64,000 bases of DNA from NCBI GenBank assembly GCA_963682005.1, contig OY820914.1:605433-669432 (forward strand), in the 5' to 3' direction. A program made the translations under genes and the position numbers. The notes beneath the pieces are model-generated. The model was not told the origin of the DNA. It worked only from the letters and a program-made list of their open reading frames with translations, and searched no databases. Source of the stretch: Bacteroidales bacterium (GTDB lineage: Bacteria > Bacteroidota > Bacteroidia > Bacteroidales > FEN-979). This document shows positions 1 through 64,000 of this stretch, in pieces. The number at the start of each line of letters is the position of its first letter. Position 1 is the stretch's first letter.

Positions 1-1
1 G

Positions 2-340
2 AAAATTGCATTCCCGACCGATGACGGGTTAATGATCGCTGAAGAATTCAACCAGGCAAAAGGTTTTCTCATACTTACAGTTGAGTTGGGAGAGATCGAA
101 CAACAGGAAATGAGGTGGAATACCAGCATCGACCCCTTGCAAAACGGATTCGGATCCTTCGCAAATCTTGATGGTTGCGACATCCTGATCGTACGCGAGA
201 TTCCGGAAAATTCCAGGGATTTCCTTACAGGAAAAGGCATAGAGGTGAACCGGACCAATGAGTTGATCATCACAAAATCGATCATAAAATTCATTGACAG
301 TTCCCTGAGGGAAAAGGCAAACAGCTGCTGCTGCCCCTGA
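2..340 (+). CDS. NifB/NifX-family (iron-molybdenum cofactor-binding-like) protein, 5'-truncated by the window edge
   Basis: Frame is open from base 2 (KIAFPTDDGLMIAEEFNQAKGF...). The KIA-P-DDG...F..A..F pattern is typical of NifX-like proteins. Paralogue of 9301..9663; ends in CCCP. Confidence 0.65.
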   Translation, partial: KIAFPTDDGLMIAEEFNQAKGFLILTVELGEIEQQEMRWNTSIDPLQNGFGSFANLDGCDILIVREIPENSRDFLTGKGIEVNRTNELIITKSIIKFIDSSLREKANSCCCP

Positions 341-408
341 GATTACCGTCTTTCTTCCTGATATTGAATGTTTGCTAAGAAAATTATCTCCTTTACTGAG
401 AAAAAATT

Positions 409-1899
409 ATGCTTTTACTTGACCGGAAAATTGTAACCCTTGAAAAATATTTCCAAAAATACCGGGAGAACACGATTGGCAATGATCACCGCTTTTTAAC
501 TCCGTTCGGGTATAAAAGAATGATCTATGCAGATTGGATCGCCAGCGGCAGGCTTTATAATCCGATTGAAAAACAATTGACTTATACCATTGGGCCTTTC
601 GTGGGCAATACCCATACCGAAACCAGCGAGAACGGCAAACGGATGACCCAGGCTTACCACATGGCCCATGAGAAGATCAAGAACCATGTTAATGCCGGGC
701 CAGATGATGTGATCCTGACTACCGGCTTCGGGATGACAGGTGCCATTGTAAAATTTCAGCGTATCCTTGGATTAAAGACCTGTGGAGAGATTTCCCATCG
801 TACTTGCCTGAAAGAAGCCGACAGGCCTGTAATATTCGTGACTCACATGGAGCATCATTCCAACCAGACCACGTGGTATGAAACCTCCGCTGATGTTGTC
901 GTGATCGAACCGGGGAAGGATATGCTGGTCGACCTTAACAGGCTGGAGGATACCTTGAAAAAATACAAAGACCGGAAACGAAAAATCGGTTCATTTACGG
1001 CTTGCTCCAACGTGACCGGTATCCGGACTCCTTATCATAAAATGGCAAGAATGATGCACGAGCATGGCGGACTTGCATTTATTGACTTCGCTGCCTCTGC
1101 ACCTTATGATGAAATAAATCTTCACCCCCAGGACCCTTTTGAGAAGATCGACGGGATGTTCTTCTCCCCGCATAAATTCCTTGGCGGACCGGGGGCATCA
1201 GGCGTACTGATTTTCGACTCGGGCCTTTACAATAACAAAGTGCCTGACCAGCCCGGGGGTGGTACGGTCGACTGGACAAACCCCTGGGGCGAATACAAGT
1301 ATATCGACAACATCGAAACCCGTGAAGATGGAGGAACCCCGGGCTTCCTGCAGGCAATACGAACGGCCCTCGCCCTGGAACTTAAAAACCAGATGAATGT
1401 TGCGAATATCCATGATCGCGAAAAACAACTGATAACCCTGGCATTCCGTGAACTTCAATCAGTACCCGACATCCAGATCCTGGCTGGTCATGTGCAGGAC
1501 CGGCTTGGCGTGATTTCCTTCTATATCCCGTCCATTCACTACAACCTGATCGTGAAACTGCTTAGCGACCGGTTTGGGATCCAGGTAAGAGGCGGCTGTG
1601 CCTGTGCCGGTACATATGGCCATTACCTTCTTGATGTCAGCTACACAAAGTCGAAAAGCATTACGGAGAAGATCAATCATGGCGATCTCTCCGAAAAACC
1701 AGGATGGGTAAGGCTTTCTCTCCATCCAACCATGACGGATGATGAAATAAGATTCATTGCCGATGCATTGAAACAAATCCGGAAACATCATCAGCTATGG
1801 AGCCAGGATTATTTCTATAACAAACACACGAATGAATTCAGTCACAAGCTTGAAACCCCCGGGAACAATACCGTTAACGAGTGGTTCCGCCTGAAATGA
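409..1899 (+). CDS. PLP-dependent class V aminotransferase (cysteine desulfurase/selenocysteine lyase-like)
   Basis: EHHSN, DFAASAPY, FSPHKFLGG (PLP lysine), GGGTV, GTP and RGGCACAG (catalytic Cys region) motifs. Confidence 0.85.
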   Translation: MLLLDRKIVTLEKYFQKYRENTIGNDHRFLTPFGYKRMIYADWIASGRLYNPIEKQLTYTIGPFVGNTHTETSENGKRMTQAYHMAHEKIKNHVNAGPDDVILTTGFGMTGAIVKFQRILGLKTCGEISHRTCLKEADRPVIFVTHMEHHSNQTTWYETSADVVVIEPGKDMLVDLNRLEDTLKKYKDRKRKIGSFTACSNVTGIRTPYHKMARMMHEHGGLAFIDFAASAPYDEINLHPQDPFEKIDGMFFSPHKFLGGPGASGVLIFDSGLYNNKVPDQPGGGTVDWTNPWGEYKYIDNIETREDGGTPGFLQAIRTALALELKNQMNVANIHDREKQLITLAFRELQSVPDIQILAGHVQDRLGVISFYIPSIHYNLIVKLLSDRFGIQVRGGCACAGTYGHYLLDVSYTKSKSITEKINHGDLSEKPGWVRLSLHPTMTDDEIRFIADALKQIRKHHQLWSQDYFYNKHTNEFSHKLETPGNNTVNEWFRLK

Positions 1900-1921
1900 C
1901 ACTATGGTGCCTTTCTTCATT

Positions 1922-1961
1922 TTGTGATAAATATCACAATTCCACTTGTGATGAATCACAA
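1922..1961. promoter_or_regulatory. Tandem palindromic operator(s), Crp/Fnr- or Rex-like
   Basis: TTGTGA-TAAATA-TCACAA at 1922-1939 and TTGTGA-TGAA-TCACAA at 1946-1961, upstream of the dsrE2-tusA-hdr operon. Confidence 0.6.
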
Positions 1962-1992
1962 TAATATCACCTGACCCGATTGAACACCAAAC

Positions 1993-2000
1993 TATCTTTG
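1993..2000 (+). promoter_or_regulatory. Bacteroidota housekeeping -7 promoter element
   Basis: TATCTTTG matches TAnnTTTG, 46 bp before the dsrE2 start. Confidence 0.55.
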
Positions 2001-2046
2001 CAGCACTCAATATTCACATATCTATATATATAATAACACCTTTAAT

Positions 2047-2592
2047 ATGATCACAGACATTGATAAACAGCTCGGCGAACTAAAAACACAAGTCTCCAGG
2101 CTTGAAGCCGGAACAAAAGACCAACTATCGATGGTTGTCTTCTCCGGCGATCTTGATAAAATACTTGCCGCCATGATCATTTCAACAGGGGCTGCAGCGT
2201 ATGACATGAAAGTCAAGCTCTTCTTTACGTTCTGGGCCATTTCTGCACTTCGCGACCCGAAGAAAAATGGCAAAGGAAAGAATCTGGTCGAGAAGATGTT
2301 CGGCTTTATGCTTCCCAGGGGCAGCAATAAGGTGGCCCTTTCGAAGATGAACATGGCCGGGATGGGAAAAGCGATGATCAAGGGGATCATGAAAAAACAC
2401 GGGGTTCCTTCGCTGGAAGAGTTGATCCGTACCGCAGGTGAGTTAGGTGTTGAGATAAACATCTGTGAAATGTCGATGAACCTGATGGGATTCAAAAAAG
2501 AAGAAATGATCGATTATCCCAACATGACCATCTGTGGTGTCGCCACATTTTTATCAGATGCACAGGAGAGTAAAATTCAATTATTTATTTAA
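2047..2592 (+). CDS. DsrE/DsrF/DrsH-like (DsrE2) sulfurtransferase
   Basis: SMVVFSGDLDK, LFFTFWA, conserved ICEMSMNLMG Cys motif and C-terminal GVATFL...LFI. Confidence 0.85.
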   Translation: MITDIDKQLGELKTQVSRLEAGTKDQLSMVVFSGDLDKILAAMIISTGAAAYDMKVKLFFTFWAISALRDPKKNGKGKNLVEKMFGFMLPRGSNKVALSKMNMAGMGKAMIKGIMKKHGVPSLEELIRTAGELGVEINICEMSMNLMGFKKEEMIDYPNMTICGVATFLSDAQESKIQLFI

Positions 2593-2603
2593 TACATAAA
2601 ACA

Positions 2604-2855
2604 ATGACTACTGACGAACTGAAAAGCGTAAAATCGAATAAAATCGTTGATGCCCGTGGAACAGCCTGTCCCGGCCCTTTATTGGCAGCCAAGAAAGCGA
2701 TCGGCGAGATCGAATCAGGCGACATTATGGAGATTTACTCTTCCGATGAAGGAACAAAAAATGATATTCCAAAGTGGTGCCAGAAAATGACCCATGATTT
2801 CCTTGGAATTGTTGAAGAAGACAGCTATTCCAGGCTGTTCATGAAAAAAGCATAG
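2604..2855 (+). CDS. tusA: TusA-family sulfur carrier protein
   Basis: DARGTACPGP (CPxP persulfide Cys) and DIPKW; 83 aa. Confidence 0.9.
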   Translation: MTTDELKSVKSNKIVDARGTACPGPLLAAKKAIGEIESGDIMEIYSSDEGTKNDIPKWCQKMTHDFLGIVEEDSYSRLFMKKA

Positions 2856-3012
2856 TAATTTTCATTTCATTGCTTACACCGGGTAAATTCGGAAATCCTT
2901 TGTGCCCTCCGTGAATCCCATGTGTCCTTTGTGGTTTTTATTTTTTATTTAAGCCTTGTTTGAGATCTTTTGTAATTCGATCTCCGGCTATAGAATTGTT
3001 AAAAATTTAACT

Positions 3013-3411
3013 ATGGAAAACCGACCCAAACGCCCAAAGATCCTTGTCTTTTCCACCGATAAGATCTCTGATCCAGGCATTGACCAGGCAGGACTGAGAA
3101 AGATCCACTACTCACCCAGTGTTTACACCATCAGCCTCCCCTGCTCCTCCGGGATAAAACCCCGATGGATCCTGCATGCCTTTGAACAGGGTTTCGATGG
3201 CGTTTTCATCGCAGCCGACGGACATGAATGTTCTTACAGCCCGAAATGTCCCGACTTCACCAACAGGATCATCGAAGAGTCGCAGCGACTTATGAAGGAA
3301 AATAACATCAACCCGAAAAGGATCAGGATGGCCGCGATCTGCTCTGTATGTGCAGAACCTTTTGCCGGCCATATGGCCAATTTTAGTAAAATTTTATCAG
3401 AACTCGAATGA
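3013..3411 (+). CDS. MvhD/FlpD-like hydrogenase iron-sulfur (delta) subunit, variant
   Basis: PKILVF...D.AG...Y...LPCSSG...AF..GFDGV...INPKR pattern. ATG at 3013 is preferred over the TTG at 2956. Overlaps the next start (ATGA). Confidence 0.8.
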   Translation: MENRPKRPKILVFSTDKISDPGIDQAGLRKIHYSPSVYTISLPCSSGIKPRWILHAFEQGFDGVFIAADGHECSYSPKCPDFTNRIIEESQRLMKENNINPKRIRMAAICSVCAEPFAGHMANFSKILSELE

Positions 3412-6155
3412 CGAAGAAAATCCAAAATTACGATACACTGGTGATCGGAGGCGGGATTGCCGGACAGGAAGCTGCGCTTAACCTGGCCAATATGGATTAC
3501 AAAGTCCTCCTGGTAGAAAAAGGACTCTCCATCGGCGGGAAAATGATCCAGCTTAGCAAAGTCTTCCCTACACTAGACTGTGCAGCCTGCATTACCACAC
3601 CAAAAATGTCGGAAACCGCAAGGCATCCGAACATCACCTTGCTGCTGAACAGCCAGGTTGAAAGCATTCGCAGGGAAAATGGCGATTTCAGCGTGGAGAT
3701 CGCGAAACACCCGAGGTATGTGATCCCTGAATCCTGCACGGGGTGCCAGGAATGTGAACAGGCCTGCCCGGAAGTAAGGCCGGATGAATACAATGCAAAT
3801 CTTGCCGGGAGGAAAGTTGCCTATATACCTTTCAGCCTGGCAAACCCACGCATTGCAGTGATCGACCGCCAGGAAACCTCAGCACCATGCATCGCAGCAT
3901 GCCCCGGTGGTGTAAAACCATATGGGTATGTGTCACTGGTGAGAAACGGACAATATGAAGAGGCCATGAACCTTCACCTTGAAGATGCACCGCTCCCCGG
4001 CAGCCTCGGCCGTGCCTGCTATGCTCCCTGCCAGGGTGAATGCACACGTGCCAGCCTGGAAGGATCTGTCGACATGCGCCGGATAAAAAGATTCTTTGCC
4101 GAAGATTATTACAACAAGTATCCGACGCCTCCCGCCCGGACCATCGAAACGAAAAGCGGGAAAAAAGTGGCCGTTATCGGCTCCGGTCCTGCCGGACTCA
4201 CTGCTGCCTATTTCCTTGCCCTTAAAGGTCATAATGTGAAGATCTTTGAAGCAGCGCCCCAACTGGGCGGAATGCTGAAGATGACCCTGCCTGAATACCG
4301 TCTTCCCAATGCAGTCGTGGACCGTGACATTCTGAATGTCCTCTCCCTGGGTGTTGAATATGAGGTAAACAGGAGGATCGAAAACCTTGACAATCTTAAG
4401 AAAGAAGGATTTGAAACGGTTTTTGTTTCTGTTGGGACCCATGAGACAAGCAAAATGAATGTCGAAGGGTCTGATCTCAAAGGTATCGTGTCATGCCTTG
4501 ATTTCCTGCGTGAATCCAAGATTGGCAAAAAGAGTGACCTTACCGGGAAAAAGGTGATGGTCATTGGAGGCGGAAATACAGCGATGGACGCTTCACGCAC
4601 GGCCATCAGGCTGGGCGCGTCTAGCGTGAAGATCATTTACCGGAGAAGCAGGTCGGAAATGCCCGCCTGGAAAATAGAGATCCAGGAAGCAGAAGAAGAA
4701 GGCGTAAAGATCAGTGAACTCTGTAATCCTGTGAAGTTCACCGGGGTGAATGGCATAGTTAATAAAGTAGAGCTGATCCGGATGAAACTCGGCGAACCGG
4801 ATGCAAGTGGCCGGAAAAGACCAGTTCCCGTGGAAGGCTCTGAATATACGGAAGAAGCTGATTTCATCATCGAAGCCATCGGCTTGCAACCTACAACTTC
4901 TGTTTTCAGCAATGAACTGGAACTTAAGAAAAACGGCACCATCAAAGTCAACGAAAAAACCCTCCAGACAACAAAGCCTTGGATTTTCGCAGGTGGTGAT
5001 ACGGTCACCGGTCCCTCAACCATTATCGAAGCGGTCGGACAAGGGAAAAAAGCTGCTTTTTACATCGACAAGTTCCTTCTGAACGAAAATCCTGAAGATT
5101 ACGAATTCGGCGATAAGCTGGCACCGGTCGATAAAAAAAAGATCCTTGAACACAAGAATATTATGCCGTTACCGGCGCTGAAGGAAAAGTTCAGACCGGT
5201 TCATGAAAGGATCAGGGATTTCCTGGATGTGGAAAATACATTCACCTCGGAAGAGGCCAGGCAAAGCACTGAGCGCTGCCTTGACTGCAGCAATTGCCGT
5301 GAATGCCACCAGTGTATTTCGGCCTGCCCGGCCCATGCGATCGATTTTTCCCAGAAAGAAGAAACAGTCAGGGCGAAAGCCGGATCAGTCATTGTCTCCA
5401 CCGGGTTCAACTTGTTTGATCCGGATGCAAAGCCACAATACGGCTCGGCAAAATATGCCAATGTTATCGACTCGCTTCAGATGGACAGGCTGATCGCTCC
5501 AACCAGGCCTTTTAACAATGTTCTCCGGCCAGGTGACGGGAAAGTCCCGGGAAATATTGCCTACGTTCTGTGCACCGGGTCAAGGGATTCAAGCCTCGAG
5601 AATTACCGTTCCTGCAGCGCCGCAAGTGCCAACAACCCGATCTGTTCGCAGATCTGTTGCATGTACTCGGTCAAACAGGCCCAGCTTCTTATGGGAGCTT
5701 TGCCCATGGCCGACATCAGCATCTATTACATGGATATCAGGGCATTCGGAAAAGGATACGAAGAATTCTTCCAGCAGTCGAAATCGATGGGGGTGAATTT
5801 TGTCAAAGGTAAAGTGGCGAAGATCCGTGAAAAGGAAGATGGCAGCGGCGATCTCATTCTGCGGTTTGAAAACATCGAAACCGGCCAGGTGAAAGAGGTA
5901 AGCCATGATCTTGTGGTGCTTTCCGTTGGTATAAAGCCCGACAACAAGATCGTAAAAGCATTCAGGGATGCCACCCTGGAAGTGGATGAATTCAGCTTCA
6001 TAAAATCGGTGGATGTTCTTACAAATCCTGCCAGGACAAACATCGAGGGCGTTTTCGTTGCAGGAACTGCCTCCGGCCCTATGGACATTCCGGATTCGAT
6101 ATTATCCGCCGGTTGTGCCGCTTCTGAAACGGCCAGTTATCTAAACAACAAGTAA
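3408..6155 (+). CDS. HdrA-family flavoprotein with an inserted GltD/NfnB-like NAD(P)H-binding module (HdrL-type)
   Basis: HdrA parts: GGGIAG, FPTLDCAAC, CTGSRD...CSQICC. Ferredoxin motifs CTGCQECEQACP and CRECHQCISACP. GltD-like parts: APCIAACP, GRACYAPCQGEC, GSGPAG, GGGNTAMD, RRSRSEMPA, FAGGD. Confidence 0.85.
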   Translation: MTKKIQNYDTLVIGGGIAGQEAALNLANMDYKVLLVEKGLSIGGKMIQLSKVFPTLDCAACITTPKMSETARHPNITLLLNSQVESIRRENGDFSVEIAKHPRYVIPESCTGCQECEQACPEVRPDEYNANLAGRKVAYIPFSLANPRIAVIDRQETSAPCIAACPGGVKPYGYVSLVRNGQYEEAMNLHLEDAPLPGSLGRACYAPCQGECTRASLEGSVDMRRIKRFFAEDYYNKYPTPPARTIETKSGKKVAVIGSGPAGLTAAYFLALKGHNVKIFEAAPQLGGMLKMTLPEYRLPNAVVDRDILNVLSLGVEYEVNRRIENLDNLKKEGFETVFVSVGTHETSKMNVEGSDLKGIVSCLDFLRESKIGKKSDLTGKKVMVIGGGNTAMDASRTAIRLGASSVKIIYRRSRSEMPAWKIEIQEAEEEGVKISELCNPVKFTGVNGIVNKVELIRMKLGEPDASGRKRPVPVEGSEYTEEADFIIEAIGLQPTTSVFSNELELKKNGTIKVNEKTLQTTKPWIFAGGDTVTGPSTIIEAVGQGKKAAFYIDKFLLNENPEDYEFGDKLAPVDKKKILEHKNIMPLPALKEKFRPVHERIRDFLDVENTFTSEEARQSTERCLDCSNCRECHQCISACPAHAIDFSQKEETVRAKAGSVIVSTGFNLFDPDAKPQYGSAKYANVIDSLQMDRLIAPTRPFNNVLRPGDGKVPGNIAYVLCTGSRDSSLENYRSCSAASANNPICSQICCMYSVKQAQLLMGALPMADISIYYMDIRAFGKGYEEFFQQSKSMGVNFVKGKVAKIREKEDGSGDLILRFENIETGQVKEVSHDLVVLSVGIKPDNKIVKAFRDATLEVDEFSFIKSVDVLTNPARTNIEGVFVAGTASGPMDIPDSILSAGCAASETASYLNNK

Positions 6156-6158
6156 CAC

Positions 6159-8156
6159 ATGGAAAATAAAGAAAAAAAAGAACGGATCGGTGTCTATATC
6201 TGTCATTGCGGTGGGAATATTTCCGATTATGTTGATGTTGCACAGATCAAGGACCTTGTAAAAACCGAGGACGGGGTTGTCGTATCAAAGAATGTCATGT
6301 TCGCATGCGCCGATTCCAACCAGAAGGAAATGATAAAGGATATCCGGGATGGCAACCTCGATGCGATCGTAGTGGCTTCCTGCTCCCCGAAACTTCATCT
6401 CCATACCTTCAGGAATGTCGCTGCCCGGGCCGGGATAAATCCCTATAACTACACACAGGTAAATATCCGTGAACAATGTTCATGGGCCCATTCGGATACT
6501 CCGAAGGAGGCCAGCCTGAAAGCAGCAGGGCTCATCCGTGCCGGGATCAGGAAAGTGGCCTTTTCTGAAGCACTTGAAAATATTGAGGTCTCATCCACAC
6601 GGGCAGCAGTCGTTATCGGTGGAGGCGTTTCCGGTATGCGCGCAGCCATCGACCTGGCAAAGATGGGGAATATGGTATACCTTATCGAAAAGGAAACAAT
6701 CCTGGGCGGCCAGGTTGCAAAATGGGGAGACCTTTTTATTACCGGGCAATCCGGGAAAAAAATAGTGGAGACCCTTCAGACGGAAGTGAAAAAGCAAACA
6801 AATATCACGGTCTTCACCTCTGCCTCGGTTGAAAAAGTCTCCGGCAGCCTGGGGAACTTTCAGGTCGAAGTGAAAACAGGCAATGAGACGCTTAACCTGG
6901 CAGCGGGAGCCATCCTTGTCACCACCGGTTTCGACAATTATCAGCCGGCAGAAAATGAGTTCGGATACAAGAATGTGGATGCAGTCATTACCTTGCCCGA
7001 ATTCAGGGAACTCCTTGACAATAGCAGGGAAACCCTGGTTTACAAGAACAAGGCGATAAAAACCATTGCCTATATCTATTGCACCGGCACAAGGCAGACG
7101 AAAGGCGAGAATAAATATTGTTCACGGGTTTGCTGTACAACAGCGATCCACAGCTCGATCCTGCTTCACGAAAAATTCAGGGGAATCACTGCAATCCATC
7201 TTTACCGGGATATCCGGACCTATGGGAAACAGGAGATCCTCTATGAAAAGGCCTCAAAGAACGGTGATATTTTCATCAAATACGAGGAGAAAACACCGCC
7301 TGTTGTTGAACAGGTTAACGGTAAGCCTTTCATAAAAGTTAAAGATGAGCTTACACGGAAGATGGTACTTGAACTGGAGCCTGACCTTGTCGTCCTTGTC
7401 ACTGGGATGGTTCCACGCACCGACAGCAATATCATCGCACAGAAATTGAAAATACCTGTAGGAAATGATAAATTCTTCAACGAGATCCATCCTAAGCTCA
7501 GGCCGGTTGAAACGGTGATAAACGGGGTTTTCCTCGGGGGATCGTGCCAGGGGCCGAAGAACATTTCCGAATCGGTGCAATCCTCATTGTCGGCAGCTGT
7601 CAAGATCAATGCCCTGACAAAGAACCCTACCATTCTGCTTGAACCGATCATTGCAAGAGTGAATTTTGAAGCCTGCACCTGGTGCGGGAAATGTGCGGAA
7701 GTATGTGAATATGACGCCATCCATCCATTGGAAATGCATGGTAAAGTCGTAGCAACAGTGAACGAAGCCGTTTGCAAAGGGTGCGGGATCTGTGCACCCG
7801 TTTGCCCCGTTGATGCAATCGACATTGCCCAGTATTCGAATACTGAGATCGAAGGGATGATCGATGGATTCTGCCAGGAAATAGAAATTAAAGTGGCTGA
7901 AAAATCCGGTCCGGACAACAATGAGGAAGCCGGAACAGGAATGAAGGATATGCCGCAGATATGGCGCAGGATAGCGTCATCCCTGGAATCTGAACCCAAA
8001 ACAATACCGGTGATGGCAAAAGAGCTTGGACTTGAAAAAGAACTTGTGACCTGGCACCTGATGACCATGAACAAATACAGCATTGTGGAGGCTGCCGGCA
8101 TCGATGATACTGATGAATATTATATGTATAAACTGAAAAATCAACAGCATGGCTAA
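6159..8156 (+). CDS. Heterodisulfide reductase subunit A-family (HdrA/QmoA-B-like) protein with C-terminal ferredoxin and winged-helix-like tail
   Basis: GVYICHCGGNI, CSPKLH, NIREQCSWAH, GGGVSG, CTGTR...CSRVCC, HPKLRPVET and two CxxCxxCxxxC motifs. Confidence 0.88.
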   Translation: MENKEKKERIGVYICHCGGNISDYVDVAQIKDLVKTEDGVVVSKNVMFACADSNQKEMIKDIRDGNLDAIVVASCSPKLHLHTFRNVAARAGINPYNYTQVNIREQCSWAHSDTPKEASLKAAGLIRAGIRKVAFSEALENIEVSSTRAAVVIGGGVSGMRAAIDLAKMGNMVYLIEKETILGGQVAKWGDLFITGQSGKKIVETLQTEVKKQTNITVFTSASVEKVSGSLGNFQVEVKTGNETLNLAAGAILVTTGFDNYQPAENEFGYKNVDAVITLPEFRELLDNSRETLVYKNKAIKTIAYIYCTGTRQTKGENKYCSRVCCTTAIHSSILLHEKFRGITAIHLYRDIRTYGKQEILYEKASKNGDIFIKYEEKTPPVVEQVNGKPFIKVKDELTRKMVLELEPDLVVLVTGMVPRTDSNIIAQKLKIPVGNDKFFNEIHPKLRPVETVINGVFLGGSCQGPKNISESVQSSLSAAVKINALTKNPTILLEPIIARVNFEACTWCGKCAEVCEYDAIHPLEMHGKVVATVNEAVCKGCGICAPVCPVDAIDIAQYSNTEIEGMIDGFCQEIEIKVAEKSGPDNNEEAGTGMKDMPQIWRRIASSLESEPKTIPVMAKELGLEKELVTWHLMTMNKYSIVEAAGIDDTDEYYMYKLKNQQHG

Positions 8157-9261
8157 AATTGATCCAGGATTCGCATCCGAAATTAAGAAATACGGAGCCA
8201 GGGATTTCACTGCCTGCTTCAATTGCGGTAATTGCACCGCCGTGTGCGGTCTGACCGATAAAAATGCAAACTTCCCCCGGATGTTCATCCGTGATGGCAT
8301 GCTTGGACTGAAGGATGACATCCTTCAAAGCAAGGAACTATGGCTATGCTATGCCTGCGGAGAATGCTCGGAAACCTGTCCGCGTCAGGCCGGACCTGGC
8401 GATTATATGGCTGCCCTCAGGCGTTATGCCATCGCAAGTTATGAGCCTACAGGACTTACGAAGCTTATCTTTAAGAGCAACCCGCTTTTTATCCTGTTTA
8501 CCATCCTCCTGTCTGTCCTTCTTGGATTTTTCCTGTTCACGCTCAAACCGGAATATGAAGTTTCAAGATGGTTGTTTACGATCTTTCCCTATGCAGTGAT
8601 CCACAATATGGGACTTGTTGTTTTTGGTATCACCGGGATCTCTATGATTTGGGGATTGTTGACGATGTTCCTGAAACTATCGAAAAAAACGGTAAAAAAT
8701 GAAAATTCGAAAGGAAAATTTTTCAGTTCATTGGGTGGGATTGTAAAAGAAATGTCGACAATGAACCGCTACAAAACATGCGACGCTGAAGAGGATTCTT
8801 TCTGGAAGAATAAATCTGCGGCTCTGCAGCCCTGGTTTGTCCACTGGTCAATCATGTGGGGATTCATCGGCTTGCTCCTCGCAACCACCCTGGATTTTAT
8901 CCTGAAGGATCCTGAAACAGCCATCTGGTGGCCGACCCGGATACTGGGAACAATTTCCGGATTACTCCTTGTTTACGGAACCAGCATTGCCATTAATTAC
9001 CGTTTCAAAAAACCAACGAAATCCTATGAAGGAACCCGCCTCTCAGACTGGCTGTTCCTCTGGTTTCTCTGGATTGCGGGGATTACAGGATTCTGGCTCG
9101 AAGTTTCTGTCGCCCTCACCGGTAACAATCTTTTGAGCCACTTCGTTTTACTTATTCATACCATAATTTCAATGGAGCTGGTACTCTTGTTTTCCTTCTC
9201 AAAATTTGCCCACGCAATATACCGTCCCCTGGCGTTATATTTTTATTTTTCAGAAAGATGA
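8149..9261 (+). CDS. QmoC-like membrane subunit (HdrC-type 2[4Fe-4S] domain plus cytochrome b-like TM domain)
   Basis: CFNCGNCTAVC and CYACGECSETCP followed by about 6 TM helices with candidate heme-b histidines; ends SKFAHAIYRP. Confidence 0.8.
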   Translation: MAKIDPGFASEIKKYGARDFTACFNCGNCTAVCGLTDKNANFPRMFIRDGMLGLKDDILQSKELWLCYACGECSETCPRQAGPGDYMAALRRYAIASYEPTGLTKLIFKSNPLFILFTILLSVLLGFFLFTLKPEYEVSRWLFTIFPYAVIHNMGLVVFGITGISMIWGLLTMFLKLSKKTVKNENSKGKFFSSLGGIVKEMSTMNRYKTCDAEEDSFWKNKSAALQPWFVHWSIMWGFIGLLLATTLDFILKDPETAIWWPTRILGTISGLLLVYGTSIAINYRFKKPTKSYEGTRLSDWLFLWFLWIAGITGFWLEVSVALTGNNLLSHFVLLIHTIISMELVLLFSFSKFAHAIYRPLALYFYFSER

Positions 9262-9300
9262 AAAAGTTTTGTTAATTTCACATACTCATATCTAACTCCA

Positions 9301-9663
9301 ATGATACGTAAAAAACGTTCAACCCAGAAAATTGCAATACCAAGTGACGATGGGATCTTAGTCGGTCAACAGTTTAAAAGCTCAAGGGCATTTGTTGTCG
9401 CCACGGTCGACGACGGAAAAATCCTTCGCCAGGAATTACGATGGAACCTCATCAGCGAGATCATGACCTCCCCTCACGGGTATTATTACAACCTCGCCGA
9501 TTGCAATACCATCATTGTAAATGAAATCGGTGAAGGCCACACAAGACTCCTTGGCTCTATTAACAAAGAAGTCATCCAAACAGAGGAAACGCTTGTCAAT
9601 AATGCCTTCCTGATTTATCTCAGGAAAGCTTCCCTGAAAGCAGAAAAAATTAAATCGCTTTAA
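9301..9663 (+). CDS. NifB/NifX-family protein
   Basis: KIAIPSDDG...F..SRAF..., DCNTIIVNEIGEG; paralogue of 2..340. Confidence 0.7.
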   Translation: MIRKKRSTQKIAIPSDDGILVGQQFKSSRAFVVATVDDGKILRQELRWNLISEIMTSPHGYYYNLADCNTIIVNEIGEGHTRLLGSINKEVIQTEETLVNNAFLIYLRKASLKAEKIKSL

Positions 9664-9797
9664 TATCACCAATCCGAATTTTCTTTTTACATTTGCACCA
9701 TAAAACTAAATGATTAATCACTATTGTACCAGTAATTTTACAAATTACAGAAAATCTGACTAATAAACCTTTGCTGACTTTTTCGTTTCTGTCCATT

Positions 9798-9854
9798 GTA
9801 CCCATCCCCCGTCCCCTTCCCTACTAGTAGGGAAGGGGTGCAGGGGTAGGGTAC
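9798..9854. repeat. REP-like GC-rich palindrome
   Basis: Perfect 26-bp palindrome CCCCTTCCCTACTAGTAGGGAAGGGG at 9813-9838, with imperfect outer arms GTACCCATCCCC / GGGGTAGGGTAC. Confidence 0.75.
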
Positions 9855-9904
9855 GGTTAAGATTATTGGTATAATTGTGATCATTCGAATAAAACTATTT
9901 GATT

Positions 9905-10330
9905 ATGGAAATTACTTTTATTGTGCTCGGAATTGTTGTTGTCATCGTTGCAGTCCTGTTCTTCATTGCAAAAGGAAGGATGAAGCAATTGGAAAATGTT
10001 CCGGAAAGCAGCAAGATCATCACCATGGATGATAAAAATTTCTCACACCGGGTAAAGACCGGGATCGTTCTCGTGGATTTCTGGGCTGCCTGGTGCATGC
10101 CTTGTAAGCTCATGGCACCGGTGCTGAATGAACTGGCCGAAGAATCCAATGGAAAAGTCACGATTGGAAAAGTAAATATAGACGAAGCAAAAGAAACAGC
10201 CGCCCGGTTTGGGATCCGGAGCATTCCGACCATGATCCTTTTCAGGAACGGGAAAGAGCTCCACAGGATTGTAGGCGTCAAGCCAATAGATTATATTCGC
10301 AGGGAAATTGAGCGCAGATCGATTTATTGA
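9905..10330 (+). CDS. trxA: Thioredoxin with an N-terminal membrane anchor
   Basis: LVDFWAAWCMPCK active site and RSIPT cis-Pro; about 22-aa hydrophobic N-terminal helix. ATG at 9905. Confidence 0.85.
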   Translation: MEITFIVLGIVVVIVAVLFFIAKGRMKQLENVPESSKIITMDDKNFSHRVKTGIVLVDFWAAWCMPCKLMAPVLNELAEESNGKVTIGKVNIDEAKETAARFGIRSIPTMILFRNGKELHRIVGVKPIDYIRREIERRSIY

Positions 10331-10361
10331 ACATGTTATTCTCAATTAAATCGGATTAATA

Positions 10362-10430
10362 TTCTCCGTGGTCTTCGTGTCTTCTTTGTGAACTCTGTGG
10401 TCAAAATATTTTACCACAAAGGCCACAGAG
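10362..10430. repeat. Intergenic CTCTGTG-type degenerate repeat/hairpin
   Basis: CTCCGTG/CTTCGTG/CTTTGTG/CTCTGTG units, with CTCTGTGG (10393) pairing to CCACAGAG (10423). Related tracts at about 2895-2940, 13154-13175 and 61968-61995. Confidence 0.5.
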
Positions 10431-10515
10431 ATTCAAAGTTGATTTCTTACCGAATAATAATTTGCGGGACAAAATAGTGTCGAAATAAACAAAAAAGGGT
10501 ATTAAACCAGGGTTT

Positions 10516-10935
10516 ATGAAAAAGATAATTCTGCTGTTTTTCCTGATGACCGGTCTCTTTTACTCTGGCTCAGCCCAAACTAAAGGGACTTCATCAAATC
10601 CCGTTAAAGTGGAAGTATATTACTTTCATCCTTCCGAACGCTGCCCGATCGACCAATCCATCGAGGAAAACTCAAAAAGGGTTGTGGAGACTTCTTTTCC
10701 CAGGGAAGTAAAAGAGGGTTCGTTGAAATTCAGGGTTGTCAATACCGATGACAAGGGGAATGAGAAACTTGTTTCGAGATTCGATATCAATACACAGGCA
10801 TTGTACATTGTGAGAGTGGATAAAGGAAAGGAAACGAAGACCGACCTTACCGATTTTGCATTCTCCTTCAGCAAAAGCAACCCTACAAAGTTCAAAACCC
10901 GGTTGACGGATGAGATCAGGAATGCCCTGAAGTGA
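10516..10935 (+). CDS. Exported thioredoxin-fold protein (ArsF-like family)
   Basis: Signal peptide and KVEVYYFH...RC motif; here CxxD rather than CxxC. Confidence 0.65.
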   Translation: MKKIILLFFLMTGLFYSGSAQTKGTSSNPVKVEVYYFHPSERCPIDQSIEENSKRVVETSFPREVKEGSLKFRVVNTDDKGNEKLVSRFDINTQALYIVRVDKGKETKTDLTDFAFSFSKSNPTKFKTRLTDEIRNALK

Positions 10936-10947
10936 CCCAAGACATCT

Positions 10948-11325
10948 CTACGCTGTTTCTTTCGTAAAGAACATTTTAATCGCAATCAGGATCATCAGTA
11001 CTGCGAAGATCTTTTTCATCACATTCTCCGGCATGTTCAGAGCTACTTTTGATCCGAAATAACCTCCGATCAGAAATGCCACTGCGATGACCATGGCATA
11101 CCAGATGTTGACCTGTCCTGCACGGTAATAATTATAGGCCGCAAACAGCCCGATCGGGGGAAGCATCACAGCCACACTTGTTCCCTGGGCAGTATGCTGG
11201 TCCACCCCAAGGATATAAACCATCGCCGGTATCATGACGATCGCACCCCCGACCCCGAACATGCCTCCAAAAACACCTGCCATCAAACCTATGATGATCA
11301 GTATCCCTATTGTTGTCAGATTCAT
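10948..11325 (-). CDS. TauE/SafE-family sulfite exporter (half-size)
   Basis: GLMAGVFGGMFGVGGAIVMIP, QHTAQGTS and 4 TM helices. Likely start MNLTTIG at 11325. Confidence 0.85.
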   Translation of the reverse strand: MNLTTIGILIIIGLMAGVFGGMFGVGGAIVMIPAMVYILGVDQHTAQGTSVAVMLPPIGLFAAYNYYRAGQVNIWYAMVIAVAFLIGGYFGSKVALNMPENVMKKIFAVLMILIAIKMFFTKETA

Positions 11326-11353
11326 ACCTCGCTGTTTATTGATTTGAAATCTG

Positions 11354-11740
11354 CTACAGGCTGTCAATGACATTCCGCAGCAGTCCTGTAACTTCCAGGG
11401 CAACCGGTTCAAGTTCCGGGTTGCTGATCGCCATCATCGAAGCGATGGGATTGACTGCGGAAACCTCCGTTTGCCCGTTCTCCTTGTCGATTACGATGAC
11501 ATTGCATGGAAGCATCGTCCCGATCTTATCCTCGGCCATCAGTGCCTTGTAAGCAAAACCCGGGTTACATGCACCAAGAATCCGGTACTTCTTAAAGTTT
11601 ACCCCCAGTTTCTCGTTCAGCTTTTCATGGATGTTGATCTCGGAAATGATCCCGAATCCTTTCGTTTTCAATACATCGGTAACTCGTTGAACCGATTCGT
11701 CAAATGATACGTTCAACGTTTTGGTAAAATAATAGTCCAT
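11354..11740 (-). CDS. DUF302 family protein
   Basis: GFGIISEI, YRILGACNP and LPCNVIV motifs. Confidence 0.9.
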   Translation of the reverse strand: MDYYFTKTLNVSFDESVQRVTDVLKTKGFGIISEINIHEKLNEKLGVNFKKYRILGACNPGFAYKALMAEDKIGTMLPCNVIVIDKENGQTEVSAVNPIASMMAISNPELEPVALEVTGLLRNVIDSL

Positions 11741-11791
11741 GATCCTGTTGTTTATGTTAAACTTCCTCCGGTTACACTCTTTATTCCAATT

Positions 11792-12226
11792 TCAACCGGT
11801 CAGTATTTTCTGCATGACTGTCTTTTCCCGCTCAGTCAGCGATTCGATCTCCTTGATCGCCCCCTGGATCTTGGTCTTGAACTTCCAGCAGGTCATCTGG
11901 CGAAGCGACAATCTCCTCGCAAATTCATAAGTGGAAACATCCTCATTTCCCTTGCATACGTTAAAAGCAATGTAGAATGCCTTGCTTAGCGGGAATTTAC
12001 AGTTATGAAATATTGTTCCCGTGGTAGCTGATTCTTCCGTCTTGCATTTGGTACACCTTCGCGAATGCGGAGTCTTGCCGGAACAGAAATTGGTATTCCC
12101 GCATTTCCTGCAGATAAACCCGTCCTTCCACTTAACTTCAGCCAGGAATTCGAGGCATTTCCCATCATTCTGAAACAATTCCTCAAGTTTCTCTTTTGAA
12201 AGATCTCCGTTGAAAATAAAGCCCAT
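11792..12226 (-). CDS. Stand-alone IS1595-type zinc-ribbon/HTH protein without a DDE domain; possible regulator
   Basis: C..FL..VKW.DGF.CRKCG...RRCTKC...SAT.GTIFH..K.PL matches the IS1595 transposase N-terminus. The ORF stops at 144 aa with no catalytic domain. Confidence 0.65.
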   Translation of the reverse strand: MGFIFNGDLSKEKLEELFQNDGKCLEFLAEVKWKDGFICRKCGNTNFCSGKTPHSRRCTKCKTEESATTGTIFHNCKFPLSKAFYIAFNVCKGNEDVSTYEFARRLSLRQMTCWKFKTKIQGAIKEIESLTEREKTVMQKILTG

Positions 12227-12326
12227 ATATTCTTATAACTAATTTTATTCCGCTGCAAAAATAAATAAAAACAGTGATACTAAAAAGATTTAAGTGATAT
12301 TAATGCGATTTATTAAAAATATTTTC

Positions 12327-12334
12327 TACCTTTG
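12327..12334 (+). promoter_or_regulatory. -7 promoter element of the osmC-like gene; a divergent element lies at 12256-12263 on the minus strand
   Basis: TACCTTTG on the plus strand and TATTTTTG on the minus strand both match TAnnTTTG. Confidence 0.5.
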
Positions 12335-12376
12335 CTGCCTGGTTTCTGATTAAGGACAAACAAATAATTTAATAGA

Positions 12377-12796
12377 ATGACAAAACAATCCATAGATGTT
12401 CAGTGGACTTCAAACATGGCCTTCCAGGCTACCGTTGATGGTCATAAGTTTGTTATTGATCTTGATCCGGAAAAAGGCGGAGAGAACCTGGGTCCGCGTC
12501 CAAAACCGCTGCTCATGGTCGCCCTGGCCGGATGCACGGGGATCGATGTTATTTCCATTTTAAAAAAAATGCGTGTCGAACCAACCTTTTTCAATGTTAA
12601 AGCAGAAGGCGAAGTTACCGAGGATCATCCGAAACATTTTACAACGATCCACCTGGTGTATGAATTCAAAGGAGATGACCTTCCGCTCGACAAGCTCCAG
12701 AAAGCCGTTGATCTGTCACAGGAAAAGTATTGCGGAATTTCATATACTTTGCGGCAGGCCCTTGGCCTCACATCTGAAATCAGGATTTTATCTTAA
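12377..12796 (+). CDS. OsmC/YhfA family protein
   Basis: GPRPKPLL..ALAGCTGIDV and LSQEKYCG motifs. Confidence 0.9.
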   Translation: MTKQSIDVQWTSNMAFQATVDGHKFVIDLDPEKGGENLGPRPKPLLMVALAGCTGIDVISILKKMRVEPTFFNVKAEGEVTEDHPKHFTTIHLVYEFKGDDLPLDKLQKAVDLSQEKYCGISYTLRQALGLTSEIRILS

Positions 12797-12814
12797 CACT
12801 TAAAACGTATCGAT

Positions 12815-13018
12815 ATGAAAAAGAACATGGGTACAATTGACAAAACGATCAGGATAATTATTGCACTGGCACTGATCATCCTTTATGCAACGAATTTAAT
12901 TACCGGGATCTTCGGGATCCTCATGGTGGTTGTCGCCGCGGTATTCATCCTTACTTCCATCTTCTCATTCTGCCCGCTTTATGCACTTCTCGGCCTGAAT
13001 TCCGGGTCAAAGAAATAA
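12815..13018 (+). CDS. DUF2892 (YgaP-like) small membrane protein
   Basis: MKKNMG..DK..R, two TM helices and FCPLY. Confidence 0.9.
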   Translation: MKKNMGTIDKTIRIIIALALIILYATNLITGIFGILMVVVAAVFILTSIFSFCPLYALLGLNSGSKK

Positions 13019-13327
13019 ACAAGCGATTCACAGGATCTCTCGTGGTGATCAACAAAAATCACCGTTCTGGCAGTTAGTTGTCTTATCAACTACGCGTCAA
13101 TACGGAGGCACAGCGACCAGGGAAAATGAAATGGTGATATCCATTTCCTGACATCTCTGTGTCTCTGTGATGAACAATTAGAAGGATCATTTCAGGCAGC
13201 CTCAGGGCCGGCGGTTGCTCCCTGCAAATTAATTGAAACCCGGGAAAAATTTTTTCCCTCCCCGCAAGTTTTTCCTTTTCCTTAAGTCTAATTAGAAAAT
13301 CATGTTCAATTTAATCAACAAAAAATT

Positions 13328-13762
13328 ATGAAGACAATGAAAAGGATTTCTATTCTGATGATCATCATCGCACTGTTCGGTTTCCAGGGATTCTCCCAGA
13401 TCGCATCAACAACAGCTCCGAAAGAAAAACCCCAGACGGCTCAGACCAGTTCCAAGGCAGTTCCGGGCAAGTTCGTCGACAACAATAAAAATGGCATCTG
13501 CGATAACCACGAAGGCAAAATGCAAAATGGCAAATGTGCGAATTTTGTTGACAAAAACGGGGATGGTATTTGCGATAACCAGAAGGATTGCTGTAAAGGG
13601 AAAGGCAATGCCGGTAACTGCGGAAATGGATGCCAGCACAAAAATGGACAGGGAAAAGGGAATTGCGGCACAGGATGTGGCAATCACCATAGGTACGGAT
13701 GCTCAGGACAGAGTGGTTCAACCGCTCCAGCCCAGCAAGCCCCAACACAGGAAAAGAAATAG
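13328..13762 (+). CDS. Secreted Cys/Gly-rich protein with two FVDxNxxGICD loops
   Basis: Signal peptide; FVDNNKNGICD and FVDKNGDGICD; GNCGxGC repeats. Confidence 0.7.
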   Translation: MKTMKRISILMIIIALFGFQGFSQIASTTAPKEKPQTAQTSSKAVPGKFVDNNKNGICDNHEGKMQNGKCANFVDKNGDGICDNQKDCCKGKGNAGNCGNGCQHKNGQGKGNCGTGCGNHHRYGCSGQSGSTAPAQQAPTQEKK

Positions 13763-13793
13763 ATCCGCTCAATTTTTATAGAATGCGGGTTTA

Positions 13794-13837
13794 AGTGCAG
13801 GCTGGTAATTGAAGCTTTTTTCATTACAGCCTGCACT
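13794..13837 (+). terminator. Stem-loop after 13328..13762 (probable terminator or stabiliser)
   Basis: Inverted repeat AGTGCAGGCTG ... CAGCCTGCACT followed by GTTGATTTT. Confidence 0.55.
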
Positions 13838-13892
13838 GTTGATTTTAATCCGGGGAAATAAACTACTTTTGAATATCGTATAAGGATGCTTA

Positions 13893-14480
13893 ATGACTGA
13901 ACAGGAACTGATTGAAGGAATTTTGAACCACGACAGAAAAGCCGTTCAGTCTCTTGTCGATCTTCACCAGAAAACAGTTATAAAAACAGCATTCTATTTT
14001 GTGGATAACATGCATGATGCGGAAGACCTGTCACAGGAAGTATTCATCGAGATCATCCGCTCCATTGGAAAATATCAGGGTAAGGCATCTCTAAAAACTT
14101 GGATTTACCGTATAACCGTGAATAAATCCCTTGATTTCATAAGAAAAAGAAAAAGAATTGATTTTGTGCACCGGCTGGAAAGCCTTTTTTCTTTCAGGGT
14201 TGACGGGGATGATTCTTATATTAAAGAACCCGGAATGACAGATGACCGGGTAAGCGACCGGGAAACTGGCCTGATCATTGAAAAGGCAGTCGCCACCCTC
14301 CCCGAAAATCAAAGGGTGGCATTCGTGCTTAATAAATACGATGAATTGTCTTACAAAGCGATTTCAGAAATAATGAATATCTCGTTGTCTTCGGTAGAAT
14401 CTTTGATCCACCGGGCAAAAATGAACCTCCAGAAAAAGCTGGTCACACATTTCTCAGAATATTCCATCAGAAAAGATTAA
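13893..14480 (+). CDS. ECF RNA polymerase sigma-70 factor
   Basis: DAEDLSQEVFI, TWIYRITVNKSLD and region 4 LP..QR..F.L...SY..ISE.M..S..SVES..HRAK. Confidence 0.92.
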   Translation: MTEQELIEGILNHDRKAVQSLVDLHQKTVIKTAFYFVDNMHDAEDLSQEVFIEIIRSIGKYQGKASLKTWIYRITVNKSLDFIRKRKRIDFVHRLESLFSFRVDGDDSYIKEPGMTDDRVSDRETGLIIEKAVATLPENQRVAFVLNKYDELSYKAISEIMNISLSSVESLIHRAKMNLQKKLVTHFSEYSIRKD

Positions 14481-14481
14481 T

Positions 14482-14931
14482 ATGGACTGTAACAGATTCA
14501 ATGAAAATATTTTCAGCTACCTGGAAGGATCGATCACTCCGGGGATGCGGAAAGAAATGGATGAGCATCTCCTCTCCTGTCACGGCTGCCCTGTGATCAT
14601 GGATGGCTTTTCATCGGAAATAGCCGTCATTGAAGAGAAAAAGACAGCGGAACCGTCTCCTTTCATATCCACACGGATAATGCAGCGGATTGAATCTGAA
14701 CATCTTTCAGGTACCCGGGCCGGCCGGCCGGCCTTCAGCCTGTATTCCCGCCCCGTATTGGCCACCCTGATCATATTCATAGGGATCGTGATCGGGTTCT
14801 CGCTGGGGTTTATTGGAAATTCCGCTTACACTTCCGGTCAGAAACGGGAGGCTCGCCTGGAACAGATCAAGGCCGAGCTTTCAATTTCCGACGTTGCAGC
14901 CGGGACTGAAACATTTTTCATCAATAACTAA
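14482..14931 (+). CDS. Anti-sigma factor (zf-HC2-like, single TM)
   Basis: MDC...YLEG...HLLSCHGC followed by one TM helix; directly after the ECF sigma gene. Confidence 0.85.
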   Translation: MDCNRFNENIFSYLEGSITPGMRKEMDEHLLSCHGCPVIMDGFSSEIAVIEEKKTAEPSPFISTRIMQRIESEHLSGTRAGRPAFSLYSRPVLATLIIFIGIVIGFSLGFIGNSAYTSGQKREARLEQIKAELSISDVAAGTETFFINN

Positions 14932-14940
14932 TAGGATCAT

Positions 14941-15501
14941 ATGAACTTCTTTTCGAAAAACAAAGTGGTATTCTGGCTTCTTGTATTCCTTGTCGTGCTA
15001 AATCTTTCCGCACTCGCTACGTTCATCATATTCTTTTCAACCTCCTCCCCAGGACCAAATGAAATGACACCGGGAAAATCCTGCTCAAACTTCTGCAGGG
15101 AATTATCCCTGACACCGGATCAGTCGGCGAAGGTATCACCGGTCCTGGCCAAATACAGGAACCAGACAGACCCCGTTTCTGCAAGTATCAGGGATCAGCG
15201 CCTGCTGGTCCTGGATGAACTTGCAAAAGACGATCCGGATACACTACTTCTCTCCCAATACACCCGCAATATAAGTTCACTGCAGGAACAACTGCAGAAA
15301 GCCTCGATACACCAGTACTTCGAGCTTAAAAAGATCTGTACACCCGACCAGTGCCGGAAACTTACCTCTCTTTATTCTGAACTCTATGGCTGCAAAGAAT
15401 GCGGAATGGGGAAAGGAAGTGGAAAAGGTATGATGTACCGTCATGGACAGGAACGGCAGCGCGGATGCTGCGACAGCGGATCCACCGCCGGGAACAGGTA
15501 A
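14941..15501 (+). CDS. Periplasmic heavy-metal sensor / Spy-CpxP-ZraP family protein
   Basis: N-terminal TM; LSLTPDQ and CTPDQ (LTxxQ-type) motifs; Cys-rich tail. Confidence 0.8.
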   Translation: MNFFSKNKVVFWLLVFLVVLNLSALATFIIFFSTSSPGPNEMTPGKSCSNFCRELSLTPDQSAKVSPVLAKYRNQTDPVSASIRDQRLLVLDELAKDDPDTLLLSQYTRNISSLQEQLQKASIHQYFELKKICTPDQCRKLTSLYSELYGCKECGMGKGSGKGMMYRHGQERQRGCCDSGSTAGNR

Positions 15502-15512
15502 AGCTGCGGGCT

Positions 15513-15714
15513 GCGGGCTTCCGACTTAAAACCCCCATTCTCTGTTCTCCATTCTCCATTCTCTATTATCTGTCTTCCGTCTTCCGTCTGCGTCATCCCC
15601 GCGAATAGCGGGGCAAGCTTCGGGCTTCCGGTTTAAACCCACGATTCTCCATCCTCCATTCTCTATTATCTGTCTTCCGTCTTCCGTCTGCGTCATCCCC
15701 GCGAAAGCGGGGAC
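15513..15714. repeat. 100-bp-period tandem duplication, each copy ending in a REP-like hairpin
   Basis: 52 bp are identical at 15554-15605 and 15654-15705; hairpin GTCATCCCCGCGAA(T)AGCGGGG. Confidence 0.85.
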
Positions 15715-15856
15715 AGTCCTCAGACCTTCATAGACTTCCCGGACGGATTTGGAATGTTTAGGGTAATATTTGGAAATTAAAAAATAAATAATAAATTTAC
15801 ACCAAATATATTACCCTTTAGGATATACAATTCAAATCATTAACCTGTTAAAAACC

Positions 15857-18319
15857 ATGGCTGATTTAAATTATTCTGATGAGATCAAACAGGCTATTGT
15901 TATAGCCCAGGCCATTGCCCGTGAAAATTCAAATGAAAAATTCTCACCGGCACACCTTCTTAAAGCACTAATGAATAAGGAATTAGGTGTTGTCGATTTC
16001 CTGAAATCCCTGCAAAAGGATATCTATTACATTGAAGAATGGGCAGAATTCAGGATTGAATCCTATCCCAAGACTTCAAGGCTGCCCGATCTCCCCAAAG
16101 CCGATAATGAAGCAATTTCCGTATTTAATGAAGCAGATAATATCAGGGTGAAACTATCAAGCGATAATATCAATCCCCTGAGCGTATTTATTTCCCTCTG
16201 TACACCCGGGGTAGGATTTACCTACGAACAGTTGAAAACATTGCCGGTTACGCCTGCCGAACTGATAAATGCATTGATCAACCAGGCATCGCTACGGGAA
16301 ACCATTGGGAAACCAGCGACTCCGGGTGCCGTACCAAACCTGCAGAATACTTCGCTGCTGAAATATACCATTGATAAAATCGACCTTGCCAGGACGAACA
16401 ACCTTCAGAAAGTGGTCGGAAGGGATAAGGAGATCCGCATGATCGCAGAGATCCTCGGAAGGCGCACAAACTCAAATGTGCTGATCATCGGGGACCCCGG
16501 GGTCGGAAAGTCAGCGGTAATCAACGGATTCTGCCAGATGGCCACCCAAAATGACAACGAATGGCTGAGCGGACTCCAGGTGTTTGAACTCTCCTTCGGC
16601 AATCTCCTTGCCGGTGCTTCCTATAAAGGGGAAGTGGAGGACCGCCTTCAAAAGATCTTCGCCGAGATAAAGAATTTCAGCATGGGTGTACTGATCATCG
16701 AAGATATCCATGAATTGCTCGACAAGTTTGGCGCAGCACCGGGAGCCTCGAACCTTATCAAGCAGGAACTTGGAAAAGGCGAAATGACCATCATCGGCAC
16801 TTCAACCATCGATAACTTCACAAAGATCATCGAACGCGATAACAGCTTCAAAAGGTTCTTCGAGGTGCTGAAGATCGAAGAGAACAATGACAAAGAGGTC
16901 TTCGAAGTGCTGAAAAGCGTCATTCCCGGCTATTATGAGGAGCACCATGGATATCACGTATCGGAAGACGCCTTAAAAGAGACCATCCGCCTTACACGCA
17001 GGTACCTCAAGGAACGTAGCCTTCCTTCTGCTGCCATTGATCTGCTCGACAGAACAATGTCAGTGGTCAAGATAACCAAGATATTTACCGGGTCGATCCT
17101 CCAGGAGATCAGGGATGCGCTTACAGCCCTGGCAGATGCCCCGAAAGACGAGGTTTATTCAGCAACACTTCAGGATCTCCTGCTTCAGCTTACAAAAAAA
17201 ATAAACCCGGTGATACTGGTACAGTTGCAGGAAGAAATCAATCCCACGCTATACAGCGATCCGGATGAACTGAAGAAATACCTCGAAGATTCATTAGCGA
17301 AGATCACGGCCATAGCAGAACAGGACAAGAAAGACATAGAAATTACCGACATTGCCGCCGTTGTTGCGCAGAAAACCAACATCCCGATCGGGAAGCTGCA
17401 GAGCGGTGAACGTGAAAAACTCCTGAATTCCGAGGCATACCTCACCAAGCGTGTTGTTGGCCAGGATCATGCGATAAAGATCATTACTGAAGCCATCCTT
17501 GAATCGCGGTCAGGGATCAATAAAACAGGCAGGCCGATCGGCTCATTCTTCTTCCTGGGACCAACAGGGACGGGGAAAACAGAGCTCGCCAAATCGCTTG
17601 CAGAATTTCTCTTTAACGATGAAGCTTCCATGATCCGGTTCGATATGTCGGAATTCAAGGAAGAACACTCAGCCGCATTATTGTATGGCGCACCACCGGG
17701 ATATGTCGGGTATGAAGAAGGCGGCATGCTTGTAAACAAGATAAGACAACGCCCCTATGCTGTCGTTCTGTTTGATGAGATCGAAAAGGCCCACAGCTCT
17801 GTATTCGATATCTTCCTTCAGATCCTAGATGAAGGAAAACTGCACGACCGCCTGGGCAAAGAAGGCGATTTCTCCAATGCCGTCATAATATTTACCTCGA
17901 ATATCGGAAGTAAATATATTGTTGATTCATTTGACAAGGGCGAGATACCCTCACATGCAAACCTGATGGAGATCATGTCGAAGAATTTCCGTCCCGAATT
18001 CCTGGGAAGGCTTGATGAAATCATCCCCTTTGCCCAGATTACAAAGGACATTGCCCTGATGATCCTCGAGATCCATATGAAAAGCCTGTTCAAAGCCCTT
18101 GAAAACAAAAAGATCCGCCTCGAGATAGACCAGGAAGCCAAGGAACAACTGGCTGTTCTCGGGTTCAATCCGCAATATGGTGCCCGACCCCTGATCGGGG
18201 TCATCCGAAACCAGATGAGAAGACCCCTTTCCAGGAAGATCATTTCCGGTGAAATCGGGGAAAATTCCAATATCAGGCTTTCCTATAAAGATGAAAATTT
18301 TGTTTGGGAAACCTTCTGA
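15857..18319 (+). CDS. tssH: T6SS ClpV-type AAA+ ATPase
   Basis: Two NBDs (GDPGVGKS; GPTGTGKT, LFDEIEK), GAPPGYVGYEEGG and YGARP; first gene of the sheath operon. Confidence 0.88.
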   Translation: MADLNYSDEIKQAIVIAQAIARENSNEKFSPAHLLKALMNKELGVVDFLKSLQKDIYYIEEWAEFRIESYPKTSRLPDLPKADNEAISVFNEADNIRVKLSSDNINPLSVFISLCTPGVGFTYEQLKTLPVTPAELINALINQASLRETIGKPATPGAVPNLQNTSLLKYTIDKIDLARTNNLQKVVGRDKEIRMIAEILGRRTNSNVLIIGDPGVGKSAVINGFCQMATQNDNEWLSGLQVFELSFGNLLAGASYKGEVEDRLQKIFAEIKNFSMGVLIIEDIHELLDKFGAAPGASNLIKQELGKGEMTIIGTSTIDNFTKIIERDNSFKRFFEVLKIEENNDKEVFEVLKSVIPGYYEEHHGYHVSEDALKETIRLTRRYLKERSLPSAAIDLLDRTMSVVKITKIFTGSILQEIRDALTALADAPKDEVYSATLQDLLLQLTKKINPVILVQLQEEINPTLYSDPDELKKYLEDSLAKITAIAEQDKKDIEITDIAAVVAQKTNIPIGKLQSGEREKLLNSEAYLTKRVVGQDHAIKIITEAILESRSGINKTGRPIGSFFFLGPTGTGKTELAKSLAEFLFNDEASMIRFDMSEFKEEHSAALLYGAPPGYVGYEEGGMLVNKIRQRPYAVVLFDEIEKAHSSVFDIFLQILDEGKLHDRLGKEGDFSNAVIIFTSNIGSKYIVDSFDKGEIPSHANLMEIMSKNFRPEFLGRLDEIIPFAQITKDIALMILEIHMKSLFKALENKKIRLEIDQEAKEQLAVLGFNPQYGARPLIGVIRNQMRRPLSRKIISGEIGENSNIRLSYKDENFVWETF

Positions 18320-18378
18320 AATTTCGTAATATTGTAATTGATTTGTTATTTTCAAAAAACTAATTAATATTTTTTCTT

Positions 18379-18837
18379 ATGGCACAAAGTAAAGTAACCA
18401 TTGGCGGTGAAATCGTCAAAACAAAGGGTGTTGAAGCGATCAAAGACTTGCAGGAAAACAGGACCATGATCGTGCAGAAACTGACACAGAATGCTCCTTC
18501 TAAGCCGGAAATAGTGGAAGGCCTGAAAAATATCGATGATGTGTTCGAAAATTTTAAACCTTCTGCCGAAGTTAATTTCAAGGATAAGGAAGGCTCAAAG
18601 GTTTCCGAAGAACTGAATTTTAAATCCCTTGCCGACTTCAGCCTTAAAGGACTGACTGATAACAGCAGTTTCCTGAGTGATCTGAAAATCCAATCAGAAA
18701 CCTTTCAGCAGGTCCTGCGTGAACTGAAAAACAATAATCGTCTTAAAAAAGCAATGACTGATGAAGGCGGTAAGGTAGCACTGGTCAAATCCCTTATGGC
18801 GTTGATCAAAGAACTTGAAGAAAACGAACGTGTTTAA
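18379..18837 (+). CDS. tssB: T6SS-iii sheath small subunit
   Basis: NRT.IVQKLT..AP.KPEIVEGL...VFENFKP...EELNF.SL.DF pattern of Bacteroidota TssB; lies just before tssC. Confidence 0.85.
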   Translation: MAQSKVTIGGEIVKTKGVEAIKDLQENRTMIVQKLTQNAPSKPEIVEGLKNIDDVFENFKPSAEVNFKDKEGSKVSEELNFKSLADFSLKGLTDNSSFLSDLKIQSETFQQVLRELKNNNRLKKAMTDEGGKVALVKSLMALIKELEENERV

Positions 18838-18855
18838 TTTATAAAATATACGATC

Positions 18856-20238
18856 ATGGAAGAACAGAAAGACGCCCGTCAGCAAGACGGTTTACAATAT
18901 AAGGAAAAAATCCAGAGTGAAATTGATTCCCAGACTCCTGCTGAGGTCCTGAAAGCCAGCCTGGAACAGCTCCAGTCTACGCTGAAGATGGAAAGCTTTG
19001 ATTTCATTGCTAATCTCGTTGAAGGGGCAGAGAACCTTAATCCCGAGAAAAAGGCCAGGAAGAAAATATTCCTTTCCGAAAGCACCCGGAAAAAAGAACG
19101 CAAAGACCTGAAGAATAAGCTTAAGCTTTGGGTTGACGTCCTTACTACGGAAGGAGATCTGTACAGTATGGTTGAATCAGCTGAAAAATCTTATGAAGAA
19201 ACCAAAAACCTTTACCAGGAAAACCTCTCCAATGCTGTTGAAACCGTAAAAGACCTTGAGCGTTCCTACAGGTCTGTCGCGCTTTTCTACCGTAATACGG
19301 AAGAGGACAAAACAAACTACATTTCGATCATGAATGCTTCCCTCGAACAGATCACCGATCCGGATGTGACTGCATTCCAGGATACGATCGAACGGGAGTT
19401 CAACAGCAAATACGACAGGCTCGACCTTTGCGAAAACTACAGCCTTCTTGTCATACCCGGATTCCTCGGAAGCAAGCAAAACATCGCCGAATGGGGACGC
19501 AGGGCCAACAAATACAGGGTCATGCTTGTCACCGACTACCGCGGCGATACGTTTGAAGAAGCCGGAGACCTTCTCGATATGATTGAATCAGACAAGCTGA
19601 GCGGCGGAGAAGATTACCTTTCAAACGTGCTGCTGACATGCAACTGGCTTGTAGGCAGGGAAAAACATGCCGAGATCAATGAGGAAGAACCTTTATACCT
19701 TCCGCCTTCAGCAGTATTGGCAGGAAGAATGTACACCACGTCGATCGCCCAGGTTGTCGCCGGAAAGAAATTCGGCGAACTCCTCGGTGTCCAGGGTACA
19801 ATGCTTCCGATGCTGAAAAGTGAGCTGAGCAAATTACGCGAAATGGGCGTCGTTCCCACCGTTGATGAATGGGGAAAGATCATGGCCTTCAGCGACAAAA
19901 CCCTTTATGATGGAGCCAACAAGAAATTCCAGACTTATTCCATCGTACGAGTCTATGACTACCTTTCAAAAGTACTTGTCGATTTCTGTAACCGAAGGGC
20001 ATTTGAGAATTTTGACGCAAAAACTGAACGTGAATTCAAAAATCAGATTACAACCTACCTTGAAGGTAAGAAGTGGGATGATAAGGTTATTGAGAATTAC
20101 GAAATTATTACACTGAAGAAAGTTGATGACAAGGTTGTAATTGACATTGCACTGGAACCAAAATATCCGGCAGTTAGTTTCAAAATTAACCTGGAAGCCG
20201 AGAAAGAAGGCGACCGTTATAATTTCAAAGCAAGTTAA
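18856..20238 (+). CDS. tssC: T6SS-iii sheath large subunit (DUF5458)
   Basis: LERSYRSVALFY.N, YDRLDL..NYSLLVIPGFLG, CNWLVGR and YSIVRVYDY motifs. Confidence 0.9.
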   Translation: MEEQKDARQQDGLQYKEKIQSEIDSQTPAEVLKASLEQLQSTLKMESFDFIANLVEGAENLNPEKKARKKIFLSESTRKKERKDLKNKLKLWVDVLTTEGDLYSMVESAEKSYEETKNLYQENLSNAVETVKDLERSYRSVALFYRNTEEDKTNYISIMNASLEQITDPDVTAFQDTIEREFNSKYDRLDLCENYSLLVIPGFLGSKQNIAEWGRRANKYRVMLVTDYRGDTFEEAGDLLDMIESDKLSGGEDYLSNVLLTCNWLVGREKHAEINEEEPLYLPPSAVLAGRMYTTSIAQVVAGKKFGELLGVQGTMLPMLKSELSKLREMGVVPTVDEWGKIMAFSDKTLYDGANKKFQTYSIVRVYDYLSKVLVDFCNRRAFENFDAKTEREFKNQITTYLEGKKWDDKVIENYEIITLKKVDDKVVIDIALEPKYPAVSFKINLEAEKEGDRYNFKAS

Positions 20239-20267
20239 CCTAATTATTAACCTTAAAATTAAACACT

Positions 20268-20660
20268 ATGGCATTCAAAGCAAAATTTGTTGTAGATGGG
20301 AAAGAATACCTCATTTTATCCTCTTCCTATCATTTTTATCAGGAAACGGACGTCACCGGGAGGCCATCTTCTGTAGCCAGAGGTGGTCAGATCACAGTAT
20401 CCGTTGAATCAAGTGATGACAATGACCTGGCTAAATGGATGGTCGACAGCTGGGGCCTTAAAGGCGGTAGTCTCAAGTTTTTCAAACGCGACAGCGAATC
20501 GGCTATCATGAAACAGGTTGATTTTGAAGATGCTTACCTGGTAAGCTACGATGAAACCTATTCACATGAAACGACGATGCCAATGGTTATTACCATTACC
20601 CTGTCCGCCAAGAAAATTAAAATTGGCGATGCAAGTCACGAAAATGAATGGATCAAGTGA
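20268..20660 (+). CDS. tssD: T6SS-iii tube protein Hcp (copy 1)
   Basis: MAFKAK...F.Q.TD.TGRPSS..RGG.I...VES...W pattern. Confidence 0.92.
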   Translation: MAFKAKFVVDGKEYLILSSSYHFYQETDVTGRPSSVARGGQITVSVESSDDNDLAKWMVDSWGLKGGSLKFFKRDSESAIMKQVDFEDAYLVSYDETYSHETTMPMVITITLSAKKIKIGDASHENEWIK

Positions 20661-20666
20661 TTTTTC

Positions 20667-20717
20667 GGGGTTGACGAAAACTGGTATGACCAGGAATCTC
20701 CATTTTTCGTCAACCCC
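20667..20717 (+). promoter_or_regulatory. Long stem-loop between the two hcp genes
   Basis: Perfect 14-bp inverted repeat GGGGTTGACGAAAA / TTTTCGTCAACCCC with an inner CTGGT/ACCAG stem. Confidence 0.7.
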
Positions 20718-20737
20718 TAATTTTAAACTTACGGACG

Positions 20738-21139
20738 ATGACATTTAAAGCAGAATTAAAATTCAATGACAGTAAGACCCCCTATACTGTAATTGAATGT
20801 GATTATGTATTCACACAGGAAATAGACATTACCCATAAACCTTCAGCCAGGCCGAAGGCAGGGATTGTAAACATTGTCGTCGAAACAAGGTCCGACCCCG
20901 AGCTGATCCAGTGGATGCTTGGCACCGGGAATGTGCGCAGCGGTGAGATCTCCTTTTTCCAGGACGATGCAGCACAGAAAAAACTGAAATCATTATCATT
21001 CAAAGAAGCCATCTGCATCAAATTCTTTGAAAAATTCATACACTCTTCCGAAACACCGATGCTTACATCCATCAGCTTTGTCGCCAAGGAACTTTCCCTT
21101 GATGGTGTGAATTACTCGACACAATGGACTAATTTTTAA
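20738..21139 (+). CDS. tssD: T6SS-iii tube protein Hcp (copy 2, divergent)
   Basis: MTFKAEL...C.Y.F.Q.ID...KPS.RP.AG...W; same family as 20268..20660. Confidence 0.88.
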   Translation: MTFKAELKFNDSKTPYTVIECDYVFTQEIDITHKPSARPKAGIVNIVVETRSDPELIQWMLGTGNVRSGEISFFQDDAAQKKLKSLSFKEAICIKFFEKFIHSSETPMLTSISFVAKELSLDGVNYSTQWTNF

Positions 21140-21150
21140 AACGTACACCC

Positions 21151-23001
21151 ATGGCAACCGCTGTTGAGGCAAAAATCACCGTGGACGGAAACAAACTGGA
21201 TGGATTTATCAGCCTTTCCGTTCGTCAGAATATTTTCCTGCACAACACCTTCGATCTCTATACCAGGAGCGATGCACTTGAACGGTTCTCCTCCTCTGCA
21301 GATACCTTCGTGGTCGATAAAGCCCAGAAACTGATCGGGAAAAAGATCACCATTGAACTGACACCCGATACATCGAAATCAAAATCGAAAAGTGCAGTCA
21401 TTTTCAAAGGAGTTATCCTTGAAGTACAGGGTATAAAATACCAGGATGCTTATAGCGGATCCATTTTATTTCGCGGTTCAAGCATGGATATCAACCACGA
21501 TTCCACAACCTATTGCCGTTCCTTTAAAGATAAATCCATTGATGATATTGTCAAACAGGTATCCTCGGATTATCCTTCCAACCTGTTCTCCAAAACCAGC
21601 ATCTCATCACGTTACAAGGAAGTGCTCCCCTATGTTGTTCAGTATAATGAAACCAATTTTGAGTTTATCCGCCGCCTGGCAAAAATGTACGGGGAATGGT
21701 TCCTTGTGACCGGCGAAAATCAATTCTTCTTTGGCGATCCGCCCGAAAATAAAACCCAGCTTCTCCATGGATTGGATCTCCACGAATTCTCTTTCTCGAT
21801 GAAAATGGCTCCTGTTAAATTCACCTATACGAACTACAGCTATTTCAAGGAAGAGACCATAGAAAAGAATTCAAGTGCGGCCCAGCCCCGCACAGATAAT
21901 TACATGAAGCAAAGCCTGAATGCTTCCGATGATCTTTATACGGTTGAAGAAAAATACCATCACAATTTCCCGCTGTCGAAAGACCACCCCGACTCTGACG
22001 TGGAAAATGCAGTGAAGACCGGGAAAAAGTCCCGTGTTGCAGGACTGAACCTGGCTACAGGAACCACTGACAATCATACTCTGTCACTCGGATGCATTGT
22101 TAAAATAGAAGGATTGGGATCAACCGGTGCCTCCGGCAGCAAGATCAATTTTGGGGAATACCGGATCATTTCCCTCTTTCACACGTGTGATGAAGCCGGG
22201 AATTATACCAATCACTTCGAAGCAGTACCTGTAACAGTGGAAGTCCCGCCACAGACGAATCCTTTTGATTTTCCGCATTGCGGAACCCAGGGTGCCGTTG
22301 TCATCGATACAAACGACCCGGAAGGCATGGGCCGGATAAAAGTGCGGTTTTTCTGGCAGGCCAGCAGTGAAGAGTCTCCCTGGCTGAGAGTTATTACACC
22401 CTACGCAGGCAAAAATAAAGGAGTCTTTTTTATTCCCGAGATCGGTGAAGAAGTACTTGTCGGATTTGAAAATCAGAATGCAGATAACCCATACATCATC
22501 GGCTCTCATTTTAATGGAAAGAAGAAACCGGATGACTGGAAAAGCGACAAGAATATAAAGAAAGGCATCCGGACCAACAGCGGCCACACCATCGAATTCA
22601 ACGACGACAACGGAAAAGAAGAGATCACCATCTACGATAAAGACAACGTCAATACGATTGTCCTGTCAAGTCATGGCAAGGTGATGACCATCACATGCAA
22701 GGGCGATCTTAAGATTGAAGCAGAAAATATTGATATTACTGCACATAAGGATTACACCCTGAAGGTTGATGGCAAGATCGACATTTCCTCTACAAAAGAC
22801 ACAGAGATCAAAGCCACCGGAAAATGCACAATTAAAACCAACCAGGATATGTCACTGGAAGCCATGTCGAACCTCAAAGCCAAGGCAAATGCAAGCGCCG
22901 AGATTTCCGGTGCAACCGTTGCCGCGAAGGGGTCGGGAACGGCTGAATTATCCGCAGGTGGCTCTACAACCGTCAAAGGAGCCATAGTTCAGATCAACTA
23001 A
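21151..23001 (+). CDS. tssI: VgrG spike protein without a C-terminal toxin extension
   Basis: VQYNETNFEFIRRLA..YGEW, DPEGMGRIKVRF.W, PW.RV.TP.AG, FIPEIGEEVLVGFE and a beta-helix tail ending KGAIVQIN. Confidence 0.93.
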   Translation: MATAVEAKITVDGNKLDGFISLSVRQNIFLHNTFDLYTRSDALERFSSSADTFVVDKAQKLIGKKITIELTPDTSKSKSKSAVIFKGVILEVQGIKYQDAYSGSILFRGSSMDINHDSTTYCRSFKDKSIDDIVKQVSSDYPSNLFSKTSISSRYKEVLPYVVQYNETNFEFIRRLAKMYGEWFLVTGENQFFFGDPPENKTQLLHGLDLHEFSFSMKMAPVKFTYTNYSYFKEETIEKNSSAAQPRTDNYMKQSLNASDDLYTVEEKYHHNFPLSKDHPDSDVENAVKTGKKSRVAGLNLATGTTDNHTLSLGCIVKIEGLGSTGASGSKINFGEYRIISLFHTCDEAGNYTNHFEAVPVTVEVPPQTNPFDFPHCGTQGAVVIDTNDPEGMGRIKVRFFWQASSEESPWLRVITPYAGKNKGVFFIPEIGEEVLVGFENQNADNPYIIGSHFNGKKKPDDWKSDKNIKKGIRTNSGHTIEFNDDNGKEEITIYDKDNVNTIVLSSHGKVMTITCKGDLKIEAENIDITAHKDYTLKVDGKIDISSTKDTEIKATGKCTIKTNQDMSLEAMSNLKAKANASAEISGATVAAKGSGTAELSAGGSTTVKGAIVQIN

Positions 23002-23010
23002 ACAATCAGC

Positions 23011-23481
23011 ATGGGAAAGCCTGCTGCAAGGATCGGTGACATGCATACATGTCCGATGGTGACACCGGGCATGCCACCCGTACCCCATGTTGGCGGACCC
23101 ATAACCGGACCCGGCACTCCCACTGTACTTATTGGAGGAATGCCTGCCGCCGTGATGGGCGACATGTGTACGTGCGTTGGGCCACCCGACACGATTATTA
23201 TGGGCTCTACAGGGGTCATGATCGGAGGGAAACCGGCAGCACGAATGGGAGATCCTACAGTTCACGGCGGCATGATCGCGCTCGGATGTCCGACAGTTTT
23301 GATCGGTGAAATTATGCCAGGGTCTGTCACTCAACCAATATCACCTATTATATTGAATGCAATTCGAAATTTACCCAACGAAACTGCAGTCAAAGCAGCC
23401 CAGCTTGGCACTCTGAAGGAGGCGGCAAAAAATGGAATTCCTTTTTGCGAGAAATGCGCATTAGCCATCATGAAAGGATAG
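23011..23481 (+). CDS. PAAR spike-tip protein 1 with C-terminal PFCEKC extension
   Basis: PAARIGDMHTCP, PAAVMGD and PAARMGD motifs. Confidence 0.93.
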   Translation: MGKPAARIGDMHTCPMVTPGMPPVPHVGGPITGPGTPTVLIGGMPAAVMGDMCTCVGPPDTIIMGSTGVMIGGKPAARMGDPTVHGGMIALGCPTVLIGEIMPGSVTQPISPIILNAIRNLPNETAVKAAQLGTLKEAAKNGIPFCEKCALAIMKG

Positions 23482-23539
23482 CAAAACAAGTATTTCAAAT
23501 TCAGAAAACAAAAGTTAATCATTAACGAAGCTAAGACAA

Positions 23540-23956
23540 ATGCTAAGGATTCGTGAAAATCAATTTGAAGCTTTCTTACCAGTAAATGATCGGAAAATTA
23601 CTGACTTTATTATAAATCATTTAATAAAAGAAAGTCAAGATCTCATTGATAGAATTCCATATGATTCCTTAAAAGTTATGGTAACTAATGGAATCGCACG
23701 AGCAAAAAAATATAATCTTAGTTCTCTAGCTGATATAGCAGGATTTGTAAGTATAATGTTTGAGATTGCACCGAATTTTGATGAAATACCCGAAATCCAA
23801 TATGCATTAACAGATGAAAGTATACCACAAAATAAGCGTTTTTCACAGTTGTTCGAAAGAAGATTCGATAGTGCTTGGGAACTTGCTGCCGATTTAAATG
23901 ATGATAGTGCCAGAGCGTCAGCGTGGTTCCCGGAACTTTTAACTGAAGAAGAATAA
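23540..23956 (+). CDS. Putative effector adaptor/co-chaperone
   Basis: ML.IR..QF.AF...RA..Y.L...F...MF...P.FD resembles the helical domain often appended to DUF4123 chaperones; sits between PAAR and the toxin. Confidence 0.5.
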   Translation: MLRIRENQFEAFLPVNDRKITDFIINHLIKESQDLIDRIPYDSLKVMVTNGIARAKKYNLSSLADIAGFVSIMFEIAPNFDEIPEIQYALTDESIPQNKRFSQLFERRFDSAWELAADLNDDSARASAWFPELLTEEE

Positions 23957-23961
23957 CCTTT

Positions 23962-24846
23962 ATGGGCAAAGAATTAATTACCAACTCGCCTGAGATTCAG
24001 AGAATAGAGAAAAACATCCTCTCATTAAATAAGGATCTGGCATTTCAACTAGCTCAAACTACAGTTGATACTGCTGGCATTTTTGATCCATCACCAGTTT
24101 CTGATATAATTGGTGCAGGAATGAGCCTTTATTCAGGTGACATTGTTGGAACAGGGTTATCATTAATATCAATAATCCCTTATGCTGGGGATGCAATTGG
24201 GAAAACATCAAAAGGAGCTCGCGTTTTAAAGAAAATAAAGGCTCTTAAAAACCGTATTGAATCTGCAGTTTCTGCTTTAAATTTAGCTAAAAAATTGGCC
24301 CGAAAAAAAGCTACAGCAGCAGTTAGGGCTAAACGAAAGGCAGAAGCAGCAAAAAATGCAGCAAACGAATTGAAATGTAAAAATTGTGATCTTATTGGAG
24401 GTAAAAAATTCGGTTCCCAATCACCTTTAGAAGGAAGTAATGGGAGTTGGAAGGGAGGAGAAAGAGCAAATTCAAATTGGTACCCAGATCCAAAAACGGA
24501 AACCGGGCAAGAGGTTTTAAAAGCTACAGGTGGCAAACCAATTAATTTTAAGGAAGGATACCCTGATTTTTCTCCTTATGCAATGGATATAGGTGGAGGG
24601 AAAAAAGCACGATTTGAAATAGAAATGCAGGGAAATACAACAAGTGACATGAAAAATGCTAGAGATGCGATGAGAAGAGAATTAAAGGATCCAAATTGGC
24701 CGGGTGTTAAAGGAAGAAATGCTCCAGAAGGCTGGACATGGCATCACAATGAAGATGGAATAACAATGGAACTTATACCATCAGATCTTAATAATAATAT
24801 CCCACATTCTGGTGGGGAATCTTTAGTCAATGATCCAGGATTTTAA
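23962..24846 (+). CDS. T6SS nuclease effector: pre-toxin helical domain plus WHH (HNH/EndoVII) nuclease
   Basis: N-terminal D.AGI.DP.P.SD...SL..IIPY.GD.IGK; C-terminal GYPDFSPY...GWTWHHNED...MELIP...HSGG. Confidence 0.85.
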   Translation: MGKELITNSPEIQRIEKNILSLNKDLAFQLAQTTVDTAGIFDPSPVSDIIGAGMSLYSGDIVGTGLSLISIIPYAGDAIGKTSKGARVLKKIKALKNRIESAVSALNLAKKLARKKATAAVRAKRKAEAAKNAANELKCKNCDLIGGKKFGSQSPLEGSNGSWKGGERANSNWYPDPKTETGQEVLKATGGKPINFKEGYPDFSPYAMDIGGGKKARFEIEMQGNTTSDMKNARDAMRRELKDPNWPGVKGRNAPEGWTWHHNEDGITMELIPSDLNNNIPHSGGESLVNDPGF

Positions 24847-24858
24847 TTTGGAAAATCT

Positions 24859-25335
24859 ATGAAATTAGAAATGCTCTCAATTGGGCCACCACTTACTTCA
24901 GAACAAATACTTGCTGTCGAGAAAGTAATTAAAGAAAAATTACCACCGGAGTATAAGGAATTCCTACTTCAATATAACGGCGGGGCTCCTTATCCAAATT
25001 GGTTTAAAATCCAGTGGGAGGGGCAATATTGGGCTCTTGGGCAGGAGTTTGGAATTATCGAATATTTTCTTTCAATTTATGCAGATCGGCCTGCTGAATT
25101 TTTTCACTACTATAAAATATTTAATGGCCGAATTCCAAGTGATACAATTGCTATTGGTTTCGACCCTGGTGGAAATCTGATATTACTCGGAAAAGGTAAA
25201 GCAAATTATGGGAAAGTTTTTTTCTGGATGCATAGCTATGAGACTAATGAAGAAATGGAGTCCGATTACAGCAATGTAGGGTTCATTGCTAATAGCTTTA
25301 ATGAATTTATTGATTCACTATTCCCAGAATTATGA
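24859..25335 (+). CDS. SMI1/KNR4 (SUKH) immunity protein
   Basis: LPPEYKEFLLQYNGG, IG.DPGGN, YGKVFFW.H and IANSF.EFIDSL; directly after the nuclease. Confidence 0.9.
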   Translation: MKLEMLSIGPPLTSEQILAVEKVIKEKLPPEYKEFLLQYNGGAPYPNWFKIQWEGQYWALGQEFGIIEYFLSIYADRPAEFFHYYKIFNGRIPSDTIAIGFDPGGNLILLGKGKANYGKVFFWMHSYETNEEMESDYSNVGFIANSFNEFIDSLFPEL

Positions 25336-26111
25336 TGTCCAGAATTTTCGAGATAGTAAAGCCTGTTTATATCGAGAACTGGAATGCAAGTTTAAAAGAA
25401 TTAACTATTTCACAAACAGACATCCCACTCTCTTTTGATGAAACCCTTGCCTTAGGACAGGCAAATAAAGATTTCAGTAAATGGTTTTGGGGTGGTCCAG
25501 TTGGATCGCTCGATAATCTTAGAAATAGAATTAATGAAGCCTTGAAATATTACCCGGATGGTGCATTTGTGCGTTTGGGATCACGTAGTGGTAAGGATTC
25601 AAGCTATGCTTCAAACCATGGCTTAAAAATTACTGATGGTAATGCCGCTGTCAGAATGTTAACGGAAGACACTTATAGGATAGCCTATGATTTGCGTTTA
25701 GCCTTGCAAAATAATTATTTGCCACATGTTTTTATTCGACAGTGGTATGAAATACCTCCTTGGGCCGAATTCCGATGTTTTATGAAAAACGGTAATCTAT
25801 TGGGTATTTCTCAATATAATTGTAAGGACACGAATCAGTTTCCCCAAATTTGTCAGTATGAAGAAAAATTAAAGAGCGCTATTTTTACCTTTTTTGAGGA
25901 GTTTAAAAGTAAAGTCAGATTAAATGAGGTTATATTCGATGTTTTTGTATTACTCAGTGAATTAAACAGCAACATTTCTGTAAATGTAATACTTTTGGAG
26001 TTGAACCCTTTTTTTTCTAAGACCGACCCATGTTTATTTACTTGGTCAAATAATGGAGATTTTGATGGATCCTTTCGCTATATTAAATGCTTGTCTAAAA
26101 AACATGGTTAA
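25332..26111 (+). CDS. CDC123/R2K-clade ATP-grasp protein
   Basis: FVRLGSRSGKDS, IRQW, EFRCF, GISQY, FDV and LLELNPF...DPCLF.W motifs of the D123/CDC123 family. Confidence 0.78.
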   Translation: MMSRIFEIVKPVYIENWNASLKELTISQTDIPLSFDETLALGQANKDFSKWFWGGPVGSLDNLRNRINEALKYYPDGAFVRLGSRSGKDSSYASNHGLKITDGNAAVRMLTEDTYRIAYDLRLALQNNYLPHVFIRQWYEIPPWAEFRCFMKNGNLLGISQYNCKDTNQFPQICQYEEKLKSAIFTFFEEFKSKVRLNEVIFDVFVLLSELNSNISVNVILLELNPFFSKTDPCLFTWSNNGDFDGSFRYIKCLSKKHG

Positions 26112-26245
26112 CAACAATTTAATTCAAAATGAGTATTAGTCATGCTATAAAAGTTATCTACGTTAACACATAATCGTAAGAATTTGGGAAATTTTTTTAT
26201 GTAGAAATTGTTCAAGAATATATTTCCCCCCATATTAATAATAAA

Positions 26246-26785
26246 ATGACCCATTTGATCCAGTATATCATACTCGACGCAGCCCGCATGGAATCCGAAA
26301 TTGACAGGGCCAAAGAGATGAACCCCTGTTTCGTTTCCCTGTATCGTGGCGAACCCGAAGAGAATTTAGCTTCTGTTGCACCGTATTTATTCACTGCTGA
26401 AAGAAACTCAGACTTTGAACATTGGTACTTCGAAAAAGGCTGGGGCGATTCATGGGGTATCCTGGTTCATTCACAGGAGAACATGAAAAAACTCCACAAG
26501 CATTTCAGAAGGTTCCTGATGGTTAAAACCGAAGATGGCGAAGAACTCTATTTCCGCTTCTATGATCCCAGGGTGCTCAGGATCTTTCTCCCCACATGTG
26601 ACAACGCACAACTCAAAGAGTTTTTTGGCCCGGTCGATTGTTTCATCTGTGAAGACGAAAACCCCGATTTTGGAATTCTTTTCTCATTAAAAGATGGAGT
26701 GCTTATGACTGAAAAAATCTCAAAGGAACAAGTAATGGCTTATGAACTACCCAAGAAGCTTAAACGATTCTCCTTCTTTGGCTGA
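26246..26785 (+). CDS. DUF4123 T6SS effector chaperone (TEC)
   Basis: YIILDAAR, SLY.G...VAPYL, WG.SWG, HFR.FL.V and FRFYDPRVLR. Confidence 0.9.
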   Translation: MTHLIQYIILDAARMESEIDRAKEMNPCFVSLYRGEPEENLASVAPYLFTAERNSDFEHWYFEKGWGDSWGILVHSQENMKKLHKHFRRFLMVKTEDGEELYFRFYDPRVLRIFLPTCDNAQLKEFFGPVDCFICEDENPDFGILFSLKDGVLMTEKISKEQVMAYELPKKLKRFSFFG

Positions 26786-26861
26786 TTTGATCAAAGCTAC
26801 TGTTCATTCCCCAGGTTTCATCCTTCATTTCTCCCAATATATCCGTTCATTTAGTTATTCA

Positions 26862-26938
26862 GTGTACACCTTTTGTATAGATTGGTGTACACTACCCATA
26901 TATAATAGTGTACACTATTTTTTTTCAACAGTGTACAC
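26862..26938. repeat. Four GTGTACAC palindromes at an exact 23-bp period
   Basis: Copies start at 26862, 26885, 26908 and 26931. Copies 3 and 4 extend to perfect 16-bp palindromes. Confidence 0.85.
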
Positions 26939-26998
26939 TGTTTGATCGAATTCAAAGGGCATTTACACTGAATGAACAGAACAAGCTGGTCGATCTGA

Positions 26999-27388
26999 CT
27001 ATCTTTTCCCCGATTTCTCTACATCTATCAGGTTTATCTTCTGCCTGAATTCTTTTCCGGGCCGGTAAATCAGCTTCTTCCCTTTGACCTTGTGCATGGT
27101 CACATCCTTTGCATTCTTGCACCCCTCCCCCTTCAGCATGATCCGGAAGGTGCCGAATTCACGCAGATCTACAATGCACCCGTCACTCAGAAAGTGGTGG
27201 AGGCCGTCCATGAGGGCACTAAGGGAAGCAACAACATTGGTCCGACCTACGTGTGTAGTGTCGGCAATATATTCAGCAACCTCTTTCAGGCTGATTTTCT
27301 TTGCGGGAACCTGTGTCGCATAATACAATCCCGGCTCATCGGGCTTAAACGGATTCTTGATTTGAAGTGGTCTGAATTCTATACTCAT
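26999..27388 (-). CDS. Bacteroidota HU-family (HU-HIG-like) DNA-binding protein
   Basis: KNP..P....YYA...L..G..V.L..FGTFR...YRPGKEF pattern. Confidence 0.85.
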   Translation of the reverse strand: MSIEFRPLQIKNPFKPDEPGLYYATQVPAKKISLKEVAEYIADTTHVGRTNVVASLSALMDGLHHFLSDGCIVDLREFGTFRIMLKGEGCKNAKDVTMHKVKGKKLIYRPGKEFRQKINLIDVEKSGKR

Positions 27389-27551
27389 ATCAGTTTGGTT
27401 TTCTTACGAAAATAGGGAATTATAGCCATCCTATAAAACTTTTTTCCTGAACCAATATTAACCCCTGAATTCTATCTTTTTTTATACCTTTACATAGGTT
27501 ATAACCAACATATTTATTCGATTTCTATGTTTAATTCTGATTTTTATATAT

Positions 27552-28211
27552 ATGGGTAAACCAGCAGCACGAATCGGCGACATGCATACCTGCCCGATGG
27601 TTACGCCGGGTACCCCGCCCGTGCCGCATGTCGGCGGACCGGTAATGGGAGCCTGCGTGCCAACCGTATTGATCGGAGGCATGCCGGCAGCCGTAATGGG
27701 AGATATGTGTACGTGCGTCGGACCTCCTGATTCGATCATGCTGGGGTCAACGGGCGTTTTTATCGGGGGAAAACCGGCCGCTCGGATGGGCGACACAACA
27801 GCTCATGGTGGTGTTATAACACTTGGCTGCCCCACTGTTCTGATCGGAGAGACCATGCCCAGCGCCTCAGCCCCCGGCGTGATGCCAATCATAGCAATGC
27901 CGGCAGCCGTTCAAGCCGGGATGCAGGCCGCCATGAAACAGAGTGCTGCCTTTGCCACAAAAGCAGCACGAATTGAAGCATTGACCCAGGGAGCTCAAAC
28001 CGGGGCTGAAAAGGTCCATGGTCATAACGACCAGGAATGCAAGGTTCAATACAAAGTCACTGACAAGAATGGGAACCCGGCAAAAAATGTGAAATACGAA
28101 ATTCAGACATCCGATGGTAAAATTGTAAAAGGAAAAACGGATAAAGGAGGGATGACCCAAACTTTATCAGGATATACCGAAGGAATGTGCTCAATATCAT
28201 TCATTGATTAA
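27552..28211 (+). CDS. PAAR spike-tip protein 2 with a C-terminal TTR-like/beta-sandwich extension
   Basis: First ~100 aa are nearly identical to PAAR1; tail D..G.P..NV.Y.I...DG....G.TD..G.T. Confidence 0.9.
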   Translation: MGKPAARIGDMHTCPMVTPGTPPVPHVGGPVMGACVPTVLIGGMPAAVMGDMCTCVGPPDSIMLGSTGVFIGGKPAARMGDTTAHGGVITLGCPTVLIGETMPSASAPGVMPIIAMPAAVQAGMQAAMKQSAAFATKAARIEALTQGAQTGAEKVHGHNDQECKVQYKVTDKNGNPAKNVKYEIQTSDGKIVKGKTDKGGMTQTLSGYTEGMCSISFID

Positions 28212-28225
28212 CTCAGATCACTAAT

Positions 28226-29674
28226 ATGTCCCTGCCTACAATTCTTGCAGTTGCAGCTGTCGTTTTAATTGTCGCCGTTATTGCTTATGCCGTTTACAAT
28301 GCTTTATTCGGCGACAGCAGCGGTGGCGGCGGTGATGCCGGAGGCAGCGGCGGCAGCGGTAGTGGTAGCAACACGGCAATTCATGATCATTCACAGGGAG
28401 ACGCCAATTGTGCCGCCTGTAAAAATGCCTCCCAGCCCGTAAATGCAACTGTTCCGGAGAAAGTATTGGTGAATTTCCGCCCGAAGGCCAACTGGAAGGG
28501 AGAATTCGGCTTCGACTGGATGAGGGAAGCTGATACAGGGATGGTGGGCGATGTTGATTACGAAACAATCGTTGGAAAGTACGGGAATGTGTATGCGACG
28601 GAGTCAACGGCTGTATTTACCCTTGACAAAAGCAAATATGCTGTTCTAAAAGGCACAAATTACAATGCATTCCCAATCTCATGGAAAAAAATTAGTCTCG
28701 GGAATACTTACCTTTACTCAACCGCCTGGCTGGCCTTGTTCCCAAAGGATCAATGTACCGGTAACAATAAGAAATGCGAGGCTGAACTTGTTCTCTACAG
28801 CGAGGTATATATGAAAGAGCCTGAAATGATCCGCATTGACTACAACAAGGAATATTTTGAACTGGATAAATCGGAAGTGACCCCAAAATCACTGGGGAAA
28901 AACAATGTTCACGTCACCATTAAGTGCATCAAAGAGTTCGACACCGACCAGGAAATAAAGGTGATCCCATTTAAAACCGGAGGTGAAGACGCGCTTGCAG
29001 GGAAATTGATGGTGCTGAAAAACAACAAGGCGAACCGCTATAAAGCAAATGTTGTTTTCGTGAAAGTGACAACCAAGATAAATACAGTGGTCAAGAACGG
29101 AAGTACGGCCAATGAAAAGGATTTCCTTGAGAAATACTTGTTCCAGTCGCTTACATCACTGAATCTCGTGGAGGAAAGCCTGAACCTGTCTGCAGACACT
29201 AACTTTAACACAAAATACACCCTCCAGTTAAATGCAGTTTCGAAAGGGATCAATGTATATTTAGCTGACGGAAGCAAAATACACTCGTATCTTGAAACAA
29301 AACTGAATACCCTGAAACCCGAATATACAAGCTGGTACAAAGTATTCTTTTTTGATGAGAACGGCGGATACAACACGACAAACAGCACTACCGGGGCCGT
29401 TTCCTATACCGGCCTGAACGGCGGCGCTGCAGATATCCCCTCCAAATGCGTGGCGCTTTTTAATGGCCACAATACGGCAACAACAACACATGAACTGCTC
29501 CACGCCATGGGGATTTACCATACTTTTGATAACGACGGATTATATGTGTACAAGATAGGCCAGACCGAGAATATCATGGATTATTCTCACCAGAGTGCCT
29601 ATGGAAGCAAGACCAGGACAACACTATGGAAATGGCAATGGGATAAACTTCATGCAGCAGTAAGTAAAGAATAA
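28226..29674 (+). CDS. Putative T6SS zinc-metalloprotease effector
   Basis: HELLHAMGIYH (HExxHxxGxxH) plus NIMDY Met-turn; N-terminal TM, Gly/Ser linker and VNFRP...W.GEFGFDW.R motif; follows PAAR2. Confidence 0.75.
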   Translation: MSLPTILAVAAVVLIVAVIAYAVYNALFGDSSGGGGDAGGSGGSGSGSNTAIHDHSQGDANCAACKNASQPVNATVPEKVLVNFRPKANWKGEFGFDWMREADTGMVGDVDYETIVGKYGNVYATESTAVFTLDKSKYAVLKGTNYNAFPISWKKISLGNTYLYSTAWLALFPKDQCTGNNKKCEAELVLYSEVYMKEPEMIRIDYNKEYFELDKSEVTPKSLGKNNVHVTIKCIKEFDTDQEIKVIPFKTGGEDALAGKLMVLKNNKANRYKANVVFVKVTTKINTVVKNGSTANEKDFLEKYLFQSLTSLNLVEESLNLSADTNFNTKYTLQLNAVSKGINVYLADGSKIHSYLETKLNTLKPEYTSWYKVFFFDENGGYNTTNSTTGAVSYTGLNGGAADIPSKCVALFNGHNTATTTHELLHAMGIYHTFDNDGLYVYKIGQTENIMDYSHQSAYGSKTRTTLWKWQWDKLHAAVSKE

Positions 29675-29684
29675 TTCAGGAACG

Positions 29685-30269
29685 ATGAAATATTTGGCAC
29701 CAGTACTTTTTTTAATTTTCTTTCATTCATGCACCGCCCAGGTAAAAAACAACAAATCCGATATGGAAAAGTTTAACATCAGTGAATTTGAGAGTCATAA
29801 AGTCGGAGGTGAATATGTGCAGACCCTCAGTGACGGCACGGTCATCACACAATTTGGTGATTCCACCGGTTACTTTGAAAAATCTGTGCCTCCCCAGGGC
29901 TGGTTCTATCAATACAAGGAATTCTACGGCAACGGATTCCTGAAATTATCGGGATTGGCTTTTATCAGGGGAGATTACCAGGAAGGAACCTGGATCGAAT
30001 ATGATGAGGCCGGGAATAAAACGACTGAAACCAACTATAACAACAGTTACCACTTAACCCTTGATGATGTGCTGAAGATACTGGATGAACGCAAAATCCC
30101 CTATTCGACCAAAGATCCGTTCTTCAAGATAACAAGGGGTCTTGTGAATGCAAAAGGCATCTGGATCGTCGAATGGAAGATCATGGATAACAGGGTGGAG
30201 CGGTTAACCATTGAGGACCCTACAAAGTCTGTAACGCAGGACTACTATTTATTCCAGGGAGATCATTGA
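29685..30269 (+). CDS. Lipoprotein, putative cognate immunity protein
   Basis: Lipobox-like FHSC and MORN/YwqK-like segment (KEFYGNG.LK..G...G.W.EYDE.G); directly after the effector. Confidence 0.65.
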   Translation: MKYLAPVLFLIFFHSCTAQVKNNKSDMEKFNISEFESHKVGGEYVQTLSDGTVITQFGDSTGYFEKSVPPQGWFYQYKEFYGNGFLKLSGLAFIRGDYQEGTWIEYDEAGNKTTETNYNNSYHLTLDDVLKILDERKIPYSTKDPFFKITRGLVNAKGIWIVEWKIMDNRVERLTIEDPTKSVTQDYYLFQGDH

Positions 30270-30331
30270 TCAGGATATGATACCTTCATCCATGACCCGG
30301 GTTTGTTTAAAAAAGAATATGTGACAAGGTA

Positions 30332-30853
30332 ATGACTCAGAACAGATACTACATATTGCTTGATGCTGCCCGGATGGGCTCTGAAATAGAAACGGCCAAA
30401 AAACTAAATCAGGACTTTGCCTCCCTGTTTCTTGGGAAAAGTGAGGAATCACTTGAAATGGTAGCTCCATATCTCTTTACCTTCAACCTTAAATCGGAAT
30501 TTGCCTCATGGTTCTTTTCCTTCGGCTGGGGAAATTCCTGGGGAATAATATTCACCTCTGCAGAAGATATAAACCCTTTGATTTATCATTTTCAGCAACT
30601 GCTATTTATAAAAACCAGGGATAATGGTAATTATTACTTCCGGTTTTATGACCCGCGGGTACTGAGGAAAATCCTCCCTTCTTACGGAGGCAAGCAATTA
30701 AGTGAGTTTTTTGGCGCCATCACCCGGTTCATTTGCGAGGATGAAACACCGGGCCGGGGCCTGGTTTTTTCGCTTTTTGATAATGTTTTGAGAACGGAGA
30801 TACTATCGTCAGAACAACATCTGGACATTTTTAAAAATCTCATAATTGATTAA
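30332..30853 (+). CDS. DUF4123 T6SS effector chaperone (copy 2)
   Basis: YILLDAAR, VAPYLF, WGNSWG and FRFYDPRVLR; paralogue of 26246..26785. Confidence 0.9.
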   Translation: MTQNRYYILLDAARMGSEIETAKKLNQDFASLFLGKSEESLEMVAPYLFTFNLKSEFASWFFSFGWGNSWGIIFTSAEDINPLIYHFQQLLFIKTRDNGNYYFRFYDPRVLRKILPSYGGKQLSEFFGAITRFICEDETPGRGLVFSLFDNVLRTEILSSEQHLDIFKNLIID

Positions 30854-30886
30854 CTTTACCATTGTAAATCAAAACAAGGAGGGCTT

Positions 30887-31360
30887 ATGAAATATTTCCG
30901 ACTGGTTGCCTGGTCATTCCTGGTTATCTTTATGATTGGTTGCAATAATCAATCTTCCAAAACAGAAGCATGGACAAACCCGCTGGTCATATCCATTTCG
31001 GATCTCAAGGGAGAATTCATGCCTGATGCAGGAAATGGCACATTCGACTTTTCGCTAAAACTATCCCTGGATAGCCTGATTCAAAAATATGATCAGAATA
31101 CCATCCCCGATACGCTGGTGAAATACCTGGACGATACTACCTTATCGAAATCTGTCTTTCAGGGGAAACCAGTCATGACAGGAGTTATTTCTTTTGAAGC
31201 ACTATCCTTGCTCATATACTATGAACCAACCGATGAAAAAGGCGATGTTGCAATGAAGTGGCCGGGATTTATCAGGCCCGATGCTGGAGTAGCGGAATTG
31301 AAAGCAGCCAAAGAAGCCTGGCAAAAAGTATTGGCATCAAATACATTCAAGCGTTTATAA
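30887..31360 (+). CDS. Lipoprotein, possible immunity protein
   Basis: Lipobox MIGC; lies next to a candidate peptidoglycan peptidase. Confidence 0.55.
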   Translation: MKYFRLVAWSFLVIFMIGCNNQSSKTEAWTNPLVISISDLKGEFMPDAGNGTFDFSLKLSLDSLIQKYDQNTIPDTLVKYLDDTTLSKSVFQGKPVMTGVISFEALSLLIYYEPTDEKGDVAMKWPGFIRPDAGVAELKAAKEAWQKVLASNTFKRL

Positions 31361-31410
31361 ATCTGAATTTCACGAATCATGTTTAACCTGTTATCTAAAA
31401 AAGAACAGCA

Positions 31411-31821
31411 ATGGCAACTATTCCCGAAACCATCAATGGTGTAACAATTGAATTTGCAGAAGGAGTCAACAAAGATGTTGACCACAGCATGCTGAAAGGG
31501 TTGGTTCACTGCATTAAAAAAAATGTATCTGCCGAGCACACCCTGACTTCAATTTATATTGCCTCGGCAAGCGATTCTCACCAATTTCCCAGTCGGCATT
31601 CCATGAAAAAAGCTGTCGATATTTCCAGGATCAACGGAACAAAAATCGTGTTGGGATATCCCGGGAACAAGCTGGTTAAATCGATTGTTGCCGCTATTCA
31701 GACGACATTTGAGAGTTATCGCGGACGAAGGGAAAATTTCGGTCCTTTTCTGAAGAAAAAAAGCGGTACCGACTTTATCATCGATGGTCATAAAGACCAT
31801 ATTCATCTTTCTGTTAACTGA
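31411..31821 (+). CDS. Small M15/LAS-type zinc peptidase-like protein (candidate peptidoglycan hydrolase)
   Basis: SRHSMKKAVDIS (H-x6-D) plus HKDHIHLS (HxH); no signal peptide. Confidence 0.6.
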   Translation: MATIPETINGVTIEFAEGVNKDVDHSMLKGLVHCIKKNVSAEHTLTSIYIASASDSHQFPSRHSMKKAVDISRINGTKIVLGYPGNKLVKSIVAAIQTTFESYRGRRENFGPFLKKKSGTDFIIDGHKDHIHLSVN

Positions 31822-31865
31822 TCACTATCCTGAATCAAAAGTTAAAACCAAAAGGAAAGGTTCTT

Positions 31866-32192
31866 ATGATCTCAACATGGAAAAGGAAAAATGCCCTGAT
31901 AACGAATAAAATCATGGGTTCGATCAATGACACGCCCGAGCTGATAAAGAAAATTGTTTCAATGGTCCCGGTCGTCGGGATCGCATTCCAGACTGCAGAA
32001 ATGCATAAGATATCCATCCAGCTCCTGGCCGAACAGGCCTATAAGGAAGGAACGCTGAACCCTGCCTCAAAACTGGCCTGGGAAAAATATCTTAAAGCAT
32101 GCGAAACGGAGCATGCAATGTATGACAACTTTTGCCAGTCCTTTATTGAACATGTTAAAACTGTTAAGAAGTCACCAGTAAAAGGATTTTAG
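31866..32192 (+). CDS. Hypothetical helical protein
   Basis: Co-oriented ORF filling the gap; the true start may be the Met at 31914. Confidence 0.5.
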   Translation: MISTWKRKNALITNKIMGSINDTPELIKKIVSMVPVVGIAFQTAEMHKISIQLLAEQAYKEGTLNPASKLAWEKYLKACETEHAMYDNFCQSFIEHVKTVKKSPVKGF

Positions 32193-32273
32193 GGAAATTT
32201 CACTTCCGGGGCGGATTTCCGGATGTTGATCGGGACCGGGAACAGTAGTACAGTGACATATGGATGGGCATAA

Positions 32274-33131
32274 TTACCCACCGCTGTCATTGGCCATGTA
32301 AAGAAAAAGGTTCCGGCTTTTATCTCCTTTTATGGCAGAAATGATGCTTATCTCGGCACTGATCGTATTGACCAACTGGTAAAAAACTCCGTTACTGATC
32401 CTGACTTGTGAATAAACCGCAGGCAACTTTCCTGCCTTTGCAAGTTTACTTAACCGGCCTTTCGATTGTTGATTCATCATCACCCTTGCCAGCTCCTTTG
32501 ACAGCTTCACCCGTTCAGGCCTGGTCATTTTAGTCAGGACCTGAAGGATCGGCCGTTTGCTTGTTTTCGACAACCGGTATACAAGCTTGCCCGTTTCACC
32601 GATCGAAGCAACCCCATCCAGGAGCCCGATTACATCCAGTATATTATTTGTAACCTGGTACCACTTTAATGAATCAAGTACTTCGTTGTTCCTGGGCTGG
32701 TATATTTCATTGTACACCCTTCCTGCAGCCATTCCGCATTGGGCAGCCCCTCCGACAAGGGCAGCATACGACAGAACAGTAACAACGGTGGATGTCCCGG
32801 CTGTAACAGGAGCTGCAGCGGCTGAACCGATCGTTGCTACTCCGGCAAGAACTGTTGTGCCACATGAAATCCCTGCATTGATCAGTTCATTCCTGAGTTT
32901 CCCCGGTTGCTCCGGAGAGGAAGGTGCAGGGGGTTGAACTGCTTGCCCGGTAGTCACGGCATCCTGCACCACAACCCAGGTCTGTAATCCTTTTGGCATC
33001 ACCGGTTGACGCAATACCTCTGTCAGGGCAGGTCCGATATACAAGACACCAGCCGGCCGAAGTTCAGCATGCTGACCGACGCTGGCCAGTATTTTTGATT
33101 TCTGAAAGCCGGACAGATCATCCTGACCCAT
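32274..33131 (-). CDS. Hypothetical protein with a Cys-flanked hydrophobic hairpin (candidate effector)
   Basis: ISCGTTVLAGVATIGSAAAAPVTAGTSTVVTVLSYAALVGGAAQCG; begins 37 bp after tssF. Confidence 0.6.
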   Translation of the reverse strand: MGQDDLSGFQKSKILASVGQHAELRPAGVLYIGPALTEVLRQPVMPKGLQTWVVVQDAVTTGQAVQPPAPSSPEQPGKLRNELINAGISCGTTVLAGVATIGSAAAAPVTAGTSTVVTVLSYAALVGGAAQCGMAAGRVYNEIYQPRNNEVLDSLKWYQVTNNILDVIGLLDGVASIGETGKLVYRLSKTSKRPILQVLTKMTRPERVKLSKELARVMMNQQSKGRLSKLAKAGKLPAVYSQVRISNGVFYQLVNTISAEISIISAIKGDKSRNLFLYMANDSGG

Positions 33132-33168
33132 TGGTTATGGAGTTATAATTTTTATTCTGAATATCTGA

Positions 33169-35043
33169 TTATACTGTAATTTCAACTCTGAACGGAATAA
33201 CATTGGCTGAACATTGTTCAAGCTTCTCAAGCAATTCTTCCTTCAGGAAAAGCAATTCATTTGAACTGAATGAGACCCTTTCGAGGAACCGGATCTCAAC
33301 ATCCGTTACTTTCAATATGCCCTGTCCTTTCTTGGGGCTCTGGATATAGCTTTTCTTAACATCAACGTTGATCTTATGAGGACTGAAATGCTCATGGCAG
33401 AATGCCTTTACATCGGCAACCGTCAGGATCCTTCCCCTCGTAAGCAGCAGTTTTCTCAAACTATCCCGGTGCTCCTCTTCAGTGGGTGGCTTTTTTCCTC
33501 CTGTAATTGTGGTAATAAGTCTGAGGCTGTCGGGCTTTACATCAGGAAGATGATCGATCTTGCATTGCTTTGCCGATTCCTGTCCCATAACCGGCCTGAT
33601 TTCATTCGCCAGTTCTCCGGAGGTTGTCCAGAAGCGGATAAATACTTTTGAGTGTTCCCTGTATGGACGAAGAATGATATTCCCGGAAAAGCGGGAGTTC
33701 TTGTTCTTTTCAATAACGATGCTCTTCTCAAATTCCCCTAAAGCTCTGTTAAGCCGGTAAAGCTTTTCAAGATCTTCTTTGGTTCCGTCCTTGGTCAGCA
33801 GGATGGTTTCTTCCTTAAGGAGGTTCGACAACAAACTGAGCATTGCTTTCAGTTTTCCGGGCTCCAGCCTGCTGAGATGATCAAGCCGGAACAATGCTTC
33901 GCCTTCCTTGCCAACAGTTTCATGAACATTGGCGTCGACGATCCTGTAGTCCTTCTCTTCCGGCAGGTTTCTTACTTTCCCGCGGACTGATTCAATGGCC
34001 AGGAAAAAATCATCTGATGAGATTGGAAAAATATTGATCGGCATGTTCTCCACATCGAAAAGCTCCTGCTCAACACGGAGGTTAACAACAGGAAAGCAAT
34101 TTATGCTGCAGATCAGTTGATTTATCCAGCTTTCCTCGAGAAGGTTGCTGAATGAGATCCTGAACCAGGTGATATCTCCCTTGATCTTTAAAATATCGTT
34201 CCGCGAGAATACTTTTCTTATTTCTTCAGGAAATTCCTCCGGCAATTCAGAACTGGACGGAATGTCCTGAAGGGTGATAAAATGCCTCCGGTACCAGTTC
34301 TTGACATTCTGGAAAAGCTGGTACACGATATAATCCGGGTGATCGAGCATTTTATCCTGAGTCTCCGTTTCGTCTGTAATAAACCCGGAGCGTGTTTTTA
34401 TCGGGTTGACCCCATCCGTACATTTAGAAAACTTCAGGGCATTCAGAAGCGAATACTGGTCATTACCGGGTTGGGGCAAGGCGAAGAACAAAGAAAGCTC
34501 TTTCATCGGCATAAGGTCTTTCAAATCACGGATGCCTATCCACAGAACATTTGCCTGGATTGCCTGGCTTGATTCTCCGCTGAACAGCAACGTTTTCTTC
34601 CTGTCCTCCATCTGGTAAAACCGGTTATGAAAAACGAGGTACTCGATTTCCGCCTTATGTACATTGAAGTTCCCGGCCGGTGTAAACATGAACTCTCTAC
34701 GTTGTGAATCAAGCCGGGAGATGATCAGCTGTTTTCCGGCACTGACCGCGGCGGAAGATAATCCGTCAAAAGGGCGGCCATAAACGATTCCATGAGCCGG
34801 AGATGGTATATAATATTCCTCAGGCAGGAACTGCTCGATCATCCGCTTGATGAGCCGGTTGCTCACATGAAAGATCTCTTCATGCACATTCCCGATTTCT
34901 TCGGCACATGCACCATAAAGGAGCTTTACCACCGGATCACTCATGAAATTCTCTCGTTCATCGTGATTCCAGTCTTCCCGGATCATGATCTCTTCAGCCT
35001 TCTTGAACATGTGTTCCAGGATATCACTGGTGATGGGTTTCAT
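33169..35043 (-). CDS. tssF: T6SS-iii baseplate subunit
   Basis: DPVVKLLYGACAEE, PSPAHGI, NCFPVVN, FWTT.GELAN and RGRILT..D.K.FC; 624 aa; follows tssE. Confidence 0.88.
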   Translation of the reverse strand: MKPITSDILEHMFKKAEEIMIREDWNHDERENFMSDPVVKLLYGACAEEIGNVHEEIFHVSNRLIKRMIEQFLPEEYYIPSPAHGIVYGRPFDGLSSAAVSAGKQLIISRLDSQRREFMFTPAGNFNVHKAEIEYLVFHNRFYQMEDRKKTLLFSGESSQAIQANVLWIGIRDLKDLMPMKELSLFFALPQPGNDQYSLLNALKFSKCTDGVNPIKTRSGFITDETETQDKMLDHPDYIVYQLFQNVKNWYRRHFITLQDIPSSSELPEEFPEEIRKVFSRNDILKIKGDITWFRISFSNLLEESWINQLICSINCFPVVNLRVEQELFDVENMPINIFPISSDDFFLAIESVRGKVRNLPEEKDYRIVDANVHETVGKEGEALFRLDHLSRLEPGKLKAMLSLLSNLLKEETILLTKDGTKEDLEKLYRLNRALGEFEKSIVIEKNKNSRFSGNIILRPYREHSKVFIRFWTTSGELANEIRPVMGQESAKQCKIDHLPDVKPDSLRLITTITGGKKPPTEEEHRDSLRKLLLTRGRILTVADVKAFCHEHFSPHKINVDVKKSYIQSPKKGQGILKVTDVEIRFLERVSFSSNELLFLKEELLEKLEQCSANVIPFRVEITV

Positions 35044-35061
35044 GTGTAATAAATTAGATTT

Positions 35062-35514
35062 TCAGTATTCAAAAGAAATATTAACGTTTGTATGCCGCTC
35101 GTCCGTTTGTTTGATGGTATATTCAAGCATCAGCGTTATTTTATAATCCTTCAGGTATTTACCGCTTGTTTTTCCGGTGGCCGGGTTACGTTCTGCGGGC
35201 TCATCCTCTTTATTTATCGCCTTGATCTCAGGCTCCCTCACCTGCACTGCCGTGATTCTGTCTTCATATTTTTCAAGCATGTCCTTCACCTGTTCGATAA
35301 ACCTTGGCTGCCACTGATGAATATTGAGGATCGGCTCAAATTCATAGGACCATATCTCATATCCGAAATCCTCATTAAAAAAACATTCGCCTTGCTTTGT
35401 AGCGATAAGCAGGCCGATCAATTGCTTGATCGATTCCTCCACCGACACCCTTTCAAAGGCACCTGAACGGCTGCGCTTATTAAACGTCAACGGGATATTG
35501 AGATACGGTTTCAT
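35062..35514 (-). CDS. tssE: T6SS baseplate gp25-like subunit
   Basis: YL.IPL.F...SI.Q.I.LLI.T..GE.....FG..IW...YE.RI. Confidence 0.88.
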   Translation of the reverse strand: MKPYLNIPLTFNKRSRSGAFERVSVEESIKQLIGLLIATKQGECFFNEDFGYEIWSYEFEPILNIHQWQPRFIEQVKDMLEKYEDRITAVQVREPEIKAINKEDEPAERNPATGKTSGKYLKDYKITLMLEYTIKQTDERHTNVNISFEY

Positions 35515-35789
35515 CAGTTATTGATTCAATGGTAAAAATACTAATTTTCTTTTGATGAAAGGTAGTGATGTTCATTATCGTGGCCGGAACTCCTGTTAAA
35601 TGTGCGAAATTCGGGCATTTACAGCATCAACACTGAAGTTGGTGCGTATACAACTTCTGATCATAATCAATATTCACAATAATATCATATCTTTGTTTTG
35701 GCATCAATTATAAAAATTTCTACCTTTGACTTTTAGGAAAATAAATGTGAACCAGTGAAAAAATCTGATTCCTGAATTATAGATACTTT

Positions 35790-36878
35790 ATGCAAAAATT
35801 TTACTGTAACAGTTGTGAGAATACCTTCTTTCAGGATGCTTCCGACGGATTGACCTGCCCTTCCTGCGGCAGCAACAGTGTCGCCCTTCTTTCGGAGGAA
35901 ACCTCAGGTCATTTCTGGAAATCCATGACGTTCATTATTTCGATGGCCGTTATGGCCGTGATGCTCCTGACCCTGGTCCTGCTCCCATCCGGAAATAAGG
36001 TAATAAAACCTACATTCAACATCTCGGTAAAAACCTCCCCGAAAGATCGTCTTGTTGTTACGATTATTACGGTTGGAAATGAAACCGCTGATCCTAAAAA
36101 ATTCGAGTACTCTGTTGATAACGGATATACCTGGCACACCCAATACGCTTATTACTCTGAAATTAAACGGGATCTTTATATCCTGGTGCGAGAGAAAGCG
36201 AATCCGGAAGAGGTTATGGCCTATCCTGAAAACCCTGTCAGCTATGCGCCGGTTCCAAGGCTGATCGCAACGCCAAAAACCAAGGATTGCAATTGCCGTG
36301 AACTGATGATCATCTCTGTTGATCCCCCCGGAAAAGGCAGCAACATGATAACCATTCATGCTACCCTTCCACAATGTGAAAAATTGTATTCCATTACCGG
36401 TGCACCTGATTCCTATCAGACAGATAGTTCTTTTCTTCTTGATAAATCCGGGAGCTACACCATCTTTGTGAAAACCGCCAATTGTAATCCTGTCGCATAC
36501 GGCCGGAACCCGTTTGTTTATACAAGTAAGGAGTATGATCAGCCACAGCCAACAACGCCCCAGACCAACTATGTGCTGGAGGATAACATCGACAACAAGC
36601 CGTTAAAGCCGGCATCCAACGAAAGCAGGGACAAACTGCCCGCTACCATTGTGCAATCTATAATCAAGCCTTCTGAGACCTCCGTACATGGTTTGCTGAT
36701 TGTCACTTTTATTGTAGAAACCAGTGGCGAAGTATCCCACGTCAACATCATCAAAGGAATAAACGAAGGGGTTAACAGCAAGGTAAAGGATTACCTTGAA
36801 ACAATGGGTCTGTGGAATGTCGGACGGGTTAACGGTAAAACTGTTAAAACAAAAGTGACATTGCAGCTTACCTTCTAG
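35790..36878 (+). CDS. Zinc ribbon + TM + Ig-like + TonB C-terminal domain protein
   Basis: CxxC...CPSCGS, one TM, YSVD.G/YSI.G Ig-like segments and a C-terminal V.FIVE..G.V..V.I.KG...W..G...GK.V. A TACCTTTG promoter element lies at 35721. Confidence 0.7.
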   Translation: MQKFYCNSCENTFFQDASDGLTCPSCGSNSVALLSEETSGHFWKSMTFIISMAVMAVMLLTLVLLPSGNKVIKPTFNISVKTSPKDRLVVTIITVGNETADPKKFEYSVDNGYTWHTQYAYYSEIKRDLYILVREKANPEEVMAYPENPVSYAPVPRLIATPKTKDCNCRELMIISVDPPGKGSNMITIHATLPQCEKLYSITGAPDSYQTDSSFLLDKSGSYTIFVKTANCNPVAYGRNPFVYTSKEYDQPQPTTPQTNYVLEDNIDNKPLKPASNESRDKLPATIVQSIIKPSETSVHGLLIVTFIVETSGEVSHVNIIKGINEGVNSKVKDYLETMGLWNVGRVNGKTVKTKVTLQLTF

Positions 36879-36880
36879 GT

Positions 36881-38524
36881 TTATTTCTCTTTATGTGCCT
36901 TCCTGTCTGTTCCTGAATCCTGGCGATCGTAGATCAGATCTCCCGGACTTTGCGTGAAGATCTTTCTTGTTGTATGCTTGAGGGCAAAGTAACTTGCCAC
37001 AAGGATGAGGATCAGTGACGTTATCGTCCATTGATTCACCAGGTCGAAATAATTCTCACCCGCCTCCATGGGGCTTTTAAACAGGATGAGAACAAGCCTG
37101 ACCGCCCCCATTGAACCGACAGTCATATTGACCACGTACGAGATGACAATGGCAATGAGGATTACGCTGAAGATGATAGAAAGGTAAATCTTTTCCAGTG
37201 AACGATGATGGATCCCGAATGCCTTGAATGTGCCAATATTCATCTTGATCCGATCAAGGTGATTCCTTAAAAGATTGGTGAGGAATAAAATGATGCTGAG
37301 GACACTAAAGATCATTAGGATGATTGAAATGATCTGTGTCAGGTTGGATATGAAATTATAATTTTCCAGTGCTTTCACCTGTCCCATATCAATCCGCATT
37401 TTATGGGTTGCCTGCAGGTAATCGTTAAAGTCTTTCAGTTTATCCAGGCTGGTAAATTCAACGACCAGCTTATCCAGCCAGAAATTTGCAACGCTATCCA
37501 TCGTGACAGTAGTTGTATAATCAGCATACCTGGTAAAGCTGAATCCCCTTATTTTTTTATCATTTGCAAGAGCATGATAGATTCGATCCCGTAAAGCAAC
37601 GGATGTGTCAGGTTTAATTCCCACATTGATCTGGTAGCACGGAAAAAATGAGTAGTCATAGGGCTGTATGTCGACAATGGGTGCAAGGTGGTTGTATTTT
37701 GGATCTTCTTTGAGAAGTTGCTTGATCTTGTCTTTTAATTCATGTGCTCTTTTATCCTTTTCAATCGTCAGAAATGCAATCCCCGGGGGCAGTGTCGGAT
37801 CAAATGGGTTGTAGGTGGTCAGGGCCATTTGGCGTTGCTGGAAGAAATAGGTCGTTGCAAAAAAGTCATTTTTCCCCGGCAGCTCTCTGACAACGGCAAT
37901 AATTGGCAAAGGAACTTCCCTGAATTTATCCTCGGTGGTGGATTTATCCGGAAATGCCATGATGAGGTATGGTGACTTATGCTCATAACCGAGTTTTTTA
38001 AGCAGCTTGGATGTCACGATCAATCCCAGCTCCCTTTCCTGTAAAAATTCTCTTCCGTAGATGAGGTTACTGTCTTTCAGGATAACCTTTAGCATGGGGT
38101 TACCCAAGTCTATCGTTCTTCCCTTCATATCTTCGGATGCGGCATCATTCTTTCTGACATCCCAGAACCGGAGCGAGAATGACCGGTACCCTGTTACACT
38201 GCGGTATTTATATTTCTTTTTCGCCAGCGTATCTTCCTTAAGCTGCCTCATGATCTCAGGCAGTTCATCGGCCTGAACATAAGGAATATCAATGGATACC
38301 CATTTGATAAAAGGATCATTCATCTTTTCATTCAGGTAACGAAGGCTCCCTTTTGCAAAGCCAAGAGCAAAAAAAGTGATCAAGAAAATGATCAGCAGGA
38401 AAATAAAATTGCTGAAATTTTTTCCCATAAGCACTCGTCCTTCTTTTTTAAAAAAGAGGTAGGCAAAATCCACAGAAATATTGGTGAACAAATATTTTGA
38501 AAAAAAAGCAAATATTTTTTTCAT
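36881..38524 (-). CDS. FtsX/MacB/LolC-type ABC permease
   Basis: N-terminal TM, large periplasmic domain and three C-terminal TMs with the R.K.NIGTFKAFG coupling motif. Confidence 0.8.
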   Translation of the reverse strand: MKKIFAFFSKYLFTNISVDFAYLFFKKEGRVLMGKNFSNFIFLLIIFLITFFALGFAKGSLRYLNEKMNDPFIKWVSIDIPYVQADELPEIMRQLKEDTLAKKKYKYRSVTGYRSFSLRFWDVRKNDAASEDMKGRTIDLGNPMLKVILKDSNLIYGREFLQERELGLIVTSKLLKKLGYEHKSPYLIMAFPDKSTTEDKFREVPLPIIAVVRELPGKNDFFATTYFFQQRQMALTTYNPFDPTLPPGIAFLTIEKDKRAHELKDKIKQLLKEDPKYNHLAPIVDIQPYDYSFFPCYQINVGIKPDTSVALRDRIYHALANDKKIRGFSFTRYADYTTTVTMDSVANFWLDKLVVEFTSLDKLKDFNDYLQATHKMRIDMGQVKALENYNFISNLTQIISIILMIFSVLSIILFLTNLLRNHLDRIKMNIGTFKAFGIHHRSLEKIYLSIIFSVILIAIVISYVVNMTVGSMGAVRLVLILFKSPMEAGENYFDLVNQWTITSLILILVASYFALKHTTRKIFTQSPGDLIYDRQDSGTDRKAHKEK

Positions 38525-38556
38525 ATTTTCCAGTTTAGATGGATGGGTCTCCGGTT

Positions 38557-39381
38557 CTAAAATATCGATTGAATTTCCCTGAGGATATCAGGAACATCTT
38601 CATCCTGCCAGGTCAACCAGGAATTGGTTCCTCCTTTCCTTGTAAACAAACCATCCTGTGATAATTCAACAACCTTGTTTTCGGTCGCCTGTTCGCGCAA
38701 TAAGATCAGCACATCGGCATATTTTAATGAAAGATGAATGTTGTGGCTGACAATGATGGCTGATCTTTTGTTCTTCAGCAGGTTCTCCTTAAGAATGGAG
38801 ATAAGCTCATCGGAATTTGATTCATCCAGGTTGCCGGTTGGTTCGTCACCAAAGAGAACCGTAAATTTGGGAGTGATCGCTCTTACAAATGCAAGACGTT
38901 GTTTCTGCCCACCCGATAATTCAACGGCATTTTTCCAATCGGGGATTTCAGCAAGGCCCAGGGTCGACATAACAGAACGAACATTTGCATTTGCATTTTC
39001 CATGGTGGCTCCCTGGATCATCTGGGTCAGGCAGGCATTTTCCAAGGCAGTAAAATTCGGCATCAGGTTCGTATTCTGAAAAATAAAACTGAAATATTCC
39101 CGCCGGATCCTGCCTCTCTCCGAGAAAAGCTGTTCTTTCCAGAGATTTGCAAAGGAAATTTCCGAACTGTCCTCATTTGGCAAAAAAAGAATATCGCCAC
39201 TTTCGATCGTGTTGTTCATGAGTCCAAGGGTCTCCAGAAAGGTGCTTTTCCCGCTCCCGGATTTTCCCAGCAATACGACGAGCTTATTCCTTGGGATTTG
39301 AAGATCCGCGACTTTAAGCACAACATTCCCCCGTTTATATGCACAGTGGAGTTTCTTTATGATAAACAAAGGATTATCCAT
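38557..39381 (-). CDS. ABC ATP-binding protein (LolD/MacB-type)
   Basis: GKSGSGKS, FIFQ, LSGGQKQR, DEPTGNLD and VSH motifs. Confidence 0.92.
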   Translation of the reverse strand: MDNPLFIIKKLHCAYKRGNVVLKVADLQIPRNKLVVLLGKSGSGKSTFLETLGLMNNTIESGDILFLPNEDSSEISFANLWKEQLFSERGRIRREYFSFIFQNTNLMPNFTALENACLTQMIQGATMENANANVRSVMSTLGLAEIPDWKNAVELSGGQKQRLAFVRAITPKFTVLFGDEPTGNLDESNSDELISILKENLLKNKRSAIIVSHNIHLSLKYADVLILLREQATENKVVELSQDGLFTRKGGTNSWLTWQDEDVPDILREIQSIF

Positions 39382-39393
39382 ATATCCAACGTA

Positions 39394-40800
39394 TTAATAG
39401 AAAAAACGAAGGTCTACCCAATAGTACCGGGTGCTATTTGATACAAAAGTCAGCTTGCTGTTCTTCCCGGTGGATAACCGGGATAATTCATCCAGGCTTG
39501 TTCTCATTTTAGCCAGGAACGGGATGAGAAAGCTATCAGGAATCAGCGATTCATCTGTTAGTTTTCGTACAGAATTATTCAAAACGGCTTCGGATGAGTT
39601 TGTAATCCAGAAGAGATTCTCAAAAATTTCCTTCAACTTGTAATTCAATATTTTCTCCTCTTCAAGGTTCGGATATTCCTTTTTCATCAGGAGTATCAGG
39701 GTGAGTTTCAGTTTCTGCCTGTCGAGAACTGTTGATGAATTATCAATGACCGACCTCATATTCAACACCACTTCCATAAGCTCCTGGTTCGACATCAGGG
39801 TGACGTATTTGAACAGCGGATACTGCATGGAATCTGGTTTCCAGGGGGCATAGGCTGTTTTAAAATCATCGTCGACCATTTTAATTTTTTCTATTCCATC
39901 CTGTTCTTTGATCAGGGGAAAATAAATCCAATCATTTTTATCGCTTTCCGGTTGATAATTCCAGATCACGAACTTTTTGTCTGCCTTGCTTGTTTTCCTG
40001 AATCTGATGGCCTGCTCCTGATCAAAAAAGATGCTGGGAGCAATATTTTTCGAACTCATTTCACTCAATGCTTCAGGTGAATCGTTCGGCATGATCCAGG
40101 TCCGGGATTGCGGCAGGTAGCAAAAATCAATGGGAACCCATCCGATTATGATTTCCATTGGATCTGTACCAAAAGGGATTTTCCTTTCCCTGCCCAGGAG
40201 TATGGCCTTAGGTTCAATCTTATATACAAAATATAATTGCCTGGCTTCGGTGTATATTTTTCGTTTCTGCAGCAGTTCAGGGTCATTGTATACCTCCACC
40301 CCTGTTTTACTGTTCCCGGAGTTCTCTTGCGTGTTATACATATCTTCCTGGCCAAACGTCATAGCCTGAATATTTTGTTTCGTTTTCCCGTCGATAAGAC
40401 AATGACGCCATAAAAGGAGATCGTGCATATTGATCCAGCCTTTATCAACCGCTGTTTTTCCAAGATAAAAGTTATTCAGGTCTGGCGAGGGGTCCGAATA
40501 AACATGGAGGTATTCACCTACCATGTTGTTCACGAAATAGGTGTCATTTAACGATGCTTTCGAACCGATCTCCTTTGCCTCGGAAGTGCGGAAAAGGTTA
40601 TTGTTGCTCCTGTCTGAAAAAACTTCCCAGTAAGCCCCGGTATTTATGCTCAAAACATTACTCCTGTCCGCATTGTACTCAGGAACAATATATTCCTGTG
40701 GGATACCCATTATTTTAATTGGCAGATTCTTCTGCGCTGCGAGTACAAGAGGAAATAAGAGGAAAATGAAAATCATCCTCCTCTTTGAAAAATTGTCCAT
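39394..40800 (-). CDS. TssR-like protein lacking the vWA domain
   Basis: Shares WEVFSDR, GWI...LLLWR.CL, F.YK, GWV and the C-terminal YW.. with 40825..43266, but has no MIDAS motif; signal peptide present. Confidence 0.7.
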   Translation of the reverse strand: MDNFSKRRMIFIFLLFPLVLAAQKNLPIKIMGIPQEYIVPEYNADRSNVLSINTGAYWEVFSDRSNNNLFRTSEAKEIGSKASLNDTYFVNNMVGEYLHVYSDPSPDLNNFYLGKTAVDKGWINMHDLLLWRHCLIDGKTKQNIQAMTFGQEDMYNTQENSGNSKTGVEVYNDPELLQKRKIYTEARQLYFVYKIEPKAILLGRERKIPFGTDPMEIIIGWVPIDFCYLPQSRTWIMPNDSPEALSEMSSKNIAPSIFFDQEQAIRFRKTSKADKKFVIWNYQPESDKNDWIYFPLIKEQDGIEKIKMVDDDFKTAYAPWKPDSMQYPLFKYVTLMSNQELMEVVLNMRSVIDNSSTVLDRQKLKLTLILLMKKEYPNLEEEKILNYKLKEIFENLFWITNSSEAVLNNSVRKLTDESLIPDSFLIPFLAKMRTSLDELSRLSTGKNSKLTFVSNSTRYYWVDLRFFY

Positions 40801-40824
40801 GTATCGTATGAATCGGAATGAATA

Positions 40825-43266
40825 TTACGGCAGATCTGTTTGCTGGATCCAGTAGAACCGCTGTTCATGGTTTATAAACGAATAATGCTGATACCCTGGA
40901 ATATTATCCCTTATCTTGTTAAGAATCTTTTCCTTTGATCCGACCCTGTTTACCCATTTCGTCAGGTCTCTGTCTGATATGATGGAAGCATCTCCGATAT
41001 CGCGGATCTTATGCTGAAGGAGTTCGGTCTTCCCGACCGCACCAAATACAGTGGCTTCAGCTTCTGCAAGGGACATCTCCTCAATTTCCTTGTTTGAGAC
41101 GGACCCCATATGGCTTTTAAGCACCTGCATCCATGCGTTCTTAAATGCCTCCCTCAGCTGATCCGGGCTTAGCCCTTGTTCAATGGACAAGCTCTTTATC
41201 CGTAAAATCAATTCGGAGAGTTCCTCATTGCTGAAAAGAAGATCAAACTGCCAGAGGGGCAACTGTGCATTTTTTATGGTATTTGTGGTATAGCCCTCAC
41301 TGTAAACCTGTGCATGTTCTTCTGCAAGTATTTTCAGGTTTTCAACAGGAATATCCCAGATCGTCAGAAGGTTTAATACAGGACCAGTGAGGTTTTCCGT
41401 ACCTCCTCCATCCTGAAGATTCTGAACATTGGCCAGGGTGGCATTTGTAGAATCATTGATGCCGTGAATTGCTTTCACGATTTCTTTTGTTAACACTGGT
41501 GCTGACATGACGCCATCCTGACCAACAAACGTCTGTTGCATGACAAAACCTGCCTTTAAGGGAGAATTCAATAACATCCATTTTTTATCCTGGTCATAAT
41601 TGACCGGTAGAGTTGGGGGGGGCTTCACTGAATTTGTGGCATTTGCTGCATCCTGGAAATCGTTATAAACAAGCCGGCCCAACGTCACCAGGATATTCTT
41701 GGTATCCTTTACGAATTTATTGTAATACTCCCATCCGGCTTTGGGACAATGGACCTGGAAAGCAATGAAGCTGCAATTATAATCATGAAGCAGGTTGATG
41801 ACATCCGTGTTTGTAACAGGATTGTCATCGATCGCCTTGCCGTTATCTCCGGCATCTCCCACCAGGATAACAACATTTGTCTGCTTCTTGTCGGGGCTTG
41901 TTTTACGCAAAGCCGAACTTACACCATAGTTCACAGCTTCCGTAAAATCATGGTCATCATCATTGCTGAATGCTTTTCTATCCCGAAGCCAGCTTGCGAT
42001 TACACCATAATCGGAACTCAATCCTTTAAATTCTGCAACATTGTCCTTATCTTCCTTGTCCCTGTATATCATCACGGAAAATCTGAAATCATTCCTTTTG
42101 TCTGAGACAAGGTCCTTCATGCTCTCAATGATCCCCTCGCTTACACTGGCAAAATAGGGACTCATGCTTTTCGTTCCGTCAATCACGAAGATCATATTGA
42201 TGTTGCGGTTGATATCGCTACCCTTATTCAATAATTCCTTGGTATCAGCCCATTGAAATTCCGTGAGTTTACGGCCGCTTATGGTGTTGACTTCACCGAT
42301 CGATCCGATCTTAAAGATTTGATTTGTTTTATTGATCTCATCCTGGTTGGACAGGATCGGGAACCGGCTGAAATAGGAGCCGTATTGACTAATTGATTTG
42401 CATGAGTCATAATCCCAGACGACAGATTCAGGAGGGGGCTGTTGATTATCACGGTATTTCCGGGCTGCTTCGATGGTACTGAAAACGATGGCCTTGGATT
42501 TACGGGAATTCCTTTCTGAGATGGCTTCTGAAGCTGTATTGGGTATGGAAGCAACACGGTGATCCCAAACTGTAACCCGTTTTGCATCAACCCAACCTTT
42601 CACAGCATCCTTTTCAACATAATTCATAAACCTCGCCGTTGTGCCGAGCAGGTATGATCTGGGCTTTGTTGAGTTCGGAAAATAATTGATCTTATAGATG
42701 TAAAAAACCTGGTAAACATTGCATACATATTCATTTTTTTCCTTCATGTCAGGATCATCATAGAACCTAACAAATTTTGATTCGCCCGGCTCGAGCTTCG
42801 CCTTGGTCGCAAATTTTATGGTATTCATCAGGACGGCTTTTTTCGAAACGTCCTGTTCATTGTAAAGGCAACTCCTCCAAAGCAAAAGATTATCCTGGTG
42901 GATCCAACCATAATCCTTTGATGCCAGTGAGGGTTTCATTTCCTGTTCTGCCAGGTTATTATCCTTATAGATATGGATGTATTCTCCATCCACTTCTCCC
43001 ACGAAAAACCAATCCAGGTATTTTAAGGTTTTCATGACTTTTGTTCCGCCAGGAGTTGTATAAGTCTGATTCTTATTCCTGTCGGAAAACACCTCCCAGA
43101 TTGCCGTCAGATTGTCTCCCGGCAATTCTACTTTTGCTTCTAGATGTGGCTTATTATACTTGTTTGGGAGCATCTTGTAAGATTTTTCCCCGGTCTGGGC
43201 AAATCCTGAGCAAAATAGCAACAACAACAAATTCAAACACAGTAAACTCCTGAACATGAAAATCAT
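40825..43266 (-). CDS. tssR: T6SS-iii TssR-family protein with a vWA domain
   Basis: WEVFSDR.KN, LLLW..CL, vWA FVIDGTKSM...VILVGDAG and C-terminal FYWI...LP. The likely start is 43266; the 43323 start overlaps the upstream gene. Confidence 0.78.
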   Translation of the reverse strand: MIFMFRSLLCLNLLLLLFCSGFAQTGEKSYKMLPNKYNKPHLEAKVELPGDNLTAIWEVFSDRNKNQTYTTPGGTKVMKTLKYLDWFFVGEVDGEYIHIYKDNNLAEQEMKPSLASKDYGWIHQDNLLLWRSCLYNEQDVSKKAVLMNTIKFATKAKLEPGESKFVRFYDDPDMKEKNEYVCNVYQVFYIYKINYFPNSTKPRSYLLGTTARFMNYVEKDAVKGWVDAKRVTVWDHRVASIPNTASEAISERNSRKSKAIVFSTIEAARKYRDNQQPPPESVVWDYDSCKSISQYGSYFSRFPILSNQDEINKTNQIFKIGSIGEVNTISGRKLTEFQWADTKELLNKGSDINRNINMIFVIDGTKSMSPYFASVSEGIIESMKDLVSDKRNDFRFSVMIYRDKEDKDNVAEFKGLSSDYGVIASWLRDRKAFSNDDDHDFTEAVNYGVSSALRKTSPDKKQTNVVILVGDAGDNGKAIDDNPVTNTDVINLLHDYNCSFIAFQVHCPKAGWEYYNKFVKDTKNILVTLGRLVYNDFQDAANATNSVKPPPTLPVNYDQDKKWMLLNSPLKAGFVMQQTFVGQDGVMSAPVLTKEIVKAIHGINDSTNATLANVQNLQDGGGTENLTGPVLNLLTIWDIPVENLKILAEEHAQVYSEGYTTNTIKNAQLPLWQFDLLFSNEELSELILRIKSLSIEQGLSPDQLREAFKNAWMQVLKSHMGSVSNKEIEEMSLAEAEATVFGAVGKTELLQHKIRDIGDASIISDRDLTKWVNRVGSKEKILNKIRDNIPGYQHYSFINHEQRFYWIQQTDLP

Positions 43267-43279
43267 AGTTTGTCTCCTC

Positions 43280-45373
43280 CTACTCTTTTGATAAATTATA
43301 GAAAAAATAATCAACATTCGCATTTACATTCTGCTGGTCGGAACTGCTGCCAGTCTGGGTTTCTTTATTATAATTGATCAGGTCTCTCGGATCAATATCC
43401 TTGTCCAGAAAGACATATACCTTGATATTCCTGATATTGTCATGAGGCAGAATGATCCCGTCATTAACAATTCTTGAAATGAACATCCTTCCTCCATCCT
43501 TATATACCGAATAGGGCATATAAAACTGGATCTTTATCGTTGACTCAGTGGCAAGGTCAAGCTTCTGTATGGCATTATTGAAATTTGTGAAATCTTCATT
43601 CAGGTTTGGTTTGTCATCAAACAGCATCTGTATTTTCTGTAAAGTGCCCCGGTAAACTGCAGTATCGGAGGTAATATAAGGACGTTCCGCATTACTGACA
43701 AACAGTGAAAACGGAATATTATAGGCCTTAATGGATTCAAGTCTTGACTCGAGGGATTTGCGCGTGATTATACGGATAGAGGGCATGGGCAGGGTATAGA
43801 TGATGCTATATGATTTAGTAACTGAAAGATTAACCCTTTTTCCTGCATTGATCTCAGTGGGCGATAAAACGATGGAAAGCTTATCATAGACGGGGTCCGT
43901 AATGAAGATCTTGTATTTGATCCCTTCCATGCTGATCATATCGGGAATACCGTCTTTTACCTTGTATTTGATGATCGGATCGCCTTCTTTTGGTAGTGGG
44001 AACCCAATCTGCAGGTAACAATAATCAATGGGACGCCCTTTCTCAGGATCAAAAAAGTCGAGCTTTAATGTAGTTTTCGGAAACCGGATGCTGGCATTAA
44101 ATTTCACAATTTCATTTTTCGAATTCTTTGATGCCTTTAACTCCGACGGGGCTTCACAATCCAGAATAATGTCTGACCGGGATTGAAACAATTCAGGAAA
44201 TACCAGTGTATCCCGTACCTGGTCAAAAAACAGTTGCTGTCCTTTATACGCGAATATCAGCGGCAGCTTGTTCTTTCCGATAAGGGCCAGGGCTTCCGGA
44301 TCAGGATCCGACTCCCTGCGGTTTGTTTCCGCCTGTTCAACATTCACCGGGATTTCGATCGTATTCAATTGAAATTTCCGGATTTGCCTGTTGGATTCTT
44401 TGGATAACACCCTCAGCGTATCCGTGTGGGCAGAAAACTTAAAGTACATGGTACTTTCATTAAATGTCGACATCCGGCCGCTGATAAATGCAAGAATCTC
44501 AGGATAAACGATGGGGTTGATCTCTGGTAGCTTGGTAATGACAGGCCTGTTTACTGGAGATTCCACGGGTGTTTCAGACAGACCAGGTTCCGTGGCTTTG
44601 GGTTCTGCATTAAGAGCAGCTGGTTGCGTTTCAGGTGAGGATGGTGGGTTTACAGGTGCAGGCGGTGGTGTTACCGCTGCGGGAGGAATTACCGGGACTT
44701 CAGGTGTCTCGGTTTTTGCAATCGATTTCCCGGGCCAATCCACTTTTTCCACTTCGGTCAGCTGCATTTCAATTTTTTGCTTCACTTTAAATGCGGGTGG
44801 CAGCTCCGGGCACTTTTGCTTGTTGCAAAGTATGAACAGGATACCCTTTGCATCAGCGGGGTTTTTCATCAATTTCGAAATGTTATCTGCGAGCATTTTA
44901 TTGGCATTCAGATCCACCGCGATCAGGAAAAATTCCGACATATCTTCAAGATCCAACTGGGCTGCATTCTGAACGAAGACATCCGAAAGCAATGTGTGAA
45001 CTCCCGGCTGTGTTGTGGTATCAGAAGGCTTGGCCCAAAGAACATCCATATCAACAAGTGATGTGTTGCTGATCCCGGCAAAGCCCACAAGAATTTTCCT
45101 GGCAGGTATCCCTTCCGAACTTTTTTGCGGACCGATCTGATATTCAACCTTGAGCGGGATCAGAAATACCCCCTGAAGTGTACTGAAATCTTCCCCTGCC
45201 CTTGAGATGCCGTAAAATGATTTCGGGGTTGAGAAATCTTTCCTGGAGATTGGCAGCGGGGCAAAGACTTTCTTCTGCAATTCAACTTGTGCAGTTGCAT
45301 ACCCAGGGTCAAGGATAAGCAGGAGAAAAGATAAAAAACCGAAAAAAACTGAACGTGTATATGATCTTACCAT
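43280..45373 (-). CDS. Exported hypothetical protein with a Pro-rich linker
   Basis: Signal peptide, central PPAAVTPPPAPVNPP linker; tightly coupled to tssR. Confidence 0.7.
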   Translation of the reverse strand: MVRSYTRSVFFGFLSFLLLILDPGYATAQVELQKKVFAPLPISRKDFSTPKSFYGISRAGEDFSTLQGVFLIPLKVEYQIGPQKSSEGIPARKILVGFAGISNTSLVDMDVLWAKPSDTTTQPGVHTLLSDVFVQNAAQLDLEDMSEFFLIAVDLNANKMLADNISKLMKNPADAKGILFILCNKQKCPELPPAFKVKQKIEMQLTEVEKVDWPGKSIAKTETPEVPVIPPAAVTPPPAPVNPPSSPETQPAALNAEPKATEPGLSETPVESPVNRPVITKLPEINPIVYPEILAFISGRMSTFNESTMYFKFSAHTDTLRVLSKESNRQIRKFQLNTIEIPVNVEQAETNRRESDPDPEALALIGKNKLPLIFAYKGQQLFFDQVRDTLVFPELFQSRSDIILDCEAPSELKASKNSKNEIVKFNASIRFPKTTLKLDFFDPEKGRPIDYCYLQIGFPLPKEGDPIIKYKVKDGIPDMISMEGIKYKIFITDPVYDKLSIVLSPTEINAGKRVNLSVTKSYSIIYTLPMPSIRIITRKSLESRLESIKAYNIPFSLFVSNAERPYITSDTAVYRGTLQKIQMLFDDKPNLNEDFTNFNNAIQKLDLATESTIKIQFYMPYSVYKDGGRMFISRIVNDGIILPHDNIRNIKVYVFLDKDIDPRDLINYNKETQTGSSSDQQNVNANVDYFFYNLSKE

Positions 45374-45411
45374 AATTTCGATTGAACTCCTCAGGTTAAC
45401 GTCAAAACTTT

Positions 45412-46932
45412 TTAATAAGCAGTAAGACGGATGTTTATGCCAAGATCAAGACTGAATGCAGAAAGGGAGGCCTTGGAAGCTCCATAAAGACTGTTGAATG
45501 TATCATCACCGTTATACACGCTATAACCCGATCCCCTGTTTGCAATATTTGAAAAACCGTATGCATATTCAATGCCCAGGAATAAATCAATACTTTTCGA
45601 AAGACTTGCTTTAAGGCCCAGACCGACAAGGGCCGAAAGGTTGATGGAATTCAGATATGAATTGGTTGAAGTTGAAGAAAGGTCAGAATACGTGCCATAT
45701 CCATAGTCAGACAATTCATTTCCCCAAAGGATAATATTATCATACCCCGGATATTCTCCCATAAATGTACCGGTTCCGACTGTGGTTGTATAGTCTTTGG
45801 AAAGCACAAAGCTTGCTTTTATTCCCAGTTTCCCATAGAGCGAAAGTGCTTTTGATACTGAAAGGTCATATTTTACATAAAGAGGTATCTGCAGGTAGGA
45901 AATTTTATCTTCCTCCTTCAATGAGGTAAGCGTATCAATCAGGTTATACGGATCATTATCAATATCCACAAATTTTTCCGGAACATATTCATCAATATGG
46001 TTTGTCGTCAGTGTATTGGTATACATTCCATAATCGATCGTCAGGCCGACGCTTAACAATCCTGCTGAAGACTTGAACAAACCTGCTTCGATACCCAGGC
46101 CACCGGCCAGGACGATCCCCGACTCAGATGTAAGTGACGAGATATTTCCCTGTCCCTGATCGGCGATCGTTACATTGAACATGGAGTAGCCCGGAAGTAA
46201 ATGAATAACAAATGATATTGGTTTCTTATTGGCTTCAACTCCCGAGTCGGCAGTAATTATTCCCATTTTGGATACCTCGTCGCTCGGGCAATATTTTGTC
46301 AAGGCTTCCGAGAAGGCTGTTTTGGCTTTCTTGTAATCTTTTTTTGCAAGATATGTTTTCCCGATGTCGCGCAATTCCTTGCATTTATCGTTCCCGATGG
46401 TGTCTTCGATTTTCGCAATTTTGAACGAAGTAAGCAGGTCGTTGAACTGGATGACAAAATTCAGAGGGGTTTTAGGTGAATGGATATGTTCATCCTTGTA
46501 CATCCCCTGCATTTCCTTCCGGGTACTTACCACGATCTGATAATTGTTCTTGCTATAGCTCTGGATGGGGTTTTTCTTTCCGATCTTAACGACCACGACC
46601 ATACCTGCGGGATACCACTGCCTGACATATTCAATATATTTTGAGACCGTGATATGCGTCGGGGTTTTTTTCGAATAATCGAGGTCGTTGATTACATCAA
46701 CTTCAGGAGAAACAAAAAGTTTCCGGAATCCGTCGACATATTCTTCCAGGATCTTGCCTTCATCAACATCCCTGGTGAACTGTGAAAATTCTTCATATCG
46801 GCGAATGATGGAATCTGCCTTTCGGTTGACGGTGTTTTTTTCCGCTGGTGTAAATGTACGCTGTGCGAACCCGGGAAGAGAGAAACAGATGGTGATGACA
46901 GAGAGAAAATAATATATCTTTTTCATAGTCAT
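45412..46932 (-). CDS. Outer-membrane beta-barrel protein with N-terminal periplasmic and TPR-like domains
   Basis: Signal peptide, TPR-like helix pair, amphipathic strands, YLQIPLY and C-terminal FSLDLGINIRL (PorT/OMP_b-brl_2-like). Confidence 0.75.
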   Translation of the reverse strand: MTMKKIYYFLSVITICFSLPGFAQRTFTPAEKNTVNRKADSIIRRYEEFSQFTRDVDEGKILEEYVDGFRKLFVSPEVDVINDLDYSKKTPTHITVSKYIEYVRQWYPAGMVVVVKIGKKNPIQSYSKNNYQIVVSTRKEMQGMYKDEHIHSPKTPLNFVIQFNDLLTSFKIAKIEDTIGNDKCKELRDIGKTYLAKKDYKKAKTAFSEALTKYCPSDEVSKMGIITADSGVEANKKPISFVIHLLPGYSMFNVTIADQGQGNISSLTSESGIVLAGGLGIEAGLFKSSAGLLSVGLTIDYGMYTNTLTTNHIDEYVPEKFVDIDNDPYNLIDTLTSLKEEDKISYLQIPLYVKYDLSVSKALSLYGKLGIKASFVLSKDYTTTVGTGTFMGEYPGYDNIILWGNELSDYGYGTYSDLSSTSTNSYLNSINLSALVGLGLKASLSKSIDLFLGIEYAYGFSNIANRGSGYSVYNGDDTFNSLYGASKASLSAFSLDLGINIRLTAY

Positions 46933-46954
46933 TTTTTTTGCTGTTAAAAATGAA

Positions 46955-48388
46955 TTAATAGACCAGGGTTTTGCTGATCAACCGTTCGCCGTTGCCGAGG
47001 ACAGCTTCGATGAAGTATATACCTTTATTCAGGCCAACCAACTCCAGAGGCACATTTTCAACCTGGACAGTCTTATCATACCTTATGCGTTTCATTTCAT
47101 TTCCAATGACATCTCTGACAAAAACATCCACCGTGCCACTATAATCACTATTAAGTTCACAGTTTAAATGGCCATCGTTCGGATTTGGAAAAATTCTCAT
47201 AAATGATGTTTCGATAATTGCTTTTGATGAGTCTGTAGGATAATATTCCCTGTAACAATCAGAATTGTCATTCGAAGAAACTTCCAAATAATAGGTATAA
47301 TCTGAAATACTATTTGTTTCATATACACAAAATACTTTACCATCAAAGTTCCCGCATTCACTACAGGTATCTTTAAAGGGCTCTTTTTTTATTTTCCCCC
47401 AGCGATAAGAATTTTGATATGGATCACAGGATGTACACATCAGAAAGAGCTTATTTGAATTTGGGTAAGCATTTAGCTTTCTTTCAATTGTTTCTCTTCC
47501 TTTACCATGAATAAAAAACAAGGAAGCTTCTGCTGTATCGATATCCGAACATGTAATATTTAATGGTTTCATATGACAAAAAATGGTATCCCTTCCAATT
47601 TTATATGAATTTGTTTTAAAAGTATATAGGTCTTGTCCCTTATATGATTTGCCGTGTAATTCCCACCTAAAATAATATTCTGCAGGGTTTGAGGGGTTTG
47701 CATGGAATTCAATCGTGTCATTATAACAGGCGGAATATAATGGATCACCCGCCGATGTAGTTGCTGTTATTGTTAGGCTGTTAAGAAAGGGTTCAATAAC
47801 ATGAATATTTTTTGTGATTGAAGCGGAACTTAGGCATGTTCCTGTTTTATTTTTAGCAGAAATATCTCCACCCGCAAAAACACTATCGAACGACACAATT
47901 ATACTACCAGTACTTCCTCCGCTAACTATATGTGAATTGGGGGGTAAAGACCAATAACAGTTTTGAACCGGAACTCCGAATTTATAGGCAATGTAAGGAA
48001 CTGATCCTTCACCCGCACAAACGCTACTTTTCCCGGAAAGAGAATCGAGGTTGTCAGGAATACTTAATATGTGGATATATAAAGTGTCGTCAGGCCCTTC
48101 CCCATTAATATTTACAGCACGTGCTGTAAGATAAAAAATTCCTGAAGTATTTCCGGCAGCAATTAAAACTGTATCTCGATTGGGATCATATGGATATTCC
48201 ATTCCCCCATTCCATTCATTATTCCAGATAACATTTGTCACACCTTGAATTTTATCAATGTAAAATTTTTGTGTTGTAAGTGTACAAATTGAATCTGGAC
48301 CATTAATCGTTGGCTGAATCGGTACTTGTCCACGAATTACCGTAATACCCAAAAATAAAAAGGTTAAAAATAAGGGAACTTTTTTCAT
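46955..48388 (-). CDS. T9SS type A CTD protein with PKD-like/Ig repeats
   Basis: Signal peptide, I.GP..IC and SG..SVC repeats, CTD IFPNPN.G...L.KGIYFI...K.LV. Confidence 0.85.
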   Translation of the reverse strand: MKKVPLFLTFLFLGITVIRGQVPIQPTINGPDSICTLTTQKFYIDKIQGVTNVIWNNEWNGGMEYPYDPNRDTVLIAAGNTSGIFYLTARAVNINGEGPDDTLYIHILSIPDNLDSLSGKSSVCAGEGSVPYIAYKFGVPVQNCYWSLPPNSHIVSGGSTGSIIVSFDSVFAGGDISAKNKTGTCLSSASITKNIHVIEPFLNSLTITATTSAGDPLYSACYNDTIEFHANPSNPAEYYFRWELHGKSYKGQDLYTFKTNSYKIGRDTIFCHMKPLNITCSDIDTAEASLFFIHGKGRETIERKLNAYPNSNKLFLMCTSCDPYQNSYRWGKIKKEPFKDTCSECGNFDGKVFCVYETNSISDYTYYLEVSSNDNSDCYREYYPTDSSKAIIETSFMRIFPNPNDGHLNCELNSDYSGTVDVFVRDVIGNEMKRIRYDKTVQVENVPLELVGLNKGIYFIEAVLGNGERLISKTLVY

Positions 48389-48497
48389 ATGAAAACCATT
48401 TTAAACCATTAATTACTATTATCTTATTCTAAACAAATTGTTTAAGTCAAAAATTGATCATATAATTTATTTATTTTTTAATACAGGATTTTTAAAA

Positions 48498-51400
48498 TTA
48501 TTTGTTACCAGAAGACTCCAATCCAACAGGGGGAGTCGGAGCGACAGGAAATCTCACTCCAACATGTTTCGACAGAATAACTCCGTTATTGTCTTTCCTG
48601 TCATCTCGCGTAGCAACAACAGACCACGAAAAAGATACATTGGATGAGCCATGATTAAGTTCATAAACATCAAACCCTTCCTTTGTCTTGTTTGTAACAT
48701 AAACTCCATTGCACTCACCTTCTAGTTGAACGAAAACCTTCATTGGACATTCTTCGTTTACAATAATGTTTTTTGAGAATACCGGGTCAAGTGTAATATG
48801 AGAATGACCGGCTATTAACCTATCAACCCCATAGTCTGTAAACAAGATATCCGGCGATTCTGGGCAAAACATCATAACTTGTTTTCCGTGTTGATTTTCA
48901 ACAATAGTTCCTGCAACCCCGGTACCAGTAACCTTATAATCCGTACCGCCAGATGTTTTGCCTCCAAGATAGGATTGGGCAGTCCCGCAAGAAAAGAACC
49001 CTCCGTAGTTTCCATTTGAGGACACGGTTGCAACTGCATATAAACCATATATCTTCCCAAAAAACCCGCCTCCTGCACCACCAGAAACTGAACCTCCGGA
49101 TGAACCTCCTCCTATTCCAATAATTCCAACTCCATTTGTATTTGTATTGGTTGACTTGATGACAGCATCACTGGTAGAGGAAACGGATGACGAGATATCA
49201 ATGGTGGATGAGGAGTTAAATGGGCCAGTCATTGTTCCTCCCGCTGTAGGAAGGGCGCTTATATCTGAACAATTCAAACTTCTGCTATTTGCGGAAGTAA
49301 GTCTCCCTTTCGAATCAACGGTAAAGTATGGAACACTTGCACCGGAACTTCCACCATATGATCCGGAAGCAACACCAGATGTTGAAAGAGCCAGTGTGCC
49401 AGTATTGCTGATACTTGCATCTCCTGACATGATGACATCTGTTGCAGTACCCGATGAATTACCTACAAAGATATGTGCTGAAACTAACGAAGAGGATAAC
49501 AATGGTCCATAAGTGGAATTATTAATTCTTGCAAATAATCCTGATGTGGTTGTCCATAAATCGCCATTTACAGGTGAAGAGGGAGCCGTTCCATGAGGTA
49601 AGCTAACCCCTGAGTTGCCCGATGATGATGCCACTGTTGTTAATTTCCCAGTCATTGTTCCTCCAGCAATTGGCAGAGCCCCAAAATCAGAACACGCCAG
49701 ATTTCGGCTGTTGGCAACAGTAAGTCTTCCTTTGGAATCAACAGAAAAATAGGGAACGCTCGGACCAGAACCTGATCCATATGATCCTGCATTAACACCC
49801 GATGGCGACAGCGTTAATGTGCCAGAACTACTTAAACCAGCATCTCCTGACATGGACACATCTGTTGCCACATTTGATGCATTCCCTACAAAAATATGTG
49901 ATGATGATAATGTAGCCGTTAAAGCATTAATATCCCCGAGGTTCAGATTTCTGCTATTCGCAGAAGTAAGTCTGCCTTTTGAATCAACGGTCAGATACGG
50001 AACACTTGCTCCACTGCTACCCCCATAGGATCCTGCAGTTACACCAGAGGCTGAAAGGGTAAGAGCTCCGGTGTTGCTCATTGTTGCATCACCGGTCATG
50101 GCCACATCTGTTGCTGCATTCGATACGTTTCCAACAAATATGTGCGATGAAGTTAACCCTGATTGAAGCAATGGTCCTGTTGTTGTATTATTGGCCCGAA
50201 CAAACAAACCTGCACTTGTAGTCCACAGATCACCGTTTACTGGTGCAGCGGGAGCAATACCATGGGGCAGATTCAGTCCGGCATTTCCCGCGGTAGAACC
50301 AACAGTATTCAACTTCCCTGTCATTGTTCCCCCTGTTGTGGGTAATCTTAACGTAGTAAACGTATTCCAATCTGTGGATGATAAAAATCCAGGCAGTGAA
50401 CCGTTGGCTTTCTGGCCATTTGTATAATCCAGTGAGACGATTCCTGTAGCTGCATCAAAATCTGAAGATGTAAATGCTGAAGCCCCTTTGGTACTTCCGT
50501 CGGCAGCTGCATCTGCAATTGATATAACAGGTGTTGTACCACCGCTTGAGCTCACAGGTAAAGTACCAGTTACTGATGTAACCGTCCCTGTTGTTGAGCT
50601 TAATGGTCCTACAGTAGTGTTATTTACCCGCACAAATAACCCGCCCGTTGTTGTCCACATATCACCATTGCCTGGAGAAGTTGGTGCAATCCCATGGGGC
50701 AGATTCAGTCCGGCATTTCCCGCGGTAGAACCAACAGTATTCAACTTCCCTGTCATGGTTCCTCCTGTTGTGGGTAATCTCAACGTAGTAAATGTATTCC
50801 AATCTGTGGATGATAAAAATCCAGAAACAGAACCATTTGCCTTTTGTCCGTTAGAATAATCCAGGGATACAATGCCAGTTGAAGTATTGAAATCCGCTGC
50901 TGTAAAGGTGGACGCTCCTTTTGTACTTCCATCGGCTATGGCATCCAGAATTGAAATTGCCGGAGTTGTGCCACCGGTTGATGCAACAGGAGTCGTTCCG
51001 GTCACGGATGTTACTGTCCCTGTTGTTGAACTTAATGGGCCAATAGTACTACCGTTAATACGGATAAAAAGGCCTCCTGTGGTCGTCCATATATCACCAT
51101 TGCCGGGTGAAGATGGTGCAATCCCATGAGGCAGATTCAGACCGGCATTTCCCGCGGCAGAACCAACAGTATTCAATTTCCCTGTCATTGTTCCTCCTGT
51201 TGTAGGTAATCTTAACGTAGTAAAAGTATTCCAATCTGCGGATGATAAAAATCCAGAAACAGAACCATTTGCCTTTTGTCCGTTAGAATAATCCAGCGAA
51301 ATCACTCCTGTGGTGGCGTTAAAATCTGTTGCTGTATATGTTGATGCACCTTTCGTACCTCCGTCAGCTGCTGCATCAGCAATTGATATGATCGGAGCTG

Positions 51401-51860
51401 TACCACCGCTTGAAATTACTGGAGCCGTCCCAGTAACAGACGTAACCCCGGTTCCCGACCCTGACTTCTTCGCATACATCGCATACGGAACATATTTGAA
51501 CTGGGATGTTCCAATTTCCGTATAAGCAGATGCCCCGGAAAGTTTAATCGTAGTCCTTAAATAATAGGAAGCATCACTCCAATCAATGGAATCAAATTTC
51601 CCTACTCTATCGATTCCGGCACCAACACTTAGTGTTACCAATCCCAAATCACTTGTTATCGTATCATGCTTTTCACTATATATTACAGAACCGACAGGAC
51701 TTCCTTTCAGGATATACAATTTAAAGCTTACAGCCTGGTTTATCACCTGGATCCCGGAATTATCCCTGACAACCATTTGAAAATTAAACGGGGTGCCGGA
51801 TTGTGCAAATGCTGAAACTGCCAACCCCATCACAACGAAAAACACGTAAAGCTTTTTCAT
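48498..51860 (-). CDS. Secreted tail-fibre-like (probably trimeric) repeat adhesin
   Basis: Signal peptide; Bacteroidota N-domain FNFQ.VVRD..G...YSE.H...GL..L.VG...VPYAMYA; three 144-aa repeats and three ~80-aa SSHIFVGN...VDSKGRLT repeats; LP..GGTMTG motifs. Confidence 0.75.
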   Translation of the reverse strand: MKKLYVFFVVMGLAVSAFAQSGTPFNFQMVVRDNSGIQVINQAVSFKLYILKGSPVGSVIYSEKHDTITSDLGLVTLSVGAGIDRVGKFDSIDWSDASYYLRTTIKLSGASAYTEIGTSQFKYVPYAMYAKKSGSGTGVTSVTGTAPVISSGGTAPIISIADAAADGGTKGASTYTATDFNATTGVISLDYSNGQKANGSVSGFLSSADWNTFTTLRLPTTGGTMTGKLNTVGSAAGNAGLNLPHGIAPSSPGNGDIWTTTGGLFIRINGSTIGPLSSTTGTVTSVTGTTPVASTGGTTPAISILDAIADGSTKGASTFTAADFNTSTGIVSLDYSNGQKANGSVSGFLSSTDWNTFTTLRLPTTGGTMTGKLNTVGSTAGNAGLNLPHGIAPTSPGNGDMWTTTGGLFVRVNNTTVGPLSSTTGTVTSVTGTLPVSSSGGTTPVISIADAAADGSTKGASAFTSSDFDAATGIVSLDYTNGQKANGSLPGFLSSTDWNTFTTLRLPTTGGTMTGKLNTVGSTAGNAGLNLPHGIAPAAPVNGDLWTTSAGLFVRANNTTTGPLLQSGLTSSHIFVGNVSNAATDVAMTGDATMSNTGALTLSASGVTAGSYGGSSGASVPYLTVDSKGRLTSANSRNLNLGDINALTATLSSSHIFVGNASNVATDVSMSGDAGLSSSGTLTLSPSGVNAGSYGSGSGPSVPYFSVDSKGRLTVANSRNLACSDFGALPIAGGTMTGKLTTVASSSGNSGVSLPHGTAPSSPVNGDLWTTTSGLFARINNSTYGPLLSSSLVSAHIFVGNSSGTATDVIMSGDASISNTGTLALSTSGVASGSYGGSSGASVPYFTVDSKGRLTSANSRSLNCSDISALPTAGGTMTGPFNSSSTIDISSSVSSTSDAVIKSTNTNTNGVGIIGIGGGSSGGSVSGGAGGGFFGKIYGLYAVATVSSNGNYGGFFSCGTAQSYLGGKTSGGTDYKVTGTGVAGTIVENQHGKQVMMFCPESPDILFTDYGVDRLIAGHSHITLDPVFSKNIIVNEECPMKVFVQLEGECNGVYVTNKTKEGFDVYELNHGSSNVSFSWSVVATRDDRKDNNGVILSKHVGVRFPVAPTPPVGLESSGNK
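50170..51460. repeat. Three intragenic 432-bp direct repeats
   Basis: GCAGATTCAG..CGGCATTTCCCGCGG recurs at 50267, 50699 and 51131 (exact 432-bp period); the outer boundaries are approximate. Confidence 0.85.
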
Positions 51861-51915
51861 ATGTTTTGTTTTATAAAGTATTCTCGAAATCAGTCCTTAT
51901 TCCCTTTTGAAAAAT

Positions 51916-53799
51916 TTACCTGGCAATAATGATCTTCCGGATCTCGCCGGCTGCATCATTCCCTGTTCTGAAATAAATAAAATAAATTCCATTCGGCAGA
52001 TCAGAAACATCTACCTTATACTGATGCGAACCCGCAGGAAGCAATCCGAATTCATTCTGCTTACAATTATTCCCCAGCAACCCTTCGATACCAATAGATA
52101 CGCGAACTTCCTGCGCAAGACTGAAGACTACATTCAGAACGGTACTTGCGGGATTCGGGTAGATCCTGCAATTTGCAATGAGCGGATCGTTTTCTGCAGT
52201 ATTGCCGGACGACAAGGCCTTCAATACGGGAGCGGAGAGAATCATGTTGCTGAGAGGTTCTCCTTCGCTATCCGCCAGCTCAGACTCCTCATCAAGGGAG
52301 AACCGGACGACAGATGAAGAACTGAATTTCTCCGAAATCTTAACATGCAATGTGATCAGTATATCTTCCGCTAAAACCTGGATCGGATCCAGTTCGGACC
52401 AAACAATCCTTACCTGATCTTTGTAGATACTGAATAACAATCCCGGTTTACTAAAGGAGACATCCCTGATGGTTAAAAGTTCACTTGGATAATTGATCTT
52501 CAGCGTAATTGCACCAATCTGAGCCCCGGTTTTCAACCTGAGCGGAATTTCAATTTCCTGTGCCTGACTAACTCCTATAATTTGCTCCTGAACAAGTTCA
52601 ACCTCATTTTGAAATGATTTGCCTGTAAAAGGTACATATGAACTGTTTACGTCTCCAACGCATAACCCATAGAAATTATCGGTATTTGCGACACTATTCA
52701 CAATAATGGCATTACCACCGATCGCAGGCAGGGAGAATGTCCAATCCCCTCTGTTAAACAAATTAATTTGGCCAAGAAACCTCTTTTTAACCAATAATGC
52801 ATCTGTCCCATTTATATAATTACTGTTATCGACATCGCCTGCAAGCAATTTGACAGGCTCACTCCAATTTTCTAACCCTGCAAACTCGCGTTGAATTTTC
52901 AGCGCATCCGTTGAGTTCACACTCTTCCAGATTTTTTTTGTGGAGGCTTCCAGGTTATATTCCCCCATAGGAATGTTACTAATTAAATAGTACCCCGAAC
53001 TATTCGTTGAGAAGAACCCAAATATCTCATTATTCTTCTTAAGGACAAGATTTATGCTATCCAATCCTGAATTACTCACATAATAATATGAAAATGTCCC
53101 GGAAACCGTAGCCGGAGTGAATATAGTTCCATTGTGATAATAAAGGCCTGAAGGCTGGTCCGTCACTGTTGATCCGCCAGCTTTATGATATCTGCAATCC
53201 TTGCCGCCATTGGATTCGTTATTAAAAGTTAACGAAGCAATATTTCCGGATACGTGTGTAAAGTTCAGATCCATCAACTTCGAATAGTGTGAAAGTGTAA
53301 CTGGTATGGCAGATGACCACCTGATTAAAATTGCATGTATGGCGCCAGAAATGGTGGTATCATTGAGCTGAACACCAGAGCTGATTGATAAATTAACATT
53401 GGTGTGTGATGTAAAAGTGAGTAAGGTCGAGTCATATTCGATTCTTAGCTTCATGGTATCCATCCCAGTAAAACCAAAGACTCTGATTGGCATTACTGCC
53501 GTATTGCCGATAGCCGCACCTGTATCTGTCAACATGGTAATGGGTGCCGTATAAATCTCCGGTTGCTGAAACCCGGTTGTGGCTTTGATACCGGGCACCG
53601 ATAATGTATTCACAATATTTTCACCAACCGTAATGCTCTGGGGACCTATAATTCCTGAATAACTATCGCCCAGGGAGGAAATTACCACAGGGCCGTAATT
53701 CTGGCAAAACAAAGGGGCCGCCGGAAACCAGAAAAGGAACAACATCCAAAAAACAGTTCTTCCAGAAACCTTTTGACTGGATTGTCGATTTGTCTTCAT
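51916..53799 (-). CDS. T9SS type A CTD protein with cohesin-like and dockerin-like domains
   Basis: Cohesin-like segments MPIRV.GF......L.I.YD..LL.F and IPLRL...IGAITL.I.Y; dockerin-like VNSTDAL and GDVDNS.YINGTDAL; CTD IYPNPA...LPNGIYF...KIII. Confidence 0.8.
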   Translation of the reverse strand: MKTNRQSSQKVSGRTVFWMLFLFWFPAAPLFCQNYGPVVISSLGDSYSGIIGPQSITVGENIVNTLSVPGIKATTGFQQPEIYTAPITMLTDTGAAIGNTAVMPIRVFGFTGMDTMKLRIEYDSTLLTFTSHTNVNLSISSGVQLNDTTISGAIHAILIRWSSAIPVTLSHYSKLMDLNFTHVSGNIASLTFNNESNGGKDCRYHKAGGSTVTDQPSGLYYHNGTIFTPATVSGTFSYYYVSNSGLDSINLVLKKNNEIFGFFSTNSSGYYLISNIPMGEYNLEASTKKIWKSVNSTDALKIQREFAGLENWSEPVKLLAGDVDNSNYINGTDALLVKKRFLGQINLFNRGDWTFSLPAIGGNAIIVNSVANTDNFYGLCVGDVNSSYVPFTGKSFQNEVELVQEQIIGVSQAQEIEIPLRLKTGAQIGAITLKINYPSELLTIRDVSFSKPGLLFSIYKDQVRIVWSELDPIQVLAEDILITLHVKISEKFSSSSVVRFSLDEESELADSEGEPLSNMILSAPVLKALSSGNTAENDPLIANCRIYPNPASTVLNVVFSLAQEVRVSIGIEGLLGNNCKQNEFGLLPAGSHQYKVDVSDLPNGIYFIYFRTGNDAAGEIRKIIIAR

Positions 53800-53963
53800 C
53801 GGGTTTGGTTTTACAAATGAATCACTTACTTCCGAAATGAAAGGGCTAGTTCATAGTATTTGGTGCTGAATAAGGAAAAACAAATCAATACTATAATATA
53901 ACAAATATAAAAAAAATTCAAAAGAAACAATAAAATTTTTACTTTTGGATTAAATTTTTCTCT

Positions 53964-55355
53964 ATGACCATGAACATCTTATCCAAGTCAATTGTCACTA
54001 AACGATTCCTGTTGCTCTCCCTGATTCTCCTTGTCGCATTTTCCGCTAAATCCCAGGTATCCGGAAAGGGCTATGGCAGGTACCTGAAAAGTGAATATCA
54101 AAAGGCTTTTGAATGTTACAAGGAGGCTTTGATGGAGAGTGATACGGATGTGGTTGCCAATTACGGGATGAGCTTATTATATTCCAATAACACGTTCCCG
54201 CAATACAACTATTTCAAGGCATTCAGGTATATCCGGAAAGCAAAAAAAGACCTCTCGACTTATGATGACAAGGGCCTGATCAATCTGAACAAGATTGTCC
54301 CTGATATAAAAGCCAAGGTCGATCAGGATTATGATGCGATCGAAAAAAAGCTCTTTGATTTTATCAACAGTCATTCTACCATAGAATACACAGACATTTT
54401 CGTGAATGAGTTCCAGGATTCAAAATTCCGGCACGATGTGGTTCAGATGAGGAACCGCGGGTATTTCCTGAAAGCAAAAACGGCAGATAACGTAACCGAA
54501 TATAACCTGTTCATCGAGCGGTTCCCGGATGCCAGCGACCTTCCCGAGGCGTTAAAACTAAGGGATTATGCGGCATACCGTGATCTGCGGACGAATCTTA
54601 AACTGGATAAGGTGTATGAGTATATCCGCAATTATCCCTTGAGCGAACAGCGCGAGCAGGTTTATAACCTCTATGATTCACTGGACTTTGAAAACACACT
54701 GGCTACAGGAACGGAAGAAGGTTACTCTTCGTTCTTAATGCGTCATCCGAAAGCAAAACAGTCACCAAAAGCCATTGAATTATACATTAAGAAAAAGTAC
54801 GCGGCAACCCAGGAAAAGAATACGACAAAAGCATACAACATGTTTCTTGACCAGTTCTTCACTGCAGAACAACGGGAAAGCGCGCTTAATCTGAGGAACA
54901 AATTGTTCTTCGAGGAAATAAAGGAGCTGAATAATGTTGAAAAGTACAATAAGTATATTTCCACAATTTCTGATGGCCCCCTGAAACAGGAAGCAGTCAA
55001 CGAACGCGACAAGAAGGCATTTGAAGATGCAAAAGAGGCCAAGTCAATCCTTGCTCTTGAGAACTTTATCTATACCTGCCCGGGTGCTGTTCAGATTAAA
55101 CAGGCAACCATCCTGCGCGATTCACTTGTGTTTGAACAATGTAAAACAATGGTTTCCACCGAACGGTTCTATGAATACATGCGCAGCTATCCTACCCTGA
55201 CAAGCAAGCCAAAAGCCATCGAAATCCTGGAACAACTGGCATACAAGGAAGCTGAAGCAAAAAACACAAAGGAAGCTTACGAAGAATTCATCCTGAATCA
55301 TCCTCTTGCACCACAAAGGAAAGCTGCGCAAGAGCGTGCAAATAAAGTCAAATAA
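53964..55355 (+). CDS. Exported TPR/helical-repeat protein
   Basis: Signal peptide and about ten Y..F(I/L)..(Y/F/H)P.(A/S) helical repeats. A TACTTTTG promoter element lies at 53940. Confidence 0.75.
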   Translation: MTMNILSKSIVTKRFLLLSLILLVAFSAKSQVSGKGYGRYLKSEYQKAFECYKEALMESDTDVVANYGMSLLYSNNTFPQYNYFKAFRYIRKAKKDLSTYDDKGLINLNKIVPDIKAKVDQDYDAIEKKLFDFINSHSTIEYTDIFVNEFQDSKFRHDVVQMRNRGYFLKAKTADNVTEYNLFIERFPDASDLPEALKLRDYAAYRDLRTNLKLDKVYEYIRNYPLSEQREQVYNLYDSLDFENTLATGTEEGYSSFLMRHPKAKQSPKAIELYIKKKYAATQEKNTTKAYNMFLDQFFTAEQRESALNLRNKLFFEEIKELNNVEKYNKYISTISDGPLKQEAVNERDKKAFEDAKEAKSILALENFIYTCPGAVQIKQATILRDSLVFEQCKTMVSTERFYEYMRSYPTLTSKPKAIEILEQLAYKEAEAKNTKEAYEEFILNHPLAPQRKAAQERANKVK

Positions 55356-55524
55356 CCGGGCAGGGAATGGTTACCAGGATACAACTTCAGAGAACGCTGC
55401 TGCGGATATGAAATATTGGTAAAGCAATAATCCAAGTCCCAGCGCGCATACGAAAAGGAACCTTACGATCGCATAAGAGCGTTGTTTCTGATTTAAAGGT
55501 GCTGCCATAATCCGATTCTATAAA

Positions 55525-56013
55525 TTATTGTGTCTTTGATTTATTACAATCCTCAAGTTGTTTTGTAAGTGATTCTTTCGACGCTTCCAGCTTTGCATTG
55601 TCCTGCATTAATTTCTCAGATTGTCCTTTATATGACGAATTGTTATTTACATCGCTTATTTTTTCATACAATTTCACAAACTTTTTTAAGACCGGGTAAT
55701 AAATACTTGTAGTATCTATTTTATGTCTGACAAGCTGATTTAGATCAACCACATTACTTTGGTAATCTGCATTGTATGAATTTGATTCCAGGAGGACATC
55801 CAGTTCTGCCATTTTCTGTTTAAACTCTTCCAGGACCTTGCTTTCCTGCCTGTTCTCATTCTTTTCACTATTCCCAACATTCAGAGAGGCAATATTGGGG
55901 ATGGAAAGCAGGTAATATACGGGGACCAGCGAACAGAACAACAGGATCGCATAGATCATGATCACCCTGGTTATTGCTAGAGACCTTTCTGCATTGTTTG
56001 AATAATATGCCAT
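55525..56013 (-). CDS. tssO: T6SS-iii membrane-complex protein TssO
   Basis: N..ER...TM helix then coiled coil ending LE.C; follows tssK. Confidence 0.65.
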   Translation of the reverse strand: MAYYSNNAERSLAITRVIMIYAILLFCSLVPVYYLLSIPNIASLNVGNSEKNENRQESKVLEEFKQKMAELDVLLESNSYNADYQSNVVDLNQLVRHKIDTTSIYYPVLKKFVKLYEKISDVNNNSSYKGQSEKLMQDNAKLEASKESLTKQLEDCNKSKTQ

Positions 56014-56031
56014 TTTTGACTACTTTACTGG

Positions 56032-56979
56032 TTAAGGCGTTATTGCTGCACTCTCTTTCAGGAAACGGGAATAGCTGTCGGAGAACGTTCTGCAAACGTT
56101 GATGGCCGAAGCAATATCGAGGTGATTGTATTTCAGTGAGATGATCTTGCTTAACACCCTTTTCATTTCGTCCTCTTTCCCGGATTTCAATTCTATTTCA
56201 TTGTAGGTATATAGAATTGAAGCGATCTGAACAACTTTTTCGATCAGGAAAACCGGCGGCATGTATTGCAGATACCATTCCAGGGAAGCTTTGTTCAGGT
56301 TGAAATACTCCACCAGGTTCATGAGCAACGGTTTGTGCGCTATAATACGTGATCCCAAAAGGCTGTAGGCTGTTTTTTCAAGCTTCAGTAATGCTTCGAG
56401 GATATCGTTATAAAAGCTCACAAGAAGCGGTGATGACTGTATGGAAGCACTTGGGGGAATATAGCTGCGATCCTCGTCAAAGGAAGTATTTGTGAATTTC
56501 GCGATGGGTATGATACTGTTCCCCACAGCATGAAGAGAGTTTCCCTGGATCGGAAGGAATTGAAATTTATAATCGGGTAAGGCAAAGGGATAGCGTAACG
56601 GGCTTTCCTGTTCATTGATCTCACCGTATGGAATCCGTGTATAGGCGTCAACACTCATCACCAGGTAGTAAGGTGGCGGATTGTCGGCCGGCCTTGCCAG
56701 ATGAAATTCAGCATTTGCCGGTATCTGAACCATATATCCATCAGGTGAAATGGCAACCAGTTCCCTGAGTATCCTGATCTTTTCCTCACTCAGCATCAGT
56801 GAAAATCGTGGCGATGTCTTATCTTTATCATCGGTAGGCAAAATGCCATAATTGATCAGGTTAACATACCCTTTTGCAATGATCTGGCTCCTGTTGATGA
56901 AATGGTTCTCCATATCGAGAAAGTGAGCTGAGCTGACTTTCATTCCGTTGATCCAGTTAACCTGGAAATAATGGTTCAT
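56032..56979 (-). CDS. tssK: T6SS-iii baseplate subunit TssK
   Basis: VNW.NGMK....HF, NYG.LP, R.PYG....E.PLRYP, YIPP and Y.H.DI. Confidence 0.85.
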   Translation of the reverse strand: MNHYFQVNWINGMKVSSAHFLDMENHFINRSQIIAKGYVNLINYGILPTDDKDKTSPRFSLMLSEEKIRILRELVAISPDGYMVQIPANAEFHLARPADNPPPYYLVMSVDAYTRIPYGEINEQESPLRYPFALPDYKFQFLPIQGNSLHAVGNSIIPIAKFTNTSFDEDRSYIPPSASIQSSPLLVSFYNDILEALLKLEKTAYSLLGSRIIAHKPLLMNLVEYFNLNKASLEWYLQYMPPVFLIEKVVQIASILYTYNEIELKSGKEDEMKRVLSKIISLKYNHLDIASAINVCRTFSDSYSRFLKESAAITP

Positions 56980-57068
56980 AATTTCAAGTTTTATAATAAT
57001 CGTAGCATAATTTCTCCCGATAACATTTTCTCCTGTTGTCTTTTTGCTGCCCGGTTTTTCCTTAAGGG

Positions 57069-58016
57069 TTAAACTTTCATCAGCTGTGATTTGTATTCAT
57101 GTTCGCGTTTGCAGATGATCATGTAGGACTGCCCTTCCCTGTCCTTTTGATTCGTGACATACTCGATCTCTTCGATGGTTGATGGTCCGAAAACGTGGGT
57201 ATTGGTAAAACCAAGCTCGATCAGCGTCTTGTTGGGATCAAGGATCTTCCCCACCGTCCTGCCATCGGAGAGAAAGAAGAACCAGCCCAGGTAGTTATTG
57301 CTCCGGTCCTTCACTTCGATATTAAACTTCCCCTGTGTCACTTTATAGGCTTCAAGCGTGGCATTGAAGAAATCACCCAGCTTTATGTTGGCCGGTGCCC
57401 TCATGGGTTGCGAATCAATAAATTCTTTCCCTGTTTCGATGGTTAGCCGGTATTTAATAATTATGATAACCTCAGTTGGATCAATCGAAAGGGTCGGGCT
57501 TTTAAAATACATCCATGGTTTCTGGGGCAGGTAGATCTTCGGAGGGATCAGCAGGTAGCAATCGTAAGCGTAAACCAGGAACATGGGGATAAAAAAAGTT
57601 GTGACAGCTGAAATATTGTACAGGTTATTTTGCGCATACCTGCCGATGCTCATGAAGGTTAGAAGGCCTGCAAATCCTATAAACACTACGGCAACTGCAT
57701 ATAGCAACCTCCATCCTATGGGTTCCATGGCCGGCCATTCAAGAACCTTCTTCGACAGAAATACATGAAGAACACCACCAATAAGATTCCAGATAAGGAT
57801 CAGCAGGTAGATGTAGAAAATATTACCAGGCCAGCTATTGGCGCGGATCCCGACAATACCGAGGAATATGAAACTGCATGCAAGGTAGATCAGGTTAAAA
57901 CCCATTTTCTTTTTCGCGCTTTCAACATAGAAAGTTATCAGCAGGACCAGGATCATTGCAATGGTCGTGCAGATAAGAATCGGGGGTACTGGTTTCAGAA
58001 GGAATGAATAGCCCAT
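57069..58016 (-). CDS. tssN: T6SS-iii membrane protein TssN
   Basis: About 5 TM helices then IPPKIY..W, AP....LGDFF, GW.F, LDP.KT and I.CKR. Confidence 0.88.
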   Translation of the reverse strand: MGYSFLLKPVPPILICTTIAMILVLLITFYVESAKKKMGFNLIYLACSFIFLGIVGIRANSWPGNIFYIYLLILIWNLIGGVLHVFLSKKVLEWPAMEPIGWRLLYAVAVVFIGFAGLLTFMSIGRYAQNNLYNISAVTTFFIPMFLVYAYDCYLLIPPKIYLPQKPWMYFKSPTLSIDPTEVIIIIKYRLTIETGKEFIDSQPMRAPANIKLGDFFNATLEAYKVTQGKFNIEVKDRSNNYLGWFFFLSDGRTVGKILDPNKTLIELGFTNTHVFGPSTIEEIEYVTNQKDREGQSYMIICKREHEYKSQLMKV

Positions 58017-58026
58017 AATATTTATT

Positions 58027-59007
58027 TTAATTTTTTATTAGATTCTCTTCCAGGTAAAATTGATTCATGGTAAAAATAGAGTCGCTGGGTTTTTCCGCTG
58101 CCGGCGGGGGTTCAAGGGATACTGTATTGAATCCGAGATAGGAATCACTCAACGAAAAATCAAGGTCCGCATTTTGTATTTCAATGGAAATGTCAGCATC
58201 ATAACCGATAGGGATAAAATAGTCATAAAACCTCCGGATAAGCTTGCTTTTCTTTCCATTCTCAAGGAATTGGTCAATTTTCGATGCTTGGATCGGCCCG
58301 ATGTTAAAAATGATCGTTGGTGTACTTTCCATAAAATCTCCGCCAACGATCATATCATCTCCGCATGAAAAAGAGCCCAGGCTTTCGGAAGAAGAATGGA
58401 TCATTACCTTGATCGGGTGATACCGGTCCTCTACCTGCCAGGAAACACTTTCTTCAAGAAAATACTCAAGACAAATGGCTGTAAGCTGGAAGTTCCCGAC
58501 AATGCGATGAAGGAAAGGAATTATCCGTGCGAGCCGGGCCTGGTAAAGATCGGTAATATCATCCCCGATCATCCAGAATTTTTTCAATTCCTCAAAACTA
58601 TTGTTATTCAATAAGGCAAGCAACTCATTTTCATAAAGCTCAAGCGCCACTCTTTTCTGGAAAATTTCATTTTCAATCGGATTGAACAAAAGATGAGCGT
58701 GATTTTTTTGTTTCCGGTTGAACTCATGGATCTCGTTGATTTTTTCCCTTGATCCTTCCGGTGATTTCAGAAAAAGATTTTCCGGCAGTGAATTAAAAAG
58801 TCCATCCCTGGAAAGCTTGCATACCAGTTTATTCTCCCGTTTTTCGAAATGCAGAACGTCGTAATCCCAGTTCTTCCTGTGACTGCTTTCGAATTCGACA
58901 ATGATGTTGTCGGGGCTTATTCCCTGCATTATCAAATCCCCAATGACTGTTTCCGCCCTCATGGAAGGTTTGGAACTGGTTAACTGATCAACAAGACGGT
59001 CATTCAT
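58027..59007 (-). CDS. tssG: T6SS-iii baseplate subunit TssG
   Basis: RAET, LSRDGLF..LPE.LF, F.P.E.E.F, FW, IVGN, FIP and LGFNT. Confidence 0.85.
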   Translation of the reverse strand: MNDRLVDQLTSSKPSMRAETVIGDLIMQGISPDNIIVEFESSHRKNWDYDVLHFEKRENKLVCKLSRDGLFNSLPENLFLKSPEGSREKINEIHEFNRKQKNHAHLLFNPIENEIFQKRVALELYENELLALLNNNSFEELKKFWMIGDDITDLYQARLARIIPFLHRIVGNFQLTAICLEYFLEESVSWQVEDRYHPIKVMIHSSSESLGSFSCGDDMIVGGDFMESTPTIIFNIGPIQASKIDQFLENGKKSKLIRRFYDYFIPIGYDADISIEIQNADLDFSLSDSYLGFNTVSLEPPPAAEKPSDSIFTMNQFYLEENLIKN

Positions 59008-59027
59008 ATACTTTGGGACTCTGTTAG

Positions 59028-59035
59028 CAAAAATA
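59028..59035 (-). promoter_or_regulatory. -7 promoter element of the tssG-N-K-O operon
   Basis: TATTTTTG on the minus strand, 20 bp before the tssG ATG. Confidence 0.5.
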
Positions 59036-59106
59036 CATTATTTTATGAAAATGTAAAAGGTTTTTCTGCATTCCTGACCTGAACAGGGCCAGCAAGGGAT
59101 ATATGA

Positions 59107-59260
59107 TGAGGTGGTGAGGTGGTGAGGTGGTGAGGTGGTGAGGTGGTGAGCTGGTGAGGTGGTGAGGTGGTGAGGTGGTGAGTGGGGAGCTGGTGAGCTG
59201 ATAAGTTAAGAACTTGATGACTTTGTGACTTGATGACCTTGTGACCTTGTGACCTTGTCA
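59107..59260. repeat. Compound octamer microsatellite
   Basis: Nine TGAG(G/C)TGG units at 59107-59178 plus degenerate copies, then about five TGAC(C/T)TTG-type units at 59218-59257. Confidence 0.9.
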
Positions 59261-59436
59261 CTTTTTAGGGGATCATCTTAACAAACTCAACATCCTGACA
59301 AGGTCAAAACAACAATTTGTTTGAAAATTAACAAAACTGGATATGGTTTATGTAAATATTAAAAATGAAATAATATCTTTGTTCGTCCATTTGAATTTGT
59401 CAGGGTTCGTTAACCAGAATCAATTATTACCGTACA

Positions 59437-59862
59437 ATGAAATTTTGGCTTACCTTTTTATTTTCCAGTTTTCTTTTTTTTGTAGGAGTTGGCCAGGCAA
59501 AGCCTGATTCTTCATCAAATTCCCCGAGCCAGGCAACAACTATCGACCTGAGGTCTCCACATTTCCCAGGGGGTACAAACGAGTTACTCAAGTTTCTGAT
59601 TGATAACCTGAACATAGCTGACAGCAATGAGCGGGCAAAGGTCAAAGGGCTGCTTCTGATCAACATTATCATTGATTCTACCGGAAAGATCAAGGAAGCC
59701 ACAGTGCTTGCCGGGATCAACAAGAAAGTGAACAAGGAAGTTGAACGGGTCTTTTCCATCATGCCTGACTGGATCCCGGCCATTGTCGACGGTCCGAAAA
59801 CCGATCAGGAATTTGTTTACCAGATCTCGCTGAACCTGGGGACGAAACCGAAAAAGAAGTAA
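59437..59862 (+). CDS. TonB C-terminal domain protein
   Basis: Signal peptide; P.FPGG...L.KFL..NL...G......IDSTG...E..RV...MP.W.PA. Confidence 0.85.
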   Translation: MKFWLTFLFSSFLFFVGVGQAKPDSSSNSPSQATTIDLRSPHFPGGTNELLKFLIDNLNIADSNERAKVKGLLLINIIIDSTGKIKEATVLAGINKKVNKEVERVFSIMPDWIPAIVDGPKTDQEFVYQISLNLGTKPKKK

Positions 59863-59948
59863 TTTCCAGATGATCCGGATGAACGCATACTTCGTAATTA
59901 TGAATTATGAGGCAGACAACGATGTGAATGCCTTAACCGCGTGTTCAG

Positions 59949-61955
59949 CTATCTTTTTGAAAATCGTTTAACCTCAGCTTTCGTCCTGCCTGCCAGTCTG
60001 ACCAGGTAAACACCTATATCCAGGGTACTTATATCCAAATGTAATTTCCCCTGGTTCATTTCCGTCTTTATCACTACCTGGCCCTGTGCGTTAATCAATT
60101 CCAGGGAGGTTCCCGGTTCCGGGTTTTCAGTTTCAACAGTGAGCTTATCGGTTGCAGGATCAGGGTAAACTACAAATGATCCGGATATCCTTTCCGGTGA
60201 AGGCTCAATGCCTGCTGGTTCATAAAGCGATTCAACCGCGTCAAGGTCGAACCCTGCATCGGGTGCGTTTGCGGTTCCGTCATTATCATCCACGATCATG
60301 ATGAATCGTGCTCCATAGACCCCGGCGGCCGAAAGGTCAAATGAAGTGGTTCCCAGGCCGTCTCCGAGGGAAACCCACGGGCCGTCTTTCGTTTGCGAAA
60401 CATAGCAGACGAACCCTTCGGGTGTAGAATCCCCTTCCACAACAGTAAAATCATTCCCTTCGATATCGGGAACGGGATACTGCATGTCGAGATGGATCAC
60501 GCCGTTCTTACCCAGGGAATAGTTTATGTTGTCGGGCGGCCCGATTATACCAGGCGTGTTTGCTTCATCCTGGAAATTATTGCCGGGGATCACAACAGTG
60601 GCCACGTTGGAAACAAAATGACCCGGGAATGGTTGCAATTGAATATTGATCGTGGTTGATCCCGATTCCGGAACGGTAATATTATTGATCACACCCGTAA
60701 GGTAATCATTGGCAACGAACCTCAGGGAATATGTCCCGGCTGGCAGGTACTTGTGGTAATAACCGTTCACTGAGTCGCTGTATACGGGGAAGAAGCCGTC
60801 AACAAACAACGCAGCCCTTACCGGAAGGCCGGTCACGCTGTCGGTTACAATTCCTTCAAGTCCGAATCCGGCATTTGTTAACATTTCCATCATCGCAGGA
60901 ACATTGTTGTGATAATAGTACTGGATCTGCGAGCCCGGCGGCTGCTTATTGTTCGATATCTCCATGGTGAGGGCATCTGTTCCGCTGAGTCCGTAACTGT
61001 AGTCGATAGTTTCGCCGTTGGTCGGGTAATCGGCATAGGACTGGCGGACCTGGAGCAAGGGATACCCGGAAGCACCTGAATAAGTCACAGCCAGCTGATG
61101 CAAGGCCGGGTAATCCGGAGGCTGGGTGGCACGATAGCACCAGGGCCAGAGCACGACCTCCTCTCCGCTGTGATACGTAATATGAATGACGAAATGGTGC
61201 TCATAAACGCAGTTCCTTAGCGCTTTTGTTTCAAGCTGGGAAAAGGTGCCGGGGCTGTTTCCCTCACCGTTCCACATGTAGCCGCCATCGCGGTTGCAAT
61301 CCACGTAGTTGCTGTTGTAACGTGACATATTTGCCCTTCCGTCGGGATTGACCATCGGGTATATGAAGATCTCACGGCTGTCGATAAGGCCGGTTATCTG
61401 CGGATCGGAACCATAGCCGGTGCAGAGGTCGCGGGCGAAGCGGACCAGGTTTTCAGGGCCGCCGATCTCATCACCATGAATGCCGCCATCGAACAAAACT
61501 TCCGGCTCATTCTCATCTGTACCCACATTGTCACTGATTTTGAGATAGGTCAGTTGCCGGCCCTGCAGAGTTGTTCCGGTCACGATTTTCTTACAGATAT
61601 CCGGAAACGCTGTCGCCAGACTGTCCATCAATGCGATAATCTGGTCGTAGTTATGATACGCTTCCGCCCTGTCTTTCCAGAATCCCCTGTAGTATTCGTT
61701 CAGGTCGCTCTTCAGTATCTCAGACTTCAGTCCTGCAGCCTGTATCCTGTCATATTCCGATGGAACAACATACATCAGGGCATGCCCTTCCAGTGCATGG
61801 ATATCCCCGTTCAGGTGAAGATCCCCGAGCTTATGGGCCTCATCATTATTTGCAAGTGTAACCCTGACCTCCATTTCCTGATTCCGCCAGCCGTTTTGGG
61901 AATAACCGGAAATCACCAGGATTTGCAGCAGGAAAAGTACCAGGAACAGTCTCAT
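59949..61955 (-). CDS. M14 zinc carboxypeptidase with a T9SS type A CTD
   Basis: IHGDE, NPDG, R.N...D.NR, YHS and EIS motifs; carboxypeptidase regulatory domain; YPDPA...GVYLV CTD. Likely start MRLFL at 61955. Confidence 0.88.
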   Translation of the reverse strand: MRLFLVLFLLQILVISGYSQNGWRNQEMEVRVTLANNDEAHKLGDLHLNGDIHALEGHALMYVVPSEYDRIQAAGLKSEILKSDLNEYYRGFWKDRAEAYHNYDQIIALMDSLATAFPDICKKIVTGTTLQGRQLTYLKISDNVGTDENEPEVLFDGGIHGDEIGGPENLVRFARDLCTGYGSDPQITGLIDSREIFIYPMVNPDGRANMSRYNSNYVDCNRDGGYMWNGEGNSPGTFSQLETKALRNCVYEHHFVIHITYHSGEEVVLWPWCYRATQPPDYPALHQLAVTYSGASGYPLLQVRQSYADYPTNGETIDYSYGLSGTDALTMEISNNKQPPGSQIQYYYHNNVPAMMEMLTNAGFGLEGIVTDSVTGLPVRAALFVDGFFPVYSDSVNGYYHKYLPAGTYSLRFVANDYLTGVINNITVPESGSTTINIQLQPFPGHFVSNVATVVIPGNNFQDEANTPGIIGPPDNINYSLGKNGVIHLDMQYPVPDIEGNDFTVVEGDSTPEGFVCYVSQTKDGPWVSLGDGLGTTSFDLSAAGVYGARFIMIVDDNDGTANAPDAGFDLDAVESLYEPAGIEPSPERISGSFVVYPDPATDKLTVETENPEPGTSLELINAQGQVVIKTEMNQGKLHLDISTLDIGVYLVRLAGRTKAEVKRFSKR

Positions 61956-62211
61956 TGCTATAAAAATTTTTGCGTCTTTGTGTCTTGGCGGTAATGTTTT
62001 TTTTATAATTTTCTTACAATACTCGGGTGCAAAGGTCGTCATAGTGATTAATGCACATAGAAGGGATGCAAAATGCAGGAATAGTGGACGGAGACAACAG
62101 GTAAGAGAACAGAATATGGAAACCCGAAGCCAATAGTCTGTAGTTTGAAGCCTGTAGCCTGAAGCCTGTTCCAGCTTTCACGGGAATGACAGTATAGGAA
62201 AAGCCTGCAGA

Positions 62212-62694
62212 CTACTTTTTTTCCGGCTCCGCCTTTGGTGTTTTCTCTTTCTTTAAGGGCATTTTACGTTCGACATCCCCTTTTGAAGTGATCAGGACTT
62301 CGTATCCCTGTGTTTCATTTTTCATGATCATTCCGTAAAGAAATACCTTGTCGGGTTTCTCAACTTTTACAGGGTCCGACATTGTGAATCCCTTGAAATT
62401 CTTGGCGATCGATTTCGTGACTTTTTTCGGGAACTCAGCTTCCGTGATGGTGGTGCGGGTTTCCATCCATTTCCCGTAGGAATTGAAGAGGGTCGTCGAG
62501 GCAATTTCATTGGCCTTGAAACTGATCAGATAATTTTTCTTCTGCATTTCATATCTGACCTCCGAAGCACCCGGGTATTTTTTGTCAAAGCCCTGCTTCA
62601 CGTTCGCCGGAACTTTGTCCGGTGTAATTTCCTGGCTGTATCCACAGATGCTTAGCATCCAGATGCTAATAAATAATAAAACGCTGGTTTTCAT
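62212..62694 (-). CDS. PepSY-like/BLIP-like periplasmic protein
   Basis: Signal peptide; VP..VK..F.KKYP.A...F...G.W.ET.....P..V repeats. Confidence 0.8.
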   Translation of the reverse strand: MKTSVLLFISIWMLSICGYSQEITPDKVPANVKQGFDKKYPGASEVRYEMQKKNYLISFKANEIASTTLFNSYGKWMETRTTITEAEFPKKVTKSIAKNFKGFTMSDPVKVEKPDKVFLYGMIMKNETQGYEVLITSKGDVERKMPLKKEKTPKAEPEKK

Positions 62695-63078
62695 GATTCA
62701 ATTTGTTATAATGTTTGAAATTATTTTTCAAGGGTGAATGATTGATTACCTTCATATGGACCTAATCCGCGATCAAAGTTAAACTAAATTCCTGCGACCT
62801 GTATGTTCAAATGGTCCCTTTACGAAAATAGTAAGTTTATCACCAGCGATTTCCTGGTAATATGATGTTTCATATAACTTTTCCTAAACATTCACTGTAT
62901 ATTTTGGAGTTTTTTACAGAACATTCTTGATTTTTCTTTATTTTTGGAACTAACAACGATAAATACGAAAAACCAGGTATTTATTGATATATTTATATAT
63001 TTACAAAGAATCCAATCTGTAAAAAATCATTTTCACTCCCTTCAAAAATCCAAGTCTCATTTATCAAAAACCAAAATT

Positions 63079-64000
63079 ATGAAAACATTTTTACGCCAAT
63101 TAACATCAATCATGATGATGGCATTAATTATTGCTGGAATATTTTCCTGCAAAAAGAAAGAAGATACCGTTAAGCAATTCCGGGTAACCCAAATGTTATA
63201 TTATTATAATAACGATACGATCCCGGAGTTTAAAGTTTTATTTGAATATCAGAACAACAAAATTGCCATGATGCGGGAGTATACCTATAATACTCAATCA
63301 AGTCAATTTATTGAATCCTACAGATACGAGGTTGAATATCCCGACGCGAATTCCATTGTCGTCACCGACTCATATTTAGTTACCGATACGAAGGCCTGGG
63401 AACCCCGTTATAAATATGAGGCTGTATTTTCCGGGGGAAAGATAACTGAAAGCATTGAATATGATTATTATAGCGGGAACTGGGTACCTTACAACAAATT
63501 CAATTGCACGTATGCAAATCAAAATATGTCACAAGTGATTAATTATAATTACAGTAACGGGAATTGGGTGAACGATTACAAGACAGAAAATACATTTTCA
63601 GGATCCAAGTTAACGCAAAGTATTTCATATGATTATGATGCCGCGTGGGTCCAGTCATGGAAGGATGTAGTTACTTATAATGGGAATATTATTGATAATA
63701 TCACCGGGTACGATTTCAATGGGTCAACATATGATCAGGAAGATAAGTATGTATATGAATATACCAGCAATCTTATCTCGAAAATAACGGAATCCTATTA
63801 TTATAGCGGGAATTGGAATGTTTCTACAACGTCACTATACACATATGATTCGAATAAAAACCTGGCAACGGAGGTGCGGACAAATTCATACTCTACAAAA
63901 GTTGAATACTCATATGAAACAGGAAGCGGCAATTGGTCTCAGATACGGGATGTCTGGGATGGCGATTCGTATATGATGAACCATCTGTTTCCAAATCCAA
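63079..64000 (+). CDS. Beta-rich lipoprotein (YD-like/DUF4595-like), 3'-truncated by the window edge
   Basis: Absent from the ORF track. Reads MKTFLRQLTSIMMMALIIAGIFSCKKKED (lipobox FSC plus KKKED) and stays open to base 64000, with Y.Y..G.W repeats. Confidence 0.75.
   Translation, partial: MKTFLRQLTSIMMMALIIAGIFSCKKKEDTVKQFRVTQMLYYYNNDTIPEFKVLFEYQNNKIAMMREYTYNTQSSQFIESYRYEVEYPDANSIVVTDSYLVTDTKAWEPRYKYEAVFSGGKITESIEYDYYSGNWVPYNKFNCTYANQNMSQVINYNYSNGNWVNDYKTENTFSGSKLTQSISYDYDAAWVQSWKDVVTYNGNIIDNITGYDFNGSTYDQEDKYVYEYTSNLISKITESYYYSGNWNVSTTSLYTYDSNKNLATEVRTNSYSTKVEYSYETGSGNWSQIRDVWDGDSYMMNHLFPNP

Follow-up and report, generated by a model that had tools for sequence, protein, structure and literature searches.

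What would a Qmo-like set of redox genes do in a genome that lacks recognizable partners for a conventional Qmo, and how does it relate to the sulfur carriers encoded beside it? The question arises from a 64,000-nucleotide window of a Bacteroidales genome (contig OY820914.1, positions 605,433 to 669,432), in which genes for DsrE2, TusA, MvhD, HdrL, HdrA and a QmoC-like protein follow one another on the + strand at 2047-9261. An earlier note made from the sequence had proposed this six-gene composition, and the ORFs sit exactly at the positions it gave, with the gene identities correct. The joining of sulfur carriers to a membrane flavin/iron-sulfur complex suggests that sulfur handling and the cell's electron carriers are linked in a hidden way.

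A conserved operon and its neighborhood

DsrE2 (2047..2592, +; PF13686, 2.4e-51) is a sulfur carrier of the soluble type, with a single weakly hydrophobic stretch in its hydropathy profile and with 3pnx_A and 2qs7_A as its closest solved relatives. Its Cys140 is invariant (68/68 sequences). The TusA carrier (2604..2855, +; PF01206, 1.8e-21) has the active-site motif C22-P-G-P, and Cys22 is likewise invariant in two alignments (47/47 and 70/70 sequences). The four redox genes behind them are as tightly coupled as had been described: the MvhD and HdrL ORFs overlap by 4 bp, HdrL and HdrA are separated by 3 bp, and the HdrA and QmoC-like ORFs overlap by 8 bp.

Among 75 related loci, 56 carried all six genes in identical order. 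The remaining 19 loci were all truncated at the locus or contig end, and no untruncated locus lacked any of the six genes. Thus, the shared order is far beyond chance. Of 301 genomes sampled from the order Bacteroidales, 65 had an operon of this type, and a literature search found no description of it. This is a conserved, uncharacterized operon of anaerobic Bacteroidales.

The operon is apparently controlled by an FNR-like regulator. A divergent gene of the Crp family (G000:C1:604471-605172, -; Crp/cNMP-binding), seen in locus L097, lies outside the window, ~250 bp further upstream of a gene for a NifX/NifB-like small protein. Cys12, Cys15 and Cys113 of the regulator are kept in 49-50 of 50 homologues, and a divergent Crp-family regulator with conserved cysteines occurs in 53 of 78 loci. 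The NifX/NifB-like protein (1..340, +; PF02579, 1.3e-07) belongs to the dinitrogenase FeMo-cofactor-binding family and ends in CCCP; its gene starts ~11 bp before the window, with the full ORF seen in L097. A class-V aminotransferase (409..1899, +; PF00266, 3.4e-44) is only distantly SufS-like, scoring 136.6 bits with TIGR01979 sufS, far below the cut-off of 475. It is a candidate cysteine desulfurase and possible persulfide source, and 13 of 75 loci have such a gene between DsrE2 and the regulator.

A second NifX-like gene (9301..9663, +; PF02579, a weak 2.9e-4) begins 39 bp past the QmoC-like gene; the two copies share 33% identity, and the downstream one is present in 13 of 75 loci. A thioredoxin (9899..10330, +; TIGR01068, 5.2e-35, above cut-off) with an N-terminal hydrophobic anchor (residues 1-31) and CxxC at 66-69 is encoded 3' of the operon in 11 of 75 loci. 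More loosely associated are an ArsF-family small protein (10516..10935, +; NF040494, 8.9e-28; 5 of 75 loci), a half-size TauE/SafE-family membrane protein (10948..11412, -; PF01925, 5.5e-25), possibly a sulfur-anion exporter, and an OsmC-family thiol peroxidase-like protein (12377..12796, +; NF008009, 4.9e-20, below cut-off). Homologues of the TauE/SafE protein are found downstream in three loci and as upstream tandem pairs in four; OsmC genes also lie 3' of an hdrC/hdrB pair in two loci, with homologues in two others.

An additional DsrE gene is present in three loci. In one relative (G279), a TusA-like gene, the transporter gene YeeE, four rhodaneses, a porin and two DsrE2-like genes precede the operon core on a single strand, and the array continues with TusA, MvhD, QmoA-like, HdrA and QmoC. 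The proposed link to protein-bound sulfur is thus borne out by the invariant TusA Cys22 and DsrE2 Cys140 and by the YeeE, second TusA and four rhodaneses of this relative. Note that no YeeE was found in the present genome and no rhodanese within the operon.

HdrL and the second HdrA are complementary halves of a methanogen-type HdrA

MvhD (2956..3411, +, with a probable ATG start at 3013; PF02662 FlpD, 7.3e-27) is an MvhD/FlpD-type [2Fe-2S] adaptor with five invariant cysteines, and its homologues are 133-142 residues long. HdrL (3408..6155, +) combines an HdrA/QmoA-type FAD core with an NfnB/GltD-like module. Residues 1-130 and 623-912 match HdrA, with the motif FPTLDCAAC in the FAD core. Similarity to NAD(P)-binding PRK12771 (5.6e-146) and to NfnB/GltD-type structures, including the solved NfnB chains 4ylf_B (1.7e-82) and 5jca_L, extends over residues 155-658. 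The insert (~155-620) is an NfnB/GltD-like NAD(P)H-FAD-2x[4Fe-4S] module placed inside the ferredoxin domain. In an alignment of 64 sequences, conservation reaches at least 95% in 434 of 915 columns; insert-free relatives have ~436 residues. The NAD(P)H-module HdrA of the earlier note is therefore present here, but as a minority variant: only 16 of the 65 operon-bearing genomes (301 sampled) have the insert and 49 lack it, so that this module cannot define the ancestral function.

The second HdrA-type flavoprotein (6159..8156, +; NF040770, 3.7e-151) consists of an N-terminal 4-Cys domain, an FAD core, a C-terminal 2x[4Fe-4S] domain and a ~90-residue tail, which is a separate ORF of 90-104 residues in four loci. 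Its FAD core has neither the inserted ferredoxin domain nor the DCxxC motif. Matches to 8rvu_a (10-243) and 5odc_A (317-650) skip residues ~244-316. HdrL and the QmoA-like form align to HdrA 143-559, including the FPTxDCxxC site, where a methanogen structure sequence shows a non-standard residue (X) that we take to be selenocysteine. Together, HdrL (or the short QmoA-like form) and the second HdrA are shown to be complementary halves of a methanogen-type HdrA, the former providing the FAD core, the Cys/Sec motif and the inserted ferredoxin domain, and the latter the N-terminal cluster domain and the C-terminal ferredoxin domain.

The QmoC-like membrane subunit (8149..9261, +) matches NF038018 qmoC end to end (7-365 of 370; 2e-58), with a score of 198.6 bits that falls below the NCBI cut-off of 300 bits; its look-alikes are QmoC/TcuB-type proteins. 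An HdrC-like head with eight invariant cysteines for two [4Fe-4S] clusters precedes a NarI/HdrE-like membrane part with five transmembrane helices predicted from hydropathy. Only three membrane histidines are invariant (His232, His337 and His355), whereas four are expected for two haems. The cluster cysteines of the operon products are all invariant. The subunit is presumed to be the menaquinone interface. Genes of the MqnA/D family, UbiA and NrfD are present in the genome, and menaquinone-type quinones are plausible because futalosine-pathway genes are among them.

Genome context and possible functions

Searches covered the complete genome, a single 5.27-Mb contig. No match was obtained for AprA, ATP sulfurylase (PF01747) or the NIR_SIR domain of DsrAB-type sulfite reductases, and control genomes gave the expected results for the latter two. 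The postulated absence of Apr, Sat and Dsr thus holds for the genome, and the operon is therefore not a conventional Qmo. The window contains no CCG domain, all nine CCG matches being elsewhere in the genome, and no hydrogenase was found among its scanned ORFs. The lack of HdrB and hydrogenase claimed earlier is accordingly true of the window but not of the genome, in which HdrB/HdrC occur in an Flx-Hdr-type and an sHdr-like cluster, and a paralogous HdrA-QmoC-HdrA-MvhD core is joined to an Mvh-type NiFe hydrogenase (MvhDGA). The earlier note had taken hdrBC present elsewhere and co-regulated to speak for a conventional Qmo/Hdr; hdrBC genes do exist elsewhere, but they do not make the system one of that kind. 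In sum, the gene identities, the missing Apr/Sat/NIR_SIR and the sulfur link of the earlier interpretation stand, whereas the absence of HdrB and hydrogenase does not extend to the genome, and the NAD(P)H module is a minority feature. The electron bifurcation and the sulfur respiration or detoxification proposed in the note are conjectural.

The best reading, held with moderate confidence on sequence grounds, is a modular menaquinone-linked electron hub serving TusA/DsrE2-bound sulfane sulfur. MvhD, HdrL, HdrA and the QmoC-like protein would form a membrane-bound Qmo-like complex working with the TusA/DsrE2 sulfur relay. The menaquinone pool and a sulfur substrate, carried as persulfide by TusA/DsrE2, would be connected through these four subunits to each other and to a low-potential partner, either ferredoxin or, through the NfnB-like insert of this lineage, NAD(P)H. 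On tentative thermodynamic arguments of our own, we favor the reductive direction, in which sulfane sulfur would end up as sulfide; the electrons would be supplied by NAD(P)H and/or menaquinol together with a low-potential donor. The sulfane sulfur may derive from cysteine via the SufS-like enzyme in this genome, and from thiosulfate or polysulfide imported via YeeE and rhodaneses in relatives. The operon has no CCG/HdrB subunit and its co-occurrence with sHdr-like HdrB is weak (odds ratio 1.7, p 0.06, among relatives that are not independent); a dedicated persulfide-reducing site was therefore not found. Persulfide chemistry would probably be performed by separately encoded HdrB/HdrC-type proteins where present, or by the flavin-proximal cysteine of HdrL. 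Genes for sHdr-like hdrC/hdrB are within ~26 kb of the operon in 8 of the 30 genomes having both, including three where they adjoin it. If the reductive reading is true, the operon would give a fermenter both an electron sink and a sulfide source.

More doubtful is the opposite direction, in which the operon would deliver sulfur to, and take electrons out of, an sHdr-like system that oxidizes sulfane sulfur. TusA/DsrE2 would then feed the separately encoded sHdr-like complex (HdrC1-HdrB1-short HdrA-HdrC2-long HdrB2), and MvhD, HdrL, HdrA and QmoC would pass electrons to menaquinone and NAD(P)+, substituting for the lipoate/NAD+ or Etf/EMO route of known sHdr types. Consistent with this, the short HdrA of the genome's sHdr-like cluster best matches Hyphomicrobium sHdrA over its full length (6tjr_A, 2e-63). 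The sHdr-like hdrC/hdrB adjoin the operon in three relatives, with the entire cluster 1.3 kb after an HdrL-type operon in G174 and hdrC1/hdrB1 abutting the regulator in G178 and G279. A TauE/SafE-family gene is near the operon in 8 loci, the window included. Also in favor, according to the excerpted text of PMC11094781, 302 of 397 shdr clusters are linked to tusA and 199 of 397 contain dsrE2, and electrons of type II sHdr are proposed to reach menaquinone. However, sHdr-like HdrB (E≤1e-30) is unmatched in 35 of the 65 operon-bearing genomes and occurs without the operon in 78 genomes. Moreover, the genome's two GcvH-family genes do not adjoin the sHdr-like cluster, no lipoate-ligase context was seen, and no sulfite-consuming enzyme (Apr, Sat, NIR_SIR) was found in the genome. 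The relatives' assemblies stem from anoxic lake water, peat, fen, permafrost and groundwater, where a high-potential acceptor is not obvious.

The core itself is modular: one paralog is coupled to the Mvh hydrogenase, and G411, from a different class of the phylum, has a related core but neither TusA nor DsrE2, so that the core does not need sulfur carriers. From these two cases follows the argument for a general electron hub, namely an NAD(P)H/ferredoxin:menaquinone bifurcating or confurcating oxidoreductase analogous to FixABCX/EtfABCX, with TusA/DsrE2, and here also the SufS-like and NifX-like proteins, serving only Fe-S assembly or a regulatory thiol switch. The ~ten Fe-S cluster motifs counted from cysteine patterns across the operon products, and the recurrence nearby of cluster-handling genes (NifX-like, Mrp/NUBPL-type, SufS-like), would fit. 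We nevertheless consider this sulfur-independent role improbable: within the order, no untruncated locus lacks TusA or DsrE2, whose active-site cysteines are invariant; the YeeE/rhodanese array of G279 suggests that a sulfur substrate is imported; and the 49 operons without the NAD(P)H module have no obvious mid-potential donor.

Selenium handling, with the carriers moving selenium and the complex giving reducing power for selenide formation, is very unlikely. TusA is weakly similar to YedF selenium-metabolism proteins (TIGR03527, 6.7e-07), the NfnB-like part resembles YgfK (TIGR03315, 5.3e-106), and the SufS-like enzyme might act as a selenocysteine lyase (NF040779, 1e-10, a score far under the cut-off), but every match is below its family cut-off and weaker than the sulfur-family matches. 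The genome has selD, although 1.9 Mb distant, and the relatives' neighboring genes are sulfur-themed (rhodaneses, hdrB/hdrC, Cys/Met enzymes). Finally, a conventional QmoABC serving APS reductase, in sulfate reduction or sulfite oxidation, is hardly credible despite subunit types resembling QmoA, QmoB and QmoC, being refuted for this genome, barring an unrecognizable APS reductase, by the unmatched AprA, ATP sulfurylase and NIR_SIR and the low qmoC score.

Comparison with known systems

QmoABC is the quinone-interacting membrane-bound oxidoreductase of sulfate reducers and green sulfur bacteria. It comprises two HdrA-type flavoproteins, an MvhD-type module and a QmoC-type subunit, in which HdrC-like clusters are fused to a NarI/HdrE-like membrane domain, and has no HdrB in the complex. 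The operon shares this architecture, and its complex would likewise be expected to exchange electrons with the quinone pool on one side and a soluble partner on the other. In contrast to QmoABC, aprBA and sat are absent from the genome, MvhD has a gene of its own and is not a fusion partner of the QmoB-like subunit, an NfnB-like NAD(P)H module is present here in the QmoA-like subunit, TusA/DsrE2 are co-encoded, and the QmoC-like subunit falls below the model cut-off.

FlxABCD-HdrABC of Desulfovibrio is an Hdr complex linked to NAD(P)H; it includes MvhD, HdrB/HdrC and separate Flx subunits but has no membrane subunit or sulfur carriers. The operon resembles it as an NAD(P)H-linked Hdr-type complex with MvhD, and an Flx-Hdr-type cluster exists elsewhere in the genome; it differs in having a membrane subunit and sulfur carriers and in lacking HdrB/HdrC and Flx subunits. 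With methanogen MvhADG-HdrABC (5ODC, 8RVU and others) the operon shares the HdrA FAD core with its Cys/Sec motif, the MvhD adaptor and the inserted and C-terminal ferredoxin domains, and the paralogous cluster of this genome has MvhG/MvhA. However, the functions of HdrA are split over two proteins, and the QmoC-like subunit takes the place of HdrB/HdrC; the high-potential acceptor would therefore be a quinone, not a heterodisulfide.

As in sHdr systems, whose published clusters are often linked to tusA and dsrE2 according to the excerpted PMC11094781, the tusA-dsrE2 pair adjoins Hdr-type redox genes, and an sHdr-like cluster is also encoded by this genome and is a neighbor of the operon in some relatives. 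Unlike sHdr, the operon is without HdrB/HdrC and LbpA, its host is an anaerobic member of the Bacteroidales, and it encodes full-size HdrA-type proteins, MvhD and a QmoC-like subunit, of which the same excerpts make no mention for sHdr. HdrL of Desulfobacterium autotrophicum, as described in the excerpted text of PMC12142623, is an HdrA with an NAD(P)H-binding flavin module beside MvhD, as is the present HdrL, whose insert also relates it to NfnAB through the solved NfnB chains. Different from the D. autotrophicum protein, the insert is missing from most operon relatives, and, in contrast to both that protein and NfnAB, HdrL is here embedded in a Qmo-like operon linked to TusA and DsrE2.

The six-gene operon and its redox subunits

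ORF calling on the forward strand placed six consecutive genes exactly at the coordinates of the earlier note (2047-9261), and Pfam and NCBIfam searches confirmed the identity of each: DsrE2 (2047-2592), TusA (2604-2855), MvhD (2956-3411, likely ATG at 3013), HdrL (3408-6155), HdrA (6159-8156) and a QmoC-like gene (8149-9261). The last four genes overlap or are spaced by 3 bp. Upstream lie a NifX-like gene (1-340) and a class-V aminotransferase distantly resembling SufS (409-1899), and a second NifX-like gene (9301-9663) follows; the other flanks within the window encode an anchored thioredoxin and ArsF-like, half-size TauE-family and OsmC-family proteins. Promoter and terminator scans of positions 1-11000 returned 19 promoter-like sites (16.9 expected) and 11 terminator-like sites (13.4 expected).

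HdrL matches HdrA over residues 1-130 and 623-912. Residues ~155-620 are an NfnB/GltD-like NAD(P)H module (PRK12771, 5.6e-146; solved NfnB 4ylf_B, 1.7e-82). This module separates the two Cys motifs of the inserted ferredoxin domain. The HdrL-type feature, an HdrA core and an NAD(P)H flavin module in one polypeptide adjoining MvhD, is present. A search for HdrL homologues returned only close relatives with generic names ('FAD-dependent oxidoreductase', 'heterodisulfide reductase subunit A') and offered no lead on function. A shorter QmoA-like form of ~436 aa, found in relatives, aligns with residues 143-559 of a methanogen HdrA of solved structure. This region comprises a thioredoxin-reductase-like FAD core, an FPTxDCxxC motif and an inserted ferredoxin domain; where the motif has its second Cys, the sequence of one solved HdrA shows a non-standard residue X, which we take to be selenocysteine.

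For the second HdrA, of 665 aa, the match covers HdrA residues 10-243 and 317-650. Both the N-terminal cluster domain and the C-terminal ferredoxin domain are present, but neither the inserted ferredoxin domain nor the DCxxC motif. No FlpD/MvhD match was found in this protein, MvhD being a separate upstream gene. The last ~90 residues of this HdrA are a separate small ORF in four loci (L088, L095, L096 and L100). By the HdrA parts that each carries, HdrL and the second HdrA look, at the sequence level, like complementary halves of one HdrA dimer. The QmoC-like protein aligns end-to-end with the qmoC model NF038018 (7-365 to 4-360) at 198.6 bits (cut-off 300), and has eight invariant Cys for two clusters, five hydrophobic segments and three invariant His.

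Variants of these subunits were seen elsewhere. Locus L091 (G098:C2:84000-103000) encodes an HdrL-like fusion of ~1490 aa that is 37% identical to HdrL across all of the latter. HdrA and MvhD come next, and TusA, DsrE2 and a full QmoC are lacking, so that this is another architecture of the family; genome G176 has a long HdrL-like form similar to this fusion. At L095 5578-6891 (G279:C67) one in-frame TAG splits the QmoA-like gene into ORFs of 351 and 82 aa, which could reflect a pseudogene, a sequencing error or a read-through site.

Downstream of the operon, positions 11354-12226 on the reverse strand hold a 128-aa ORF without a match to any tested family, kept at this side of the operon in loci L014, L018 and L023. 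After it comes a 144-aa fragment that weakly matches an IS1595 transposase; L038 and L039 also have copies of this fragment near the operon. A 144-aa ORF at 13328-13762 (+), directly upstream of an ECF sigma/anti-sigma pair (13893-14931), has a signal-like N-terminus and a Cys/Gly/Asn/Lys-rich body with many CxxxC-like spacings; Pfam and NCBIfam gave zero matches for it. A type VI secretion locus of Bacteroidota type (15857-58016) takes up the remainder of the window, with a ClpV/ClpB-like ATPase, TssC, VgrG, two PAAR, two TssR-like proteins and TssN, together with two Tla1-like chaperone matches, an Ssp4-family effector match (32274-33131, reverse strand) and numerous ORFs without a family.

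Distribution and neighbourhood in relatives

A species-genome collection gave 660 matched stretches, of which 611 were confirmed to contain HdrL relatives; the 75 loci that were kept are from Bacteroidales assemblies. They include Paludibacter, Proteiniphilum, Prolixibacteraceae, Marinifilum and Dysgonomonadaceae, from lakes, peat, fen, permafrost, groundwater and digesters. The six genes stand in one order in 56 loci; the other 19 are end-cut on the side of the missing genes. Alignments showed TusA Cys22, DsrE2 Cys140, every cluster Cys and His232, His337 and His355 of the membrane subunit to be invariant.

Among 301 genomes drawn evenly from the order, full-length HdrL (≥68% identity) occurred in 16 and the short form without the NAD(P)H insert in at least 49. 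About one in five of the species sampled from this very common anaerobic order has the operon. The short form is ~60% identical to HdrL residues 1-166 and 625-913 and occupies the same operon in L088, L089 and L090. All 65 genomes listed with either form have the QmoC-like gene. In a wider sample of 401 genomes from across the phylum, close short-form matches turned up in just two additional genomes, one from the order and one from another class. The latter (G411) encodes MvhD, the QmoA-like form, HdrA, a 104-aa ORF and QmoC, without TusA and DsrE2.

A divergent Crp-family regulator stands upstream of the operon in 53 of 78 loci and is missing in at least four with long upstream flanks; in the source genome it lies ~250 bp ahead of the window start. 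Of 50 homologues, 49-50 retain its Cys12, Cys15 and Cys113, a pattern reminiscent of FNR-type cluster sensors. In the window's clade, the NifX-like and SufS-like genes lie between regulator and DsrE2. The context in relatives is sulfur-themed: genome G279 carries, on one strand, a TusA-like gene, YeeE, four rhodaneses, a porin and two DsrE2-like genes, followed by TusA, MvhD, the QmoA-like gene, HdrA, a 90-aa ORF and QmoC. TauE-family genes lie near the operon in eight loci, window included, and around the hdrC/hdrB copies near the operon are Cys/Met PLP enzymes, OsmC, an Mrp/NUBPL-type ATPase, NifX-like pairs and DUF134.

Other Hdr, hydrogenase and sulfur genes of the source genome

The earlier note had singled out the lack of HdrB and of a hydrogenase. 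This holds for the window, where a domain search found no CCG-domain HdrB, but not for the genome, which is complete (single contig, 5.27 Mb) and has nine CCG-domain matches in five proteins, all outside the window. With the whole genome read, this part of the oddity dissolves and the absence is a property of the window only. hdrB is present in two clusters, both on the reverse strand. The first, of Flx-Hdr type (G000:C1:1035918-1041860; L084 4944-11861), contains hdrC, hdrB, hdrA, mvhD and three genes resembling FlxC/B/A. Apart from HdrC, HdrB, HdrA and MvhD, the proteins of the cluster are a Fer4/FrhB-like protein of 283 aa and AsrA/ShyB-like and AsrB/ShyC-like proteins; a group II intron reverse transcriptase gene adjoins the cluster (L084 2977-4230).

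The second, sHdr-like cluster (G000:C1:3183078-3188263; L085 5079-10264) lies 2.6 Mb from the operon and encodes, in order, HdrC (239 aa), HdrB (356 aa), HdrA (338 aa), an HdrC-like protein (111 aa) and a Fer4+CCG protein (612 aa). The best solved match of the 338-aa HdrA is Hyphomicrobium sHdrA (6tjr_A, full length, 2e-63). No lipoate-binding protein gene was found beside this cluster; the two GcvH-family genes of the genome, one of them fused to a DGC domain, lie near neither it nor the operon. Homologues of its HdrB are present in 108 of the 301 genomes, an unexpected result in an anaerobic Bacteroidales lineage. The operon accompanies it in 30 of the 108 (odds ratio 1.7, p 0.06, among relatives that are not independent). 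Eight of these 30 have a copy of hdrB no more than ~26 kb from the operon (five verified in loci, three from coordinates only); it adjoins the operon in G178 and G279, and in G174 the entire sHdr-like cluster lies 1.3 kb downstream. Strict dependence of the operon on this cluster was ruled out, as 35 of the 65 listed operon genomes gave no match.

A third cluster (G000:C1:4239465-4247781, forward strand; L092 5466-13782) is a paralogous core fed by a NiFe hydrogenase: HdrA (603 aa), QmoC-like (376 aa), HdrA (577 aa), MvhD, MvhG/VhuG-like, MvhA/VhuA-like and a maturation protease. Its gene content suggests an H2:menaquinone/ferredoxin complex. An IS1182 transposase gene stands immediately upstream.

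The absence of Apr, Sat and Dsr, also remarked on in the earlier note, extends to the complete genome, in which aprA (TIGR02061), ATP sulfurylase (PF01747) and the NIR_SIR domain had zero matches. A conventional Qmo role is ruled out because these are missing. YeeE/Sulf_transp was likewise unmatched in the source genome, and a thiosulfate-import route was rejected on this basis. Classical MenA prenyltransferase was unmatched in the genome; MqnA/D-family genes of the futalosine pathway, UbiA-family and NrfD genes are present and make a menaquinone pool plausible.

Further redox loci were noted. A small sulfur-relay locus (G000:C1:377897-382207; L098) encodes a Pyr_redox_2 flavoprotein of 412 aa, an inserted IS element (transposase and integrase ORFs) and a DsrC/TusE-like protein of 103 aa, whose sole Cys is C-terminal, beside a divergent second DsrE2-family protein of 166 aa. 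An odd redox cluster at G000:C1:3683468-3686632 (L099 4469-7633) contains an ArsR-type regulator, a small thioredoxin, a ferredoxin, a GcvH-like domain fused to a DGC domain (308 aa) and two more DGC-domain proteins. A selD match (G000:C1:2506361-2507284, 378.6 bits) falls within an open frame of 839 aa, so the selenophosphate synthetase may be fused to another domain.

Proposed function and comparison with known systems

MvhD, HdrL, HdrA and the QmoC-like protein probably form one complex, in which the QmoC-like subunit would bind menaquinone and electrons would reach or leave persulfides on TusA/DsrE2. The HdrL/HdrA flavins may bifurcate, given their similarity to bifurcating HdrA and NfnB sequences. 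We give an even chance to a general model of a modular, menaquinone-linked electron hub of the Qmo/Hdr kind that serves TusA/DsrE2-bound sulfur. Its reaction would be set by a variable partner: hydrogenase in the paralogous cluster, the NAD(P)H module in this lineage and TusA/DsrE2-bound sulfur across the order. As to direction, we lean, with less than even confidence, toward reduction of sulfane sulfur to sulfide, which would provide an electron sink and a sulfide source. The hosts resemble fermenters living in anoxic habitats, NAD(P)H could plausibly act as the donor, and Cys/Met and Fe-S genes are grouped nearby. The observation of the earlier note stands, and its interpretation, a possibly bifurcating complex acting on protein-bound persulfide, is supported in part: the gene set, the sulfur-carrier context and the absence of Apr, Sat and NIR_SIR carry over; the lack of hdrB and hydrogenase does not, both being encoded elsewhere in the genome.

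A more specific proposal, which we regard as rather unlikely, is that the operon represents a third kind of Hdr-based sulfur machine in anaerobic Bacteroidales. MvhD, the split HdrA pair and QmoC would then replace the lipoate/NAD+ or Etf/EMO route of known sHdr systems, and redox chemistry on TusA/DsrE2-bound sulfane sulfur would be coupled both to menaquinone and, through bifurcation at the flavins, to ferredoxin or NAD(P)H. If so, common 'fermenters' of anoxic lakes, peat and groundwater would join cryptic sulfur cycling without Dsr, Apr or Sox. It is similarly doubtful that the operon serves sHdr-like oxidation of sulfane sulfur, a role with which the sHdr-like cluster in the genome is consistent, as is the habitual presence of tusA and dsrE2 alongside published sHdr systems (PMC11094781). 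A sulfur-independent, bifurcating NAD(P)H/ferredoxin:quinone enzyme would fit the G411 core without TusA/DsrE2 and the hydrogenase-joined paralogue, but leaves the strict keeping of TusA/DsrE2 unexplained and appears decidedly improbable. Sub-threshold family matches and selD, which is distant from the operon, are the sole pointers to a selenium role for carriers and complex, and we consider it very improbable.

This is a widespread, coherent and testable system. Qmo and Hdr complexes have a central place in sulfate reduction, in methanogenesis and in the oxidation of sulfur; to our knowledge, their partners outside these processes are mostly not known. Through the operon, such a complex is linked to dedicated sulfur carriers in genomes without any standard dissimilatory sulfur marker, and surveys based on dsrAB, aprAB or sox would overlook it. 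If carrier-bound sulfane sulfur is reduced or oxidised, fermentative Bacteroidales would be added to the cryptic sulfur cycle, and the operon would also be a tractable case of a quinone-linked HdrA-type bifurcating system. The short QmoA-like form, the NfnB insert, the Mvh hydrogenase and the core without sulfur carriers are natural variants for biochemical comparison.

The operon was not described in the full-text literature searched, with subscription-only reviews outside its scope and an earlier mention there possible, and goes unmentioned in passages of PMC12142623, PMC12998232, PMC6085437, PMC11094781 and PMC13293266. Unlike HdrABC, it has no two-CCG-domain HdrB catalytic subunit. It shares TusA and DsrE2, with invariant active-site Cys, with sHdr systems, whereas hdrC1-hdrB1-hdrA-(hyp)-hdrC2-hdrB2 is absent from operon and window. 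sHdr systems also come with a lipoate-binding protein, LbpA, and the genes for its maturation. HdrL and its short form resemble the QmoA-type HdrA-like flavoprotein of QmoABC. QmoC joins an HdrC-like 2x[4Fe-4S] head to a haem-b membrane domain; the QmoC-like protein spans the NF038018 model end-to-end but scores below its cut-off. QmoB is an HdrA-like protein with a fused C-terminal MvhD-like domain; in contrast, the second HdrA of the operon has no such fusion, and the source genome lacks the AprA and Sat partners of Qmo. The operon is best classed as a Qmo/Hdr-type complex with a new partner set.

Follow-up and report, generated by a model that had tools for sequence, protein, structure and literature searches.

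A known T6SS-iii membrane complex is the TssN-O-P-Q-R complex of B. fragilis; according to the available text of its description (PMC10781749), TssR and TssP are proven parts of that system, and TssR is an essential, structural membrane-complex subunit that carries a lipoprotein signal. In keeping with what the initial, sequence-only reading of the present locus had stated, no ABC transporter is listed as a core component of T6SS-iii in the literature searched, nor did we find there any report linking TssR to an ABC transporter. The type VII ABC systems, for their part, drive periplasmic processes, as set out in the accessible portions of two accounts (PMC12646458, PMC11627006).

When examining a 64,000-nucleotide stretch of a Bacteroidales genome (contig OY820914.1; this whole stretch is hereinafter the window), we observed that a T6SS-iii locus, which spans about 15857-59007 from clpV to tssG, has embedded in it an envelope block of nine co-oriented minus-strand genes that encode, in order, two T9SS-tailed proteins together with a fibre, an OMP_b-brl_2 barrel, a 697-aa protein, TssR, a second TssR devoid of the VWA domain, an ATPase and a permease. 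The sequence-only reading had described this run and its flanks correctly, in that all nine genes were found on the minus strand in the place given, with TssE and TssF on one side and a TssO-like protein, TssK, TssN and TssG on the other; two plus-strand genes, at 35790-36878 and 53964-55355, had gone undescribed. The relevant features of the window are as follows.

15857-23481, plus strand: clpV, tssB, tssC, two hcp genes, vgrG and PAAR, the contractile part of the same T6SS-iii (Pfam AAA_2/ClpB; TssC 4.6e-152; TssD 6.6e-44 and 1.4e-31; Phage_GPD/Phage_base_V; PAAR_motif)
33169-35043, minus strand: tssF, 624 aa, of the same BLAST family as the tssE neighbour in textbook loci
35062-35514, minus strand: tssE (Pfam GPW_gp25 4.8e-10)
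35790-36878, plus strand: divergent TssP-like protein, 362 aa, its gene converging on the permease gene
36881-38524, minus strand: type VII (MacB/LolC-fold) ABC permease, 547 aa, 4 TM helices
38557-39381, minus strand: LolD/MacB-type ABC ATPase, 274 aa (Pfam ABC_tran 1.9e-22)
39394-40800, minus strand: TssR paralogue without VWA, 468 aa (Pfam TssR 2.9e-7, TssR_C 2.3e-6)
40825-43323, minus strand: full-length TssR with N, VWA and C domains, 832 aa (Pfam TssR 7.5e-17, TssR_VWA 2.5e-17, TssR_C 9.4e-11)
43280-45373, minus strand: exported protein, 697 aa, which has a Pro-rich linker and, C-terminally, a conserved domain of ~150 aa
45412-46932, minus strand: outer-membrane beta-barrel, 506 aa, core module component (Pfam OMP_b-brl_2 2.4e-8)
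46955-48388, minus strand: T9SS-exported PKD-like protein, 477 aa (Pfam PKD_6 4.8e-7, Por_Secre_tail 1.3e-6)
48498-51860, minus strand: repetitive secreted 'fibre', 1120 aa, specific to this lineage
51916-53799, minus strand: T9SS-exported cohesin-like/dockerin surface protein, 627 aa, which opens the run (Pfam Por_Secre_tail 2.3e-9, Cohesin 8.9e-6, Dockerin_1 3.9e-5)
53964-55355, plus strand: helical-repeat (TPR-like) exported protein, 463 aa (NCBIfam YbgF-like, weak, 0.0021)
55525-56013, minus strand: TssO/TssQ-like small protein, 162 aa, one TM helix and a coiled coil
56032-59007, minus strand: tssK, tssN and tssG, baseplate and inner-membrane hub genes of T6SS-iii (NCBIfam TssK 7.7e-10, below its cut-off; Pfam TssN 4.4e-23; Pfam T6SS_TssG 2.8e-4)

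The intergenic gaps from the cohesin/dockerin gene to the 697-aa gene, calculated from the coordinates, are 55, 109, 22 and 38 bp; the 697-aa and TssR genes overlap by 44 nt, an overlap that would turn into a 13-nt gap if TssR started at its 20th codon; and the gaps from TssR through its VWA-less paralogue and the ATPase to the permease are 24, 12 and 32 bp. A PF17643 search of the whole genome gave two matches, both in the block, so that these are the only TssR genes of the genome. Relatives of the VWA-less form, 460-495 aa long, hold the same position at five other loci.

The 274-aa ATPase, which is present at 72 of 80 loci, scores best with LolD among the NCBIfam models (1.2e-37), followed by FtsE, DevA and MacB, all below their cut-offs, and its translation contains intact Walker A, Q-loop, signature, Walker B and H-loop motifs. 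The permease, with 243 relatives among the genome contigs searched, has a periplasmic domain of ~310 aa between TM1 and TM2 and matches Pfam FtsX just below the 25.5 cut-off (3.2e-5, 24.4 bits); a profile search gave no sequence-level match to any solved chain. Its AlphaFold2 model (pLDDT 86.7) has as top Foldseek matches, at probability 1.00, LolE/LolC, MacB, YtrF, HrtB, YbbP, BceB and FtsX, the best being LolE and LolC bound to lipoprotein. Conceivably, then, given also the LolD score and the lipoprotein signal of B. fragilis TssR (PMC10781749, available text), this could be a LolCDE-like sorter that extracts lipoprotein TssR from the inner membrane toward the outer membrane. The signal peptides, however, show the opposite of the pattern that such sorting predicts: a lipobox regular expression matches only 3 of 61 ABC-linked full-length TssRs but two of the four textbook TssRs that have no transporter, so this explanation is largely refuted and appears very improbable. 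The 58 ABC-linked forms without a lipobox, including the 832-aa TssR of the window with its SPI-type signal, have signal peptides with the usual signal-peptidase-I '...AQ' ending, which fits anchoring via partner proteins rather than via lipid.

Among the other products of the block, the 506-aa barrel carries an N-terminal extension with a weak TPR match and belongs to a family of 39 proteins from 39 sources by jackhmmer, and members at other loci are also matched by OMP_b-brl_2. The 697-aa protein has no Pfam match; its residues 539-672 match the profile of 195-215-aa proteins that precede TssR elsewhere. The 627-aa protein ends in a type A C-terminal sorting domain, the only part that it shares with upstream genes of other loci, and the 477-aa protein fills the conserved slot of a T9SS-tailed gene upstream of the barrel. 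The fibre, whose translation shows a signal peptide and about three long repeats, matched nothing in Pfam, NCBIfam or PDB sequences and has no relative across the 80 loci compared. Relatives of the 463-aa TPR-like protein adjoin TssR-ABC modules at three other loci, and this protein is an accessory of this module clan.

Of 55 related loci whose sequence extends 4.2 kb or more upstream of the permease, 53 have a co-directional TssR gene within 8 kb upstream and the order TssR, ATPase, permease, an arrangement that exceeds chance; the median gap between TssR and the ATPase is 15 bp (57 loci). In a sample of 401 genomes, the permease family occurs in five, and in each of them TssR lies at a distance of 2-5 kb. 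Upstream of TssR, the barrel is found at 32 of 42 loci, a T9SS-tailed gene at 24, the family of the C-terminal domain of the 697-aa protein at 21 and TssP at 16. The block is one copy of a conserved Bacteroidota envelope operon. In its invariant core, between one and four members of the TssR family directly precede a type VII ABC transporter, whose LolD-like ATPase and LolC/MacB-fold permease are either separate or fused. Ahead of this core there usually lie an outer-membrane OMP_b-brl_2 barrel, a membrane-anchored TssP-type protein with Ig domains, a small, conserved secreted domain and a T9SS-exported surface protein that varies. In the present genome, the operon forms an integrated part of a divergent T6SS-iii locus. 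The earlier suggestion that the block is one unit and not an unrelated insertion stands: double TssR and ABC transporter are conserved together with the barrel and the T9SS-tailed proteins.

Nor is the module confined to T6SS. TssC is present in 25 of 80 permease-bearing genomes and absent in 55, counts that, for the T6SS-less genomes, come largely from metagenome bins that are possibly incomplete. TssN was also absent in the four TssC-less genomes tested, and three good genomes have neither a phage-type sheath nor gp25/TssE, which indicates that the module works without any contractile system. The sequence-only reading would have taken homologues found mostly without T6SS genes as the mark of an unrelated insertion; the permease homologues do occur mostly without the T6SS sheath, yet almost always with TssR. 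That the module travels with TssR even without T6SS hints at the origin of the T6SS membrane anchor.

The module recurs within T6SS-iii loci in more than one lineage. The T6SS subtype of the window is shared by two genomes, G408 and G418 (TssC 75% identical), which have the module between tssE-F and tssO-K-N-G or adjoining it; synteny with these genes is kept in three genomes whose permeases are just 35-42% identical. In other orders, 11 loci have a fused ATPase-permease placed between tssR and clpV-tssBC, immediately upstream of clpV, and two Saprospiraceae loci are arranged as R, ABC/FtsX, TssO, TssO, N, K, B, C. In G002, the T6SS core is 1.2 Mb from the TssR-ABC module, and there is no other TssR in that genome. 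TssR trees, which are quick searches with long branches and an uncertain true root, include a 22-row clan that comes wholly from TssC-positive genomes (18 ABC-linked and 4 textbook rows) and holds the fused loci between tssR and clpV; rooted on the other clan, the textbook Bacteroidales clade (support 91) nests inside an ABC-linked group (95*). The TssR of the window falls in the other, mostly T6SS-less clan (38 of 43 rows), in which the module often adjoins FHA, PP2C and Ser/Thr kinase genes, with a kinase in 13 loci.

The sequence-only reading had recognised neither tssP nor tssQ and proposed a different apparatus. As regards TssP, this is not supported: the 362-aa protein at 35790-36878 has the TssP architecture, with a zinc ribbon in the cytoplasm, a single TM helix, a pair of Ig-like domains and a domain resembling TonB-C, and its AlphaFold2 model (pLDDT 70.1) gives tandem-Ig matches and a match to the TonB C-terminal domain 6i97_D in Foldseek (probability 1.00). 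Comparison with the TssP family by hhalign gave a probability of 65.6% (E 5.8e-5), and the C-terminus of the orthologue at locus L020 matches the TssP-D4 profile (E 3.8e-4). Relatives adjoin the permease at three other loci, L020 among them, and occupy the TssP slot at a fourth; the only TssP-like gene of the genome sits beside the envelope block. The 162-aa protein itself has no Pfam match; its L020 orthologue (tblastn 1.5e-13) matches Pfam TssO (3.1e-5, over 2-147 of 148 positions) and a TssQ profile (1.3e-3). As regards tssQ, the earlier statement holds in part, since one TssO/Q-like gene is present and the rest of the genome yielded no second small TssQ/O gene. The presence of TssP-like, TssN and TssO/Q-like genes argues that the known membrane complex is extended, not replaced.

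The explanation that we favor, with a probability of about one half, is that this T6SS draws on the module for the periplasmic and outer portion of its envelope complex. The outer membrane would house the barrel, the periplasm would contain TssR with its VWA-less paralogue as well as the 697-aa protein, and the TssP-like protein, TssN, TssO and the ABC permease would be in the inner membrane; rather than pumping a solute, the transporter would be a mechanotransmitter that uses ATP to assemble, hold or gate the scaffold, or to relay a surface signal. Gene content, conserved order, folds and the distribution with and without T6SS are shown, whereas we infer that the parts assemble physically, what ATP hydrolysis does and what, if anything, the T9SS-exported proteins contribute. 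The T9SS-displayed proteins might, as the sequence-only reading suggested, capture target cells; the sole sign of such a link is that a variable T9SS-tailed gene keeps its place upstream of the barrel. The explanation draws on the order linkage, the wider operon and the repeated union with T6SS-iii; on the block holding the only TssR genes of the genome, as the module of G002 does there, TssR being essential in B. fragilis; on the TssC-positive TssR clan and the nesting of textbook TssR among ABC-linked forms; on the rarity of lipoboxes in ABC-linked TssRs; and on the type VII fold with intact ATPase motifs. The 55 genomes without TssC and the position of the window's TssR in a mostly T6SS-less clan speak against it and are more readily compatible with a less probable, though tenable, scenario in which the module is a self-contained surface or periplasmic system, such as a surface-signal or envelope-stress transducer, that merely neighbors T6SS genes here, the T6SS then running without TssR. 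The three genomes without sheath or gp25, the FHA, PP2C and kinase genes beside many such modules, the 1.2-Mb separation in G002 and the report that tssR is absent or unidentifiable in 31% of T6SS-iii (PMC10781749, available text) all fit such autonomy, which agrees less well with synteny kept despite permease divergence, with a whole TssR clan that is T6SS-linked and inside tss operons, and with the proven place of TssR and TssP in the T6SS-iii of B. fragilis.

The neighboring FHA, PP2C and kinase genes point to signalling more than to scaffolding and match the classes of Fha1, PppA and PpkA, so the module might, by analogy with TagQRST of the Pseudomonas aeruginosa H1-T6SS, control firing: surface proteins and barrel would detect contact or damage, the signal would reach the baseplate via TssR and the ABC transporter, and the module would govern the place and time of T6SS assembly while forming no structural part of the channel. 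From the available text on that system, H1-T6SS activation requires an ABC-like complex of TagS (COG4591 permease) with TagT (COG1136 ATPase) (PMC13584744), and TagST, the ATPase activity of which is required in a role described as unknown, is close to TssL and TssB (PMC13713981); the extracellular antennae of the Aureispira T6SS-iv have likewise been proposed as a firing trigger (bioRxiv 10.1101/2024.01.29.577165, available text). We nevertheless consider such a sensor unlikely: the window ORFs that were scanned include no FHA, PP2C or kinase gene, there is no TagQ- or TagR-like protein, TssR is structural and essential in the B. fragilis membrane complex, and the kinase-linked loci, L018 excepted, are all in TssC-negative genomes.

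Compared with the systems described so far, as far as the available parts of the sources go, the block resembles TagQRST with PpkA, PppA and Fha1 (PMC13584744, PMC13713981) in the combination of an FtsX/LolE-class permease and a LolD-class ATPase within a T6SS locus, in the co-encoded envelope proteins and in the FHA, PP2C and kinase genes adjoining related loci; it differs in T6SS type (i there, iii here) and phylum, in having no TagQ or TagR homologue, and in the absence of kinase, phosphatase and FHA genes from the window. The Aureispira T6SS-iv (bioRxiv 10.1101/2024.01.29.577165), with T9SS-secreted grappling hooks, extracellular antennae and a trans-envelope complex of unknown composition, is also a Bacteroidota contractile weapon, one that operates jointly with T9SS-exported surface structures; it is of a different subtype, the likeness would be functional only, and 'TssR' and 'ABC' do not occur in the available text, which mentions no gene-level link. 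With MacB, LolCDE, FtsEX, YbbAP, BceAB and HrtBA, the transporter shares 4 TM helices, a large periplasmic domain, larger here than in the matched LolC, LolE and MacB chains, and a LolD/FtsE-like ATPase with complete motifs; instead of a MacA/HlyD adaptor, TolC, LolA or EnvC, its partners are TssR-family proteins and an OMP_b-brl_2 barrel. The B. fragilis complex (Bongiovanni et al. 2024, PMC10781749) likewise has TssN between tssK and tssG, a small TssO-like gene product with TM helix and coiled coil, a TM protein that bears two Ig-like domains and takes the TssP role, and a TssR with N, VWA and C domains, encoded beside baseplate genes. Here, by contrast, TssR is duplicated, with one copy lacking VWA, and has no lipoprotein signal, the TssP-like protein adds a zinc ribbon and a TonB-C-like end, and one TssO/Q-like gene was found; the tssR genes are preceded by the barrel, the 697-aa protein and T9SS-exported proteins and followed by the ATPase and type VII permease, extra genes that are absent from the available text of that study, where 'ABC' occurs 0 times. 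Finally, whereas the same text reports no membrane-complex homologues outside T6SS loci, we observe homologues of TssR and TssP in genomes without TssC, TssN, sheath or gp25.

The window encodes a complete T6SS-iii, as found in the ORF listing and in Pfam and NCBIfam scans, with TssC, Hcp (searched for as PF17642), VgrG, ClpV, TssE, TssF, TssG and TssK, the components by which this type is recognised, all present. The Pfam and NCBIfam matches of TssK and TssG are weak, and TssF was assigned through homology to the gene that adjoins tssE in textbook loci, that is, the B. fragilis-type T6SS-iii loci with the TssNOPQR membrane complex defined in PMC10781749. The TssC profile score, about 508 bits in the window compared with about 750-800 bits in textbook genomes, is far below the textbook range, and therefore the window T6SS is a divergent T6SS-iii subtype. 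The relevant genes are arranged as follows.

15857-23481, plus strand: clpV, tssB, tssC, two hcp, vgrG and PAAR genes (TssC, PF17541, 4.6e-152; two TssD; Phage_GPD; AAA_2/ClpB)
following this group, up to 33131: effector, immunity and adaptor genes
33169-35514, minus strand: tssF and tssE (gp25 match for TssE)
35790-36878, plus strand: gene of TssP architecture (362 aa: zinc ribbon, single TM helix, two Ig-like domains, TonB-C-like domain)
36881-53799, minus strand: embedded block, comprising a cohesin/dockerin protein with a T9SS sorting domain; a 1120-aa repetitive protein; a PKD-like T9SS protein; an OMP_b-brl_2 barrel; a Pro-rich 697-aa protein; TssR with N, VWA and C domains; a 468-aa VWA-less TssR; a LolD-like ATPase; an FtsX-type permease
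55525-59007, minus strand: TssO-like gene, tssK, tssN and tssG, with tssN at 57069-58016 between tssK and tssG (Pfam TssN, PF17555, 4.4e-23)

The sequence-only reading had placed a co-oriented run of nine genes between two minus-strand tss groups, and all nine are confirmed by the ORF listing and the Pfam and NCBIfam scans; the short gaps that it noted from the barrel to the permease measure 12-38 bp by the ORF coordinates, with one overlap. The larger TssR has 832 aa and all three domains (Pfam TssR, TssR_VWA and TssR_C), the second copy is devoid of VWA, and these are the sole TssR genes in the 5.27-Mb single-contig genome. The 1120-aa fibre (48498-51860, minus strand) consists of about three long internal repeats with a Gly-rich stretch near the C-terminus; no T9SS sorting domain was found in it, and it has no relatives in Pfam, NCBIfam, PDB sequences or the related loci described below. 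According to profile searches of these loci, the fibre and the cohesin/dockerin protein are additions specific to the lineage of the window. Promoter-like sites (45, by a sigma-70 consensus that differs from that of Bacteroidota) and terminator-like sites (19) are as frequent as in shuffles (45.8 and 17.6, respectively) and carry no information.

The surroundings of the T6SS genes hold several further groups. Directly upstream of clpV, at 13893-15501 (plus strand), are genes for an ECF-type sigma factor (Sigma70_r2/r4_2), a zf-HC2 anti-sigma factor and a Metal_resist (Spy/CpxP-like) periplasmic protein, which could be an envelope-stress switch for the T6SS. Products of the cargo region (23011-33131) include two PAAR proteins, a nuclease of the WHH/colicin-DNase type, for which a SUKH immunity gene is present, a 482-aa protein resembling astacin, a D123 ATP-grasp-like protein, an Ssp4-like protein whose match to NCBIfam NF053808 (5.5e-50) falls below the family cut-off, and two DUF4123 adaptor-like proteins, a family known mostly from proteobacterial T6SS-i. 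Farther upstream, the stretches 2047-9261 (plus strand) and 11792-12226 (minus strand) hold a DsrE-like gene, a cluster of heterodisulfide-reductase-like genes (FlpD, Pyr_redox_2 and 4Fe-4S proteins) and an IS1595-type zinc-ribbon fragment, the last located between the cluster and the T6SS; the DsrE-like gene and the cluster suggest an anaerobic host.

The AlphaFold2 model of the permease (pLDDT 86.7) consists of four TM helices, the first two separated by a periplasmic domain of some 310 residues; Foldseek matches it to LolE and LolC (both with bound lipoprotein), MacB, YtrF, HrtB, YbbP, BceB and FtsX, all with probability 1.00. Hydropathy, model and Foldseek agree on the type VII ABC layout, with its four TM helices, sizeable periplasmic domain and FtsX-type TM bundle at the C-terminus; the Pfam FtsX score is 24.4 bits, just below the 25.5 cut-off, many relatives have PF02687, and the permease profile has no match among PDB sequences. 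All catalytic motifs are present in the translated ATPase, for which the best NCBIfam matches are LolD, FtsE, DevA and MacB. Type VII ABC systems are described, in the available portions of PMC12646458 and PMC11627006, as powering periplasmic processes with no solute transport across the membrane. Two roles familiar from relatives of this transporter were considered and rejected. A Lol-like sorter of lipoprotein TssR is contradicted by the scarcity of lipoboxes, a loose pattern for which matches only 3 of 61 ABC-linked TssRs, and for a MacAB-TolC-type pump there is neither an HlyD adaptor nor an OEP duct among the ORFs scanned (32274-62694), the barrel being of the OMP_b-brl_2 type.

At the level of clusters, the permease has about 100 relatives, all unnamed and some fused to the ABC ATPase. 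A scan of one genome per species with the permease profile yielded 243 relatives, and among the best 80 of these loci tblastn with the window proteins detected the ATPase in 72 and TssR in 65, those that lack an ATPase or TssR match being mostly short contigs. A co-directional TssR within 8 kb is present in 53 of the 55 loci where the sequence before the permease extends for 4.2 kb or more, and the median gap between TssR and the ATPase is 15 bp (n=57 loci). The only clear exceptions, two T6SS-positive loci with at least 4.2 kb upstream (L043 and L060), have no TssR within reach. In both, a fused ATPase-permease precedes clpV at a distance of one or two genes, as it does in a third T6SS-positive locus, L066, where the upstream DNA is too short to judge the linkage. 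In an independent sample of 401 Bacteroidota genomes, at least 90% complete, the permease family is found in five, with TssR 2-5 kb away in 5/5. Duplication of TssR is common in the module, and four loci (L012, L016, L028 and L061) have three or four paralogues in a row before the ATPase. Four contigs labelled Enterobacteriaceae, Thioalkalivibrio, Caldiserica and Bifidobacteriaceae (L017, L023, L027 and L073, respectively) carry a Bacteroidota-type locus and are probably mis-binned; the TssRs of L017, L027 and L073 group among Bacteroidota rows in the 65-row tree considered below, from which L023 is absent.

Clustering of 894 ORFs from the related loci, followed by iterative profile searches and Pfam scans of representatives, revealed a recurring operon. 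Its first gene varies and encodes a protein that ends in a T9SS C-terminal domain (PKD_5, PKD_6, MBG, Ig_7 or cohesin types). Next come the OMP_b-brl_2 barrel, which is extended at its N-terminus, a protein of the TssP type, a small secreted domain that is conserved, and between one and four paralogues of TssR, with the ATPase and permease last. The small secreted domain is either a stand-alone protein of about 215 aa or the C-terminus of proteins resembling P697, the Pro-rich exported protein of the window (43280-45373). Where at least 4.5 kb precede the first long TssR (42 loci), the barrel is found upstream of TssR in 32, a T9SS-tailed gene in 24, the small P697-type domain in 21 and TssP in 16. 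The embedded block, which had been put forward as a candidate envelope-complex subtype, is by this recurrence a real conserved operon. Proteins of 195-215 aa that precede TssR had been taken for TssR fragments by BLAST single linkage; they match only the C-terminal part of P697 and of 634-657-aa hybrids. The exceptions to the operon layout are mainly a Prolixibacteraceae variant. This variant, without a barrel or T9SS gene, is seen in ten loci from Prolixibacteraceae and Bacteroidales bins (L041, L042, L047, L050, L058, L065, L071, L072, L075 and L082), all in TssC-negative genomes; here, a TssR of about 875 aa lies between a 606-aa type I ABC exporter (ABC_membrane + ABC_tran) and a fused ATPase-permease of about 1030 aa, with an M48 peptidase next in L047, L065, L071, L072, L075 and L082.

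The TssP-type protein of the operon was identified by comparison with four textbook T6SS-iii loci, where the gene order is two small genes, a gene of about 300-330 aa, tssR, and then clpV (tssF in one locus), in agreement with the published gene group tssQ-O-P-R (PMC10781749). The ORF family f2 of the related loci is homologous to the third gene of this group (E 1e-14 to 1e-24) and is therefore TssP. TssP is characterised by a TM helix at the N-terminus, two PKD-like domains and a C-terminal domain, D4. The window has no f2 member, and a profile of D4 has no match anywhere in the genome; a full-length TssP profile matched only large PKD-repeat proteins and was set aside in favour of the D4-only profile. 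The 362-aa protein encoded at 35790-36878 was modelled with a mean AlphaFold2 pLDDT of 70.1 and gives tandem-Ig matches in Foldseek, as well as a match of probability 1.00 to the TonB C-terminal domain 6i97_D; its C-terminus is alpha/beta and TonB-C-like instead of D4. Nevertheless, hhalign aligns its family with the TssP family (probability 65.6%, E 5.8e-5), its orthologue in L020 has a D4-type end (D4 profile E 3.8e-4), and genes of this family adjoin the permease in three loci (L006, L008 and L020) and occupy the TssP slot, between the barrel and TssR, in L017. From the sequence comparisons and the model, we read this gene as a divergent tssP. The sequence-only reading had recognised neither tssP nor tssQ; for tssP the 362-aa gene is now the candidate. 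Of the two small proteins with a TM segment and helices, TssO and TssQ, that the TssNOPQR complex contains, a second gene was not found, the Pfam TssO family and our own TssO and TssQ profiles (4 sequences each) having no match in the genome. The 162-aa gene beside tssK (55525-56013) is TssO/Q-like solely through its L020 orthologue.

The T6SS subtype of the window is also that of two other genomes, G408 (L008/L092) and G418 (L020/L093), with TssC 75% identical and TssC profile scores of about 486-514 bits, compared with 508 for the window and about 750-800 for the textbook genomes, and in both the module adjoins tss genes. L020 has a compact order, in which a barrel-like gene, a 297-aa ORF without a family, a P697-like gene, two tssR genes, ATPase and permease are followed by genes for the TssP-like protein and TssO, and then tssK, tssN, tssG, tssE and tssF. 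The permeases of the three genomes are only 35-42% identical and the arrangement is nevertheless kept, which is the main argument for the module working with the window T6SS.

The module also occurs without a T6SS. Among the genomes of the best 80 loci, TssC was found in 25 and not in 55, an absence that is soft because many of these genomes are metagenome bins. However, two complete Cyclobacteriaceae chromosomes, the draft genome of the isolate Roseimarinus sediminis DSM 28824 (L075) and one further genome have TssR and the ABC genes without TssC or TssN, and in both chromosomes and the Roseimarinus draft neither a phage-type sheath nor gp25/TssE was detected; hence TssR and TssP homologues also exist in the absence of a contractile system. 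Of the permease carriers in the 401-genome sample, the other four (listed as 100% complete) lack TssC, and seven TssC-positive genomes of that sample have TssR without the permease. Among cultured carriers, Flaviaesturariibacter amylovorans JCM 17919 (L044) has a T6SS, and Roseimarinus sediminis has none. Two TssC-negative carriers (G147, contig C65, about 78-85 kb, and G331, contig C11, about 576-582 kb) have a phage-type sheath and gp25 on the same contig, 45-75 kb from the module; a contractile system of the extracellular kind or of type iv could be encoded there. The survey in PMC10781749 (1253 complete genomes, complete complexes required) detected no homologues of the membrane complex outside T6SS loci (abstract, section 11), and this statement, its supplementary tables aside, is qualified by the T6SS-less carriers.

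In a tree built by quick search (LG+G4, midpoint root), 65 full-length TssRs fall into two clans, both starred. All 22 rows of clan I come from TssC-positive genomes, 18 with a fused ATPase-permease (Chitinophagales, Saprospiraceae, Flavobacteriales) and four textbook; in 11 loci, clpV-tssBC follows the fused gene directly. Of the 43 rows in clan II, 38 are from TssC-negative genomes, the TssC-positive ones being the window, L008, L020 (two copies) and L018, so the window module sits in a mostly T6SS-less clan. In a second tree of 27 rows (mixture model, quick PMSF, with clan II as the root), the textbook TssRs group in a single clade (support 91) nested inside the ABC-linked T6SS group (support 95, starred). 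Taken literally, this nesting means that the transporter was lost from the Bacteroidales-type loci, with the reservations that branches are long, searches were quick, the true root is uncertain and there are four textbook rows only. A loose lipobox pattern is matched by 2 of 4 textbook TssRs vs 3 of 61 ABC-linked ones, a split consistent with such nesting and loss.

Taken together, these observations suggest that the T6SS-iii membrane complex is extended by, and has probably descended from, a TssR-centred module with a type VII ABC transporter. In its full form, to which we give a probability of roughly one in three, this reading holds that barrel, TssP, TssR, type VII ABC transporter and T9SS surface protein constitute an old free-standing trans-envelope machine of Bacteroidota, the source of the co-opted T6SS-iii membrane complex; that the Bacteroidales complex, with lipoprotein TssR and no barrel or ABC transporter, would be a reduced derivative; and that in many environmental lineages an ATP-driven, surface-connected apparatus may still serve the T6SS-iii, either as its firing route or as its trigger. 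The most economical model is a trans-envelope assembly, predicted from gene content, order, fold and distribution, in which the T9SS would bring out a surface protein, the outer membrane would house the barrel, the periplasm the P697 domain together with proteins of the TssR family, and the inner membrane the permease along with TssN, TssO and the TssP-like protein. Powered by ATP hydrolysis, the periplasmic domain of the permease would move and in this way assemble, hold or gate the scaffold, or pass a signal. A co-fold of that domain (residues 60-392) with the VWA-less TssR (24-468), run without controls, scored 0.00/0.00 and weighs neither way. The variant in which the module relays a signal to the T6SS has a clear precedent in TagQRST of P. 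aeruginosa, and FHA, PP2C and Ser/Thr kinase genes adjoin many clan II modules (kinase, PP2C and FHA genes are found beside related modules in 13, 9 and 10 loci, respectively), but we consider it unlikely, no Pkinase, PP2C or FHA family having been found among the window ORFs scanned.

The TssR-centred module bears on where the T6SS membrane complex of Bacteroidota came from and on what it is made of in full. An ancestral system for this complex was sought in PMC10781749 (section 11) and none was reported, and the term 'ABC' appears nowhere in that text; among the matches listed in our literature search, none linked T6SS-iii or TssR to an ABC transporter, FtsX, MacB or LolC. TssR and TssP, two of the five parts of the complex, belong to a wider conserved operon that occurs with and without a T6SS, which makes the module a concrete candidate for the ancestral machine and its ABC transporter a putative new accessory or core component of many T6SS-iii outside gut Bacteroidales. 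The TssR of the TssNOPQR complex is an outer-membrane lipoprotein (SPII signal), whereas the window TssR has no lipobox. For the idea that T9SS-displayed proteins may act together with the weapon, the accessible part of the work on Aureispira (bioRxiv 10.1101/2024.01.29.577165) provides a functional precedent. The TagQRST sensor includes the lipoprotein TagQ, TagR and PpkA/PppA/Fha beside its ABC pair, and the window differs from it in these respects. In the portion available, a 2026 review of T6SS accessory factors (PMC13584744) gives TagS and TagT for Pseudomonas H1 and Rhodobacter only, and TagA, TagB and TagC as its only T6SS-iii entries. The ABC transporter of the module finds a parallel in TagST of Pseudomonas, itself of undefined role, which the available parts of PMC13584744 and PMC13713981 describe as a required complex, dependent on its ATPase activity and close to TssL and TssB.

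Follow-up and report, generated by a model that had tools for sequence, protein, structure and literature searches.

A type VII ABC transporter paired with TssR-like genes in a cassette that lies within a rare Bacteroidota T6SS locus

The ABC gene pair and its neighbours

The window, by which we mean the whole stretch of 64,000 nucleotides analysed here, contains a gene for an ABC ATPase of the LolD/MacB/FtsE class (38557..39381, minus strand; 274 amino acids, with a C-terminal extension of about 45) and one for an FtsX-type (type VII ABC) permease (36881..38524, minus strand; 547 amino acids, four transmembrane helices), whose periplasmic domain of about 330 amino acids carries an insert of about 85 (residues ~248-330). 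The ATPase gene starts 12 nt after the stop codon of the gene for TssR-short (39394..40800, minus strand), a spacing given in the original prediction that coordinates and strand confirm. TssR-short (468 amino acids; AF2 pLDDT 87) has an SPI-type signal peptide and the N-barrel, M and C domains of TssR but no VWA domain, with Pfam scores above cut-off for the N-barrel (30.9 bits) and C domain (28.3 bits). Its two N-terminal domains resemble SH3-like barrels (residues ~57-231, Z<=7.2), which we treat as a lead only, in a fold search that hardly covered the C-terminal half. TssR-long (40825..43323, minus strand; 832 amino acids) has N-barrel, VWA and C domains (61.7, 63.3 and 42.5 bits, all above cut-off) and falls in the clade of ABC-linked TssR-like proteins.

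A secreted protein of unknown family (43280..45373, minus strand; 697 amino acids) is encoded between the TssR-like genes and the gene for an outer-membrane beta-barrel protein (45412..46932, minus strand; 506 amino acids) that has a TPR-like N-terminal part; beyond it lies a PKD-like protein that carries a C-terminal T9SS sorting domain (46955..48388, minus strand). At the other end, the gene for a 362-amino acid bitopic protein that has its Zn-ribbon in the cytoplasm, a single transmembrane helix and a periplasmic domain (35790..36878, plus strand) converges on the permease gene, leaving a gap of 2 bp. T6SS genes lie on both flanks, namely tssF and tssE of the baseplate (33169..35514, minus strand) on one, and a 162-amino acid transmembrane protein, tssK, tssN and tssG (55525..59007, minus strand) on the opposite one. 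Neither HlyD/MFP nor OEP/TolC domains occur among the 54 window ORFs scanned, in line with the prediction that no membrane-fusion protein or TolC gene is adjacent. A scan for promoters and terminators gave counts equal to those in shuffled sequence, with a consensus unsuited to Bacteroidota.

All catalytic motifs of the ATPase can be read directly in its sequence (Walker A GKSGSGKST, Q-loop, LSGGQ, Walker B ...DEPT and H-loop), and their invariant residues are kept in 93-100% of the rows of a 70-row alignment (the window ATPase and 69 homologues), in which three variable positions, K40, S43 and N214, are unlike the majority; the Walker and signature motifs are intact, as had been proposed. The protein matches Pfam ABC_tran (E 1.9e-22), and the nearest solved chains are LolD, YbbA, MJ0796, BceA and MacB; 23 chains reach E<=1e-20. 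It is a type VII ABC ATPase, that is, an NBD of the LolD/MacB/FtsE class with every motif present.

In the permease, TM1 (~39-57) precedes the periplasmic domain (~60-390), and three further helices make up the C-terminal part, with a Pfam FtsX match at residues 401-518 (E 3.2e-5) whose 24.4 bits fall slightly below the cut-off of 25.5. Its AF2 model (pLDDT 86.2, pTM 0.74) resembles only type VII ABC permeases in Foldseek and VIA searches: Foldseek returns MacB, LolE and LolC at E 2e-10 to 1e-8, and VIA places LolE at the top (Z 16.0, rmsd 7.2, 385 aligned residues), with MacB, YtrF and FtsX behind LolE in structural match. The modelled protein is a type VII permease, with the four-helix FtsX fold and a periplasmic domain predicted to stand between TM1 and TM2 on extended helices, and the 1+3 topology with a large periplasmic domain first read from the sequence agrees with it. 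The permease has no NCBIfam match, and the profile of its family, which comprises 104 unnamed clusters (five of them NBD-permease fusions), has no sequence match in the PDB at E<=1. The MacB_PCD signature is absent from it, the 14 MacB_PCD matches in the genome all being at other genes. ATPase and permease are a real MacB/Lol-type ABC pair, matching far beyond chance and, by fold and NBD alike, belonging to the mechanotransmission superfamily originally named, while the permease represents a distinct, unnamed Bacteroidota family, other than ordinary Lol or efflux permeases.

With LolCDE of Proteobacteria the pair shares the type VII fold, LolE and LolC being the top structural matches and LolD the nearest NBD, and the periplasmic domain of the permease aligns with that of LolE (5udf, Z 10.1, 186 residues). 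However, the permease is about 9% identical and encoded by a single gene, its periplasmic domain is larger and has an insert, and its partners are apparently non-lipidated TssR-like proteins; identity with LolCDE was also rejected on the equivalog scores of the ATPase, whose top NCBIfam match, LolD, reaches 129.6 bits against a cut-off of 307.75, with a second LolD score of 111 against 360. MacB of MacAB-TolC has the same four-helix FtsX fold (Z 13-15), and fused forms of the window permease family carry the NBD N-terminally, as MacB does. Since the permease lacks MacB_PCD and the scanned window ORFs lack HlyD and OEP domains, an identity with MacAB-TolC was likewise rejected; an unrelated outer-membrane barrel and a TssR-like protein occupy the operon positions of membrane-fusion and TolC-type genes. 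FtsEX was rejected on the FtsE score (113.7 against 264.85 bits), the much larger periplasmic domain (about 330 amino acids) and the lack of an EnvC, amidase or other hydrolase partner in the cassette.

TagT/TagS of the P. aeruginosa H1-T6SS, a known T6SS precedent that the original prediction did not include, are also a Lol-like ABC in a T6SS locus with no known transport. The likeness is at superfamily level; they belong to another phylum and T6SS type, and the window genome has no equivalents of TagQ/TagR, PpkA or Fha. A TagQRST-PpkA module was rejected for this genome, which has no Pkinase and no FHA match, whereas kinase, phosphatase and FHA genes co-occur with the pair in many other loci.

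A cassette built around TssR-like proteins

The constant genomic partner of the ABC pair is a periplasmic protein of the TssR family. A tssR-like gene is linked to the permease in 72 of 73 informative loci, and the order TssR-like, ATPase, permease is kept in 71 of them, with median gaps of 15.5 bp and 5 bp, respectively. Among 401 high-quality Bacteroidota genomes the permease is present in five, all of which have a divergent TssR-like gene at 1.8-3.3 kb, and these are exactly the five whose best TssR_VWA match is of the divergent, above-cut-off VWA-core type. The alternative originally considered, a permease that clusters with ordinary efflux or Lol permeases and has no conserved linkage to tssR, is not what we observed, because the permease is of neither ordinary type and the linkage is nearly universal.

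The TssR-like proteins of the pair are not the canonical T6SSiii TssR, although the window neighbours have the Pfam TssR N-barrel, M, VWA and C domains. Canonical TssR forms a clade apart from the ABC-linked proteins (SH-aLRT 99), in which the VWA core is the sole part matching the Pfam model, and none of eight genomes has the ABC pair at its canonical TssR locus; the window type has an SPI rather than an SPII signal and is always ABC-paired, the canonical type never. The window genes also fall outside the clade of TssR adjoining three small conserved genes of T6SS loci (~170, ~160 and ~300-340 amino acids, taken as TssQ/O/P). On account of the separate clade, the SPI-type signals and the lack of TssO/P/Q matches, a canonical identity of the window neighbours was rejected.

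The conserved cassette, analysed in 80 loci kept out of 185 genome loci, comprises the outer-membrane barrel, the Zn-ribbon protein (the family HMM matches the window protein at E 1.8e-37), the TssR-like protein, the ATPase and the permease, often together with STK, PP2C and FHA genes. Three outer-membrane protein queries found homologues in 47-52 of the 80 loci. The 697-amino acid protein has homologues in five of the 80, in four of which (L002, L004, L072 and L076) the gene is upstream of the TssR-like one, at a distance of no more than two genes; an atlas search with this protein was uninformative, because all scores were 0.83 or below. The PKD-like protein is a variable neighbour, and a similar PKD-like/T9SS-type protein adjoins the cassette of genome G451.

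Most carriers lack a T6SS, including many Bacteroidales and, as labelled in the records, gut Alistipes, Prevotella and Muribaculaceae. In the 401-genome sample, TssC occurs in only one of the five permease genomes, that of the window; among cassette genomes it occurs in 5 of 50 MAGs and in none of four complete ones, so that a T6SS role is at best lineage-specific. Thus, of the tie between transporter and T6SS that had been proposed, the linkage to tssR stands but the specificity does not: the partner belongs to a divergent TssR-like clade, mostly in genomes without T6SS, and its pairing with the ABC is the core of a cassette that is in general not T6SS-specific.

The cassette inside a rare T6SSiii subtype

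The T6SSiii of the window is of a rare subtype with five genomes, which was sampled through a pattern search and may be larger (TssF as a single query gave no loci, an alignment of three TssF sequences four). All four long-contig genomes of the subtype (the window, G001, G043 and G451) have the cassette within the T6SS locus; the fifth, G452, consists of fragments only. In G451 it is contiguous and co-directional with tssG-N-K-E-F, and in the window it interrupts the T6SS genes, with tssE-F on one side and tssK-N-G on the other. The four loci contain no TssR beyond that of the cassette, and in G000 TssR-short and TssR-long are the sole TssR N-barrel genes.

No canonical TssO, TssP, TssQ or TssR was detected in the subtype. 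HMMs of canonical TssP/O/Q matched nothing in the window and, in related loci, solely the L066 homologue of the 162-amino acid protein (E 0.0016), while profile-profile comparison of the cassette Zn-ribbon and ~210-amino acid families with TssP, TssO and TssQ gave nothing significant (best P 0.0046, probability 7.6%). T6SS-embedded copies form no single clade in either tree, and the permease tree requires three changes for T6SS embedding, at least two of them forced by starred branches; both trees come from quick searches and have long branches.

Possible function and significance

On balance, we lean slightly towards a mechanotransmitting ABC that acts on the TssR-like proteins and that, in the window, has been co-opted as an envelope module of the T6SS; physical contact between the two, mechanotransmission and the role in secretion are all inferred here. 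The pair would not be an exporter across the membrane. By analogy with its structural relatives, and with FtsEX-EnvC as the working model, ATP hydrolysis in the cytoplasm would set the large periplasmic domain in motion, and through this movement the ABC would act on one or both TssR-like proteins. Together with the outer-membrane barrel and the Zn-ribbon bitopic protein they may form an envelope-spanning module, presumably older than the T6SS and wider in distribution, which in the subtype of the window probably supplies, assembles or gates the periplasmic/outer-membrane part of the membrane complex. In B. fragilis, TssR is described as essential as a subunit of that complex (PMC10781749). 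A bolder version seems to us unlikely: the cassette would be an independent trans-envelope machine driven by ATP, T6SSiii would have taken its TssR from it, and in this subtype the machine would still serve as the periplasmic/outer-membrane part of the membrane complex.

One may also consider that an unrelated cassette, which would encode its own envelope or surface-protein system and take no part in secretion, was inserted in the T6SS locus. The absence of TssC from most cassette genomes, the division of tssE-F from tssK-N-G in the window and the T9SS-sorted surface proteins flanking the cassette would all be explained in this way. Nevertheless, its position within the T6SS locus is kept in every long-contig genome despite permease identities of only about 35-43% and differing arrangements, and the loci have no other TssR, which makes a mere insertion rather improbable.

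A sensor similar to TagTS, by which the ABC would pass a signal of envelope damage to Ser/Thr phosphorylation and thereby set off assembly, in the manner of the TagQRST-PpkA-PppA-Fha1 system of the P. aeruginosa H1-T6SS, would fit the loci in which STK (37/80), PP2C (27/80) and FHA (28-32/80) homologues accompany the cassette. TagTS, a Lol-like ABC (COG1136/COG4591), is stated to be required for T6SS activation, with its ATPase activity needed in vivo (PMC13584744, PMC13713981). However, about half of the cassette loci have no STK within 10 kb, and the window genome, in which Pkinase and FHA matches are absent, is a single contig and 96% complete. The permease also lacks MacB_PCD, which TagS, going by its COG, presumably carries. 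We consider such a sensor quite improbable in the window.

That the ABC might traffic T6SS lipoproteins, i.e. free TssR or others from the inner membrane, had been suggested at the outset, and the structural and NBD matches to Lol components agree with it, as does the TssR of B. fragilis, an SPII lipoprotein according to PMC10781749. Yet the signal peptide of TssR-short contains no Cys, those of TssR-long and the outer-membrane protein end in an SPI-type site (...GFA|Q), 65 of 71 ABC-linked TssR-like proteins have no lipobox by a loose sequence pattern, and the LolD cut-offs are missed widely, so that this reading is now very doubtful. Least credible of all is a pump of the MacB type for efflux, peptide export or self-protection, or a transporter that activates a cell-wall hydrolase as FtsEX does: such proteins belong to the superfamily and the N-terminal domains of TssR-short are similar to SH3b cell-wall-binding domains, but those matches stay under Z 8, the level the tool calls common, MFP and OEP genes are not adjacent, and the conserved cassette has no hydrolase or EnvC-like gene, which also tells against the local peptidoglycan remodelling once proposed.

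Our literature search, judged by title or abstract, found no link between TssR and an ABC transporter in Bacteroidota and no paper joining FtsX, von Willebrand, FHA and Bacteroid; 'ABC' does not occur in the main text of PMC10781749. As to where the membrane complex of the Bacteroidota T6SS came from, the 2024 study defining TssNQOPR reported no membrane-complex loci outside T6SS, and Bongiovanni et al. (2024) searched for an ancestral system and found none. In many Bacteroidales without T6SS, a TssR-family protein is the constant companion of a type VII ABC, and the two also stand together inside one T6SS subtype, which makes the cassette a concrete candidate source of TssR. Even if the ABC were irrelevant to secretion, the cassette would still be a widespread, uncharacterised envelope system. 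If instead it acts on the TssR-like proteins as we favour, these would be a new class of partner for mechanotransmitting ABC transporters. Next to TagTS, the pair is a second, independent example of a Lol-like ABC tied to a T6SS. Were the bolder version true, this would be the first T6SS in which a dedicated ABC ATPase assembles or gates the envelope complex, and the cassette could then qualify as the ancestral system sought by Bongiovanni et al.

The transporter genes and the surrounding locus

The window contains a type VI secretion locus of the Bacteroidota kind (T6SSiii), in which clpV (15857-18319), tssB (18379-18837), tssC (18856-20238), two copies of hcp (20268-20660 and 20738-21139) and vgrG (21151-23001) are followed by PAAR and effector/immunity genes. 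On the minus strand lie tssF/tssE (33169-35514), tssK (56032-56979), tssN (57069-58016) and tssG (58027-59007), and a minus-strand block that contains the ABC genes separates tssE-F from tssK-N-G. This block encodes two surface proteins of the T9SS-sorted type, a protein of 1120 aa, an outer-membrane (OM) beta-barrel protein (45412-46932), a secreted protein of 697 aa (43280-45373), two TssR-like proteins, namely TssR-long (832 aa, with a VWA domain; 40825-43323) and TssR-short (468 aa, without VWA; 39394-40800), the ATPase (38557-39381) and the permease (36881-38524); a Zn-ribbon/TM protein gene on the plus strand (35790-36878) is convergent with the permease gene.

In the effector region (23011-31821, plus strand) are genes for two PAAR proteins, the second of which has a Big_1 domain, for a WHH/colicin-DNase nuclease together with a SUKH immunity protein, for two DUF4123 adaptors and for a 482-aa protein that weakly matches astacin. 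Directly 3' of tssF, a 285-aa protein (32274-33131, minus) matches the NCBIfam Ssp4-family T6SS effector model at E 5.5e-50 with 170 bits, short of the 300-bit cut-off. Genes for an ECF sigma factor, a zf-HC2 anti-sigma protein and a Metal_resist periplasmic protein (13893-15501, plus), directly upstream of clpV, are a possible local T6SS regulator, and a 144-aa ORF with an IS1595-type transposase zinc-ribbon domain (11792-12226, minus; E 3.5e-9) has the T6SS locus on one side and a redox gene cluster (409-9663) on the other.

The original prediction described the ATPase and permease accurately: the ATPase starts 12 nt past the TssR-short stop codon, its Walker A, Q-loop, LSGGQ, Walker B (D179, E180) and H213 motifs are intact, the permease has a 1+3 topology (one TM at the N-terminus, a periplasmic stretch of about 330 residues, and three TM helices at the C-terminus), and no MFP or TolC-type domain that would mark a pump partner occurs in the 54 window ORFs scanned. 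In a 70-row ATPase alignment the invariant motif residues are held in 93-100% of rows, and K40, S43 and N214 of the window's protein deviate from the majority residue. Its best NCBIfam matches (LolD, bacteriocin-export ABC, PhnC, FtsE, DevA and MacB) all fall far under the equivalog cut-offs, and the closest solved chains are LolD, YbbA, MJ0796, BceA and MacB. The AF2 model of the permease (pLDDT 86.2) has structural matches to type VII ABC permeases only (LolE, Z 16.0, rmsd 7.2, 385 aligned; YtrF, 15.1; MacB, 13-15; FtsX, 11-13); residues 63-385 superpose on the LolE periplasmic domain with Z 10.1 over 186 residues, and an insert at about 248-330 is uncovered by the matched periplasmic domains. 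The permease has no NCBIfam match, a search of PDB sequences with a 33-member family profile is empty at E<=1, and the 14 MacB_PCD matches in the window's genome all lie at other sites. In the protein collection the family comprises 104 clusters, five of them fusions with an N-terminal NBD; three bear generic labels (two permease, one ABC ATP-binding), and the others are unnamed or "hypothetical". The permease stands in a family of its own and is neither a typical Lol nor a typical efflux permease.

Linkage to TssR-like genes, inside and outside T6SS

A genome scan located relatives at 185 loci, and the analysis retained 80; seven of these end less than 3.3 kb upstream and are uninformative. 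The order TssR-like, ATPase, permease on one strand was found in 64 loci by simple ORF calling plus phmmer and in seven more by tblastn, that is, in 71 of the 73 informative loci, with median gaps of 15.5 bp and 5 bp. Among 401 evenly drawn Bacteroidota genomes (398 with completeness of 90% or more), five have the permease, exactly those whose best above-cut-off TssR_VWA match is weak and confined to the VWA core, and it lies 1.8-3.3 kb from that match in all five. The linkage to tssR named in the original prediction is conserved, for TssR-like genes. As for the two other informative loci, in L076 the TssR-like gene is followed by the permease with the ATPase missing in between, and L018 is missing an adjacent TssR-like gene. 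L018 (genome G010, 1-16968) has the ATPase and a permease broken by one TAG amid genes for VgrG-like, PAAR, gp25, Baseplate_J-like (1115 aa) and eCIS_core proteins, with two TssR-like genes about 32 kb upstream on the contig; it would be a second tie of this ABC family to a contractile injection system.

The pairing is not T6SS-specific. T6SS core genes almost never occur within 10 kb of the permease (tssB, tssC, hcp and clpV in 0/80 loci, tssE in three, tssF in two), and TssC (PF17541) is found in 5/50 cassette genomes; the 50 are MAGs, in which absences are soft. In the 401-genome sample TssC and the permease co-occur only in the window's genome; PF17541 detected TssC in only 14 genomes and may miss divergent sheaths. 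Neither the Pfam model nor the window's TssC protein found a TssC in the other four permease genomes, which are 100% complete. Eight genomes have strong full-length TssR matches (E <= 1e-57), seven of them with TssC and none with the permease. Their TssR is positioned behind three small conserved genes, adjoining clpV or hcp. In a quick LG+G4 tree search over 84 proteins of the TssR family (long branches flagged), the seven canonical proteins group in a single clade (SH-aLRT 99), separate from those linked to the ABC, and TssR-long pairs with the TssR-like protein of locus L002 (SH-aLRT 99). One canonical-TssR genome, G321, has a second weak TssR_VWA match and lacks the permease. At another locus, L092 (G177:C14:3000-22999), a strong canonical TssR (E 5e-90) adjoins tssF and clpV, and there is no PF17541 match anywhere in that genome though it is listed as 100% complete; this T6SS may be degraded or divergent.

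The cassette and the T6SS subtype that embeds it

The transporter usually closes a cassette that runs from a large T9SS-sorted or BACON/Ig-repeat protein through an OM barrel (about 520 aa), a Zn-ribbon/TM protein (about 300 aa), a secreted protein of about 210 aa and a TssR-like protein (about 800 aa) to the ATPase and permease, often with Ser/Thr kinase (STK), PP2C phosphatase and FHA-TM proteins before or after it; one such FHA-TM protein is fused to a trypsin-like domain. By phmmer (E<=1e-3), homologues occur among the 80 loci in 47-52 (OM barrel), 42 (the 210-aa protein), 37 (STK), 27 (PP2C) and 28-32 (FHA). The window's cassette retains the OM barrel and Zn-ribbon protein; no homologue of the 210-aa protein was found in the window, and no Pkinase or FHA domain in its whole genome.

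Locus L005 (11548-20847, titled Acetofilamentum sp.) has three TssR-like genes in its cassette, after which come SrfB (E 8e-215), a protein of 329 aa, SrfC/Virul_Fac (E 8e-148) and a subtilase. Seven loci (L006, L009, L010, L025, L028, L033 and L057) carry non-Bacteroidota titles (Enterobacteriaceae, Thioalkalivibrio, Caldiserica, Eggerthellaceae, Treponemataceae, a Methanomethylophilaceae archaeon and Staphylococcus), yet their cassette order is Bacteroidales-like. Most TssR-like proteins of such loci nest with Bacteroidales/Alistipes rows in the tree (e.g. L025 and L033 with L019 and L024), and the contigs are probably mis-binned.

When the subtype with a cassette inside its T6SS locus was sampled with a TssF alignment (window, L002 and L066), only four further genomes matched. 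In G001 and G043 the cassette adjoins tssE-F or tssK. In G451 a single strand carries PKD/T9SS, OM barrel, TssR-like, ATPase and permease genes, two unknowns, and then tssG, tssN, tssK, a 162-aa protein, tssE, tssF, clpV, tssB, tssC, hcp and vgrG; its TssR-like protein has TssR_M and TssR_C domains and no VWA match. G452 is in fragments, with TssR-short, ATPase, permease and Zn-ribbon genes on one contig and tssF on another. The window has no match to the canonical TssP/O/Q HMMs, and its genome has no further TssR N-barrel genes. The embedded copies are not monophyletic (the label requires 3 changes): all five fall in one clade of 28 rows, the other 23 of which are not embedded, and those of the window, L002 and L001 cluster with L039, in whose genome no TssC was seen.

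Possible roles and significance

We propose that the ABC transporter would act by mechanotransmission upon the TssR-like protein(s) as part of a module that spans the envelope, and that in the window's T6SS subtype this module has probably been recruited into the T6SS envelope complex. In the AF2 fold of TssR-short (pLDDT 87) the two N-terminal domains are SH3-like barrels, best matched by bacterial cell-wall-binding SH3b domains, at scores low enough (Z <= 7.2) to make this a lead rather than evidence.

One may also consider kinase input of the kind suggested by TagTS, which two reports (PMC13713981, PMC13584744) present as a Lol-like ABC of a T6SS whose ATPase activity is required and whose role is undefined. 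Such input is attractive for loci where STK/PP2C/FHA genes accompany the cassette, but cannot operate in the window's kinase-less genome. Separately, a divergent T6SSiii locus without TssR or cassette (L099-L100; G421:C45:60001-100000) has PP2C, FHA and Ser/Thr kinase genes about 10-20 kb from clpV, a possible case of phosphorylation-based control of a Bacteroidota T6SS. The lipoprotein trafficking role originally suggested is disfavoured: the neighbours' signal peptides are by sequence pattern SPI-type (that of TssR-short lacks Cys, and those of TssR-long and the OM barrel both terminate ...GFA|Q), and 65/71 ABC-linked TssR-like proteins are without even a loose lipobox, which disfavours lipoprotein extraction; TssR of B. 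fragilis, by contrast, is an SPII lipoprotein (PMC10781749). Efflux is disfavoured because MFP and OEP genes are absent from the window ORFs scanned and the protein partner is constant.

The type VII superfamily and the notion of a T6SS-linked Lol-like ABC are both already known. In the literature searched, we found no published description of this permease family, its fixed partnership with the TssR family, the T6SS-independent cassette or its embedding in one T6SSiii subtype. A 2024 report of no membrane-complex loci outside T6SS is qualified, for TssR alone, by the divergent TssR-like clade.
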